Of a stretch of DNA of 64,000 nucleotides, positions 1 through 64,000 are shown in pieces. This DNA is from Sphaerodactylus townsendi. Taxonomy: Eukaryota. The notes below the pieces were generated by a model. It had not been told where the DNA came from. It did not search any database and saw nothing but the letters and a program-made list of their open reading frames with translations. The stretch is taken from positions 67,332,001 to 67,396,000 of the forward strand of contig NC_059433.1 in the NCBI RefSeq assembly GCF_021028975.2, read 5' to 3'. The translations under genes were made by a program, and so were the position numbers. Position 1 is the stretch's first letter; every line of letters begins with the position of its first letter.

Positions 1-307
1 GAATCTGAGGTTTCCAGTTTAAACATTGAAAGTGAGGCTATTTCAGGGTGGGGGATAAACCACCCCCAAACAGCATCATTTTCAATGTTGTTTTAACTGG
101 GGACCCCAGATTCTCCCTTTAAGGTGGATTTAAGTTGCCCCTTCACCAGAACATTTGTCCATTGAGCTGGTTCCAAGAGGGGTGCTCCCCTCACCAGATT
201 GGGCTGCCCTTCTTCCAAGATGCATTGGAGTGATCTGCCATCAGAAATCTGCCTAAGGACTGTTATTAGAGATTTCCTTATTTGAGTCATCCAAAATTTC
301 TTCCTTA

Positions 308-889
308 GGCGGTTTCTGCACGGGCTGAAAGCAATAGCTTCAGCCCGGTTAAACACCGTTTTGGCGGGGACCCTTCGCACAGGCCCCGCTGCCAAATCGA
401 TGCAGCAGCGCTCTGTGCCCGCCAAAACAGTGTATTCAAACCTCGCTTGGGGGGCGAGTTTTCCTACAAACGCCGGCTTCCAACTGCTGCCATGCAAACG
501 GCAGCGGGTGGAAGCTGGTGTTTTCCCCTCCCCAGCCCCAAACGCCTCGTTACGTTCTGCTGGCAGCCGCGTCACTCTATCGTCGCTCTGAGGAGGGAAG
601 GGGACACGCCTCCTGGTCTCCGGTGCTTCAGCCATCGCTGTGGCCATGGGGGCATGTCCATCACTGTGGCCATGGGGGCATGTCCCCTTCCCTCTTCAGA
701 GTGATGATAGAGCGACGCGGCTGCCAGCAGAACGTAACGAGGCGTTTGGGGCTGGGGAGGGGAATACACGGCTGTGCGGAGCTTGCGCCCACAGCTGCGC
801 ATCCCATGGGGCTGTTTGTGCGAACAGCCCCTGCATCGGCATGATTAATGCCGATGCAGGGTCTCTCCCTTGGCTGTGTGGAAACCGCC
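308..889. mobile_element. GC-rich palindromic MITE (PIF/Harbinger-like TIRs)
   Basis: Terminal inverted repeats GGCGGTTTCTGCAC...GTGTGGAAACCGCC flanked by TTA/ATA; internal ~90 bp inverted repeat (~520-610 vs ~677-766). Confidence 0.7.
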
Positions 890-1236
890 ATAGATTTTGT
901 TGTTGATCCAATTAAATGAGAATATATTTTGGAAATTAATCTTTTGCACTATGTCTATGTTTTCTTAGGATCTGTTCACATTTCACCATCTTTCTGGTCA
1001 TACTTTGCCTTACTGTAGGATTCACAATTAGGTAGCATGACTGATTTAAAAGAATCTAACTAGTTGACATTCCTTGCACTTTTTCTTTTAGTTGTTCTGA
1101 AATATGCAGAGTTCCATTGTCATAAAAGTCTTCCATTCCTTAAATCCCCTTTCCCTTTCCATTTAACATATCTCTCTGGCTTTGTCTAAATATGGAAAAA
1201 AATTGGGATGTAGCATCAATGAAAGCAGCAGGAATA

Positions 1237-2234
1237 TGTTAGGATTTGCAAGTGTCTGTCACAATCCTGACAATAAGGGGTTAACTGTGTGCATGTTATT
1301 TCGCTAGTGAGGTCAGTGTCTTGCGACCAGTTCATTGATTAGGCCATTGGGCAGTTAATCCTACATCACCTTTGTGAGACAGAGAACATGAGGTCAGAGG
1401 TTATAAAGTTAACTGTATTCCTTTGTCTCACAGTGCATCAGCTCTGAGCAGGCACATGGCCAGTTCAAGGCCGTTTCCGCACGGCCTCACTGGGGGTTGG
1501 GTTGGCGTACATGACCGTTCGTGCGAACGGTCCCAGTAACGAAAGGGAAGACGGCACTGTGGAGCACCGTCACCCAATCGACCTACCTTCTCTGCGACCG
1601 TCCGGTGCGTCGCCAAGGTCAAGGGACATGCCCCCCCTGCCCTGCGCGACCGCTCTGGAGTTGCAGGGCAGGGGGCGTGTCCCCAGGCCTCGGCGACGCA
1701 CTGGATAGTCGCAGAGAAGGTAGGTTGATCGGGCAAGGGGGTGAGGGATGGCACCTTCCAGCCACTGCCGTTTGCACAGCAGCAGCTGGAAGCCCCCGTT
1801 TCCCAAAAATCTCGCTTGGGGAGGGAGGTGGGAAAATGGCGGCTTCGCGCTGCTGGGAAGGAGTGAGGGCGGCGCGGCTGCAAAGCAGCTGCGCCCCCCA
1901 TGCAAACAGCTCCCTGGGGATGGCGTTTTTGCCGTCCCCAGGGCACTGTATTTGGCCTGTGCAGAAAGGGCCGAAGTTTCTTCCCGCTTTTCTCTTGTAC
2001 CTGTAAGATGGATTCACCTTAAGAGGTGAATGCCTAGGCCACTTGTGGACTCACATTTGCCTAAGTTCTGTTACTAAGTTTGTGCTAGAATAGTAAGGAT
2101 TTATTGTGTTTATCCCATGTATACCCTACCCTAATTTAGTTAAGTTAAGTTTTCTTCTTTTTATAATCACAGCAAAAGTCTCTTGGTCTTTCTTCTCTGC
2201 TAATTAGTCAAACAGGGAAGCAATTTCCCCAACA
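1237..2234 (+). mobile_element. Solo LTR (interrupted by a MITE)
   Basis: TGTT...AACA ends with 5-bp TSD GAATA (1232-1236, 2235-2239); similar to the LTR at 18776-19165. Confidence 0.7.
1469..1972. mobile_element. GC-rich MITE, related to 308-889, nested in an LTR
   Basis: TIRs GGCCGTTTCCGCAC...GTGCAGAAAGGGCC; internal inverted repeats. Confidence 0.7.
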
Positions 2235-2454
2235 GAATATTTCTGGAATTAATTTATTTTCCATTTATTCCAAATGTTTAATATAGAGTATAGAACAAGA
2301 TTATCAGCTCATCTTATCTCTCTTTCTTTTGTCTCCAAAAGACTCCAATGTTGGAAAGCATAACCATGGATCATTTCCCAATTCCCCTCTTCCATTCATC
2401 TCATGATCGCTAGCTTCTGAAAATGAAAGGAATTTCAAAACCAGCTTCTGATTT

Positions 2455-2637
2455 AGAACATAAGAACATAAGAACTAGCCTGCTGGATCAGACCAGAGTC
2501 TATCTAGTCCAGCACTCTGCTACTCGCAGTGGCCTACCAGGTGCCTTTGGGAGCTCACGTGCAGGATGTGAAAGCAATGGCCTTCTGCTGCTGCTCCTGA
2601 GCACCTGGTCTGCTAAGGCATTTGCAATCTCAGATCA
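2455..2637 (-). mobile_element. CR1 LINE 3' UTR fragment
   Basis: Reverse complement of the 3' end of the CR1 at ~5730-5917, including the (TTCTTATG)n tail. Confidence 0.85.
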
Positions 2638-3512
2638 ATTTAGTATTGATGGGATGACTGTCTGGTGTCTCTAAATATTCATTTCTATTGAGTTTGCTCC
2701 AGCCCTTCTGAACATCTAAAGAAACTGATATTTGAAAGTGAATCTTGACTGGACCTCATTTAAAAATTAATTATCTATTTTCTCCTTAGGATCAAGATAG
2801 GAAATATCTATTTACCAGACCAATTCAATGCTTTCTACTTCTGAAGGGGTCACAGGAATGATTGTACGAATTGGCAGTTGAAGCATGCTCTAGGTCAAAG
2901 ATCATGATCTAGAGGGGAAGGAAAGACAATAAAGCTAATTTTGTTCTTTTACAGAACTAGAACATAATTTTAAACCAGGAAGAACTCGTGATGAAGGAAA
3001 GAATAATCGGCTCACTCAGAGGTGCAATGAAAAAGGATGACTTCTCACAAACATAACCTCGAGAGGAAGAGATAGGAAGATGATCGTGTTTGGTCAGTCT
3101 GATAATTGGAGTCTTCTAGATGCACATAATGAAGATACTTGTAGGTCAGGAAATGGAAGAGACTAGAAAATGCTAAGAATTGAAGAATGGGTAATGTTTA
3201 TTAACTCCTGCAGAACCACTAGGCAGTTACTTGGAAGATAGGAGACATTTGCATTGCCTGATTATTTGTATCTCCCTTTCCAAATGTGTGAAGTCAGGTT
3301 TTTTGGGAAAGGCCAAACCTATCAAAGGGGGGGGGGGAGGTGCACACTGCCATGACTGAGCATAACATGGCCCCCAATTTCAAAGTGGAGGGGCTCTGTC
3401 CTATTCCTCTCCATTCCATTCCACTCCAGGCTGCTCCAGGACTTGCAACACCTCAACCGAGCACAACACCGGAGGGTGGGACAGAAGAGCACATCAGGCA
3501 TTCTAAACCATT

Positions 3513-5917
3513 AATGAGCCGATAGGGAACAGCGACCACAATGCTGTCAGATTCAGTATCTCTGCATGCAAACAAGTGACAACTACTAATGTAGTTACAT
3601 TTGCCTTCAGAAAGGGAAATTTCTCAAAGATGAGGGGGATAGTGCGCAGGAAGCTGAAAGGGAAAATCAAGAGAGTCAAAAATGTCCAAGATGCTTGGAG
3701 GTTATTTAAAAACACAGTCTTAAAAGCTCAGCTGGAATGTGTTCCGCAGGTTAGGAAAGGCAGTGCCCTGTCCAAAAGAAAGCCACAATGGTTAACAAGG
3801 GAGGTTGAGGAAAGTATTAGGGAAAAAAAGATGTCTTTTAGAAAATGGAAGTCCAACTTAACTGATGAAGAATACCAGAGAGAACACAAATGGTGGCAAA
3901 AGAGAAGCAAGTTAGCTGTAAGGGAGGCAAAAAAGGATTATGAGGAACGCATGGCTGCGAACATCAAGACCAGCAACAAACAGTTCTTCAAGTACATCAA
4001 AAGCAGGAAGCCAGCTAGGGAAGCGGTAGGCCCGTTAGATGATGAAGGAACAAAAGGTGTGCTAAAAGATGACAGGGAGATTGCAGAGAAGCTGAATGAA
4101 TTCTTTGCATCTGTCTTCACCCAAGAGGAGGTGAGGAAAATTCCTGCACTTGAACCAAGCTTCTTAGGAGGTGAACCCAAGGAACTAGCAAAGATAGTGG
4201 TAGACAAGGAAGAAGTTCTGGCAGCCATTGATAAACTAAATGCTACCAAATCCCCTGGCCCAGATTGCATTCATCCAAGAGTTCTTAAAGAGCTCAAGCA
4301 TGAAATTGCTGATGTTCTCACTTTAATATGCAACTTATCCCTGAAATCTGCCTCCATCCCTGAAGACTGGAAGATGGCCAATGTCACACCAATCTTTAAG
4401 AAAGGGTCTAGGGGGGACCCAGGAAATTACAGGCCAGTCAGTTTGACATCTGTTCCTGGTAAATTAGTAGAATCTATCATTAAAGATAAAATTATTAAAT
4501 ATGTAGAAAAGCGAGACCTGCTGAGGAAGAGTCAGCATGGCTTTTGCAGAGGCAAGTCCTGTCTTACATACTTACTAGAGTTCTTTGAGGGTGTAAACAG
4601 ACATGTGGATAAGGGGGAACCAGTGGACATTGTCTACTTGGATTTCCAAAAGGCTTTTGACAAAGTTCCTCACCAGAGACTGTTGAGAAAACTCAGCAAT
4701 GAAGGAATAAGAGGGGAAGTCCTCCTATGGATTAAAAATTGGTTGAGGAACAGGAAACAAAGGGTGGGTATAAATGGGAAGTTCTCACAATGGAGAGATG
4801 TAAGGAGTGGTGTCCCCCAAGGATCCGTATTGGGACCAGTGCTGTGTAACTTATTCATAAATGACCTAGAAGTAGGGGTGGGTAGAGTGGTGGCCAAGTT
4901 TGCAGATGATACCAAATTATATAGGGTGGTGAGAACCACAAAGGATTGCGAAGAGCTCCAAGCGGACCTTGATAAATTAGGTGAGTGGGCTAAGAAATGG
5001 CAAATGCAGTTCAATGTAGCAAAATGTAAAGTGATGCACATAGGGGCAAAAAATCCAAACTTCACATACACGCTACAGGGGTCAGTGTTATCAGTCACAG
5101 ACCAGGAAAGGGATTTGGGCGTCTTAGTTGATAGTTCCATGGGAATGTCAACTCAATGCATGGCAGCTGTGAAAAAGGCAAACTCTATGCTGGGGTTAAT
5201 TAGGAAAGGAGTTGATAATAAAACTGCAAGAATTGTCATGCCCTTATATAAAGCCGTGGTGCGACCGCACTTGGAGTACTGTGTTCAGTTCTGGTCGCCA
5301 CATCTCAAAAAGGATATCGAAGAGATAGAAAAAGTGCAGAGAAGGGCAACAAGGATGATTGAAGGATTGGAGCACCTTTCTTATGAGGAGAGGCTGCAGC
5401 ATTTGGGACTCTTTAGTTTGGAGAGGAGACGTCTGAGGGGGGATATGATTGAAGTCTATAAAATTATGCATGGGGTAGAAAATGTTGACAGAGAGAAATT
5501 TTTCTCTCTTTCTCACAATACTAGAACCAGGGGGCATTCATTGAAAATGCTGGGGGGAAGAATTAGGACTAATAAAAGGAAACACTTCTTCACGCAACGT
5601 GTGATTGGTGTTTGGAATATGCTGCCACAGGAGGTGGTGATGGCCACTAACCTGGATAGCTTTAAAAAGGGCTTGGACAGATTTATGGAGGAGAAGTCAA
5701 TCTATGGCTACCAATCTTGATCCTCCTTGATCTCAGATTGCTAATGCCTTAGCAGACCAGGTGCTCAGGAGCAGCAGCAGCAGAAGGCCATTGCTTTCAC
5801 ATCCTGCATGTGAGCTCCCAAAGGCACCTGGTGGGCCACTGCGAGTAGCAGAATGCTGGACTAGATGGACTCTGGTCTGATCCAGCAGGCTAGTTCTTAT
5901 GTTCTTATGTTCTTATG
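3513..5917 (+). mobile_element. 5'-truncated CR1 LINE with uninterrupted ORF2 RT region (ORF 3576-5720)
   Basis: EPIGNSDHN endonuclease tail; NYRPVSLTS, YLDFQKAFD, GVPQGSVLGP, KFADD, RPHLEYC and ERRRLRGD motifs; 8-bp (TTCTTATG)n tail. Confidence 0.97.
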
Positions 5918-6499
5918 ATTTTAAAAAATCACATTGGGTAGTTCTAGGAATCTTGTCCTTCTCTTCTTCTTCACTTCCAAAGCACAGAGTTATCCAGTTC
6001 CTGAGACACTCTAGGAATTCAAACTAAAGTTCACCATAAGATGCATAATGAAGATTCTCAGAAGGGGAGAGTCCTTTTTAATTGTCACGCACTCTAAAGA
6101 TCTTGCTGAACATGAACAAGTCCAGCAAATTCAGTCCTTTTACCGGTCCACCATTGCGGTGTGAAGCATCCAGTTCCTGCTTTTTCCTTATTTTTTGTGG
6201 TTTTGTGGATCTAATCTGACATCCCTTACATCGGATGGACATTCTTTCGGAGCCATCCTTGGAGATCTCCCATCCAAGCATCGATCTTGCTCAGCTTCTG
6301 AGACCCAACAAGATGGAGCTGTAGTATGCTGCCTTCCCTCCCGATCACAGTAATTATCCCCCCTCATAATCTGAACAGGGAAATGGAAAGAGAGTCTGAA
6401 CTAATGAAATAGATTTCATTAGGAATCCATCCAGTTCGTGTCCACTTCATATCACTTACAAATCTGTTTTTTTCCATGAGTGTCATTTTAGCCGATGCA

Positions 6500-6784
6500 A
6501 TCTTTTCAAGGCAGGCGTTTCCTCCATCTGACTCGATGGCCGATAAAAGAACGGTCCCATCTTGTATTCCCTGATGCTGGAAAACTGCGGAAGAAAAAGC
6601 AACGGGTAGTTAGCCCGCATCTCTTCTTGATCCTGCAGCAACTTTGATGAGATGGCAACCTTTTTCTCCAAGCTTTTCAGGATCCCGGCAATTTCTCCAT
6701 TACCTGTCCGTTCAGCACAAAACGTGGGGCACCTGCGCCATCCAGTCACATTATCTGAAGACTGTTGTCCACAATTACTGACAG
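6500..6784 (+). other. Putative non-coding upstream exon of an MRGPR gene (copy 1)
   Basis: Ends in ACAG|GTAAGT donor; homologous to 17630-17891 and 29790-30058, which end in ACAG|GTGAGT; 5' boundary uncertain. Confidence 0.5.
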
Positions 6785-7259
6785 GTAAGTGAAAATCTGA
6801 AACAGCTTGGTTTGAAGTAGAAGTTCATGATATGTTAATGATATGCATTCAGTTTAGTTAATGATATGCATTCAGACAGCACCTTGTGTATCCCCTGACA
6901 TATCCAGTTACTGGGCTGTTGAAATTAGAACTGAAGGCTCAACTGATCAGAGGAAATACTACTCAGTTATGGCCTACCACAGCAATATTTAGTTTTATAT
7001 ATTGATGTATATAACATGGATGGCTGTCAGGAAATCTCTTGCTTCGATTTCGTTTGATCTAGTTTTCTCAATGCAAAGCAAATACTAGATGTGCTATAGT
7101 GATAAAAAGGCAACAGCCCTTTTGCTGAGCACTAAAGTACTAGCATCACCTCAAATAGCTCATCCATTGAGGCTTAAATTTGACTCCCTTGTTGGGTCAG
7201 ACATAAGTATATCCCTTTGAAATGTGGGGCTGGAAGAGAGGCAAAATCAAAGCAAAACA

Positions 7260-8108
7260 GAACAAAGGGGGTGCCTCCATCCCCCATTGTTTCCAATGGG
7301 AGCTAACAGGAGATGGGGCCATAACTTTGAGGGCCCATAACTTTGCCCCCCCTGAACCTAACTTCACCAAACCCGGGTGGTATCATTGGAACAGTCTCTG
7401 GGTCACTAGCTTTAAAAATGGACCCCTGATAGGCACCCCAAGAAATTTGCCCAAGATTCTCTGTTTTGCAGTGCCTTGACTCCATTGGAGCCAATGGGGG
7501 ATTTCTGAGTATGTAAGCAGGCTGCACATTTTTGAAGATAGAGGCACCAGACTTTCAAGGTGGCTCCAAGAGACCCACCGGGTAATTGCATCCAGGCTTG
7601 GTGAACTTTGATTCTGGGGGTTCAATTTTAGGGGCCCCCAAAAGGCTTATTTTGTTTTCCTGCTCCTGCACGTGAAGCTTGTTGGTTGAGTTCTCTCAGA
7701 ACTCTCTCAACTCACACCCCCTGCCCATCCCCAGGAGCAAAGTTTGCCAAGCTTGGATGCTATTACCGGGGGGCCTCTAGGAGCCACCTTGAAAATCTGG
7801 CGCCTCTATCTTCAAAAACGTACAGCCAGTGCTTACACGCTCAGAAATTCCCCAGAATCATCCAGGCTCTTCAGCAAGTTCTATGGTGGGAAAAATTACT
7901 TCTCCCACCATAGACTTCAATGGGGCTTGCTGTTATGCCCAGCTGGCTCTGTGGTAGAGGTTTCAGTGGGAGGCACTCTGGTGGGGGGTCGTGCTCTGGG
8001 TAGGGGCATTTATTTCCTGCAGGGCTGCTGGTGTGAATCTCCTGAAAGGAACCAGCCAAATTTGCTAAAGTTTGCTTGGGAGGGGCAGATGCTGTGGGCA
8101 TCAGGTTC
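7260..8108. repeat. Degraded interspersed repeat with internal subrepeats (same family as 42880-43489)
   Basis: Shared CATAACTTTG(G/C)ACCCCCTGAACC and GGAGATGGGG motifs. Confidence 0.55.
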
Positions 8109-8337
8109 TGTCAGGGTCGCGACCCTCACTTAAGCCTCTGGTGCATGATAAGTTTCTGTTTCCCAGTTCTCCCCGTTCCCGCCACTGGGAAGGACCGCCC
8201 ACTCCTACCTGCATATATATTGGAACTGAGGGCAAGAACCCTCAGTTCCAGCACCCTGTATCTTAGGGCAACACATATCAATAAAGTCCATTCCTTTGTT
8301 TCAAAGTCGACTTTGTCTGAGTGTGTCCAGCCTTAGA
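8109..8337 (+). mobile_element. Short solo LTR
   Basis: TGTCAGGGTCGC start, TATATA box, AATAAA, 5-bp TSD GGTTC; second copy at 42627-42877. Confidence 0.8.
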
Positions 8338-9210
8338 GGTTCACCTTCAACTGGGTGCCCACAGCAGACCAAAAAAATCACACAGGCATAAAGAAGCCCC
8401 ATAAAGCTATACGTTGATTGCTTTTTCCACAAGTATTCCTCAATGTGAAAATGGAGAAATGCCCTCCATGCTAGAGATCACATTTATATTTTAATAATTC
8501 AGCTTATTCTGTATCCTTGCTCCAAAGCCCACCTGCATATCCGTAGCTGGCAGAGAGGAAAAAGTTTAGCTATTTTATTAGAAAAGATAAAATAATAAAT
8601 ATACCAGCATAGAACTGATCACAGCACACAGTGAATTCACACAGAGAGGAAGAGATTTCATCAATTCTCGAAGCACCAAATAACCAGCTTTTACACTACT
8701 GCACTATTCTAAACCATACCAACCCTTCATCTCATTTATACTTTAAATCCACAAACCCAAGAGCTTTTCTTTTCCGAATGAGTTATGTTTTAGAAATTAC
8801 TGTTTTACAGATAGTTATGTTTTACATATTATCTGCTTGCAGCAAACCAATGTACAATAGCTTTTTATATGATGTTCTTTTTCTGACATTTCTTTCTTCC
8901 TTTCGAAATTTCTGCAATGCAAACATATGATAAAAATCACCTGTCACACCTCCGTTATTCATATCACATTGGTAAATGCCTAACCTTTGGCAGAAAGGGA
9001 TTGTTTATCCAAAAGTATGAGGCCATCATTTTTTCCTTAGAAAGAAGAATGGGATGTGATCTGAAACAATAAGTATGGGTGACGTAGAGGGATTAAGAAA
9101 AAAAATATACGTTTCTGCTCAGTCTACCTTGCAGTTATCCTTAGCTAAAAGTGCACTAGGAAAACAAGCATTCATTTGGGTGCTTGTTTGGTATATTAAT
9201 TTATTATTCA

Positions 9211-9940
9211 CTAGCATGCCCGGCCACGCATTGCTGTGGCTGAGTCTGGTGAAGTGGAAAAGGAAGAAAAGGGGAAGCGAACGGTTCGAACATGTGTCAT
9301 TGCACAATGATTGCAAGGGAGGGGAGAGGCAAGGGGCCCCTCGCTCCCCTCCCTCTCTCCTGTTCCCTTGCATGGCAACCCTGCAGGTCCCTCCCTAACG
9401 TTCCCCTTCATCTGCTAGGGTGGGTGGGCCATGTCCAGGTGGGCTGATCCTGTCCCTTTCACTCCCTTCCCTTGCAGGCGAATTATCTAGTGTAAAACAC
9501 GCTGGGAGGCATGAGCTACGTTGTGTTCAAATTTCAGAGCATTTGGTCCAGCAAACCCCTGGACCCTCCCTCACCTTCCCCTTCCTCTGCTAGGGTGGGT
9601 GGGCCATGTGCAGATAGCCCGCCCCATCCCTTTCACTCCATAATGCAGTGGTTTTTAAGGAAGGCATAGTTGATTCCCTTGTATCAGAGGGTGTTGCTTT
9701 GATGGCCAGCAGATGGCGCTGTTGCGGAACAGAACTGTGGTTCCAACTGTCATAGGTGTGGCATGTACACAATAACTGGCACAGTTGTGACATGTACACA
9801 ACAGGAGGTGTGGAAACAGTATGAAAACCTGGCCGAATGTGAATGCGACGTTGTGTGAAAATTTCAAAGTAATCGGTCCAGTAGTTTGGGAGATTACCTG
9901 TCAGCAGAAAAACGCACTGATAGATTTTTATATATATAGA
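9211..9940 (-). mobile_element. Non-autonomous Helitron
   Basis: Minus strand reads A|TCTATATATATAAAA...GCCACAGCAATGCGTGGC hairpin...GCTAG|T with no TSD; empty site ATGCA|TATATTTCATC in the paralogous segment at ~21005-21020. Confidence 0.85.
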
Positions 9941-10343
9941 TATATTTCATCTGGCACTGAAAAGACGCAATAGCAAATTGCATGCTGCTGTAGTTCTTTA
10001 CACAATGGTGTGGTTTTCTGGTCCAGTTTGAACTAGAGTCTTGAGTCTTCGGAGATATGGCAGGATACAAATGTGAACAATAAATAAACCAGTTCACCTT
10101 TTTCTTTTTCTTTTAGGGGTCTCAAAGGTGAAAGGATGGGAAACCTCAACAATGAAACAGCTGTAGTCATTTTATGCTAAATAAGGCACATCCAATATTA
10201 ACAGACTGTCGTGTGGCTTTCATGCATGGCTCAGGTGATACAGGTTTAGAAATGTCCCGTGCTCAGTCCTGTAGCGTGAACTGAATTGGCATGCAGCTGT
10301 TTTGTCCCAATAAGAGCAGATAGACGAGAAAAAAATTCCAAAC

Positions 10344-11414
10344 ATGGCGGCCATGGTGCTGAATTCTAGTTTGAAAGTTGGTTTCTATCATGATGAAGAC
10401 TCCACACATTATGGATATAACTTTAATATCTCAACAAACTTCCCACAAAAGATCCCAGTACCTTTTATGACAATTGTCACTGTTATCTATATCCTCCTAT
10501 TTCCAGCCTGCATTCTTGGAATTGTGGGGAACGGGACCGTCGTCTGGCTCCTTGGCTTCCGCATGAAGAGGACTCCTTTCACAATCTACATCCTGAACTT
10601 GGCTATTGCTGATATTGGGGTCCTCATACTCAGCATTTTGGAATATATATATGTGATAAATACATTTATCACTGCAGTCCATTATCATGAAGCTATTTCT
10701 CCTCTGAAATATTACATATTTGGTTATGTGTTCTCTTTACTGTATAACACTGATCAGCTTCTCCTGACAGCCATCAGTGTTGACAGATGCGTGGCGGTCC
10801 TCTTCCCAGTTTGGCATCGATGCCACCGGCGACCACACCTGTCCAGAACTGTGTGTGTCTTCATATGGGTCCTCTCCTTCCTGCTTAGTGGATTTGACAC
10901 CCTTCTCATGTTTGCAAATCAATTTAACCTGCTCCATCTTATTTTGAATGTTGTCATTTGCACCCCACTCATGGCAATCTCTGCTATCACTTTGTTGGTC
11001 AAAATCTGCCTTAAATCCCAGCAACGTAAGCGGGGGAAACTGTTAATGACCATTTTCCTTGCGCTTTTCTTCTTTCTCATATTCGGTTTCCCTGTGAATT
11101 ATATGTCTGCCCTCATATACTATTATGTTTTTACTGGCCTTGATGTGGAATCAGTGTTCAATGCGCACCTTGGTTATTCAGAATTAAGTTCCAGAGAGAT
11201 TCCTATTCTTCTCTCTAGGGCAGATCAGATTACAATTGCTATGATGGTTGCTTTTGCATGTACAGTTCTAAACTGCAGTGTTAACCCATTAATCTATTTC
11301 TTAGTGGGAAGAGATAAGAAGAGCAGATCTGGGCTCTCTATGAAAGTTGCCCTCCAGAGGGTATTCAAGGATGAGGAAAACTCCAGAGGGGATGAAACTG
11401 AAACCCAGGTCTGA
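10344..11414 (+). CDS. MAS-related (MRGPR/MAS1-like) class A GPCR, 356 aa, single coding exon
   Basis: 7 hydrophobic segments; GIVGNG, YILNLAIAD, AISVDRC, FPVWHRCHR and NCSVNPLIYFLVG motifs; polypyrimidine acceptor at ~10116. Confidence 0.95.
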   Translation: MAAMVLNSSLKVGFYHDEDSTHYGYNFNISTNFPQKIPVPFMTIVTVIYILLFPACILGIVGNGTVVWLLGFRMKRTPFTIYILNLAIADIGVLILSILEYIYVINTFITAVHYHEAISPLKYYIFGYVFSLLYNTDQLLLTAISVDRCVAVLFPVWHRCHRRPHLSRTVCVFIWVLSFLLSGFDTLLMFANQFNLLHLILNVVICTPLMAISAITLLVKICLKSQQRKRGKLLMTIFLALFFFLIFGFPVNYMSALIYYYVFTGLDVESVFNAHLGYSELSSREIPILLSRADQITIAMMVAFACTVLNCSVNPLIYFLVGRDKKSRSGLSMKVALQRVFKDEENSRGDETETQV

Positions 11415-11429
11415 TTTGTGTATGAGGAC

Positions 11430-11733
11430 ACACACAGACACACACACACACACGCACGCACGCGTGCGCACACACAAACACACAGACAGAATTCATGCCA
11501 GATCTTAGAAGCTAATGAGGCTGTGGTTAATATTGAAGACCCTCATGAAGTCCTGTGTCACTGAACAGAGGCTGGCAATGGCTAGCCACCTCTGAACATC
11601 TTTTTTTTAGCACCTTGGCTCACTATGCATGAGGTATCTGCAGTGCGATGGGGGTGAATGTCTGTTACACCAAGATTTTTTGTACAGACCTAGTCCCTCA
11701 AGCCCCACTTTCACTTGCGTGCGTGCATGTGTG

Positions 11734-11780
<47 letters not shown>

Positions 11781-12010
11781 CAGAGCATGTTTGTGTCAGA
11801 TCATGGAAGCTAATGAGGCTGTGGTTAATATTGAAGAACCTCATGAAGTCCTGTGTCACTAAACTGAGGCCTGCTGTGGCTAGCCACCTCTGAACATCTC
11901 TTACCTTGGATTATGCACAAGATGTCTGCAGTGCAATGGGGCCAAATGTCTGTTACAGCAAGGTTTTTTATACAGATGTAATCCTTCAAGCCTCACTTTA
12001 ACTTTCCATT
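11430..12010 (+). repeat. ~300 bp tandem duplication in the GPCR 3' region, bounded by (CA)n tracts
   Basis: GAAGCTAATGAGGCTGTGGTTAATATTGAAG... occurs at ~11508 and ~11807; single copy in the paralog. Confidence 0.8.
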
Positions 12011-13149
12011 CTCTCCACAGCAAGCAAGACCACTGGTAGCATGATTACAATTTTCTTTGCCACCAGAGAGGGAAAGATTTGCCCGTGAGCACAGCTTTGC
12101 CCCAGATCCCTTCCCTCCGCCTGCAGCCAGATTGCTGAGCCTCACCACTCCCACTGCCACGTGCTGCTCTGCATGCCTTCCTCCTCGCCCCCCTCCCTGT
12201 TGCCGACTTTTTTCCGCTACTTGTCCTGATGGATAGTTTTTGTTACCTGTGACCTTACCTGTATATCTTGAGATCTTTCATTTTTAATTTCTCATATTGA
12301 TATATCAATATCTTGATGTAAAAATAACATTAGTCAATCCCTCCAAACACCTGGTGTGCTCGTGCATTGTCCTTCATTATCTCTATTCCTTCTCACTGCT
12401 CAACAGACTAGTATGGCTCCAGCCCTCCTAGTTCTACACACAAGCAATCAGTGATTTGGGACCACACCGGGAAAAGGCCATCCATCTTGATGCTTGGAGT
12501 TTACAGCACAACAGGAGGGGGATGAACGGGAGCTTGGGGAGCTTAGAAAAAAGTGGTTCACATTGTCCTTTTGTGGTTTGTGCACTGCCATTATTTCCCC
12601 ATCACTCCCCCACTCCCAAGAAGGCAGTCAGTGACCGGGCAAAATATGCAGATGCCATATTCAAGACTTTTCTGGATTAGTTCTCCTTGTTGTATCAATA
12701 TTTTGATATTTCATTATGAGAACCTAAAAATTAAACTACATTAGAAATTAAAGCATGTCTGCCTGTTCAAAACCTGCAAAAACAAGCACAGACCGCAGAG
12801 ATCACCCTCCCCTAGACACACCCAGAAAGACAGCCAATGAGCAACTCCTGCTCCACTAGAGAACAGGCAGTGGGCAATAATGCTGAACATGCCCTGAAAC
12901 AAGTACTCCGGGCCAATTCTCTTTGGGATCATGGGAAGCTCGCCATGTATAATCACCCCTTGAAAACCTTATAGGGTCACCTTAGTTCAGCTGTGACTTG
13001 ACAGCACTCTACACCTAAACAAACCTTAAGGTGTGGAACAATATGGTATAGGCAGGTCTTTTCAGAATCATGGATGTTAAGTAGGATTTTCAAAGGAAAC
13101 TGTGGTTTGCAAACCTCTTACCTCTGCATCATGACTTTCCTATTCCTTG

Positions 13150-13233
13150 GAGGTTTCCTACTAACCAGTGGTAACCCTGCTTAGCTTCTGAGATCTGATG
13201 AGGTCAGGCTAACCTGGGGCTATCCAGGTCAGG
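13150..13233 (-). mobile_element. 5S rRNA-derived SINE head remnant
   Basis: Minus strand CTCATCAGATCTCAGAAGCTAAGCAGGG...CTGGTTAGTA resembles the 5S internal control region, but is short and degraded. Confidence 0.55.
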
Positions 13234-13322
13234 GAGATATATTGCCATATAAAATCCTGCCTATTTCATGTTCTGCATGTTTTTGGCCCATATGCACATA
13301 TGTCCTTCTGTGTTGTTTGCCA

Positions 13323-13461
13323 NNNNNNNNNNNNNNNNNNNNNNNNNNNNNNNNNNNNNNNNNNNNNNNNNNNNNNNNNNNNNNNNNNNNNNNNNNNNNN
13401 NNNNNNNNNNNNNNNNNNNNNNNNNNNNNNNNNNNNNNNNNNNNNNNNNNNNNNNNNNNNN
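13323..13461. other. Assembly gap
   Basis: Run of N. Confidence 1.
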
Positions 13462-13669
13462 CAGGACAATGGAGATTTGCTCTGGGATACCTTCAGACAT
13501 GCAGAAAGCACCGGGGGGGGGGAGCAGGCAAATATAGAAGTGCAGGTCATTTTGTTACCCAAATGCTGGGATCCGCCCCTTTTAGAGTGGAGCAGCTAGC
13601 AAGGGCACACTTTGCTATACAAGAGGTGGGTAAACAATATGAGATCTTTTCCACCAGAGTTTACGAAGG

Positions 13670-14155
13670 TGTGTTTCTGCAAGAAATCCACAGGAATCCA
13701 AAAGTTTAACTATTTTATTAGAAAAGATAAAATAATAAATATACCAGCATAGAACTGATCACAGCACACAGTGAATTCACACAGTTCTAGATTTTAGAAA
13801 GAGGTCTTTCTAAAGAGGTCAAGCACACTTTTTATTCCCACTCTCTGCTTGCAGGTCCGTCATTGCGACAAAGTGCCAGATGTGCCTGTCACCAGTAAAT
13901 GTCTGGAATAGGTGCGTTTCTGCAAGAAATCCACAGGAATCCAAAAGTTTAACTATTTTATTAGAAAAGATAAAGTAATAAATATACCAGCATAGAACTG
14001 ATCACAGCACACAGTGAATTCACACAGTTCTAGATTTTAGAAAGAGGTCTTTCTAAAGAGGTCAAGCACACTTTTTATTCCCACTCTCTGCCCACAGGTC
14101 CGTCATTGCGACAAAGTGCCAGATGTGCCTGTCACCAGTAAATGTCTGGAATAGG
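13670..14155 (+). repeat. Near-identical ~243 bp tandem duplication
   Basis: GTTTCTGCAAGAAATCCACAGGAATCC...TCTGGAATAGGT repeated twice. Confidence 0.9.
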
Positions 14156-14271
14156 TCAGAATTTTTTGGGGGAAAGGTGATAATTTTGATAAGTATTAGA
14201 AAAGACAGATGATTAGAAAGTCTGGGAAAGGGGTCGGATCGTAGTTTTTCCTCCTGCTTTGACTGGCTTAC

Positions 14272-14600
14272 AAGGAGCAGCAGTGGTGTAGGAGGTTAAG
14301 TGCTCGTGTATCTAATCTGGAGGAACCGGGTTTGATTCCCGCTCTGCCGTCACTTAAACTGTGGGAGGCTTTTATCTGGGGAATTCAAGATTAGTTCTGT
14401 GCACTCCCCACACATGCTGCCAGCCTCCTGGGAAGTGACCCTTGGGCTAGTCTGGCAGCTTTTCGAGACTTTCTCTCAGCCTCCACCTACCCCCCACCTA
14501 CCTCACAGGGTGTTTGTTGTGAGGGGGGAAGGGCAAGGAGATTGTAAGCCCCTTTGAGTCTCCTGCAGGAGAGAAAGGGGGGATATTAATCCAAACTCTT
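14272..14600 (+). mobile_element. tRNA-derived SINE (Squam3-like)
   Basis: AGGAGCAGCAGTGG...GGTTTGATTCC A/B boxes; AATCCAAACTCTT end. Confidence 0.85.
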
Positions 14601-14619
14601 ATTTTTGTCTTCTATAAGA

Positions 14620-14920
14620 GCCAGTGTGGTGTAGCAGTTAACAAGAATGGACTCTATTCTAGAGAACTGGGTTTGACTCTCCACTCCTGTACATGAGTGA
14701 CAGACTCTTGACTGGTGAACAGGATTTGTTTGTCCACTCCTCCACATGAAGCCTGTTGGGTGACCTTGGATAGTCACAGTTCTCTCAAATCTCTCTCAGC
14801 CCCACCTACCTCACAGGGTGTCTGTTGTGGGGAGAGGAAGGGAAGCAGTTGTAAGCTATTTTGAGGCTTCTTATGGTTGAGAAAAGTGAGGTCTAAATCC
14901 AAATGCTTATTCTGCTTCTT
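14620..14920 (+). mobile_element. Older subfamily tRNA-derived SINE; paralogous copy at 25610-25910
   Basis: Diverged match to the same SINE consensus. Confidence 0.7.
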
Positions 14921-15555
14921 TGTCCAAGCAGAAAATGACAAGTGGTGGCAGGGTTACTCATTTTCTCCACAATATCATCATTTTCTGTTTAAACAGAATT
15001 ATGCTCCCACGCACCCATTAGGCATGCTTTAATAGAGAAAAATTTGTATGTATGAGGGCTCATTTATAAACTGTCTTCCTATCTTATTCAGTTTAAACTG
15101 TGGGTTATGGATGAGGAAATGATTCAGTATGGTCTGTTTTTTTCTCTGTGTTCAAATTTATTGCCAAAGGCTTTGCCTTTTGAAAACAGATTGGCTTGTG
15201 CTGTGTAAACCTATTGCATTTTACAGTTTTGATGTATATCACTTGTTCGTATTCTTGTATGTAACAATGAGGGGAATAAACACGAGAAACAATGCATAAA
15301 GAGAAAGAATGATTGCTTCAGTTGTTACCGGGGTGAAGAGAAGTGAAACTGAAAAGAAGAAAACAGGGTTTAAAGCAGGCTGATGTGCTGGCAAGTAGCC
15401 AAAACAAAGGCCATCTTAATGCTGCCAAAATCAAGCAGGGCCTGGAGAGTTTGGGGAATGACAACTGATCTCTCGGCTGCAGAGAGGAGTTCCCTTGGAG
15501 AAAATGGCTGCTTTGGAGTGTGGACTCTATGACATGATGCCCTGCTGGTCTGCCT

Positions 15556-16099
15556 TGTCAGAACATGTGTGACTGTTTAGATGAGCAAAATCTAAATGAC
15601 ATAGCTGGACGCCTTCCCTTCCTAGAATTGCCGTGTTGCAGATTACGCATTACTGAAAGTGGACAGCTTGTACTGTGTACAAACCTGATAAAGCGTGAGG
15701 GCACCCTGATTGAACAATTACCGCACTTTGTATATAGTTAGCACAGACAGCAGTGTGAGGAGTGCTTGGAAACACCTGTGATCTGGCGAAGCACTATGTT
15801 AGTAGATAGCAGTAAAAAGAACTGCACTGGTGACTGTGTGTGTCTGTCAGTTCTTGTCTACACCAAGCTTTGATACTCACAAAGGGTGGGTCTACTCGAG
15901 TAAATCCGGCTCAACTTCAACAGGTTATGGGCCCAGATTCTGCCTTTTACTCCGTGAGTAACTGTTTGTGTTGCTGTGTGCGCTGTAATACAGTTTCACG
16001 GCTCAAGTCTTTTGCTGGCTTGCCTTTTGAGCGGCTAACAGAACATAATTATGTGACCTGGTGCCTGAAGATGAAGGCTTATCTTCTGCGTGAAGATTG
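15556..16099 (+). mobile_element. Ty1/Copia retrotransposon 5' end: LTR 15556-15922, PBS 15923-15936, gag fragment
   Basis: TG...CA LTR followed directly by GGTTATGGGCCCAG (copia-type half-tRNA-Met PBS); downstream FERLTEHNYVTWCLKMKAYL matches the Copia gag N-terminal pattern; absent from the paralog at ~26580. Confidence 0.85.
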
Positions 16100-16284
16100 C
16101 CTCCTCCAATCCCACCCTCACCAAACACCAACCCAAATCTCCACAAATTTCTGCACCTGGAGCTTACAACCCCACCCTCCAACCTTTTTCAAGGTTTATA
16201 TTCTCTCTGACGCGTTGGACATTTTGTAGGCCCTTTTACTTTGCGTGGTGATGCAGCTGGAGATAATTGAGAATGGAAATAAAA

Positions 16285-17106
16285 ATTTGGGCGTCTTAGT
16301 GGATAGTTCCATGGGAATGTCAACTCATTGCATGGCAGCTGTGAAAAAGGCAAACTCTATGCTGGGGATAATTAGGAAAGGAATTGAGAATAAAACTGCA
16401 AAGATTGTCATGCCCTTATATAAAGCAGTGGTGCGACCGCACTTGGAGTAATGTGTTCATTTCTGGTTGCCACATCTCAAAAAGAATATTGAAGAGATAG
16501 AAAAAAGTGCAGAGAAGGGCAACGAGGATGAGTGAGGGACTGGAGCACCTTCCTTATGAGGAGAGGCTGCAGCGTTTGGGACTCTTTAGTTTGGAGAGGA
16601 GACGTCTGAGGGGGGATATGATTGAAGTCTATAAAATTATGCATGGGGTAGAAAATGTTGACAGAGAAATTTGTTTCTCTTTCTCACAATACTAGAACCA
16701 GGGGGCATACATTGAAAATGCTGGGGGGAAGAATTAGGACTAATAAAAGGAAACACTTCTTCATCCAATGTGTGATTGGTTTTTGGAATATGCTGCCACA
16801 GGAGGTGGTGATGGCCACTAAACCGGATAGCTTTAAAAGGGGCTTGGACAGAGTTTTATGGAGAGAAATTAGCATCTATGGCTACCAATCTTGATCTCCT
16901 CTGATCTGAGATTGCAAAATGCCTTTAACAGTCCAGGGGACTCTGGGAGCAACAGCCGCGATGAAGGCCAGCTTGCTTTCACACATCCCTGCATGTGAGC
17001 ACCCCAAAGAGCACCTGGTGGAGCCACCGCGAGGGAGGCAAGAGAGCTGGACTAGATGGACTCTGGTCTGATCCAGCTGGCTTGTTCTTATGTTCTTATG
17101 TTCTTA
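16285..17106 (+). mobile_element. 5'-truncated CR1 LINE with stops and frameshifts
   Basis: Matches ~5113-5917; (TTCTTATG)n tail. Confidence 0.95.
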
Positions 17107-17629
17107 AAAAGACAGACTATTGCTGAAAAAAATATATTCCCCACCAGATCCAGTCCCACTCTGCCTTTTGGGGACAGAGACCTGACATTGCAAAAGTCTC
17201 CTCCTCCTTCTGTTGAAGACTATCTTGTCATCTAAGATAAGGACATTTTCTCATATGCCATTGCCAAGCTAAGAGTGCAAAGTCTGATACAACTTGAATT
17301 GAGTATGAGTTGAATTGAGTCCACCATTTTCTAACCTTATCCACATTTTTTGTAACTGTTATTGCCCTTTTGACAGTGTAAGCTGATATGAATCCTCACT
17401 TAACACAGGAAAGTAGTTAAAACCACCCAAGGAAGCCAAAGGTCACAACACAGAAACAGGCGATGGCAACGGCCTGTTTCGTTTGTCTCCTGCCTTGAAA
17501 ACCCTGCAGGGTGACCCTACTTGGGCACGGGCAAATAATAGTGGGGTCAGTTGCTCATCCTTATCACTTGCAAGTTTTTTTTTTTTTCTCCTACGAGCCC
17601 CATTTCTAGCACTCCAGAGATCCTTCAGC

Positions 17630-17891
17630 ATGAGCAAAGAGGTTTTCCTCCCTCTGAGAGCTAATCTGATGGCTGATACAAGAACCGCTCCATCGGCCGA
17701 TGTGGGCAAACTGAAGAACAAAAGCAAAAGGCAGTTAGCCTGGAGCTCTTCGCCATCTTGCAGTCTCTTTGACGGGACTGTTGAAATTTGCTCAAACTCT
17801 CCTACAATTTCTTCTTTGCCTCCCGTCCAGCAGAAGACATCGGGCCCCTCATCCACGGTCTCTAAGGACAGCTCTCCACAATTATTCACAG
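17630..17891 (+). other. Putative non-coding upstream exon (copy 2)
   Basis: CACAG|GTGAGT donor; paralogs at 6500-6784 and 29790-30058. Confidence 0.5.
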
Positions 17892-18057
17892 GTGAGTGAA
17901 AACTGACCCCCTGGGGTGAAATCATATCACAACATTTGCTAAGCAGACTGTTGGGGGTGGTGGTTATCAATGTGTTCCCCAGTCATCCACACTCGACCCC
18001 CAGCAAGGTGGGTACTCATTTTACTGATCTCGTAAGCATGGAAGGTAGAGTCAACCA

Positions 18058-18405
18058 AGGAGCAGCAGTGGCATAGGAGGTTAAGAGCTCGTGGCGTAGG
18101 AGCAGTGGCGTAGGAGCTTAAGAGCTCGTGTATCTAATCTGGAGGAACCGGGTTTGATTCCCCGCTCTGCCGCTTGAGCTGGGGAGGCTTATCTGGGGAA
18201 TTCAGATTAGCCTGTACACTCCAACGCATGCCAGCTGGGTGACCTTGGGCTAGTCACAGCTTCTCGGAGCTCTCTCAGCCCCACCCACCTCACAGGGTGT
18301 TTGCTGTGAGGGGGGAAGGGCAAGGAGATTGTTGTGAGGGGGGAAGGGCAAGGAGTCTCCTACAGGAGAGAAAGGGGGGATATAAATCCAAACTCTTCTT
18401 CTGCT
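18058..18405 (+). mobile_element. tRNA-derived SINE (Squam3-like) with duplicated head
   Basis: Consensus match, (CTT)n tail. Confidence 0.85.
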
Positions 18406-18775
18406 TCTTGAGCTGGCTACCGGAGTCCGACTTCTGTCGGGATCGAACTCAGGTTGCGAGCGGAGCTTTGAATGGAGCACTGCAACTTACCACCCTGTGT
18501 CACGGGGCTTGCAGAGGAGACTACCTTAACTGTACCTGTAAGTGGACACTCTCAGTGGGGATTGGTTCAGTTGGCAGCTAGAGACGAGTTTCCTTTTTTT
18601 TAACGTGACACAGTTCGACCACATCTTGCGTATGTCCTATATTGTTTCACGGAGTGGCGCAGGCTGCATGCGTGGGAAGGCAGTGGGTGCATCAACCGCT
18701 CTTTCTTCTCCATAGGTCAGGTGGTAGCCGTCCGTATTCTCCAGCCTCCTATCATGCTGAGTAGCAGTGCAAATT

Positions 18776-19165
18776 TGATGGGATTTGGCAAGTGTAGTAA
18801 CACAATCCAGTAACGAAGGAGTTAATTGTTACATGCTAATTAGTTAGTGAGGTCAGAAGTCAGTGACCAGGTAATTGATACCTATTGGTTGGGTGGGCTA
18901 CAGGCAGGTCTGCACGTAGGCTTTCGATATATCTTCTTTGTGTTGCACTCTGCACGTGCTCAGTCCAGTCCAGTCTATAGCTTCGTAGCTGTGTAACAGT
19001 CTAAGCAGCAAGCTGGCTGTTGGTGCTAGCTAGTAAGAAAGATGTTTATTGTTTTTCTTCCAAGTTTCCCTTCCCTGTAGTAAGTGAACTTTATTTCAGT
19101 AAAGCAACTGGTCTCTGCCTCATTATTGCATTAACTCTGCTAATTAAGTATTTGTCCACATGACA
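18776..19165 (+). mobile_element. Solo LTR
   Basis: TGATG...TGACA ends, 5-bp TSD AAATT, AGTAAA signal; related to 1237-2234. Confidence 0.8.
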
Positions 19166-19795
19166 AAATTTCTGCTGAGTAAAGTTGCCAGCCCTGGGTT
19201 AGAAAATACTAGGAGATTTTTGTGGAGTAAAGCCTGAGGTGGGTGGGGTGTAGGGAAGAGAGGATTTCTGCAGGGTGTCATGTCATAAGAGCCCGCCTTC
19301 CCAAGTGGCCATTTTTTCCAGGTGAACTAATCTCTATCACCTGGAGCAGCAGATCTCCAGCCACAGCCTGGAGGTTGGCAGCCCTACTTCCAAGACGCTG
19401 CCACCATGTCTTGCAGTGTTCTGTTTAGTTGCATGTCTTGTGTTGACACAAAATACCTTGTCTTAGTATTCTGTCATGTTAGCATGTCTTGTGAACGTCT
19501 TTTGAGTGGGTAGAATGCAAAGAGAAAAAACAGGCAGTTGGTGTCATGTAGCTGAGTGGGCAATAAAAGAACCTATAATGGCCATGGGGTGGCCCTGGAC
19601 ATTCTCCAACTAGGTCCTCCCAAACGTGACACTAGAGATGGGGATCTATATGTATGCATGTGCACATGGATGGAAGTACAGGTTGCATCTTTGGAGTTTG
19701 AACTGTCAGTTCAATGCTGGGCTATGCTTGTTGGGAAGGGAGTTTGTAAGCCCCTTTGAGTCTCCTACAGAAGAGAAAAGAATCCAGCTCCTCTT

Positions 19796-19877
19796 NNNNN
19801 NNNNNNNNNNNNNNNNNNNNNNNNNNNNNNNNNNNNNNNNNNNNNNNNNNNNNNNNNNNNNNNNNNNNNNNNNNNNN
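19796..19877. other. Assembly gap
   Basis: Run of N. Confidence 1.
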
Positions 19878-20211
19878 ATTTGTTACAGTATTATAGACAC
19901 ATTAAAAATGGAGTAAATATTTACAATGATTATGAAGACATATGCTGGCAAGAGGTCCTTCGTAAAGCAACAGTGGCAATGAAATCCTCTTCAGATGCTA
20001 ATTTATATCATAACGTCAGGCATGCAACATGAAACAATCTTTTTCCGAGAGTATTCAAACATCAAAGCTACCTTCCATCCATATTTTGGAACTATCCAAT
20101 TATCTACAAAGAATACTGTTTGATCACAAAAATACGTTTTGTATAGAATGCACACTTGTGTCTTGGCAAAACATCACATGGAGATAAAGAAGCCCCATAA
20201 AACTATACATT

Positions 20212-20340
20212 GGCTGGTTCCGCATGGGCCAAAAACAGCGGTGTGAAAACGGTATAAACCCTTTTACACTGTTTTAAACCCTTTTACACCATTTTCACAC
20301 TGTTTTCACACTGCTGTTTTTGGCCCATGCGGAACCAGCC
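20212..20340. mobile_element. Palindromic MITE
   Basis: GGCTGGTTCCGCATGGGCCAAAAACAGC...GCTGTTTTTGGCCCATGCGGAACCAGCC; empty site at ~8410 in the paralog. Confidence 0.85.
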
Positions 20341-21117
20341 GTTGATTGCTCTTTCCACAAGTATTCCTCAATGTAAAAATGAAGAAATGCCCTCCATCAC
20401 ATTTACATTTCAATAATTCAGCTTATTTTATATCCTTGCTCCATATCTCACCTGCATCTCTGTAGCTGGCAGAGAGGAAGAGGTTTCATCAATTCCCGAA
20501 GCACCAAATAATCAGCTTTTACCCTATTGCACTATTCTAAACCGTATCAACCTTTCATCTCACTTACAATTGGATTTCACAAACCAAAGAGTTTTTCTTT
20601 TCTTAATGAGTTATGTTTTAGAAATTATTCGTTCACAGCAAAACCATCTACAATTTTTTTTGGTATGCGATGTACTTTTAGTGAGATTTCTTTCGTTCAA
20701 AATTACTGCAATACAAACATATGATAAAAATCACCTGTCACATCTTGGTTATTCATATCATGTTGGTAAAAGCCTAACCTTTGGTAGAAAGGGATTGTTT
20801 ATTTAAAAGTATGAGGCCACCATTTTTCCTTAAAAATAAGAATGGGATGTGATCTGAAACGATAATTATGGGTGATGAAGAGGGGCTTTCTAAGAAAAAA
20901 ATATATGTTTCTGCTCAATCTACATTGCAGTGACTCTTAGCTAAAAGTGTACTAGGAAAACAACCATTCCTTTAGGTCCCTGTTTGGTATATTAATTCCT
21001 TATTATGCATATATTTCATCTGGCATTGAAATGATGCAATAGCAAACAACCGCATGCTGCTGTAGTTCTTTACACTTTGGTGTGGTTTTGTTGTCTAGTT
21101 TGAACTAGTTTGCCTTT

Positions 21118-21545
21118 GGGGTGCTGTGTGGTTTCCGGGCTGTATGGCCGTGTTCTAGCAGCATTCTCTCCTGACATTTCACCTGCATCTGTGGCTGGCA
21201 TCTTCAGAGGATCTCCTCTGAAGATGCCAGCCACAGATGCAGGCAAAAAGAAGAACGGGATGTGATCTGAAACAATAATTATGGGTGATGTAGAGGGGCT
21301 TTCGAAGAAAAAAATATATACGTTTCTGCTCAATTTACGTTGCAGTGACTCTTAGCTAAAAGTGTACTAGGAAAACAACCATTCCTTTAGGTCCCTGTTT
21401 GGTATATATATCAGAGATCCTCTGAAGATGCCAGCCACAGATGCAGGCAAAACGTCAGGAGAGAATGCTGCTAGAACACGGCCATACAGCCCGGAAACCA
21501 CACAGCACCCCAGCGATTCCAGCCGTGAAAGCCTTCGACAATACA
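21118..21545. mobile_element. Penelope-like element terminus (inverted pLTR pair), hammerhead cores mutated
   Basis: Inverted copies of GATCCTCTGAAGATGCCAGCCACAGATGCAGG...; flanked by a TAGTTTGCCTTT duplication. Confidence 0.8.
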
Positions 21546-21815
21546 TAGTTTGCCTTTTCTTTTTCTTTCAGGGGTCTCAGAGGTGAAAGGGTTCATCTAC
21601 CTCATGGGAAACCTCCATAATGAAATAGCTGCAATCATTTTATACTAAATAAGGTACATCCGTATTAACGGACTATCGTGTGGGTTTCCTGCATGGCTCA
21701 GGTGACACAAGTTTAGAAATGTCCAATGCTCGGTCCTGTAGCATGAACTGAATTGGCATATGTCTTTTTTATCCCAGTAAGGGCAGACAGACTCAAAAAG
21801 ACAAACATTCCAAAC

Positions 21816-22892
21816 ATGGCGGACGTGGTTAATTCAAGTCTGAAATTTGGTCTCCACGAAGATGAAAACTCTGAACTTTATGAATATTACTTGAACATCT
21901 CAAGAGACAACCTACTAAAGATGCAAGAACCTTTTATAACAATTGTCACTGTTATCTATATCCTCCTATTTCTAACCTGCATTCTTGGAATTGTGGGGAA
22001 TGGAACCATCATCTGGCTTCTTGCCTTCGGCATGAAGAGGACTCCTTTCACAACGTACATCCTGAACTTGGCTATTGCTGATATTGGGGTCCTCATAGTC
22101 AGCATTTTGACATATATATGCGCAGTATATGAGTTTGTAATTGCAGTCCTTAATCGTGAAGCTGTTTCTCTTCTGAAATATTACATATTTGGTTATGTGC
22201 TCTCATTATTGTATAACACTGATCAGCTTCTCCTGACAGCCATCAGTGTGGACAGGTGCGTGGTGGTCCTCTTCCCAGTTTGGCATCGATGCCACCGGCA
22301 ACCACACCTGTCCAGAACTGTTTGTGTCTTCATATGGGTCCTCTCCTTCCTGCTTAGTGGATTGGACATCCTTCTCATATTTGCAAATCAATTTACACTG
22401 CTCCAGTTTATGGTGAATGTTGTCATTTGCACCCCACTCATGGCTATCTCTGCTATCACTTTGTTGGTCACAATCTGCCTTAAATCCCAGCAACGTAAGC
22501 GGGGAAAACTTTTCATGACTATTTTCCTTGCGCTTTCCTTTTTTCTCATCTTTGGTTTCCCTGTGAATTATATGTCTGTCCTCATATACTATTATGTTTT
22601 GGATGACATTGATGTGAGATCCGTGTTCAGCGCGCTTCTTGGATACTCAGAATTAAGTTCCACGGTGATTCTTATGCTTTCGTCCAGGGCACATCAGATT
22701 ACTATTCCTATACTGGTTGCTTTTGCATGTACAGTTCTAAACTGCAGTGTTAACCCGTTAATCTATTTCTTAGTGGGAAGAGACAAGAAGAGCAGATCTG
22801 GGCTCTCGATGAAAGTTGCCCTCCAGAGGGTATTCAAGGATGAGGAAAACTGCAGAGGGGAAGAAGGACCCCTAGCTGAAACCCAGGTCTGA
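21816..22892 (+). CDS. MAS-related GPCR, 358 aa, close paralog of 10344-11414
   Basis: Same motifs (GIVGNG, LNLAIAD, VDRC, NPLIYFLVG); ATG in the same CCAAACATGG context as copy 1. Confidence 0.95.
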   Translation: MADVVNSSLKFGLHEDENSELYEYYLNISRDNLLKMQEPFITIVTVIYILLFLTCILGIVGNGTIIWLLAFGMKRTPFTTYILNLAIADIGVLIVSILTYICAVYEFVIAVLNREAVSLLKYYIFGYVLSLLYNTDQLLLTAISVDRCVVVLFPVWHRCHRQPHLSRTVCVFIWVLSFLLSGLDILLIFANQFTLLQFMVNVVICTPLMAISAITLLVTICLKSQQRKRGKLFMTIFLALSFFLIFGFPVNYMSVLIYYYVLDDIDVRSVFSALLGYSELSSTVILMLSSRAHQITIPILVAFACTVLNCSVNPLIYFLVGRDKKSRSGLSMKVALQRVFKDEENCRGEEGPLAETQV

Positions 22893-23012
22893 TTTGTGTA
22901 TGAGGATAGACATGCACATGCACGCACGCATGCACGCACGCACGCACGCATGCACGCATGCACAGCATATTTGTGTCAGATCTTGGAAGCTAATGAGTCT
23001 GTGGTTAATATT

Positions 23013-23533
23013 GCAAAGCAAAGCATTTTGTCATTGTGCATGCACAATGAAATTTACAGCAGCATTCCTCGATGCACACAATTTCAGACTCATCCCCCAT
23101 CCTCACTTTCCCCTTCCTCCACCCATCCCTACACAGCCCCAAACACATCAACATGAAGCCACGGAGTTCAGCATCGCCACAGCTCTAGAGTAGAAGCTGT
23201 CTCTAAGCCTCTTTGTTCTAGTTTTGATAGACCCATATCGTCTGCCAGATGGTAACAGTTCAAAAAGAGAGTGTGCTGGATGAGACGGGTCTCTCAAAAT
23301 ATTTTGGGCTTTCTTTAGGCTTCGGGAATTATAGAGTTCTTCCAAGGAGGGGAGAGGGCAGCCGATAATCCTCTGTGCAGTAGTGATCACCCTTTGGAGT
23401 GCCTTCCTATCTGCCACTGTGCAACTGGAGAACCATACACAGATGCAGTAGGTTAAGACACTCTCTATAGTACAGTGGTAAAAGGACACCAGGAATTTTC
23501 CATTCAGTTGTTGTTTCCTTAAAAGTCTCATGA
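23013..23533 (-). mobile_element. Rex1/Babar-type LINE 3' fragment inserted in the GPCR 3' region
   Basis: FYHCTIESVLTYCICVWF, ILRDPSHPAHSLFELLPSGRRY and RLRDSFYSRAV are characteristic Rex1 ORF C-terminal motifs; absent in copy 1. Confidence 0.85.
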
Positions 23534-26500
23534 AGAACCTCATGGAGTCCCGTGTCACTGAACAGAGGCCGGCAATGACTAACCATCTCTTATCTTGTCT
23601 CATTATGCACAAGGTGTCTGCAGCATGATGGGGGTGAATGTCTGTTACAGCAAGATTTTTTTTGTACAGACATAATCCCTCAAGCCCCCCTTTCACTTTC
23701 CATGCTCTCTGCAGCAAGCAAGGCCACTTGTAGCTTGATTACAATTTTGTTTGCCACCAGAGCGCGGCAGATTTGCCAGTGAGCACAGCTTTTCCCCAGA
23801 CTTCTTCTCTCCACCCACAGCCAGTCTGCCAAGCCTCACCCCTCCCACTACCACACAATGCTTTGCATGCCTTCCCCTTGCCCCCCTCCCTGTTTCCGAC
23901 TTCTTCCCGCTTTTTGTCCTGCTGTATTGTTTTTGTTACCTGTGACCTTCTCCTCCTATATATCTTTAGATCTTCTTTCATTCTTAATTTCTGATGTCGA
24001 TATATCAATATTTCTCCAAACATCTGGTGTGCCTGTTCATTGTCCACCATTGCTCTATTTCTTCTCGTTGATCAACAGACTATGACGGCTCCAGCCCTCC
24101 TAGTTCTAGACACAAGCAATCACTGATTTGGAACCGCACTGGCAAAAGGTTGCTGGTCTTGATGCTTGGTGTTTACACCACATCAGGAAAGGGATGATCA
24201 AAAGCCTAGGGAGCTTAGCAAAAGGCGTTCACGTTGCCCTTTTGTGGCTTTTTCACTGCCATTACTCCCCCCCGCCCCACTTCCCCACAAAGGAGACAGT
24301 CAGTGATCGGGCAACGTGTGCAGATGCCGTATTCAAGACTTTTCTGTAATAATTCTGCTTTTTTAAATCTAAAAATTAAATTACATTAGAAATTAAAGCA
24401 CACATACATGATACAGAACTCGCAAAAACAAGCAGAGATCGCAGAGATCACCCTCCCCTGGACAGAAGCAAAAAGCCAGCCAGTGGGCAGTGGCTGCCCC
24501 ACCACTAACACGGCAATAATGCTGAACATGCCCCAAACAAAGACTCCGGGCAAATTCTCTTTGGGGTCACAGGAAGCTCGCCATGCGTAATCGGCCCTTG
24601 AAAATCTTACGAGGTCACCTTGATTCAGCTGTGACTTGATGGCATTTTTACAACGAACTCGCATTAATTTGTTGGTAAGGTGATTTGCCATGAACCCGAG
24701 CACCCTTGCAAACATTTTGCTGTTTTGACTATTTTAAGTAATATCATGGAATTGCAAATGATGCCTCCCTGCTGATCTTTCCCCTTCTCCATCATTAAGC
24801 AGTGCTTTCACACTATTATTTCCATCCTCTTTAATGCATTAGTTTGCTGGTCTGTCATGAGCTCAGGCACCCTTGCATACATTCCCCTGTTTTGCATGAC
24901 TATTTTATACTGTGGAATCCCAATGCATGGCTTCCCTATGCTGGTTTTTGGCTTACAGACCTTCCTTCTTTTCTCCATAGAAGAAACTATTGCACCTCAC
25001 TTCCCCTCCTTTTCCCCTATAGGATCCTTCAGAAACATGTTAAGCAAGATTGTATAAATTAAAAGGATGCTCATATGTCCTTCTGTGTTGTTTGCAATGA
25101 TATTTTTCTTGATGGAAGGCAGGCAGGCAGGCAAGCAGGCAATGGAGATCTGCTCTGGGACGCCTTCAGAGATGAAGAAAGGAGGAAGGGGAGTAGGCAA
25201 ATATGGAAATGCAGGTCATTCTGTAACCCAAAATGCTGGGGTCTGCCCCTTTTAGAGTGGGGGGAATTAGCAAGGGCAGACCTTGCTATATGAGAGTTGG
25301 GCAACCAATATGAGATCTTTTCCACCAGGGTTTACGAAGGTAGGTTTCTGCAAGAAATCCACAGGAATCCAAAGGTTTAACAATTTTATTAGGAAAGGTA
25401 AAATAATAAATATACCAGCATAGAACTGATCACAGCACACAGTGAATTAACCTAGTCCTAGGATTTAGGAAGAAGTGAGGGTAAAAGTCTGGAATCAGTC
25501 AGAATTGGGAAGGGGAGAAAGGTAATAATTTTGATATGTATCAAAAGGCAAATGATAAAGTCTTGGAAAGGGGATGGATCGTACTTATTCCTCCTGCCTT
25601 GGCTACAAGAGCCGGTGTGGTGTAGCAGTTAAGTGCAGGTGGTCTCTAATCTGGAGAACTGGATTTGACTCACACTCCAGTACTTGAGCTGCAGTCTCTT
25701 GACTGGTGAACAAGATTTGTTTCCCCACTCCCCCACATGAAGCCTGCTGGGTGACCTTGGATAGTCACAGTTCTCTCAAATCTCTCTCAGCTCAACCTAC
25801 CTCACAGAGTTTCTGTTGAGGGGAGAGGTAGGGAAGGAGTTTATAAGCCATTTTGAGGCTCCTTATGGTTGAGAAAAGTGAGGTATCAATCCAAAAGTTT
25901 ATTCCTCTTCCTTGTCCAAGTAGACAATAAAAACTGGTGGCAGGGTTATTCATTTTCTCCACATACGCTCATTTTTAGTTTAAACTGAATTATACTCCCA
26001 TGCATACAAATATTATGCATGTTTTAATTGAGAAAATTTTGTATCTATGAGGGCTCATTCCTAAACTGTCCTATTTTGAAATCTGAAATTTCCTACTTAT
26101 TCTGCTTAAACTGTGTATTATGGATGAAGAAACGATTCAGTATGGTCTTTCTTTTTCTCTGTGTTCAAATTTATTGCCCAAAGCTTTGCCTTTTAAAAAA
26201 AAATTCCGCAGATTTGCTTGTGTTGTGAACATATATTGCCATTTACAGTTATGATGTATATCACTTATTCATATTCTTGTATGTAACTATGAGGGAAATA
26301 AACATGAGAAACATTGCAATAAGATAAAGAATCATGACTTCAGTTGTTACCGGGGTGAAGAGAAGTGAAACTGAAAAGAAGAAAACAGGGTTTAAAGCAG
26401 GGTGATGTCTTGGCAAGTAGCCAAAACAAAGGCCTTCTTAATGCTGCCAAAGTCCAGGAGGGCCTGGAGAGTTTGTGGAAAGACAAATGATCTCCCGGCT

Positions 26501-27160
26501 GCAGAGATGAGTTCCCCTGGAGAAAATAGCTGCTTTAGAAGAGGATGGACTCTATGGCATGATGCTTTGCTGGGCTGCCTTCCCCCCACCCTGAAATCCC
26601 ACCCTCCCAAGTTGCCATCCCAACTCTCCACAAACGTCTCTACCTGGAGCTGGCAACTCTACTATCCAACCTTTTTCAAGATTTATTTTCTATCCGACAG
26701 TTTGGACATTTTGTATGATAATGAAGTTGGAGATATCTGAGAATGGAAATGGAAAGGCAGATTTTTTAATGGAATAAAGAAATATGTTGCTCTGGATCCA
26801 GTCCCACTCGCCTTTTTGGGACAAAGACCCCACACTGAAAAGGTCTCCTCCTCCTTCCGTTGAAGACTATTTTGTCATCCACGATAAGTACATTTTCTCA
26901 TATGACATCCCCAAGCCAAGAGTGTGATTTCTGATACCCCTTGAGCTGAGCTTGGAGATACAACTTGAGCTGAGCTAGGAGGAACTTTCCTCTCACTGTT
27001 GGGACTGGTGAAATCTATCTGTAAGTCCACTGCCATTCCAGCATGAGTCACTGGCCAATTGCCATCTGCACAGCTACCTTCTGAAACTATCTTCATGAAA
27101 GGCAATGTAGTCAGCTGCATGGAGCAGAAACCCCAGATATCTGGCAGAGGGATCAGGGCC

Positions 27161-27457
27161 GGAATATGCTGCCACAGGAGGTGGTGATGGCCACTAACCT
27201 GGATCGCTTTAAAAGGGGCTTGGACAGATTTATGGAGAAGTCGATTTATGGCTACCAATCTTGATCCTCTTTGATCTGAGATTGCAAATGCCTTAGCAGA
27301 CCAGGTGCTCGGGAGCGGGAGCAGCAGCAGCAGGCCAATGCTTTCACGTCCTGCCTGTGAGCTCCCAAAGGCACCTGATGGGCCACTGCGAGTAGCAGAG
27401 AGCTGGACTAGATGGACTCTGGTCTGATCCAGCTGGCTTGTTCTTATGTTCTTATGT
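27161..27457 (+). mobile_element. CR1 3' fragment
   Basis: Matches the CR1 3' end, with tail. Confidence 0.9.
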
Positions 27458-28047
27458 GGGGCGGGGTTGAGGGGAACATGTGTCTTGATGGCAGACACGG
27501 GGTGGTGGCAGGAAGTGGGGTAGGCTCAGTTTCATGGAAGAGATGGGCTTGTTCTGCAGTGTGGTCTTCATTCACCTGATTAGGCTGGTCCTAGGAGGTG
27601 GGGTGAAGAAAGAGGGAGACTCCAGGCCTCAGAGAGAAGTCAAAACCTTTATTAAGGCAAAAGTTCTGGCTGTGGATTGGCAAGCAAAAAGGAGGGGGAG
27701 TTAAAGGCTCCTGAGGTGATGTTCAAAGATTTCAAGTTCTGTGCAGTAGGACACATTGACCCCCAGGTAACCTCACTTGACCTCACTAATCTCCCTCCTT
27801 CTCCTGTCCAAGGCACCCTCTGTTCTTTTATGGGCAGGATCTCCCAATTCCTTGTCATCACCTCCTTACTTCAAGGATTGCACGTTGACAGTGGTGGCCA
27901 CAATAGGCTTCGGGTATACAAGACCTTGATGGGTGGGACTTAGGACACATCCTAAATATAGGGAGAGAAGAGTTGTGGGCTTGGTGACCATTAATGGTTT
28001 AGAATGCCTGATGCGCCCCTCTTTCCCACCTCCTGGTCTTGTGCTCT

Positions 28048-28565
28048 TGTAACCTCAGCTTGTGGGTTCTGTGGGGCAGAACTTGGAATGAGTTTGCAAC
28101 AACGATTTTTAAAAACAAAATGGTTTACTTTCTTAACATATAACATATAGCATCAACATTTAACATCACACTTCAAGGTCCTGTTCAGGTTGCATTTCAA
28201 ATCCTTCTAGTTACAGTCTTCTGATATTGCCAAGTCCAGTTCTTCCTGCAAGTGGGTTGGCTCCTGAAGACTCCAAGGGCTTGATGAACAGGATTCAACA
28301 TGATGAAGGTTTCCAGGAGAACTCTCACCCATTACAAACATAAAAGAAACCCTGAAACAGTAAACGCCAACATTTACAACATAGCAACTTACCAGTAGTT
28401 CCCAACAACATTGCAGTTACCTTAACAAGATGTTAAGGGCTTATACAAACCAAGGTCCGAATCTGGTAGCCTTGTCTCCTCCAAACTACATGAGGTCTGC
28501 AGCCTCCTCCTGCTTTGGGTCTCCACCCCTTTCTGGGTCAACCCATTCTGAGCATGGGGGTTACA
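28048..28565 (-). mobile_element. Solo LTR
   Basis: TGTAACC...GGTTACA inverted ends, 4-bp TSD CTCT; second copy at 36675-37205. Confidence 0.9.
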
Positions 28566-29029
28566 CTCTGTTGAGGGGTTGCCAGCCCCTGAGCAGCCTG
28601 GAGTGGAGTGGAGAGGAATAGGACAGAGCCCCTCCACTTTGAAACTGGGGGCCATGTTACGCTTGTTCACGAGCAGACCTGCCCCATCCTGCAATAGGTT
28701 TGACCTTTCCCAAAGAGCCTGATTTCACACCTTTGGACAAGAATGAACAGCCTGTTTACACCCGCCTTTAACAGCCTTGCTCAGGTCATGCAATCAGTGG
28801 GGCGTGGCTTCCTTGATTGAGTCAATCCATTTCTATAGTGGATCTTCCACCTCTCCCACGGTCTGCAACATTTCCTAGCATTATTGTCTTTTCCAATGAC
28901 TAAAGCACAGTAGTTTCAATATAGTCATTGTAGCTTCTAGCAGCATAATTACTTGGGCTGTACTTTATTAGGATGAGAAGGAGTGTGAGGTGTGTTTCGT
29001 GTTTCCCATGTCAAAATTAGCTTTTCAAA

Positions 29030-29380
29030 ATGTCCAGAAAAAGACATGTTCCTTTAATGTTGTATGCAGACGATGCAGTGTTATTGTCCTTGTCCAGTAT
29101 TGGCCTTAAATGCCTAATGTATAGTTTTGCTAATTATTGCGAAGAGAACAGACTGGAAATTAACTATGCTAAAACTAAAGTTCTCATTTTTGCTAAGAGT
29201 TGGAAGCCCTCGTCCTGGTGAATTAAGGGCCACAAAATTGAGCAGGTCAAATATTTCCGATACCTTGGCATTTACTATAGGTATAATTTGTCATGGTCCT
29301 CACAGCGACTAGCAGTAACTACCTCGGCACATACCAATATGACAGCAATATATCGCTTTTTTTACAGTAAAGGCAAAAAA
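29030..29380 (+). mobile_element. Degraded LINE RT fragment (L2/CR1-clade-like)
   Basis: LYADDAVLLS, INYAKTKVLIF and KIEQVKYFRYLG, with an in-frame stop. Confidence 0.75.
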
Positions 29381-29789
29381 GACTAGGCTGAAAACCTTTC
29401 TCCTTGGTTGCGTTTTTATGTGTGCAGAGGGGCTAAGGGGAAATTCAAACATTGTAGACAGGTCAAATAATGTAAAATTACAATTATTCATTAACAGTTC
29501 TTAGACTGCAACATAGGCCCATGTCACACAAATACAAAGTTTTTCAGGACAATAAACAACTATTTGGGGGTGGAATTTCACACAGTCTTTCCATTTTATG
29601 TTTTTGTCCCCGACTGTTAAAGCTCTTTTTTGTTTTCTCCACCACTTGTGTCCACCATTTTCTAACCTCATCAACTTTTTTTGAACAGTTGTTGCCCTTT
29701 TGACAGATAATAGTGGGGTCAGTTGCTCCTCCTTATCACTTGCAAATTTGCTCTACTCACGAGAGCCATTCTAGCACCCAGAATCCTTA

Positions 29790-30058
29790 CATGACAAAGA
29801 GTTTCCTCCCTCTGAGAGTTAATCTGATGGCTGATACAAGAACCGCTCCATCAGCTGATGTGAGCAAACTGAAGAATAACTGCAAAGGGCAGTTAGCTTG
29901 AATCTCTTCACCATCTTGCAGTAACTTTGATGGGACAGTTGAAATGTGCTAGAAGTTTTCAAACTCTCCTACAATTTCATCTTGCCCCCTTGTCTAGCAG
30001 AAGACATCGGGCCCCGCATCCACAGTCTCTAAAGACAGCTCCCCACAATTATTCACAG
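29790..30058 (+). other. Putative non-coding upstream exon (copy 3)
   Basis: CACAG|GTGAGT donor; highly similar to 17630-17891. Confidence 0.5.
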
Positions 30059-30394
30059 GTGAGTGAAAACTGATCCATGGGGTGACATCATATCACAACA
30101 TTTGCTGAGCAGACTACGTTGGGGGAAGGGGGTTGTCCAGTCATCCACACTCAACCCCCAGCAAGCGGGGTACTCATTTCACCGACCTCATAAGGATGGA
30201 AGGCTGAGTCAACCTTGAGCCGGCCACCTGAATCCGACTTCTGTTGGGATCAAACTCAGGTTGTGAGCAGAGCTATCACTGGAGTATTGCAACTTACCTT
30301 TCTGTGTCATGGCGCTTGCACAGGAGTCTACCTTAACTTTACCTGTAAGTAAAAACTCTCAGTGGGGATGAGTTCAGTTTGAAGCTGGAAATGA

Positions 30395-30682
30395 GTGACG
30401 TAGTGGTTAAGAGCAGGTGCACTCTGATCTGGAGGAACCGGGTTTGATTCCCAGCTCTGCCGCTTGAGTTGTGGAGGCTTATCTGGGGAATTCAGATTAG
30501 CCTGCACACTCCCACACATGCCAGCTGGGTGACCTTGGGCTAGTCACAGTTTTCGGAGTTCTCTCAGCCCCACCCAACTCACAGGGTGTTTGTTGTGAGA
30601 GGGGAAGGGCAAGGAGATTGTAAGCCCCTTTGAGTCTCCTACAGGAGAGAAAGAGGGGATATAAATCCAAACTCTTCTTCTT
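30395..30682 (+). mobile_element. tRNA-derived SINE (Squam3-like)
   Basis: Consensus match. Confidence 0.85.
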
Positions 30683-30697
30683 TGTTTCAACGGGATA

Positions 30698-30885
30698 CGT
30701 TTTCTACCCCATGCATAATTTTATAGACTTCAATCATATCCCACCTCAGACGTCTCCTCTCCAAACGAAAGAGTCCCAAGCGCTGCAGCCTCTCCTCATA
30801 AGGAAGGTGCTCCAGTCCCTCAATCATCCTCGTTGCCCTTCTCTGCACTTTTCCTATCTCTTTGATATCCTTTTTGAGATTTGGT
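30698..30885 (-). mobile_element. Internal CR1 fragment lacking the 3' tail
   Basis: Reverse complement of ~5296-5482. Confidence 0.85.
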
Positions 30886-31620
30886 GAGTTTTAACGCGCA
30901 CATAAATGGTTAGTTTTAAAAATTAATATAAACCTATTCACCAAAACTCCATCTTAACCGTTGACATTACCCTGCCCTAGATATTGACGACAAAAGATTA
31001 TTTATTTTGGCTCTGATTTGGAGTGAAACATGTTTCTGAGTCTGAGACTGCATTTTTGGTTCTGGTCATCTCAGTCTGCTGGGTTCTTGGTGTGTTCTGA
31101 ATTCAGCTGAATCTGAAAGCTAATTGTGGTCAGAGCTCCAGAGATTAGATTTTATCCCAGTAGGTTAGAATTACCACATTGGCTGAGATCGAAGGCAACC
31201 TAGTCCTTTCTATCGGGGCATACCAGATATATTTGGAAGGCTTTGGAGAAGGGCATGATGGTGCCATTTCTCCTGCTAGTGACTGCTTGGTTTTACCCAT
31301 TTATGGATGAAGCAACTACAACCGTAGAAAGTAGAAGCAAACCCATAAAACCTGTACAGCGCGGTTCACTTTAAAATGGACTTTCTTCTCCTTGCCTTTT
31401 CTGTGATCTCATTGTTTTCTTGATTATGACATGTAGATATCATTCTCTCTTTTATGCATGTATACCTCAGTACTGATCTACGTAGTAGAACCTAACTAGA
31501 ACTACGTACGCTTGTATCAAGGACCTTTTTGTTTTTCCAAATAATGTACAATATAAATATTTTTTTTAATATATAGATCATGTCATGCTGTGGTTTTGTT
31601 CCCTTCCACTGAGTTTTTTT

Positions 31621-31922
31621 AGAAGAAGAAGAAGAGTTGGGATTTATATCCCCCCTTTCTCTCCTGCAGGAGACTCAAAGGGGCTTACAATCTCCTTGCC
31701 CTTCCCCCCTCACAACAAACACCCTGTGAGGTAGGTGGGGCTGAGAGAGCTCCGAGAAGCTGTGACTAGCCCAAGGTCACCCAGCTGGCGTGTGTGGGCG
31801 TGTACAGGCTAATCTGAATTCCCCAGATAAGCCTCCACAGCTCAGGCGACAGAGCTGGGAATCAAACCCGGTTCCTCCAGATTAGATACACGAGTTGTTA
31901 ACCTCCTACGCCACTGCTGCTC
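31621..31922 (-). mobile_element. tRNA-derived SINE (Squam3-like), young
   Basis: Near-consensus, (GAA)n tail. Confidence 0.9.
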
Positions 31923-32690
31923 CCTCTGATTTAAAAAATCATTACTGTACACCATTTTTATCTTTTATCCATTGTATGCAGCTTATATGCAAACTTGCAC
32001 ATGAATGAGTGTAAGAAATTAGGATGTTTAACAGCAACAGAAAATGGCATGAAAGTAAAAAATGCAGATTAGATGTACTCATTAATTTATTTTAAATCTT
32101 TTAAAGTCATTTTCCCCTTCACTTTAGGATCCCCAAGGTGGCAGATACATTCATTTCATTTCATTTCAACCTTTAATGGCACATAGGCAGATACATGAAA
32201 TACCAAGAAGACTTTGAAGGCATATAGATATGCACATGATATACTTAAAAAGAAAACATAAAATATAGACACATGAATAGGATTGAATGTCAGTAAGGAT
32301 CAGTGATCAGAAGTCAAACAAAACACAATTCTTTGCCCGTTGGCAGAAGACGACGACAGAAGGAGACAGACGAATCTGCCGGGGGAAGGAATTCCATTAT
32401 TTTTTGAAAAAGTTAGCTGACTCCAACCAATAGTTTTATTTTTGAAGCCTCTTCAAGCATCATGTATAGAGAAGAAGTCAATGAATATGTGAAAAAAAAT
32501 CAGTGTATATTACCAAACATATCACAGGGTCCTGATTAAAGGCAGAGTTCACTCTAAAAGAAGCCAAGTCAACATTTCGAGTGAAAAACATCCTATATAT
32601 AAAGAACACAACCTAGGCCTTTTCGCTTAAACTATTGATTGATTTAAAATTATTAGCTGCCTTTGTTCCTTCCAGAAATCAAGATGACTT

Positions 32691-32993
32691 AGAAGAAGAA
32701 GAAGAGTTTGGATTTATATTCCCCCTTTCTCTCCTGCAGGAGACTCAACGGGGCTGACAATCTCCTTGCCCTTCCCCCCTCACAACAAACACCCTGTGAG
32801 GTAGGTGGGGCTGAGAGAGCTCCGAGAAGCTGTGACTAGCCCAAGGTCACCCAGCTGGCGTGTGTGGGAGTGCACAGGCTAACCTGAATTCCCCAGATAA
32901 GCCTCCACAGCTCAGGCGGCAGAGCTGGGAATCAAACCCGGTTCCTCCAGATTAGATACACGAGCTCTTAACCTCCTGCGCCACTGCTGCTCC
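32691..32993 (-). mobile_element. tRNA-derived SINE (Squam3-like), young
   Basis: Near-identical to 31621-31922. Confidence 0.9.
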
Positions 32994-33288
32994 TATGCCA
33001 CCTACTTGTATAGATATGATTATTTCTTCAAAAAAAGGAAAAGTAGTATAATTCTTTTGGGAAAACACACATGAAAGTACACAAAAGATCATGATTAGGA
33101 CAGCCAATACCAAAAAAAATCATCATTCTAGATCCAACACAATCCATGCAAGTCATGGAGGTGAAACCAATAGACTGAAAACTGTTTTATTTGCTTGGCT
33201 CTATTACGGCAACTGATTCCAACATTTTCTGATTTCTCCTAGCAGGAGAGTTCGTTCAAGAAGAGGAAGGGGGAAAAAAAATCCAAAG

Positions 33289-33726
33289 ATGAGCATGATG
33301 AAAAAATTCAGTTTCGGATTTTGACAACCCAAATTTGATGACCGAGGTGATTCACTAGTCGAGAGTTACGTGGCGAATAACATTATTTTGTGCATCTTCT
33401 CTATTGTTATCTGCATTTTTGGACTCGTGGGAAACGGACTTTTCCTCTGGCTACTCGCCTTCAACATTAAAAGGAATGTTTTCACCACGTACTTCCGGAA
33501 CTTCAGCCTTGCTTCCTTTGGGTTCCTTTCAGTCTTAGTTTTTGTATATGTGTATCTATTTTTAAGCAATATTGATGTACACATTAATACTCAATATGTT
33601 GATGATCTCATTGCTCTGCTTCTCCTAACTACATGGAACAGTAGCCAGTTTATCCTGGCCATTATAAGCATTGACAGGTGTGTGTTTGTTCTTTACCCAA
33701 GCTGGTATCTACGCCATAGGTTTTGT
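33289..33726 (+). pseudogene. MAS-related GPCR pseudogene (TM1-TM3 only), paralog of 43844-44728
   Basis: Acceptor TAGCAG at ~33240-33245; ATG 33289 with in-frame TGA at codon 12; GLVGNG and SIDRC motifs, then replaced by CR1 sequence. Confidence 0.88.
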
Positions 33727-33898
33727 TCTCCTCCATAAATCTGTCCAAACCCTTTTTAAAGCTATCCAGGTGAGTGGCCATCACCACCTCCTGTGGCAGC
33801 ATATTCCAAACACCAATCACACGTTGTGTGAAGAAGTGTTTCCTTTTATTAGTCCTAATTCTTCCCCCCAGCATTTTCAATGAATGCCCCCTGGTTCT
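33727..33898 (-). mobile_element. Internal CR1 fragment disrupting the GPCR pseudogene
   Basis: Reverse complement of ~5522-5695, no tail. Confidence 0.9.
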
Positions 33899-34519
33899 AA
33901 TAAACGCTTGTGCAAAATGAATGCCCCCTGGTTCTAATAAACGCTTGTGCAAAATCTCTCAACCTCTGTCTCTCTCAGGGGTGTCATTTGCTTACACAGG
34001 GAAATTGGAGATAAATAATTGAGTACAATCAACTCTTTAGGAAACAACCTGCAGGCTCTCCATTACTGGGCAGCAAGCAGGAACATTCCCAGGATTACAA
34101 CTGTAGATCTTCTCGCCCTGGCCTTTCAAATGAAGTCTGTATACCCCCTTATCAGGTGTGAAAGGTTGCAGCCCATGAGAAGATGCTGAATAGAGCTAGT
34201 CCTTTTCCAGGCTGGGGTCATAGATGTGATCCCCTGAGCATGTGCCAAAATGCAAGTTCCAAAGGGCTGTTGGTCCTTGGCTCCAAGCTCATGGTTTGCA
34301 ACCAGTGGGAGCATTGTGAAAACACTGAAAGACAGTGCCGTATAGTGGTTGAAATGTTGAACTAGGATGTGGCGGGGGGAGGGCTCATTCCGCCACTCGC
34401 TGCTTGATGGGCCAATCACACACTCACAGCCTAGCCTAACCCACAGGGTTATGGTGAAGGTAAAATATAGGGCAGGAGAATGATGTAAGCTATTTTGAGT
34501 CCCTTTGGGGGATAAGGCA

Positions 34520-34870
34520 GAAGAAGAAGAAGAAGAAGAAGAAGAAGAAGAAGAAGAAGAAGAAGAAGAAGAAGAAGAAGAAGAAGAAGAAGAAGAAGAA
34601 GAAGAAGAAGAGTTTAGATTTATATCCCCCCTTTCTCTCCTGTAGGAGACTCAAAGGAGCTTACAATCTCCTTGCCCTTCCCCCCCTCACAACAAACACC
34701 CTGTGAGGTAGGTGGGGCTGAGAGAGCTCCGAGAAGCTGTGACTAGCCCAAGGTCCCCAGATAAGCCTCCACAGCTCAGGTGGCAGAGCGGGGAATCAAA
34801 CCCAGTTCCTCCAGATTAGATACACGAGCTCTTAACCTCCTACGCCACTGCTTAACCTCCTACGCCACTG
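34520..34870 (-). mobile_element. SINE with expanded (GAA)~30 tail
   Basis: Squam3-like body with an internal deletion; pure GAA array at ~34520-34611. Confidence 0.85.
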
Positions 34871-35092
34871 CATAAACAAAGTAAATACATAAATGAAGAA
34901 ACCTCAGATCTGAAGTAGGGAGCTCTTTGGACCGGGACCTGGTCAGATATGTTTGTCTGTGTGTCAGAGGGAGGAGTCTTGTTTCACTCTGGTGGGTTCT
35001 GCACAACATATGTATAATGGGTTGCAGTTGTGATAAAGGAGCCCATTTTCCTGGACCCATGTCTGCCCTTCACTCATTCAGGCAGTGACCTT

Positions 35093-35770
35093 TCCTTATA
35101 TAAAGCAGTGGTGCGACCGCACTTGGAGTCCTGTGTTCAGTTCTGGTTGCCACATCTCAAAAAGGATATTGAAGAGATAGAAAAAGTGCAGAGAAGGGCA
35201 ACGAGGATGATTGAGGGACTGGAGCACCTTCCTTATCAGGAGAGGCTGCAGCATTTGGGACTCTTTAGTTTGGAGAGGAGACGCCTGAGGGGGGATAGGA
35301 TTGAAGTCTATAAAATTATGCGTGGGGTAGAAAATGTTGACAGAGAGAAATTTTTCTCTCTTTCTCACAATACTAGAACCAGGGGGGCATCCATTGAAAA
35401 TGCTGGGGGGAAGAATTAGGACTAATCAAAGGAAACACTTCTTCACGCAACGTGTGATTGGTGTTTGGAATATGCTGCCACAGGAGGTGGTGATGGCCAC
35501 TAACCTGGAGAGCTTTAAAAGGGGCTTGGACAGATTCATGGAGGAGAAGTCGATCTATGGCTACCAATCTTGATCCTCCTTGATCTCAGATTGCAAATGC
35601 CTTAGCAGACCAGGTGCTCAGGAGCAGCAGCAGCAGAAGGCCATTGCTTTCACATCCTGCAGGTGAGCTCCCAAAGGCACCTGGTGGGCCACTGCGAGTA
35701 GCAGAGTGCTGGACTAGATGGACTCTGGTCTGATCCAGCAGGCTAGTTCTTATGTTGTCATATTCTTATG
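35093..35770 (+). mobile_element. 5'-truncated CR1
   Basis: RPHLE...ERRRLRGD...SIYGYQS, 3' UTR and tail. Confidence 0.95.
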
Positions 35771-36674
35771 ACTGGAGCCCATGGAAACAATCTCGGTTGC
35801 TTTCACTCCTTTGCACCGACACGCTTCTTTCCTTTTTTCTTTTTCCAGAAATACATACGTAGCTGCGCAGTCATGTTGATTGTCCCACAATCCGATCGGC
35901 TGCCCCTGCATGAAAGAAAACAAAAAGGGACCTCCCTGCGACGGCCTTGGTGTCCAGCAACACATCCTTACAACTGAATCGGTTTTGAGATCCTTCATGG
36001 CTTCCCGTCACTGATACTACGCAATAATTGAAGATCCATTACAGGATCTTCTGAGTTATTGGCTTATTACGATGAAAATCGGAAGGTGTATAAAATGCCT
36101 GCTTCACCAACCGGAGGCTAAGCGGGTGAGCACCGGAGAAAGGGTTTTTGACGTTGTGGAAAATCAAAAAATGATATGTGATAAAAAGGTATGCTGTGAA
36201 ATAATTTCCCTTTGATAGCAAAAATACGTAATCCAAGTTTTAAAAGATCAGTTTTCAAGCAACATAAAGAGTCAAACCGATGCCTTAGAGACTCTGCAAA
36301 TTTTCTAGGATATGCAGAGTGAGTTTCTCTTGAGATTCAATCCTTTCAGAACAATTTCTTCCACACTTAGGAATCTGCAAAAGCAGCTTGGGAGAGTAAT
36401 GGAGCGTTACCCATGGCTAACAGCCTCTCTTGCTAATGGATTGGAAGGAATATATGGCCTGTGCCCCACCCTTGCTGGTCTATATAAACTACTGCTCAGG
36501 CATTTTCTGCACTGCATTTGGCACTCCGTGCTAGCTGGACAAATTCACTGCAATCCCAAGAAGAAGTGACATCGGTGACCCTGAAGTTCTGAAGAAGAAC
36601 TGTAGGCTCCTTGTCTTCAATTGGGAAAAGTTTGGATCAGAAGAAGGTAGGCTACCCTCTGCATGAAATGCATG

Positions 36675-37205
36675 TGTAACCTCAGCTTGTGGGTTCTGTG
36701 GGGCAGTACTTGGAAGGAGTTGCAAAGAACCAAATTTAAACAAAACAGTTTACTTCTCTTTACAAATAACATTAAACATCAACATTTAACATTTACAATT
36801 CAAGGTCCTGTTCAGGTTGCATTTCAAGTCCTTCTAGTTACAGTCTACTGATACTGCCAAGTCCAATTCTTCTTTGCAAGTGGGTTGGCTCCTGAAGACT
36901 CCAAGGGCTTGGTGAACAGGATGCAACATGATGAAGGTTTCCAGGAGAACTCTCACCCATTACAACCACAAAAAGAAACCCTGAAACAATAAACTCCAAC
37001 ATTTACAACATAGCAAAAATAGACAACTACCTTCCCAGTAGTTCCCAACAATATTGTAGTGTACCTTAACAAGGTGTTAAGGGCTTATAGAAATCAAGGT
37101 TCGAGTCTGGTAGCCTTGTCTTCTCCAAAGAGCTCTGCAGCCTTTCTGCTGCTCTGAGTCTCCACCCCCTTACTGGTTCAACCCATTCTGGGCATGGGGG
37201 TTACA
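36675..37205 (-). mobile_element. Solo LTR, same family as 28048-28565
   Basis: TGTAACC...GGTTACA, 4-bp TSD CATG; empty site at ~41135-41150. Confidence 0.9.
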
Positions 37206-37671
37206 CATGCTTAGTGAATTCTCCCTGGCATCTCGCCCCCCCCCCCACACACACACTTCTCGTCCATGGCTTCTAGAAAGGCAAACTTCACTACAAGGAG
37301 GGTTTGGAATTTCTCCTCCTTGGTGTTTCAATTTTGCTTCTCCCTCATGTAAAGGAGATGCTTGCTGAGTCAACAGGAGCTAAGGGGATGCTGGGGCAAT
37401 TCTCTTGAATATATCTTGGGATGGTTCTGAGAGGGTAGTAGGTAATGAGCTGCTCGGAGTGCTGATAGATCCCCTGAGGATGACACAACAGGGATTATTT
37501 TTTATTTTATTGAATTGATACCCCGCCCAATTCCCGGCTGAAGTTTGGTCCAGGGCGGCTAACAACCAAGGCTCATTCCGTACATGCAGAATAATGCACT
37601 TTCAAACTGCTGTCAGTGCTCTTTGAAGCTGTGCGGAATAGCAAAATCCACTTGCAAACAGTTGTGAAAGT

Positions 37672-38528
37672 GAACATAAGAACATAAGAACAAGCCAGCT
37701 GGATCAGACCAAAGTCCATCTAGTCCAGCTCTCTGCTACTCGCAGTGGCCCACCAGGTGCCTTTGGGAGTTCACATGTAGGATGTGAAAGCAATGGCCTT
37801 CTGTGGCTGTTGCTCCCGATCACCTGGTCTGTTAAGGCATTTGCAATCTCAGATCAAGGAGGATCAAGATTGGTAGCCATAAATCGACTTCTCCTCCATA
37901 AATCTGTCCAAGCCCCTTTTAAAGCTATCCAGGTCAGTGGCCATCACCACCTCCTGTGGCAGCATATTCCAAACACCAATCACACGTTGCGTGAAGAAGT
38001 GTTTCCTTTGATTAGTCCTAATTCTTCCCCCCAGCATTTTCAATGAATGCCCCCTGGTTCTAGTATTGTGAGAAAGAGAGAAAAATTTCTCTCTGTCAAC
38101 ATTTTCTACCCCATGCATAATTTTGCTTAGACTTCCAATCATATCCCCTCAGCCCAGCCTCCTCTCTCCAAACTAAAGAGTCCCAAACGCTTCGCAGCCT
38201 CTCACCTCATAGGGAAGGTGCTCCAGTCCCTCAATCATCCTTGTTGCCCTTCTCTGCACTTTTTCTATCTCCTCAATATCCTTTTTGAGGATGCGGCGAC
38301 CAGAACTGGACACAGTACTCCAGATGCGGTCAGCATCTCACACAGCTTTATATAAGGGCATGACAATACTTTGCAGTTTTATTCTCAATTCCTTTCCTAA
38401 TGATCCCACAGCATAGGGTTTGCCTTTTACAGCTGCCATGCATTGAGTTGACATTCCCATGGAACTATCAACTAAGACGCCTAAATCCCTTTCCTGGTCT
38501 GTGACTGATAGCACTGACCCCTGTAGCG
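37672..38528 (-). mobile_element. 5'-truncated CR1 inserted in a MITE (halves at ~37570-37671 and ~38529-38589)
   Basis: Reverse complement of the CR1 3' part; MITE TIRs GGCTCATTCCG...CGGAAGGGGCC on either side. Confidence 0.9.
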
Positions 38529-38972
38529 TGGTTTGAAAGTGGTTTGAAGTGGTTTGAAAACGCATTATTTTGTGTGCGCGGAAGGGGCCCAAGATTAAAA
38601 CCACACAATATCCAACACAGCTCCATAAATAAGTTCCAAAATCAATTTCTATACAATTTTAAAAAAATATATAATTCATATGTAGATGGTGAGCCAATGT
38701 CTAAACCGAGGAATTACTCTACGCGTCTCCCTAGTTCTGGATTAGCCAACCTGAATGTCAAGCGAATCACACCTTTGGGTCAGGTGGGGAAGTTCAGCAG
38801 CCTTCCTGCCCAGGCTTGGCACACAGTATCTATCCCACAATTCTCTTACAGGCATCCATTTTGTGTGGATTTGTGGCACCCACTGCTTTTGACTCATTCA
38901 AGCACCTTTTGTTCTGGCAGGTGCATCTAAACAAACAGAGGGGAAAAGTATTCTAAAAAACACACAAGGAGG

Positions 38973-39863
38973 ATGTGGACCAATTTCAGCTTCACAAATC
39001 AGACCTCTGTGACTCCTGAGACAGACGATTATAACCTAACCTTTGGGGAATACCTGGAGCAAAAGACTATCTCTTTCCTAAGCATTTTTATTGGCATTTT
39101 TGGATTTCTGGGGAACGCCGTCGTCCTCTGGCTTCTTGGTTTCCGCATTAAGAGGAATTCTTTCACCATCTTCATCCTGAACCTGGCCGTGGCTGACATG
39201 GGAGTCCTCATATCTTTGGCAACATTTTTTGCTGTAGAAGATCCCTCTTCGGACCTCATATACGTGGAGCTCATCATATTCACATACAGCACCGGCCAGT
39301 TCCTACTGACAGTGATCAGCATTGACCGGTGCCTGTGTGTCCTCTTCCCAATCTGGCATCGACTTCGCCGACCATCTCAATTGTCCACCTTCGTGTGTGC
39401 CACTATCTGGGTCCTCTCCTTCCTGCTTAGTGGAATTCACTACATACTCTTCCAGACTGGGATCCTGGAAAAGGATCACCCTCTCACGTTCTACCAGTTT
39501 TTTGTGAGCGCCCTGCTTTGCCTCCCACTCATGATCATCTCCACTCTGACCTTGTCCATTAAAGTCTGCTTCAAATCCCAACAGCGGCAGCGAGGAAGGC
39601 TTTTAAGAGCTATCCTCCTGACGCTTCTCTTCTTCCTCCTCTTCGCGTTCCCGCTGAATGCTGCCTACTTTCACTTTGCTTTCTCCAGGGATGCATTTCC
39701 CTCTCCAATGAGATACGGCTTACTGTGTGCTTCCTTAAACAGCAGCATTAACCCACTGATTTATTTTGTGGTTGGGAGAAAGCGGGAGGGTCCGACTGGA
39801 GAAAGCTTGAAGGTCGTACTACGGAGGATATTGGAAGAAGAAGAAGAAGAAGAAGAAGGGTGA
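38973..39863 (+). CDS. MAS-related GPCR (canonical MRGPR-like), 296 aa
   Basis: GFLGNA, ILNLAVAD, ISIDRC, FPIW, FAFP and NSSINPLIYFVVG motifs; N-terminal N-glycosylation sequons; acceptor at ~38920. Confidence 0.95.
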   Translation: MWTNFSFTNQTSVTPETDDYNLTFGEYLEQKTISFLSIFIGIFGFLGNAVVLWLLGFRIKRNSFTIFILNLAVADMGVLISLATFFAVEDPSSDLIYVELIIFTYSTGQFLLTVISIDRCLCVLFPIWHRLRRPSQLSTFVCATIWVLSFLLSGIHYILFQTGILEKDHPLTFYQFFVSALLCLPLMIISTLTLSIKVCFKSQQRQRGRLLRAILLTLLFFLLFAFPLNAAYFHFAFSRDAFPSPMRYGLLCASLNSSINPLIYFVVGRKREGPTGESLKVVLRRILEEEEEEEEG

Positions 39864-40649
39864 AGAGAGGAATGGCAGCTTCCCTCCATTCAACCCAAGC
39901 CATGATGCCATTAAGCGGTGCACTTTGAACCAGTGCAATCCAAAGGCCAAAAAAAAAAAATTAATAGACAGAACAGGTAGATGTGGAACAGGGGAAGTGG
40001 AGCTCCCCAATTACAATCCAGTTACAATGTCTCCAGAAGCCCCAATTTATTATAGCATTATAGATGCATTAGAAATTGAGTGAAAACCTACAGTGATTAT
40101 CAAGATGTATGCTAGCAAAAGGACCTTCATAAAGCAACAATAGCAAAGAAATCCTCTTCTATGGGACTATTCCGTTATCTACAAAGAACTCTTTCCCTGA
40201 ATTGGTTTAGGAATATTTTGATTTAGGGTAACCAAACTCCGGTAGGTTTGGTCTCGGAAATCCTTCAGTTAGGCCCAATATCTAAAAATTAAAGAAGCAT
40301 GTTAATAAAAAATATTTTTAAAACATTTCAGAAAATTTAAAAAAATTGGGATCATATCCAGATCATATCAAACAACAAATTAGATTATTACTCACTTGTA
40401 GCTCAATGTATAATGCTCTCAAAGATGTTTTTATTCTTTATTAACCTTTAATAGGCATAGATCAAAAGATGTTTGTTCTAATAGTTTCTAACCTTTGCTC
40501 TTCCTGTAAAATGAGATATTCAAAATTATATCAACTGAACTACATTTCAAAATATAAAGAACAGGAAACCGTTTTCTAAATACAAAGATGTATTAAGCCT
40601 TTAAATCAAATATAAATACTGAGACTACAGCTGGCTGCTTACTCTCACG

Positions 40650-41280
40650 TCTTGTGCAATTTCCCTTCAATAGCAAAAAATATGCAATCCAAGTTTTAAA
40701 AGATCAGTTTTCAAGCAACATAAAAATGCAAGCTTATGCCTTAGAGACCCCGCATGTTTCTCAGAATATGAGTGAGTTTCTCTTGAGACCTAATCTTTTC
40801 AGAACAATTTCTTCCATGCTTAGGGATCTGCGAAAGCAGCTTGGGAGAGTAATGGAGCTTTACCCATGGCTAATGGCCTCTCTGGCTAATGGACTGGTAG
40901 GAAGTGTCCAGATTGGTAGGAATATGTGGTTTGTGCCCCACCCTTACTGGTCTACATAAATTGCTTCTCAGGCATTTTCTGCACTGTATTTGACACTCTG
41001 GGCTAGCTGGACAAATTCGTTGCAATCCCAAGAAAAAGTGACATCTGTGACCCTGAAGTTCTGAAGAAGAACCGTTAGCTCCTTGCCTTCAATTGGGAAA
41101 AGTTTGGATCAGAAGAAGGTAGGCTGTCCTCTGCATGAAATGAACACTTAGTGAATTCTCCCTGGCATCTCGCCCCATACACACTTCTCATCCATGGCTT
41201 ATAGAAAGGCAGCATTTACTACAAGGAGGATTTGGAATTTCGTCTCCTTGGTGTTTCGATTTTGGTTCTCCTTCATGTAA
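40650..41280 (+). repeat. Segmental duplicate of ~36190-37350 (without the LTR)
   Basis: Colinear similarity, e.g. CCAAGTTTTAAAAGATCAGTTTTCAAGCAACATAAA. Confidence 0.85.
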
Positions 41281-41708
41281 ATTGAATTGATTGATTCTTT
41301 ATCATCACAACACAGTCTGTCTCCTTGTACTGGTGTAGTTGTTGAGAGCAGTGGACTCTGAGAACCAGGTTTGATTCCCCATGCCTCCACATAACCTTTG
41401 GGGTCTCTCCAACGATATGTTTCTATGATAAGGGGTGGACTCTAATCTGGTGAACTGGATTGAGTTCCGTGGTGCTACACATGAAGCCTGCTGGGTGACC
41501 TTGGGCCAGTCATAGTTCTCTCAGAACTCTCTCAGCCCCATCTACCTTATGAGATTTCTGTTGTGGGGAGAGGAAGCAAAGGAGTTTGTAAGCTGCTTTA
41601 AGACTCCTTACAGACTCTAAAATGTAGGCATACTTTGTTGCTATTTGTTCATTTAAGAATTCTGGATTGTACATTATAAAAGTATGCAGCCAACAGTGAA
41701 GATTCATG

Positions 41709-41845
41709 CAGGGGTCTTCAAACTATGGCCCTCCAGATGTTCATGGACTACAATTCCCATCAGCCCCCGCCAGCATGGCCAAGTGGTAGGGCTCATGGGA
41801 ATTGTAGTCTATGAAATCTGGAGGGCCATAGTTTGAAGACCCCTG
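41709..41845. mobile_element. hAT-type hairpin MITE
   Basis: CAGGGGTCTTCAAACT...AGTTTGAAGACCCCTG. Confidence 0.8.
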
Positions 41846-42626
41846 GATCATAGGATAAGTACAGCCATACCGTTGAGTTTTCGAAAGTTCCTTAGCATTG
41901 GCTTAATATAGACACTGGGGAAAGCATTACTATTCCGTTGAGCATGGCTACAGAATTGAAGACTTTCTGGTAAAACCTGTTCTGTAATTTCGTAGGATTC
42001 TCTAACAGAGGATTATTTAACATAAGATTCTCTAACGTGAGCCTAAAGATTACTTAGCATGATGTGAAATTAAAATGTTGGATTCTCTGGTGTAATGTTA
42101 GAAATAATATCCCATTAGATAATTTATTCTCTAAATATACAATGTGCTAGTAATATGAGGAAGCAAACTGAATAATAATACTGAAGATAGGAAAGAATGA
42201 AGAAACAACAACACTCACTTAAAACAATAACAAATCTAAAAGCAAGCCAAGAGCTTGCTTAAGCAGAAAAGTAATTTGATAGGAAGGTGGAGGAGAAGGA
42301 ATGCTTCATTGCTTCAAAACAGCACAATAGTTTCAAGGCAAAAAACTGAACTATTTTAAATAAATTATTTTGTTGTTATAAACTTTGGCATTTTGGGGAG
42401 AAACTTTTTTTTTGGCTTTTGTGAGAAGACTTAATTCTGTAGTAGACTCATTGGAAGAAATCGAACAGGGTTTGTCCTCTGTCGTCTCGTGACAGGCATG
42501 CATGAAGAGAAAATAAAGCTGAGGCATCTCAAAATTGGGCAGCCCTTTCGGGATGATTGCGGGAGTTGTAGTTTCAGGTATAAAGAGAACTGGATCCTCC
42601 TGCCCCATCCCCCATTCTTTGCTAAG

Positions 42627-42877
42627 TGTAAGGCTGGACACACTCAGACAAAGTTGACTTTAAATAAAGGAACGAACTTTATTGACTTGTGTAGCCCTAA
42701 GATACAGGGTGCTGGAACTGAGGGTTCTTGCCCTCAGTTCCAGTATATATACACATAGGGGTGGGCGGTCCTTCCCAGTGGCGGGAAACTGGGAGGGCTG
42801 GGGAAACAGGAACCTAACCTGAGGAAACAGAAACCTAACATGCAACAGGGGATTGGGGGAGGGTTGCGACCCTGACA
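42627..42877 (-). mobile_element. Short solo LTR
   Basis: TGTA...TGACA ends, 5-bp TSD CTAAG; same family as 8109-8337. Confidence 0.85.
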
Positions 42878-43843
42878 CTAAGGAGATGGGGGCTACCCTT
42901 TTGAGGGTCCATAACTTTGGACCCCCTGAACCAAACTGCACCAAACTTGGGGGGGTCCCATCAGGACAGTCTCCAGATGATATCCTGACATTTTGGTGCC
43001 GATACATCCAAAAATGCACCCCCTGCAGGAACATCCCAGAAATTTGCCCAAGAATCTTTGTCTGCATTGAGTTTTCTGCATTGCTGTCAATGGGGATTGC
43101 AGGTTGGGGGGGCACATTTCTGAAGGCACAGTCTCAAAACTTTCATGGTCTCATCAGGAAACTGCCCTAATGATACCCCCCAGGTTTGGTGCAGTTTGGT
43201 TCAGGGGGGCCAAAGTTATGGACCCTCAAAACTGTAGCCCCCATCTCCTATTAGCTTCCATTGGAAACAATGGGGATGGGGGCACCCCCTCTGGGAGTCC
43301 ATAACTTTGGACTCCCTGAACCAAACCTCATCAAACTTGGGAAATAGCATAGCCTAAAACTGCGCCCCCTGCAGGCCAAAAATGGAAAACCACTAAAAAT
43401 ATCCAAAAACGAACCCTGCATTTTGATGCCCCCAACAAGGTGGTGCCCTGGGCAGCTGCCCACCTTGCCCAATGGGCATTACGCCCCTGGTTTTCTGCCA
43501 TTTATCCTTTAGATGCAATTTATATGCACCTTGCACACAAAGGAAATTGCAATTTCAGGACCATTAAGGGAAGACTTTTAGCAACAGACAACAGAAAATG
43601 GAGTGGAAGTAAAGACTGAGATTAGATTTATCAATTCCATAATTTTCGGAGAAAAAGCCATCTGACTCAAACCCAAAGTTTTATTGATTTTATTTTAAGC
43701 CACTTCACAACATCATATATAGAGAAGGCAATAACTGAGTGAAATGTGATGTGCTTTCCCGCTGCAACTGAAACCAATGTTTTCTGTTTTCTTCTAGCAG
43801 GAGAGTTTATTCAAAAAAAGGGGGAAAGAATCTGAAGCAGAAG

Positions 43844-44728
43844 ATGAGCAAATTCAATTTTGGATTCAATTTTGGATTTGATACTACTAATGAAATTGAT
43901 TCAGAAATTATCAGGCGCCCAGAGGATACAATGGCTTTAAGTGTCCTTTCTACTGTTATCTGCATTTTTGGATGCATGGGAAATGGAATTTTCCTCTGGT
44001 TACTCACTTTCACCATTAAGAGGAATACTTTCACCATCTATCTTTTGAACTTCACCATCAGTTCACTTGGACTCCTTATACACCTGTTTCATGATTATGT
44101 ATATTTAATTATAACCACTGTCAATATGGATATTGTTATACATAGTTCTACTGAAATGATTCTAAACCTTTTCTTCCTTATGCGATCCATTGGTCGCTTG
44201 AACCTGACAGCTATTGGCATCGATAGGTGTGTGTCTGTTCTCTTTCCAAACTGGTATCGATCCCACAAGTCGCCAGATTTCTCCGCCGTAGCATGTTCCT
44301 TAATATGGGTCCTCTTCTTCATCCTCTTAATTAATGAAGCATATTTTACTTTGATGCTTTTCAAGTACTGGTTTTGGGGGACAGTCTTGATTTTCTGTCT
44401 AGTCGTGATAGCCTCCACTCTGACCCTGTTCATCAAAGCCTGCTTTAAATCACAACCGCAACAATGTGGAACGTTAACCACAGTTGCCTTATTGACTCTG
44501 CCCTTATTCCTCCTTCTGGATGTCTTGTTTATCGTCTGTTCCTCCAATCGGATATATGTTTTGTTAGGGGACTGCCTGGTGATCAGCATGAACCCACTGA
44601 TTTACTTCTTGGTTGGGCGATGGAAAGAGAGTCAGCTACAGGAAACCATGAGGGCCATCCTGCAAAGAGTTTTCAAAGAGGAGGAGTCAGTGCCAATCAC
44701 TCCCACCCAGCTACAATCTCTTCCTTAG
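43844..44728 (+). CDS. Divergent MAS-related GPCR, 294 aa
   Basis: GCMGNG, GIDRC, FPNWYR and NPLIYFLVG motifs; acceptor TAGCAG at ~43795-43800; AATAAA at ~45023. Confidence 0.88.
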   Translation: MSKFNFGFNFGFDTTNEIDSEIIRRPEDTMALSVLSTVICIFGCMGNGIFLWLLTFTIKRNTFTIYLLNFTISSLGLLIHLFHDYVYLIITTVNMDIVIHSSTEMILNLFFLMRSIGRLNLTAIGIDRCVSVLFPNWYRSHKSPDFSAVACSLIWVLFFILLINEAYFTLMLFKYWFWGTVLIFCLVVIASTLTLFIKACFKSQPQQCGTLTTVALLTLPLFLLLDVLFIVCSSNRIYVLLGDCLVISMNPLIYFLVGRWKESQLQETMRAILQRVFKEEESVPITPTQLQSLP

Positions 44729-45330
44729 AACATCTCGCTTCTAGCTTGGCCATAGAGTTGCAACGGTCTTGGTTCCTTTAGGGTTTTCATGGGAACAAAT
44801 CGGATAAGCTATGAAGTGGAAGAAAGGGGGTTGCTGATGCAGAGGTCTTGAGAAATTCCTTTGGGCCACACCATTGCTGCACATTTGCAGGGCAAACTTA
44901 AATGGTCAAAGCTGCAGAACGGTTTGACAGATACTCATTACGATATAATCGGCAATCATTGCAATGCTGCCAAATATCTTGCTGAATGGGCATGCCTCGC
45001 TTCATAGAGAATGTTAAGCGCTAATAAACATTTCTGCAAAATCTCTCTCTCATCTTTAAGATTTGTAAAAAAATTACACGATAAACAGTTGCATATGATC
45101 AGTTCGATTTGAGCCCGGAGAGACTAGCAAGATCTTGAGGGTAGAAACTTTATCAAGGGAGTTTTCACCGTTGAAAACTTCTCTCTCAAAAACCTTCCTG
45201 ATCTCTAGGGTGCTCCTGAACGTCTCGCATCTAACTTGGCTGCTCTGCTGCTGACAAGGGTAGCTACTTTTGAATGAGTTAAACATGATGTGTTGTGTGT
45301 CATGCCTGAGCAAAATAATGTACAATGTCC

Positions 45331-45930
45331 TTAGGTGGTGAGAACCACAAAGGATTGCGAAGAGCTCCAAGCGGACCTTGATAGAGCACTTTCCTTATGA
45401 GGAGAGGCTGCAGCGTTTGGGACTCTTTAGTTTGGAGAGGAGACGTCTGAGGGGGGATATGATCGAAGTCTATAAAATTATGCATGGGGTAGAAAATGTT
45501 GACAGAGAGACATTTTTCTCTCTTTCTCACAATACTAGAACCAGGGGGCATTCATTGAAAATGCTGGGGGGAAGAATTAGGACTAATAAAAGGAAACACT
45601 TCTGCATCCTGCAACGTGTGATTGGTGTTTGGAATATGCTGCCACAGGAGGTGGTGATGGCCACTAACCTGGATAGCTTTAAAAAGGGCTTGGACAGATT
45701 TATGGAGGAGAAGTCGATCTATGGCTACCAATCTTGATCCTCCTTGATCTGAGATTGCAAATGCCTCAGCAGACCAGGTGCTCGGGAGCAACAGCAGCAG
45801 AAGGCCATTGCTTTCACATCCTGCACGTGAGCTCCCAAAGGCACCTGGTGGGTCACTGCGAGTAGCAGAGAGCTGGACTAGATGGACTCTGGTCTGATCC
45901 AGCAGGCTAGTTCTTATGTTCTTATGTTCT
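45331..45930 (+). mobile_element. CR1 3' fragment with internal deletion
   Basis: Sequence matching ~4923-4973 joined to sequence matching ~5371 onward; tail present. Confidence 0.9.
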
Positions 45931-46951
45931 TCAATGCTAAGATTTGCCTCTCACAGAATTGCAGAATGTTCCATGTAAGCAATGTGTTTGGAAATGAGAA
46001 GCAGATAAAAAAAATTATCTACAACATGCAGGTGCTATAAGAACTTAGTAGATATATAAAAAGAAGTCTCATATGATATAATACTGGACCACTGATGATT
46101 GACCAGTCGGGACAAGAGCTGTTAAGGCTTGTTAAGACTTGCCTAAGAAATGTTTTCAAAGGCCAGATTTTGGGTCAAGGATAGACCAACCTGACCCAGG
46201 GTATTCTGTCAGATCTTACTCGGAATTAAAATCTCTTACTCTCCTGAGGGACAGTACAAGTTCCATCCTGACCTGGTCGTTCATGTCTTATAACTCTAGA
46301 AAACTAGTAACATGTGTAAATTTGCATCAGAATTGCTAAATACTAGGAAAAAATAAGAAATATAGGATAAATATAGGATAAACAGGATAAATCTTAAGTT
46401 GTGTCATAGTCATTGCCATCTGGATCGGATTATGGAAACTTATTGAGTTGTTTTAAACATTTTCAGATGGTTTTATGATGGTATATATGGTTGAAAGCTG
46501 CCCCAAGCCCAGAAGCGGAGGGGCACTATATTAAATCGAAATTAATTAGTAGCTACATGGTATGACTACGAATGAAAAGTAAACAATAAAGATATCTTAC
46601 TGAATCACCAAAAGTCTCATCTGAACTCTTTTCATAGCAGGGAAATTGATTCCAGTGTAGTCCTCATTCAGTTCGCTTTCCTAAGAAAATAACAGGTCAC
46701 CAACATCACTGCAAAGGAAAAATTAATATGTTCACTATCATTTATCTCGAAAAGATAGAAAATACACACACACACATACACACACACACACGACTTGGTT
46801 ATGCAAAATCTGTAGAGCCTTTCCAGAAAAGCACTCAAAACCGTTACAATTACTAACAGTGTCCAATAAATAAAGAAAAGCAAGGAAGTCCAAACAATTG
46901 ATCATGCAGGGTTCCTTTTTCTCATCTGTTTTTTCGGCACAGGGTGTAGCT

Positions 46952-48002
46952 CAGTGGTGGTGAACCTATGGCATGGGTGCCAGAGGTGGCACTCAGAGCC
47001 CTCTTTGTGGGCACGCACGCCATCGCCCCAGTTTGGGCATTTGGCAGTGGCATAGTGTCAAAGGGGCGAGGGTGTGCAACACACTAGGTGTGTGACCCTG
47101 TGGGTGTTACCATGCTGCCTGGTAACTTTTAATAGCTCCAGACCAACCAGCTCTCAGCAGCGCAGGGGAACAGAAACGGGACCCGACACAGCGAGTATAG
47201 TAAATAATAAAAGGTATTATTGAGATGCTGACCTCCGTGTCAGCACCTCCGCACCATGGCAACTGCGCTGCCTAGCAGCCTTACAGCATCTTAAATACAC
47301 TTTCTCCCGCCGGGAGTCCGGGAGAATACAGGACAGCCTACAACCATTCATTCACAAAATACATGACAACCAATCATACATCTACAAGTACATGGGAACC
47401 AATCAGAGTCCAGCGGGCAGTCCCTTCTTGAATTTCGCGCCAAAGGCAGGGCGAGGCGATGAAGTAGGCGCTGGCGGAAAGAGCACAAAAGAGTCCTTTG
47501 GGTGCTTGGGGGTCAGGAAACGAAACTTAACGATGATGGCCCCCTTATCTGCCTGCCGGTGGGATTAGGCAGATTGAGGCGCTTCTTCCGGGGTCCCTTT
47601 TGTCAACGTCCATCCCAGGTTTTACAAATGAAAGGGACATGCCCAGGTGGAGCAGGGGTGGATTCCTGCCTTGAGCCAAGGAGGTTCCATGCAGACGCCA
47701 ATACAAAAGACAGCTATAATTCCTATTTTCTATCTAATACAGTTTGTTCCTACCTAACTTATACAGAAATAAAACACAGTTCCATCTTTATTTAAAACAA
47801 GACCAGAAATGGAATAAAATCACTTCTGGCTCTGCTATCATGGGGCGTGGCAAGGGCGTTCCAGGGGTGTGACGGGGGTGTTTAGGGGCATTCCAGGGCG
47901 GGCGAGGGGCGTGGGAGGGGCACAGGGCGCACACGTGACCTGGACGCAGTTTTCCCTTGCTCCACCCCTGGCACTCGGTCTCTCAAAGGTTCGCCATCAC
48001 TG
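46952..48002. mobile_element. hAT MITE containing two nested insertions
   Basis: TIRs CAGTGGTGGTGAACCT / AGGTTCGCCATCACTG; perfect 8-bp TSD GTGTAGCT. Confidence 0.88.
47105..47840 (-). mobile_element. Solo LTR (CpG-retaining, likely young)
   Basis: TGTTAC...CTATCA ends with 4-bp TSD TGGG; TATTTAAG on the minus strand; two CCAAT boxes; strand is inferred. Confidence 0.75.
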
Positions 48003-48377
48003 GTGTAGCTGCTGAAGGTCTTTCTTCAACTTGGGCCTGCAAAAAAATAGGTCATTCCTGTTTCACTGAGCTGTGGGCCTTCCTTCTCCCATTCTGCAGA
48101 TCAGGGGGGGGGGGGATTCTTGCAGTTGGCAATCTGCAAACAAGCAAACCAACTGCACATGCTCATGGAGCTCTTGCCCCCAGGTCCTTAGATCCAACAG
48201 AAAAAAATGGCAAGGGTTACAAAAAGGTCAGGGCTAGGCAGCTCAATCCGCAGCCTGAGGCAGCCAGGGACAGCATTGCCACTGCGCCACCCAGTTGCCC
48301 CCAGAGAATTTGGGGGCGTGGGCGTGGGAAGGCCGGGAAAATGAAAAACAGAAATACCCAGCAGCCGGAAAGCCGGA

Positions 48378-48738
48378 GTGCTATGTGGTTTCCGGGCTGT
48401 ATGGCCGTGTTCTAGCAGCATTCTCTCCTGACGTTTCGCCTGCATCTGTGGCTGGCATCTTCAGAGGATCTGATAGTAGGAATGGAAAGCAAGTGGAGTA
48501 TATATCCTGTGAGGTCAAAAGGTGAGGCCCTCTGAAAAGAGTAGCCTGATATGTGAGTCATAAAGAAGTCTGTAGCCTGGGAGTAACGATGAAGATAGCA
48601 AGGTCAATAGGTGAATGCATCTGAATAGAAGTATCCTGGTCTTTGTTTCCTTGGTTGCTATTGTCTATAGTTGCCCTGTGTTTGTGTGGAGCTGATTAGT
48701 CACAGTCTTGATTCTAGAGTTTTTCAACACTGGCAGCA
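48378..48738 (-). mobile_element. Penelope-like element 3' end with intact minimal hammerhead ribozyme (48426-48468)
   Basis: Minus strand: LPVLKNSRIKT ORF tail, then TCCT-CTGAAGA-T-GCC..GGC-GAAAC-GTC-AGGA. Confidence 0.8.
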
Positions 48739-48779
48739 GGAAAGCCCTTCATAAGGTTCAAAGGAGTAATGCCGCCTGA

Positions 48780-49480
48780 CAGCAACCCCGCTGCAAAGTC
48801 CACGTGGAAGTCAGCTGGTTGGCTCCGCCCCCAGGAACAGCCTGGCCCGCCCCGCCCCCCGTGCTGGCGTCTGATTGGATGAAAGCGTCACTCCGTTGCG
48901 GCCCCGACTTCAGGGATTTGCTGCCACAGTCCTGACGGGCAGCTGGATGCCGGCGTGTTTGTTCTTTGCGCCCGCGGGGTGCCCTTTAGGGCGGCGGAGG
49001 GGGCGAAGCAAACCCGACCGTCCCCCAATCCCTAGCTGCCTTAAATCCATTATGGGGCCGGGACTTTGGAGCGTAAGGACTAATGGAAACCCTGGAAAGA
49101 TCACGGTCCTGAAAGCAACAGTTCCCATAAGACTGCGGTCGCGCAATTAACGGGCTCCTCTGGGACTGCGCTCCACTCCTAGCCTACTTTGCAGGGTTGT
49201 TTGCGAGGACAAAAAGAAAACGGGAAACCTCGGGGCTCTTTTTCCCCTTCCTGCAATGCATTTCACCCCGGGATTTGCAAAGGCTCGACCGCGAGCGGCA
49301 AGAGGCTTCCCTGCGCCCGCTGCCCGGGAGAGCACGTGTGAACGCCGCACACGGATCGAGGAACGGGGCGGGGGAGCAAGCGAGCCGGCCGCAGCTTTTC
49401 CCGGGCTGTGAAGCCCGGCAGCCAATGGGAACGCGGGTCGGGCGGGAGAAGGCGGGGGTTCCGCTGCCCCGCCCTCCGGC
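48780..49480 (+). promoter_or_regulatory. TERT CpG-island promoter
   Basis: High CpG density; E-boxes CACGTG at 48801 and 49333; multiple GC boxes; CCAAT at 49422; ATTGG at 48874; no TATA box. Confidence 0.8.
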
Positions 49481-49705
49481 ATGGAGCAGTCTCGGCGGCC
49501 GCGGGCGCTGCTTCGGCTACTACGGAGCTGCTACGCGGAGGTGCTGCCCTTGGAAGCCGCCGTGCGGGGTCTGCAGGCGGGCGGCCCCGGGCCTTGGGAG
49601 CCGCTGGTGGGAGCCTCGGACCCCCCGAACTACCGCGACCTGGTGCACCGCTGCCTGGTGGGGCTGCCAGCCCAGGCGCCCCCTCCTCGCTTTGGTTTGC
49701 AGCAG
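49481..49705 (+). CDS. TERT: Telomerase reverse transcriptase, coding exon 1 (TEN domain)
   Basis: MEQSRRPRALLRLLRSCYAEVLPL...YRDLVHRCLVG...LQQ; donor CAG|GTACGG, phase 0. Confidence 0.92.
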
Positions 49706-49985
49706 GTACGGGGGAAGGGGGTGTCGCTCTTTGCCGGTGCTTTGCCCGACGGGCGGAGGGCAGTGTTGCAGAATGGTTAGAGCGCTGGAACGACCTGGGC
49801 GGCATCCATTGTGGTCAGCCTGGCTTCCCCTTTAAAGAGGAGCAAACGCTCGCAAACGACGAGAGCCTGCTTCTTCCTACCCAGGCTGGTTTCCCTTTCA
49901 GAGTTGTTGTGAGGATGAAATAGGGGAGATGGAGTTGCCAGCTCCAGGTCGGGATATACTTGGAGATGGGGAGGGGTGTGTGGTT

Positions 49986-50291
49986 AAGGAGCAGCAGTGG
50001 CATAGGAGGTTAAGAGCTCGTGTATCTAATCTGAAGGAACCGGGTTTGATTCCCAGATCTGCTGCCTGAGCTGTGGAGGCTTATCTGGGGAACTAGATTA
50101 GCTTGTGCACTCCAACACATGCCAGCTGGGTGACTTTGGGCTAGTCACAGTTCTTCTGAGCTCTCTCAGCCCCACCTACCTCACAGGGTGTTTGTTGTGA
50201 GGGGGGAAGGGAAAGGAGATTGTAAGCCCCTTTGAGTCTCCTGCAGGAGAGAAAGGGGGGATATAAATCCAAACTCTTCTTCTCTTCTTCT
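49986..50291 (+). mobile_element. tRNA-derived SINE (Squam3-like) in TERT intron 1
   Basis: Consensus match. Confidence 0.88.
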
Positions 50292-50765
50292 TAAGTAGGA
50301 GAGGGACTCCAGTGGGTTATAATTCTGCAGCGGCCACCTTCTAGCGTGGCCAGATTCTCCAGGGGACTACTGATCTCTCTTGCCTGGAGATAAGTTATAA
50401 TAACGGAAGATCGCCAGCCACCCCCTGGAGGTTGGCAACTTTAAGGGGAGATCTGCATGGGCTGTGCTGAGCACCCTTTGGACAAAGGACAAGAGAGCAA
50501 TCAAATAAATAAATAAAGTTTTAAATGAATGTTTTTTTATCCATAGCCAGTCTTAATCAGCAGCTAGCTCGGGTCTTTAAAATTTGATCAGCCACGGCAT
50601 ATATGTATTTTTGGTTGTTATTAGCCCCTGAGATCATTTGCCTGGAACGGACTTTGGCCATAGATAGTAAATGTACTTATATTTATTTTTTCCCGTCCTC
50701 TGAGGGCTAGAGCTTTGCTTTCAACTGGCTTGTTTGATCTTTTGTGTTTTATTGGGAAAATATTT

Positions 50766-51203
50766 TGTTCTTACAAGCAGAGCTTGATGATAAACGAGAC
50801 AGAGTCACTCACAGTTGCTTTAAAAAGATAACAACTTGACTAGCTATGATAATAGGAAAAAGGTTACAAAAAGATATATTCTTTCTATCAGTTACAACCT
50901 GCTAGCTGGTGAAAAAGGAGACTACAATCTGCACGTGCTCCTCTTATGTGTGCCTAGAGCAAAGGCAACAGGTTAGCTTTATAACATTTGGTCATAGGTT
51001 CTAGACGACTTGCTAGCTATGTCTGACTAAACGGACCAATGGCTAACCCATTGACCGTCTCGGAAAAGCAGCGACCTCAGTATGTATTTAGCATACAGAC
51101 AGTCAGCTCTTTCCTGACTCAATTGGATGACAAACTTGCCAAATTTCACTGTCGGCTGCCTCAAGCAAGTTCTGGAAGAGGCAGCGTGGCAGTTATCGAA
51201 ACA
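50766..51203 (-). mobile_element. Probable solo LTR in TERT intron 1
   Basis: TG...CA with imperfect 5-bp TSD TATTT/CATTT; shares ATTTGGCAAGT and TAAAGCAACTG motifs with 18776-19165. Confidence 0.45.
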
Positions 51204-51465
51204 CATTTTGAAGGCAGAGGAAAAGGGAGGTCTTCACGTAATTATTACCCCACCCCTCTCCAGTAACTGGAGCTGGGAGCTGCTGCTTGTGTGGTTGATG
51301 GTGTGTGGTTCCCCCCTCCCCCAGAACTGGGGTGCTGTGTGGTTTCTGGGCTGTATGGCCGTTTTCTAGTAGCATTTTGCCTGCATCTGTGGCTGGCATC
51401 TTAGGAGGATAAGGGGAGATCTGCATGCACTTTTCTCAACATCCTTTGGAAGAGGGGCAGGACAG

Positions 51466-51878
51466 AATTTTTTCTCTCTTTCTCACAATACTAGAACCAG
51501 GGGGCATTCATTGAAAATGCTGGGGGGAAGAATTAGGACTAATCAAAGGAAACACTTCTTCATGCAACGTGTGATTGGTGTTTGGAATATGCTGCCGCAG
51601 GAGGTGGTGATGGCCACTAACCTGGATAGCTTGAAAAGGGGCTTGGGCAGATTGATGGAGGAGAAGTCGATTTATGGCTACCAATCTTGATCCTCCTTGA
51701 TCTGAGATTGCAAATGCCTTAACAGTCCAGGTGCTCGGGAGCAACAGCAGCAGAAGGCCATTGCTTTCACCTCCTGCACGTGAGCTCCCAAAGGCACCTG
51801 GTGGGCCACTGCGAGTAGCAGAGAGCTGGACTAGATGGACTCAGGTCTGATCCAGCTGGCTTGTTCTTATGTTCTTAT
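51466..51878 (+). mobile_element. CR1 3' fragment in TERT intron 1
   Basis: CR1 tail; GACAG duplication at the flanks; empty site in the local duplicate at ~50490. Confidence 0.9.
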
Positions 51879-52809
51879 GACAGCAATCAAATAAATAAAA
51901 ATGGTTTTAAATGAATGCTTTTATTCATGGCCAGTCTTAATGCGCAACTAGCTCAGGTCTTTAAAATTTTGTTAGCCACTGTGCTTATTTGACTGGAACA
52001 GCCTTCGGCCCTAGACAATAAACGTACCTGTATTTATTTTTTCCCCAGTCCTCTGAGGGCTAGAACTTTGCTTTCAATTCACTTGTTTGATCCTCTGAAG
52101 ATGCCAGCCACAGATGCAAGCGAAACGTCAGGAGAGAATGCTGCTAGAACACGGCCATACAGCCCGGAAACCAGACAGCACCCCAGTGATTCCGGCCATG
52201 GACAATATTTTGCAGAACTGTCAGGGACGGCACCTGGATGATTGAAGTGCATTATTAACCTTGAGTTAAGGCCATATAAAATGGAGATGGTGATTGTATC
52301 TAGTTCAGTCATGGTGAACCTCTGGCATGGGTGCCAGAGGTGGCATTCGGAGCCCTCTCTGTGGGCACGCGCACACAGAGTTCATCGTGTGGGGGTGGAA
52401 AATCACACACACACATATCTAGGCTGGCCTGGGCCACTGAGCACAACGTGCGTGCACCGTGGTGACCAGGGAGGACTCGACTGGCGGACCTGGTGCCTGT
52501 GCTCCAGGTGGCTGCTGCCCGAGGGGTGGGGGCGCAGAGGAGGCAGAGATGCCAGAGAGGCATGGAGCGGTGTGCACGGGGCTTGCTGGAGGCTAGAGCA
52601 GGCTGGCCCCATCTCGAGTGCGGGGGAGGGGGGCGCGGAGGAAGAGGGAGAGTGGATTATTTTGTCAGATTCGTATTTCTGTTTGCGTTACCGCTGGTTG
52701 TCAGATTGGTATTTCTCTTTTTATTAGCTGTTATGCATACTCTTTTCTTACCCTGCTGAAGGACTGATTTGAATTTGGGTCGATATCATTCTTTCTTTTT
52801 TGCTTACAG

Positions 52810-54613
52810 CTTGTGGGTCTCCGCGATGTCGTCGAAAGGGTCATTCACAGGGCCTGTGAGAAGCAGAAGAAGAACGTCCTGGCTTTTGGCTACTCTCTGT
52901 TGGAGGAGAACAAACCCCCTTTGCCTGGCTTGCCCAATATTTGTAGCTTTCATCCGAACAACATGACAGAAGCCATTTGCCAGAGCGTTCTCTGGGAAAT
53001 GGTGCTTACCAGGGTTGGGGACGAGCTCATGATGTACCTGTTGGAGCACTGTGCACTGTTCATGCTGGTTCCTCCTAGTTGCTGCTACCAGATCTGCGGG
53101 CAACCTATCTACGAGCTCACTGGGGGGACCACAGCAGCCTCTCCTGCATTCCTTAGGCAGATGTACTCAGTGCCATCCCATAATGCTTTATCTCGGTACC
53201 TGCAAGGAAGGCTTCCGTCTTGGAAGCATTACCTAGGAAAGGCAAAATGGCGGAAGCGGAAATCTGAAATACAAGGACGGGGCCCACAAAAAGCTTTAGA
53301 CGGTCGTTCTTTGTATTCTTCTGTGGCGGGCCGGAACCCTACAAATAGCGAGTCAGTTACAAAGATCAGTGACTATCCGTTGAGCCAGCGAAGACCCGGT
53401 TGGCATTGCAGTGCGGTAGCGTTCGTAAAAAGGAAACGGGAGAATTCCCACGAAATTAACAGAAAGAGACTGAAAATCAGGCCAGCGGACAAAGGGTTCG
53501 GAAAGCAAACACCTATCTCAGCGCACAATGTTCAGTTCATTGGAGATAATGGGAGTGAGGAACCTGGAGTGAGTGTAAGGTCATGTTTGGCAGATACGGT
53601 AACGCCCATGAAGGACGTTCAGGAACGTGAATCTGGAGCACAAACCTCTGGCACGCCTTCCGTGGCTCTGGGAAATCACAAACTAGTTTGTGGTAAGGCC
53701 CTAAAGGTAGATAGGGAAAAGGAAACACTTCAAAACACCAAACTTGACACACAGATAGGAAGAGGTGTTCTTAGATCTTCTCCTGGGCAGAAAGTAACTG
53801 CAAATAATCTTACTGTGGATAAACTCCTTAAAAAGAACGTTTGTCGTTCAGCTGGCGAAACATGCCTGCCGGGAGAACTCAAGATGTGCGATCTCTTGTA
53901 TTCCAGTCGGCCGCGGGAAGAGCATTTCCCTGAATGGTTTGTACTGAATCGCTTAAAGGGGTATCAGTCAGGAGGACAAAAGCTTGTGGAAACTATCTTC
54001 TTGAGCAACGAGGTGCTTCAGCGGCCTGTCGATCCCTGTCCCCCAAATCACCGTTGGAGGAAGAAGAGACTTCCGAAGCGTTACTGGAACATGAGGGGCC
54101 TGTTCCAAGAACTGCTGAGGAACCACGCCAAGTGTCCTTATCTAGCGGTGTTACAAAGGAATTGTCCGGTTTTGGGGGCAGGCAAAATTGGTCTAAGGAA
54201 ACAGGGCGAGAGCTTATCAAGGTCCCGGCAGGCTGGCACTGAAAATTTGCTCAGAGGCACATCGAGTGGTTTGTGTCCGTTTCCAGAACCATCCGGTAGT
54301 TTGAGCCGAATTGGTGAACCCGTTGAGTTGAGTGAAGAAGAACGTGAGGGGTCAACTCCTGGGGACTCCTCCAGGGCCAATTTCCTGGAGCTCTTGAAGC
54401 AAAACTGCAGCCATTGGCAAGTGTATACCTTCCTGAGGGAGTGTCTCGAAAGAGTGGTCCCTGCAGCCCTTTGGGGTTCCAGCCACAACAAATGTCGCTT
54501 CTACAAGAATGTCAAAAAGCTCCTCTCCCTGGGGAAGCTGGCCGCTTTTTCTCTGCGCGAATTGACGTGGAAAATGAGGGTGAACGATTGTGCTTGGCTT
54601 CGTCTGACCAGAG
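52810..54613 (+). CDS. TERT: TERT coding exon 2 (GQ, long linker, CP, QFP)
   Basis: TACAG| acceptor; KNVLAFG, VGDELMMYLL...CCYQICG, KRYW, CPY, WQVYTFLR...LWGSSHN...RF, WKMRVNDCAWL; donor G|GTATGG, phase 1. Confidence 0.97.
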
Positions 54614-54905
54614 GTATGGAGGGGGGTGTCTCCTAAGGGAATGAATTGTTGATTTCCATCAAGCAATTTAAAGGGCAGCGTTCGTACAGAAAGTGGTGCG
54701 TAGGTTGTATGAACTTGAGCAGGCAAAATCTAACCCAATAGAGATGAATGATGAGCTGAATCTGGTTGTTTGGATGTAATCCCGGGATCGTGGTCCAAGG
54801 GAAAAGAGGCCATATATGAATCCTCTGATCAACCTAGAATTTTTTTTCCAAAAAAAAAGTAATAAGATCTTTTTTGAGATCAGAATAAAAAGGAATGTAA
54901 TAGGA

Positions 54906-55036
54906 CAGTGGTGGCGAACCTTTGGCACTGCAGATGTTATGGACTACAATTCCCATCAGCCCAATTGGCCATGCTGGCAGGGGCTGATGGGAATTGTAGT
55001 CCATAACATCTGCAGTGCCAAAGGTTCGCCACCACG
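54906..55036. mobile_element. hAT hairpin MITE; its right part is included in a ~267 bp tandem duplication (54961-55200 / 55228-55470)
   Basis: CAGTGGTGGCGAACCT...AGGTTCGCCACCACGG; TAATAGGA at both flanks. Confidence 0.8.
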
Positions 55037-56753
55037 GTAATAGGACATGCCTGGTAGTTTCAACATTACAAGAACAAACGTGTTCTTGAAGCAGAACTCC
55101 ACAGTATTTCCCCCACAATGAGCAGGAGGTAGGACAGAATGGCCCAGAGTAAAATCTGAAGTGATTACATTAATGGCCCTCGAAATAGTGGTTCATAGAA
55201 TCATAGCATTGGAAAAGACCTCAAGGGCCAATTGGCCATGCTGGCAGGGGCTGATGGGAATTGTAGTCCATAACATCTGGAGTGCCAAAGGTTCGCCACC
55301 ACGGTAATAGGACATGCCTGGTAGTTTCAACATTACAAGAACAAACGTGTTCTTGAACCGGAACTCCACAGTATCTCCCCTACAATGAGCAGGAGGTAGG
55401 GCAGAATGGCCCAGAGTAAAATTTGAAGGGATTACATCAATGACCCTCAAAATAGTGATTCATGGAATCTTAGCATTGGAAAAGACCCCAAGGGCCATCA
55501 AGTCCAACCCCCTGCAATGTGGGAATACACAATCAAAGCACTAGTGAATTAAGAAGTTGGTCTAACCCAGGTGTCCCCATCCTTTGGACACATTTGGAAT
55601 TCTGACATGGCACTGTGCACACAGCAACAAAATGGCTGCCACAAAATGGCTGCCGCAGGAGGCAGAGTCAGCCACAATATGATTGGTGCAGCTTAACTTC
55701 AGTTGACACAGCGCCGATCCTTGTGCTGCGGTGACAGCTGCAGCCTAAACAATTTTTTTAAAAAAATCTGCACAGCAAGATACCTGGCCCCACCTGCTTC
55801 CTTAAAAACACAAAGACAGGTGTCAGGAAGCACAACAACTGAGACCCGTCGTCTGGCCAACAGCAGGATTTTGATTATCTCTTGTTTATTTATATCCTGC
55901 CCTTCCCAACAGGGCTCAGGGCGGCGAACATCAATATAACCAGATAAAAACAATACTATAAAACAATGTATATGAACGTTCATACCAATTGAAACTTACA
56001 TCAGTAAATCAATAAATAAGCAGATGGCGTTAAAACCGCATAAAAGACACCCATGGGAGGTTATGATGTTCCAGTCAGGCCAGCTGGCAAGATCTAAAAG
56101 CCTGGCGGAGGAGCTTGGTCTTACGGGTGCTCAGACCAGGTGCTCAGGAGCAGCAGCAGCAGAAGGTCATTGCTTTCACCTCCTGCACGTGAGCTCCCAA
56201 AGGCACCTGGTGGGCCACTGCGAGTAGCAGAGTGCTGGACTAGATGGACTCTGCTCTGATCCAGCAGGCTAGTTCTTATGTACAGGCCCTGCGGAACTCA
56301 CCGATGTCCCGCAGGGCCCTAATCTCGGTTGGGAGCTCATTCCACCAGGTTATCAGGCATGTGTGTAAGCCTTGCAGTTGTTTTTTTTTTGCCTTCAAAT
56401 GCATTGTTAGCCTGTGTGTCCACTGGGTTGGGGGCAATGGGCTGGTGGTATCATGGCCGAGGACTGGAACCTACTCCCCGCCCCCAACTATCCCCCCGCC
56501 GCATCTTCCTGTAAAAGTTCCTACTCTTCCAGGCTAAAGGGCTGAGGCACTCCTGCTATCGTGTGGGAGAGCTCTGCCTCTTTGTTAGCTGAGATGCCTC
56601 AAAGACCTCCCTTGCAGCTTTCCCTTGTGCAGATATGGGGCCCTGTAGGATTGTTTCATATTGATGTCATAATAATAATTACTCTTGAGAAGATCACGAG
56701 TACAGAAATCTGGTCTCCAGCGCTTGCTCTCTGCTCCTGTATCCTTTTCGTAG

Positions 56754-56952
56754 AGAGCGGCCACTCCGTTCCTGCCTCGGAACACTGTTTTCGTACAGCT
56801 CTGCTCTCCAAGTTCTTGTGCTGGCTGATGGACTCCTATGTGGCAGAACTCCTCCGGTCTTTCTTCTACATCACCGAGACCATGTTTCAAAAAAACTTGC
56901 TCTTTTTCTTCAGAAAGGCTGTCTGGAGCAAGCTGCAGAGCGCCGGAGTCAG
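56754..56952 (+). CDS. TERT: TERT coding exon 3 (T motif)
   Basis: LLRSFFYITETMFQKNLLFFFRKAVWSKLQ; TAG| acceptor phase 1, AG|GT donor phase 2. Confidence 0.97.
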
Positions 56953-57458
56953 GTATTTTGCAACGAGAAGGTTATCTTGTGCTTGCCCTACCCTGTTAGT
57001 ATTCTAAAGGGTTTTTTAACAACATGACTGTAAAGTGCTATCAAGTGACAGCTAGCTATGGCAACCTGTAGCGTTTTGAGAGCAAGAGACATTTGGAAGT
57101 GGTTTGCCATTGCTTGCCTGCACGTGGGCTGATAGAGTCAATGCTTGACTCTCGTAACCCTTTCTTAAGTGTTCAGGGTAATGCCAATCACCACTTTGGG
57201 GTCAGGAAGGTATTTTATTCCAGGGCAGGTTGGCCAAGGATCTTGAAGATTTTTTGCCTTCCTGTGGACACAGAGCAGGGGTCACTGAGGTGTATGTAGA
57301 GGGAGGTAGTTATGGATTTCCTACATTGTGCAGGGGGTTGGACTAGATGATCCTTGGGGGCCCCTTCCAACTCTATGATTTTGTGATTCTCTCATGGTTG
57401 CCGAGATGGGCTTAAGAATGGCATTGCTGTTTGGGAAATTGACATTCGTTTCTTCTAG

Positions 57459-57648
57459 GAGCCATCTTGCGGCAGTGCACCTTCGCCCCTTGTCGAAGGA
57501 GGAGCTCAGAATCCTGCAGCAGAGAAAGCACATCCCTTTGGCGGCAAGGCTCCGCTTCATCCCCAAAATGAATGGGCTGCGGCCAGTAGTGAAACTAAGT
57601 AGTGTGGTGGGAGAAGGAAAGTTCTGCAGGAAGAGCAGAGATAAAAAG
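57459..57648 (+). CDS. TERT: TERT coding exon 4 (RT motifs 1 and 2)
   Basis: ARLRFIPKMNGLRPVV; phases 2 to 0. Confidence 0.96.
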
Positions 57649-58369
57649 GTAGCTCTCTTGTCAGTCTGTTCACTGAGCCCAAAAAGAGGAGGGGACAGCC
57701 TATTAAATCTAACGAATAATAATAATACCATGATTTGAAAACTGAGATACAGTGACTATGGTACAAACCAGCTGAGGTTGTCCCAGTGATAATCGACCCC
57801 CTGGGCGCCATTCTGAAAACACTAAGGTGACACTTAAAACATCTTCAAATCCCCCAAATCAACATCTGTCACATTCAGATGTTGGGATTCACACGAATAC
57901 AACGCCAGTACATTACAACTTCCCTGGGCCCCCTCCGCACACGCAAAATGCATTTTCAAACCACTTTCACAACTGTTTGCAAGTGGATTTTGCTATTCCG
58001 CACAGCTTCAAAGAGCACTGAAGGCAGTTTGAAAGTGCATTATTCTGCATGTGCGGAATGAGCCCAGGATTCTGGGTGAGGCTCAAATTGTAACGAAAGG
58101 CCAACAACCTGCTATGGAACGGACAGCTGTGATATTAAACAAAATTAAATAATAATTTCTGGGCAGGTGCCTGTGCCTTTAACCAAAACTTTTTGTGTGG
58201 TGATGCCGCAAATCTATTCCTTTCTGAGTTGGGCTGTGTTCATTTATTTGAGTTAGCCTTTTATCACGACACCGGCATATAAAGTTCTAAACACGTGTCT
58301 CTTGTAGTTGCAGGCCTTTAACGAATGTGGTTTGCTGTGTAAACTTGTTTTTAAATTATGTTTCTTCAG

Positions 58370-58552
58370 GTTCAGTATTTCAACACTCAACTGAAGAAAT
58401 TATTCAGCGTGCTTAATTACGAACGAGTGAGGAATCCTAGCCTGCTTGGCTCTTCTGCCTTTGGGAGAGATGATATCTATGCCGTGTGGAAGAAGTTTGT
58501 TCTGAAAGTTCTGGGATCAAATGCCCCAATGCCTGCGTTCTATTTTGTCAAG
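58370..58552 (+). CDS. TERT: TERT coding exon 5 (motif 3)
   Basis: LFSVLNYER...LLGSS...DDIY..W..FV...YFVK; 183 nt, phase 0-0. Confidence 0.96.
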
Positions 58553-59106
58553 GTACTCTTCCCTTACATTTTTCTCCTCGGCCTTCTTCTGAGGCAGCCG
58601 GCAGTAACTCCTTTCCCGATAGACCCCCTCAAAGAGCTTTACGCTTGGAAAGGAACAACTTACTGGTTGTCTGTTGCTGAAAAAGTGTTTGGCTCTCAGC
58701 CCTAGCTTGACTGTCTCAGCTCTGGCTCCAGCTTGGTGGAACTCTGTCAAAGGAGGCCTGGGCCGTATGTGACCAGGCTCAGTCTCTCTGGGACTATGGT
58801 GGAGGACAACGACAGTCCCTCTCTAGCTAGCCTCCCGCCCCCGTCCCTTCTCTAGCCTGGTGTAGTGGTTAAGAGTGGCAGATTCTTATTTGGTGAACCA
58901 GGTTTGATTCCCCACTCCTCTACATGAAGCCTGCTGGGTGACCTTTGGCCAGTCACAGTTCTCTCAGAACTCTCTCAGCCACACCTACCTCTCAGGGTGT
59001 CTGTTGTGGAGAGAGGAAGGGAAAATGAGTTTGTGAGCTGCCTTCAGTTTCCTTACAGGAGAAAAAGGTGGGGCGTAAGTCCAAAACTCTTCTTCTTCTT
59101 CTAGAA

Positions 59107-59293
59107 CAGTGGTTCTCAACCTTCCTAATGCCGTGACCCCTTAATACAGTTCCTCATGTTGTGGTGATCCCCAACCCTAACATTTATCCATTTTACAGAT
59201 GGAGAACACTGATGCAGAGAGTCTTAGGCGACCCCTGTGAAAGGGTCGTTCGACCCCCAAAGGGGTCGTGACCCCCCAGGTTGAGAACCAGTG
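59107..59293 (-). mobile_element. SPIN (Space Invader, hAT) MITE, URR1-like
   Basis: TIR CAGTGGTTCTCAACCT; GTCTTAGGCGACCCCTGTGAAAGGGTCGTTCGACCCCCAAAGGGGTC subterminal sequence; 8-bp TSD TTCTAGAA. Confidence 0.88.
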
Positions 59294-60277
59294 TTCTAGA
59301 ACTCTTCTTTTTTTAATATGGGGATCATTCAGTTTTTTTACATTTCAGATTTTTCCCCAAACTTGTAGGGGGGCAAGTTTGGAAATCTCCCTTTCTCCAT
59401 CCCTCTATCCCATCTCTCCATCCCTCCATCTCTCTATCCCTCCCTCATCCCTTCCTCTTTCCCTCTATCCCTCCTTCCTCCATCCATCCATCCATCCATC
59501 CATCCTCTAATCTATCATCTATCTAATCTATCATCTAATCTATCTATATTTAATACGGCCCTGATCCCTGGATAAAATGGAGGAGCTTGTTGGGGAGCAA
59601 AAGCATGGTATCATCCTGCAGAAAAATGTCTCAAGTGTGCCTCCCTCGTCTGTGGATATCTAAATCCATGAATTTTATTATATTTTGTAGACCACCTTGA
59701 GTGTAACTATAGAAAGGTGCGGGAGGGTATAAATACTTTAAATAAAAATAATAAATACAGTCAGTAAATATTTGGGCTGCCTTCTGATAAGTAGCTGTGA
59801 GTTTTTCAAAATGGGATGGAGTGTTGCGACACTTGAAGTTTTCATGCTAGTCCCAGCTTTTTTAAAAAAATTATTTATTATTTAAATTTATAGACCGCCC
59901 AATCCCCGAGGGGCTCTGGGCGGTGCACAACACTATCTATATACAATATATAACAAGGGTCACAATAGTGACCATATATACTAAAATCCATTAAAAACCA
60001 TTAAAACCATGTAAACAGCGGTCAAAAACAGTAACAATAATAATGACGTCCCGTAACCCAGTTCCTTTAAAACCACCCCAAAAAGAAGGGAGCAACCAAA
60101 CTCCTCCCTAAAAATAACAATAAATATGCAAGAACAAATTATAAAAAATAGGGAGCAAGAGAGCCAAGGAGCAAAGCAAAGAAGGGAGGGCGAGGGGGGG
60201 GGGCTCACCTCAGCAACTGGACACTCCAAAGGCCCGGCGGAACAACTCAGTCTTACAGGCATTTTGTGGGCTAGATC

Positions 60278-60413
60278 CAGTGGTGGGATTCAAATGATTT
60301 AACAACCGGTTCCGGTGGTGGGATTCAAATAATTTAACAACTGGTAGTTTACAAGCATCGTTTTAACAACCGGTTCTGCCGAAGTGGTGCGAACCGGCCG
60401 AATCCCACCACTG
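60278..60413. mobile_element. hAT MITE
   Basis: TIR CAGTGGTGGGATTC / GAATCCCACCACTG; 8-bp TSD GCTAGATC. Confidence 0.9.
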
Positions 60414-60458
60414 GCTAGATCCCAGTAAAGAATAACGTGTTTCTTCCCTCTCCCACAG

Positions 60459-60620
60459 GCTGATGTCCATAGGGCTTATGATACCATCCCCCAAAATAAG
60501 CTGGAGGAAGTGATCTCAAAGATCCTCAGTCCCGATGGCAAGACCAGCTACTGTATCCAACGTTACGCGGTGATCACAAGGACCAGGAACGGGCAGATCA
60601 AGAAATACTATCGCAGACAC
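60459..60620 (+). CDS. TERT: TERT coding exon 6 (motif A)
   Basis: ADVHRAYDTIPQNKL...YCIQRYAVI; catalytic Asp retained; 162 nt, phase 0-0. Confidence 0.96.
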
Positions 60621-61743
60621 GTACGGCCGGTTCTGCTCTGTCTCTCTTCTGTGTTATTGGGTCTCTTTTCTGTTGTCCTCAACGGAGAACTGAAGACGAA
60701 TAAGTTGCATCCTCAAAATATGCCCGAGTTAGTTTCCCACAAATTATCCCGAAGAGATGGGGGCTACCGATCATGATTCAATCAGAAGACATTCTCCTTG
60801 CTTCACCTGAGATGTTGTTTTTCTTCTTCGGTTTGGAGTTTCGCAACATTCCTGCAGTTGGCAGAGATCTCACCTGTCTTTCCTTTTCCTCAGCACCTTC
60901 CTGGAGGAAAGGAACGGAGGTCTGTCCATTGTGCCGTGTGGTCTGTGTACCAGATGATTGAGGCTGGGTGCTCGCCTCGCAGCTGAGCAGGGGCGTAGAG
61001 TGGTGGCACACTCCTTAAAACTGGTGGTCCTCACCACAGACATTCTCCAGGTTAAATTTTTTAGCTAGCCACCTAGGATGTAGCGTCTGCATAGAAGAGG
61101 TGCATTTAAGTAATGCTTTGCTGTAGAAGCCGACTGTAAGCCAGGCACTCTCATTTCTATGTAGCTTTGTTTTCCTGAACACGTAAAGATGCTCTTATGA
61201 TGAATTGAACCATTGGGTCTGTTGTGTTCGGTATTGTGTTCGGTATTGTCTGCTCCAGCTGGAGTTGAAACAATGCATGAGGCAAAGTGTTTTATATCAG
61301 AAAGGAGGCAGCTGTCCAACTTTGGGCAGTGATGTGATTACTAACTTCAACAAATCTCAAATAGACGCTTCAAAGGGAGATTACTACGTGAGAGAGCCGA
61401 ACCTGAGCTCATTCAGAAGTTCAGAATAATGGACTTCCTTGGAGCTGAATAGGGGCATAGGATTCTCACCTTAATACAGATCCTAATTCTCTGCCCCTCA
61501 GCATTTCTCTCTTGCTCTGATCAAGTTGATCTCATTTTGCATTGTGCATCCTGACCCCTTTCTTTGCAACACCCCTCCATCCTTCTGATTAGGATATAAG
61601 GGTTTGGAAATCCATACTCTGATTTGTATCTGACAAAAGGGGGCTTTGGCTCTGGGGAAACTTATACCCCCAAATCTTGTTTGTCTCTTCTCAAATCTGG
61701 CTCTTTAACAGACAACAATATTTTAATTTGATTGCCTTTGCAG

Positions 61744-61839
61744 GTATCCACTTCACAGGACTATATCCGAGATATGAGATGGTTTGTTCATCATCTTCAA
61801 CAGAGCACCTCACTGCGGAATGCAGTAATAGTGGAACAG
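61744..61839 (+). CDS. TERT: TERT coding exon 7 (IFD)
   Basis: VSTSQDYIRDMRWFVHHLQQSTSLRNAVIVEQ; 96 nt, AG/GT bounded; not in the ORF track. Confidence 0.93.
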
Positions 61840-62222
61840 GTAGATGTTTATGAACTACTCCCTTCCCTCCACCCCTCTGCATGTAAGGGGTGGTGACCCG
61901 GCAGTCATGCATAGGCAGGGGTTGGGGGTGGGACCAGCTCCTGCTTTTTCCTCCCTACATGCTCAGTGAATGTGTCGGGCTCTGTATATAGGGTGAGATT
62001 ATCCATGTGTTCCTTGCTATGTCTTGTTAAAAGCTTTCACGGCTGGAATCTGGTATTTGGTTTGGGTGTTTTTTAATACCAGTAGCCAGGTTGTGTTGAT
62101 TTTCAGAATCCCTTTTTGTTGAAACTGTCCTGATGTCCTGGTGAAACTGTCCTGGTGTTTGTAGATTTCAGTGGCTTCCCTGTGCAGTGTGACACAGTAG
62201 GTATCCTTGAGGATTTTTCTTT

Positions 62223-62601
62223 GGCCCCTTCCGCACAGGCAAAATAATGAGTTTTCAAACCACTTTCACAACTGGGGTGTTGTGTGGTTTCCGGGCTGTA
62301 TGGCCGTGTTCTAGCAGCATTCTGTCCTGACGTTTCACCTGCATCTGTGGCTGGCATCTTCAGAGGATCAGATCCTCTGAAGATGCCAGGCACAGATGCA
62401 GGCGAAACGTCAGGAGAGAATGCTGCTAGAACACGGCCATACAGCCTGGAAACCACACAGCACCCCAGTGATTCCAGCCGTGAAAGCCTTCGACAATACA
62501 CTTTCACAACTGTTTGCAAGTGGATTTTGCTATTCCGCACAGCTTCAAAGAGCATTGAAAGCAGTTTGAAAGTGCATTATCCTGTATGTGCGGAATGAGC
62601 C
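62223..62601. mobile_element. MITE containing an inverted Penelope terminus (~62274-62498) with hammerhead core at 62373-62415
   Basis: MITE TIRs GGCCCCTTCCGCAC / GTGCGGAATGAGCC; insert flanked by a CACTTTCACAACT duplication. Confidence 0.82.
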
Positions 62602-62844
62602 TTTGTTTGGGTTTTTGATTGCAATGTGTACAGTCTTGAGAAAATAATAGTTAGTGGCCCGTGTGAATCTGTATTATTGCTATTTTCATCTTGCTAATTT
62701 CTTAAACATTCAGATGTGTTTGGTGGCGGGGGGAGGGGTTGGCTCACGCTTCTGCTTTGCCACAGATGGGCAATGCTAGAATGTTCCTGATTTAGCTGTA
62801 ACAGATAATCATTTCTAGCTTATATCTTCTTCTTTTTAATTTAG

Positions 62845-62930
62845 AGTGTTTCTTTGAAGGAAAGATGTTCCAACTTGTTTGAGTTTTTCCGGCAGTTAAT
62901 CTATACCAGTATCCTGAAGATCAAGAACAG
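62845..62930 (+). CDS. TERT: TERT coding exon 8
   Basis: SVSLKERCSNLFEFFRQLIYTSILKIKN(R); 86 nt, phase 0-2. Confidence 0.93.
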
Positions 62931-63377
62931 GTAAAGAACTTCTGTTTTCCTGTATCATATGCATTTGTCAAGGAATAAGGAGGGCTAACTAATGTAGTTT
63001 CCTGATGTGCTTTTAATTGTCTCTGTTGAAAAGGGTATAAATGGAATCCCCTTTGTACTTTTACAAAGCATTATATTTAGGGCAAAAGCGAAGGAGGAGT
63101 AGTGGTAGTTTGGATTTATATCTCCCCTTTCTCTCCAGTAAAGAGACTCAAGGTGGCTTACAAGCTCCTTTTCCTTCCTCTCCCCACAACAGACACCCTG
63201 TGAGGTAGGTGGGGCTGAGAGAATCGTGACTAGGTCACCCAGCAGGCTTTATGTGTTGGAGCAGAGAAACAAATCCAGTTCACCAGATAAGCGTCTGCCA
63301 CTCAGGTGGAGGAGTGGGGAATCAAACTCCATTCTCCAGATTAGAATCCACCTGCATTCTCCAGATTAGAATCCACC

Positions 63378-63733
63378 TGCAGCAGTGGCGTAGGAGGTTA
63401 AGAGCTCGTGTATCTAATCTGGAGGAACCGGGTTTGATTCCCTGCCCTGCCGCCTGAGCTGTGGAGGCTTACCTGGGGAATACAGATTAGCCTGTGCACT
63501 CCCACACACGCCAGCTGGGTGACCTTGGGCTAGTCACAGCTTCTCGGAGCTCTCTCAGCCCCACCCACCTCACAGGGTGTTTGTTGTGAGGGGGGAAGGG
63601 CAAGGAGATTGTAAGCCCCTTTGAGTCTCCTGCAGGAGAGAAAGGGGGGATATGAATCCAAACTCCTCCTGTTCTTCTTCTCCTTCTCCTCCTCCTTCTC
63701 CTCCTTCTCCTCCTCCTCCTCCTCCTCCTCCTC
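63378..63733 (+). mobile_element. tRNA-derived SINE with (CCT)n tail, back-to-back with an older minus-strand SINE (~63090-63360)
   Basis: Consensus match. Confidence 0.85.
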
Positions 63734-63827
63734 TTAAGCACTACACTATGCTGGTGAGTTTCCCATTAGTCCTTCTATTGCTTTGGAGATTTTGTAATGT
63801 GATCTTTTGTTTCCTAATACTTGCCAG

Positions 63828-63941
63828 GTACTATGTCCAGAGCTGCGGGATTCCCCAGGGCTCCATTTTGTCAACCTTGCTTTGCAATCTCTTTTATGGA
63901 GACATGGAGAACAATCTACTGCATGGTGTGCAGGAAGACGG
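63828..63941 (+). CDS. TERT: TERT coding exon 9 (motif B'); gene continues beyond the window
   Basis: [29 protein letters not shown]...DG; 114 nt, phase 2-2. Confidence 0.97.
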
Positions 63942-64000
63942 GTAGGATATCACCCTTCCATAGAGAACCAGCTATTCCCGGAGATGAAAACCAGACACCC

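What the first reader, a model, noticed from the sequence alone, without database searches (positions are those of the whole stretch)
10344..49705. An expanded MRGPR/MAS-like GPCR cluster lies directly upstream of TERT, where CLPTM1L is expected
Seen: five same-strand MAS-related GPCR loci fill the region 5' of TERT, the last ending ~4.75 kb before the TERT ATG, and I recognise no CLPTM1L exons in 49 kb. Known: in human, the 5' neighbour of TERT is CLPTM1L and MRGPR genes map elsewhere. Inference: a lineage-specific insertion and expansion of a sensory/mast-cell receptor family into the TERT upstream regulatory interval, or a rearrangement breakpoint. Either could alter long-range control of telomerase in this lineage.
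Basis: partly seen in the sequence, partly recalled or inferred. Interest (0 to 1): 0.7.

Follow-up and report, generated by a model that had tools for sequence, protein, structure and literature searches.

The report
Telomerase gene moved into receptor cluster
In this gecko the telomerase gene TERT sits beside a large cluster of MAS-like receptor genes, while its usual neighbours lie on another chromosome with a decayed piece of TERT still between them, so the gene itself most likely moved by copy-and-loss, which would be a natural test of how much telomerase control depends on its neighbourhood.

Summary
Observation confirmed: five + strand MAS-like loci (four intact, one 5' half cut off by a CR1), the last stop 4,752 bp before the TERT ATG; no CLPTM1L on this chromosome (C9). 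The five belong to a 28-locus array (22 before TERT, 6 after), of a kind found across squamates, with orthologs in other geckos. The ancestral block (two SLC6A19-like genes, CLPTM1L, MRPL36, three IRX-type genes) lies on C14 without a working TERT, but holds a colinear TERT fossil (exons 12-13 plus intron, 65-79% identical, SINE-split) in the ancestral slot and strand. TERT is single-copy. Submitter gene tags keep TERT next to CLPTM1L in lacertid, iguanian, snake and bird records; the Gekko kuhli TERT model is not on the receptor chromosome. Best reading (0.82): DNA-level duplicative transposition of intron-containing TERT into a pre-existing array, then decay of the parent, roughly at the base of sphaerodactylid geckos. 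Independent contigs bridge all but about 2 kb of the upstream junction. Any effect on telomerase regulation is untested; TERT's last exon was not found, but an N stretch lies there.

The parts
10344..11414 (+). MAS-related GPCR gene 1, intact single coding exon, 356 aa
   Evidence: recent paralog of gene 2
21816..22892 (+). MAS-related GPCR gene 2, intact, 358 aa
33298..33732 (+). MAS-related GPCR locus 3, 5' half only (pseudogene), cut off at an inverted CR1 piece (33713-33902)
38973..39863 (+). MAS-related GPCR gene 4, intact, 296 aa; clusters with Euleptes P0276 and Eublepharis P0277
43844..44728 (+). MAS-related GPCR gene 5, open 294-aa frame, divergent (no Pfam hit); with one upstream gene sister to five of the six genes downstream of TERT (SH-aLRT 91)
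45241..45931 (+). CR1 LINE 3' piece between gene 5 and TERT; 45330-45928 is skipped in a contig of run X8 (organism D) that joins both flanks
48500..49900 (.). CpG island over the TERT 5' end, with CACGTG boxes at 48801 and 49333 and GC boxes at 49366, 49440 (promoter role inferred)
49481..49705 (+). TERT exon 1
52810..54613 (+). TERT exon 2 (single copy in G000)
56754..63941 (+). TERT exons 3-9 (56754-56952, 57459-57648, 58376-58552, 60459-60620, 61744-61839, 62845-62930, 63828-63941); exons 10-15 follow outside the window to G000:C9:67406896

Best explanation
TERT lies next to a 28-locus MAS-related receptor array on C9 while a decayed TERT fragment lies in the ancestral slot on C14, most likely because the whole intron-containing gene was copied at the DNA level into an array that already existed and the parent copy then decayed. 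Shown: single working TERT on C9; ancestral block on C14 with a colinear exon 12-13 fossil on the ancestral strand; older age of the array. Inferred: the copy was a duplicative (segmental) transposition, probably by repeat-assisted repair or recombination in a duplication-prone array, not a retrocopy (introns kept; CpG island present at the 5' end); a deletion removed exons 1-11 of the parent (only 7.7 kb now separate the CLPTM1L stop from the fossil) and a SINE split its exon 13; the copy dates roughly to the base of sphaerodactylid geckos, after the split from gekkonids. Predicted consequence: TERT kept its proximal promoter but exchanged every distal neighbour, so its long-range chromatin context is now that of the receptor array.
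For: Fossil at G000:C14:44724288-44726043 (-): tblastn E 4e-6, colinear DNA pieces at 65-79%; exon 12 E 4e-24 and exon 13 in two pieces (E 3e-8, 3e-7) against a best E of 0.002 in a 200-kb control; the 316-bp piece splitting exon 13 is a genome-wide repeat. Order on C14: two + strand SLC6 genes whose tested exons match B0AT1/SLC6A19 best, fossil (-), CLPTM1L (-, 44733711-44771589), MRPL36 at 45.09 Mb, Homeobox_KN genes at 45.21, 46.13, 46.88 Mb; no N in the 200 kb read. TERT single-copy. Submitter tags put TERT within 2-3 numbers of CLPTM1L in 5 of 6 records that have both (Podarcis lilfordi, Liasis, Crotalus horridus, Phrynosoma, Callipepla) and within 12 in the sixth (Phrynocephalus); Python has both on one 459-kb scaffold. 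In Phrynosoma and Phrynocephalus the receptor tags are about 1,400 and 870 numbers from TERT on the same chromosome. Genes on both sides of TERT have separate orthologs in Eublepharis and Euleptes. G. kuhli TERT model on a 70.1-Mb contig, its receptor on a 129.8-Mb one; Heteronotia CLPTM1L on 72.4 Mb, receptors on 138.6 Mb. Fossil-to-C9 distance K2P 0.26-0.30 predicts 0.56 linker identity, like Euleptes (0.57) and above G. kuhli (0.48). Genes 2-5 and TERT exons 1-15 lie in one N-free block; contigs of other samples bridge 44.7-46.7 kb and 48.7-50.0 kb.
Against: 46.7-48.7 kb is not bridged by any listed contig. An N stretch separates TERT exon 15 from the six downstream genes, and the sequence changes abruptly across it, so 'inside the array' rather than 'at the edge of one block' rests on scaffold order and the tree. 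No second gecko genome could be read; Euleptes RefSeq numbers (TERT XP_056710022, receptors XP_056710626 and ...628) suggest one chromosome only, and TERT's number does not fall between the orthologs of an upstream and a downstream gene; RefSeq numbers are not positional (presumed neighbours differ by 200-1,477). The G. kuhli model is a partial 807-aa prediction, so a second gekkonid copy is not excluded. The dating is crude (local alignment favours conserved pieces; rates differ). No breakpoint signature was found, so the molecular route is inferred.
Confidence: 0.82

Rival explanations
1. Same copy-and-loss, but older: TERT was duplicated in a common gecko ancestor while both sites were on one chromosome (as CLPTM1L and the receptors still are in Eublepharis), and lineages lost different copies.
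For: Eublepharis has CLPTM1L and receptors on one 144.7-Mb chromosome; no TERT of 1,057 aa or more from Eublepharis, Heteronotia, Paroedura or Gekko is among the 120 listed of 182 hits; the G. kuhli model ends after exon 4.
Against: Fossil divergence is lower than the gekkonid split implies; partial models are common for TERT.
Confidence: 0.08
2. Assembly misjoin: TERT is relocated, but its attachment to the receptor array is an error through repeats in the 46.7-48.7 kb interval.
For: The interval is repeat-rich and unbridged; the array region has 11 N stretches and two poly-C runs that look like filled gaps.
Against: N-free block from gene 2 to TERT exon 15; the most obvious misjoin site, the CR1 at 45.2-45.9 kb, is bridged by a contig from another organism (X8 record 19); array genes on both sides are related. 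A misjoin cannot explain the 25%-diverged fossil or the N-free, TERT-less slot on C14.
Confidence: 0.05
3. Non-duplicative rearrangement: inversions or translocations with breakpoints on both sides of TERT carried it to the array, and the C14 piece is a small breakpoint duplication.
Against: The flanking genes on C14 keep ancestral order and strand with only TERT missing; the remnant is internal (exons 12-13), not a gene end.
Confidence: 0.04
4. One reading: receptors inserted and expanded upstream of a TERT that stayed in place.
For: Within the window alone the pattern fits.
Against: CLPTM1L, the SLC6 pair, MRPL36 and the IRX-type genes are all on C14; the array is older and lies on both sides.
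Confidence: 0.01

Closest known systems
SLC6A19-SLC6A18-TERT-CLPTM1L locus of mammals (human 5p15.33)
   Same: Order and strands of the block survive on C14, with the TERT fossil in its slot. PMC5169358 (passages) and PMC4962000 (passages) describe the TERT-CLPTM1L linkage as conserved in mammals.
   Different: The working TERT is on another chromosome and has lost both neighbours.
Gene relocation by duplicative transposition with decay of the parent copy (general class; recalled, no call)
   Same: Intron-containing daughter copy, degenerate parent at the syntenic site, landing in a tandem array.
   Different: The moved gene is a single-copy, dosage- and chromatin-sensitive gene; no report of a TERT move in geckos was found in 8 searches.
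Locally duplicated sauropsid MAS-related receptor group ('MRGPR1' and the reptile cluster near MRGPRH in PMC6504862, passages; RefSeq names 'MRGPRH-like', 'proto-oncogene Mas-like')
   Same: Single-exon class A GPCRs in a tandem array, 44-71% identical to squamate proteins of those names.
   Different: Not known to contain TERT; orthology to any one mammalian MRGPR is unresolved.
TERT rearrangements in neuroblastoma and immortalised cells (PMC4962000, passages)
   Same: TERT placed in a new chromatin neighbourhood with its promoter.
   Different: Those are somatic events that activate TERT; this is a germline change kept for a long time, with unknown effect on expression.

Membership tests
MAS/MRGPR receptor family | Class A (7tm_1) GPCR with a single coding exon | tested here: met
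   Uninterrupted ORFs; 7tm_1 above cut-off for genes 1, 2, 4; gene 5 has no Pfam hit but aligns over its length to the others
MAS/MRGPR receptor family | Closest solved relatives are MAS1/MRGPRs, not other chemoattractant receptors | tested here: met
   Gene 4: MAS1, MRGPRD, MRGPRX1, MRGPRE at 1e-43 to 1e-40, C3aR/C5aR at 1e-15 or weaker; only gene 4 was searched
MAS/MRGPR receptor family | DRC/ERC in TM3 and NPxIY in TM7 in place of DRY/NPxxY (family motifs recalled) | tested here: met
   DRC and NPLIY both present in all four intact window genes
Specific mammalian subtype (MAS1, MRGPRH, MRGPRD, MRGPRX) | Supported clade with the mammalian gene | not tested
   No mammalian sequence was available as a session protein; the tree holds squamate rows only. 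Scores to MAS1, MRGPRD and MRGPRX1 are within 3 bits
MAS/MRGPR receptor family | Expression in sensory neurons or mast cells; ligand response | not testable with these tools
   No expression data obtained
Vertebrate TERT | TRBD with motif T and RT motifs with catalytic aspartates in one open frame | tested here: met
   PF12009; FFYITE, KADV, QGSILS, LTDDFL, WCGLL in a stop-free 1,255-aa frame (motif labels recalled)
Vertebrate TERT | Complete C-terminal extension including the last coding exon | tested here: inconclusive
   PF21399 matches exons 12-15; last exon not found on C9, C14 or genome-wide, but an N stretch lies after exon 15
Duplicative DNA transposition (versus retrocopy) | Daughter keeps introns; parent remnant shares intron sequence | tested here: met
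   14 canonical introns; intron 12 and 13 sequence shared with the C14 fossil
Duplicative DNA transposition (versus retrocopy) | Breakpoint signature (flanking repeats, microhomology, target duplication) | tested here: inconclusive
   No low-copy homology marks the 5' edge; the 3' edge falls at an N stretch
Ancestral amniote TERT locus (TERT 5' neighbour CLPTM1L, 3' neighbour SLC6A18) | Working TERT between CLPTM1L and SLC6A18 | tested here: not met

The most novel reading that the evidence does not exclude
Sphaerodactylid geckos carry a telomerase gene that left its ancestral locus, lost its ancestral last exon on the way and now ends in, and is regulated by, sequence of the MAS-like receptor array: the DNA after exon 15 resumes as the 3' flank of a receptor paralog (93% identical), and all three RefSeq models from two sphaerodactylid species lack the C-terminal domain. 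That would be a vertebrate TERT with a replaced C-terminus under the control of a sensory/immune receptor cluster.
Probability: 0.12. Interest if true: 0.82.

Novelty: new variant of a known kind. Interest (0 to 1): 0.56.

Why it matters
TERT transcription is rate-limiting for telomerase and depends on chromatin context: integrated reporters spanning CLPTM1L-TERT-SLC6A18 reproduce silencing that transient promoter reporters do not, and rearrangements near TERT activate it (PMC4962000, passages). The linkage to CLPTM1L is treated as conserved (PMC5169358, passages) and holds in the lizard, snake and bird records checked here. A lineage that swapped all distal neighbours while keeping the proximal CpG island, with close relatives that apparently did not, makes it directly testable which part of TERT control is promoter-intrinsic and which is neighbourhood-dependent, in animals that regenerate tails. 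It also warns that synteny-based TERT annotation fails in these geckos.

Tried and rejected
Second TERT copy: none. C6 CLPTM1-family gene as CLPTM1L: rejected, 36% identity to gecko CLPTM1L against 62-100% per exon on C14. RefSeq accession distance as an adjacency test: too noisy. Search for TERT's last exon: tblastn and a profile of 118 C-termini gave only a weak hit (E 0.017) inside a repeat in intron 12, taken as chance. A match at C9:67407636 to C14 first read as further fossil is a repeat. Logan contigs: no listed piece spans the whole junction; 46.7-48.7 kb has only short pieces; no RNA holder listed. Flanking genes of the array: 150 of 156 filtered ORFs scanned, one collagen VI-like VWA exon downstream at C9 67.52 Mb, nothing upstream. 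The careful tree did not finish; the quick tree was used. Earlier findings: none returned. Literature: no paper on gecko TERT position (listings only; 'gecko' also matches a CRISPR library name); supplements were not opened, and gene tables of gecko genome papers could bear on the timing.
Full report
Observation. The window is G000:C9:67332001-67396000. It holds four complete MAS-like ORFs on the + strand (10344-11414, 21816-22892, 38973-39863, 43844-44728) and one 5' half gene at about 33298-33732 that ends at an inverted CR1 piece. The last stop is 4,752 bp before the TERT ATG at 49481. Gene 4's best solved relatives are MAS1, MRGPRD and MRGPRX1 (E about 1e-43; other receptor families 1e-15 or weaker). 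TERT has 15 detectable exons that join to a stop-free 1,255-aa frame with AG/GT at all 14 introns and the RT motifs. No CLPTM1-family sequence is on C9. A protein 100% identical over exon 2 is named by its source as TERT of the sphaerodactylid gecko Sphaerodactylus townsendi; I treat G000 as a sphaerodactylid gecko on that basis.

The array is larger and surrounds TERT. In 464 kb of C9 there are 28 MAS-like loci between 67.199 and 67.448 Mb: 22 before TERT (15 intact, both strands) and 6 after it (all intact by ORF length). Such receptors are abundant in all squamate groups: 498 hits at E<=1e-40, and the named rows among the 120 listed come from geckos, lacertids, skinks, cordylids, anguimorphs, iguanians and snakes. 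PMC6504862 (passages) already notes a locally duplicated sauropsid MAS-related group. In a quick ML tree of 75 rows (21 intact C9 genes, 3 other G000 loci, 51 of the 120 listed hits; the careful search did not finish; no mammalian rows) window gene 4 groups with Euleptes P0276 and Eublepharis P0277 (SH-aLRT 99), the downstream gene at 67430111 groups with Euleptes, Eublepharis, Heteronotia, Paroedura and Gekko proteins (99), and window gene 5 with one upstream gene is sister to the other five downstream genes (91). So lineages on both sides of TERT are older than the eublepharid split, and neighbours across TERT are related.

The ancestral locus is on C14 and holds a TERT fossil. The C14 CLPTM1-family gene is CLPTM1L (test exon up to 98% identical to proteins so named; whole gene mapped at 44733711-44771589 on the - strand); the C6 gene is only 36% identical. 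Beside it lie two + strand SLC6 genes whose tested exons match B0AT1/SLC6A19 best (SLC6A19 then SLC6A18 is inferred from order), and beyond CLPTM1L come MRPL36 (45.09 Mb) and Homeobox_KN genes at 45.21, 46.13 and 46.88 Mb (IRX4/2/1 by position, recalled). The 200 kb read has no N. Between the SLC6 pair and CLPTM1L, on the - strand as ancestral TERT would be, 44724288-44726043 matches C9 TERT from intron 11 through exon 12, exon 13 and intron 13 in colinear pieces of 65-79% identity. Of 15 exons tested, exons 12 and 13 hit C14 (E 4e-24; 3e-8 and 3e-7); a 200-kb control gives a best E of 0.002. The fossil exon 12 has lost a codon and its GT donor, and exon 13 is split by a 316-bp interspersed repeat. 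TERT has no other copy in G000.

Other species. No other eukaryote genome could be read, so I used record metadata. Submitter tags, assumed to run in gene order, place TERT and CLPTM1L within 2-3 numbers in 5 of 6 records with both (Podarcis lilfordi CAI5780259-62, Liasis KAM6454330/332, Crotalus Chor_003184/182, Phrynosoma JD844_016960/958, Callipepla ASZ78_003730/732) and 12 apart in Phrynocephalus; Python has both on one 458,884-bp scaffold. In Phrynosoma and Phrynocephalus the receptor tags are about 1,400 and 870 numbers away on the same chromosome. Among geckos, Eublepharis has CLPTM1L and receptors on one 144.7-Mb chromosome; Heteronotia has them on 72.4 and 138.6 Mb; the partial G. kuhli TERT model is on a 70.1-Mb contig and its receptor on 129.8 Mb, which fits TERT staying with CLPTM1L in gekkonids (homology of the 70- and 72-Mb chromosomes is inferred from size). 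Euleptes TERT and receptor RefSeq numbers are 604 apart; presumed neighbours differ by 200-1,477 and genes on different chromosomes by about 10,900, so this hints at one chromosome and no more; that TERT's number is not between the orthologs of an upstream and a downstream gene is mildly against, but uninformative given that noise.

Timing. The fossil and C9 TERT differ by K2P 0.26-0.30. Neutral change of 0.29 would leave 0.56 identity in the exon-2 linker; observed values are 0.57 to Euleptes, 0.48 to G. kuhli and 0.30-0.33 to four non-geckos. The copy therefore dates roughly to the Euleptes split and after the gekkonid split; this is crude.

Misjoin test. Genes 2-5 and TERT exons 1-15 lie in one N-free block. 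Contigs of other samples and organisms cover gene 5 into the CR1 (X4, 43460-45329), 46061-46711 and 48708-49983, and one X8 contig (organism D, another study) joins 44708-45329 to 45929-46105, skipping most of the CR1. About 2 kb of repeats (46.7-48.7 kb) remains unbridged in the listed pieces. On the 3' side an 88-base N stretch lies 1.6 kb after exon 15; a CR1 piece ends at it and the 3' flank of a receptor paralog (93% identical to that of the gene at 67437572) begins after it. Whether that N is a gap or withheld sequence cannot be told, so neither the absence of TERT's last exon nor the exact 3' junction can be called.

Mechanism. Shown: one working intron-containing TERT on C9, a decayed intron-containing remnant in the ancestral slot, an older array. 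Inferred: DNA-level duplication of TERT with its CpG island (48.5-49.9 kb, with E-box and GC-box motifs) into the array, probably by repeat-assisted repair or recombination; then deletion of most of the parent and repeat insertion. Predicted, untested: the proximal promoter still drives TERT while distal control now comes from the receptor array.

Comparison and novelty. Gene relocation with a fossil parent is a known class (recalled), and the receptor array is a known sauropsid expansion. The TERT-CLPTM1L linkage is described as conserved in mammals and TERT as chromatin-dependent (PMC5169358 and PMC4962000, passages only). Eight searches found no paper on TERT's position in geckos (listings only, supplements not seen). 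The arrangement is present in public annotation of this species but appears unremarked.

Noticed in passing
G000:C9:67406897-67418700 (L047-L048): TERT's last coding exon was not found here, on C14 or genome-wide; read-through of intron 15 would stop after four residues; an N stretch in the interval prevents a call.
   Followed up: partly
P0001, P0559, P0002: All three RefSeq TERT models from two sphaerodactylid species skip exon 12 and end out of frame in exon 14, although exon 12 is intact with canonical splice sites in G000. Unexplained for Euleptes.
   Followed up: partly
No TERT of 1,057 aa or more from Eublepharis, Heteronotia, Paroedura or Gekko among the 120 listed hits; the one gekkonid model found (G. 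kuhli) is 807 aa. Gecko TERT models may be generally partial.
   Followed up: partly
G000:C14:44725806-44725928 versus C9:67401358-67401484: At four exon-12 positions the fossil keeps the residue usual in other squamates while the working C9 copy has changed it, a hint of faster change after the move.
   Followed up: no
G000:C9:67278495-67281518 and 67559233-67574232: Poly-C runs with a 16-base period (about 3 kb and exactly 15,000 bases) that look like filled gaps or storage artefacts.
   Followed up: no
window 3507-5917: Young CR1 LINE with an open 737-aa ORF2 piece (RVT_1) and TTCTTATG tail repeats; many related 3' pieces across the window.
   Followed up: no
G000:C1:94.87-94.91 Mb; C9:68.08-68.11 Mb; C767: Further, more divergent MAS-like loci outside the array; the C1 genes branch apart from the C9 array and may include MAS1.
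   Followed up: partly
L058:5215-5883 (C9 67.52 Mb): Collagen VI-like VWA exon is the first recognised gene downstream of the array.
   Followed up: partly
CLPTM1L and the receptor array share a chromosome in Eublepharis and non-gecko squamates but not in Heteronotia or G000, implying a separate chromosome-scale split in part of the gecko tree.
   Followed up: no
P0274: The public annotation fuses the broken locus 3 to gene 4 in one 384-aa model, probably a prediction artefact.
   Followed up: no
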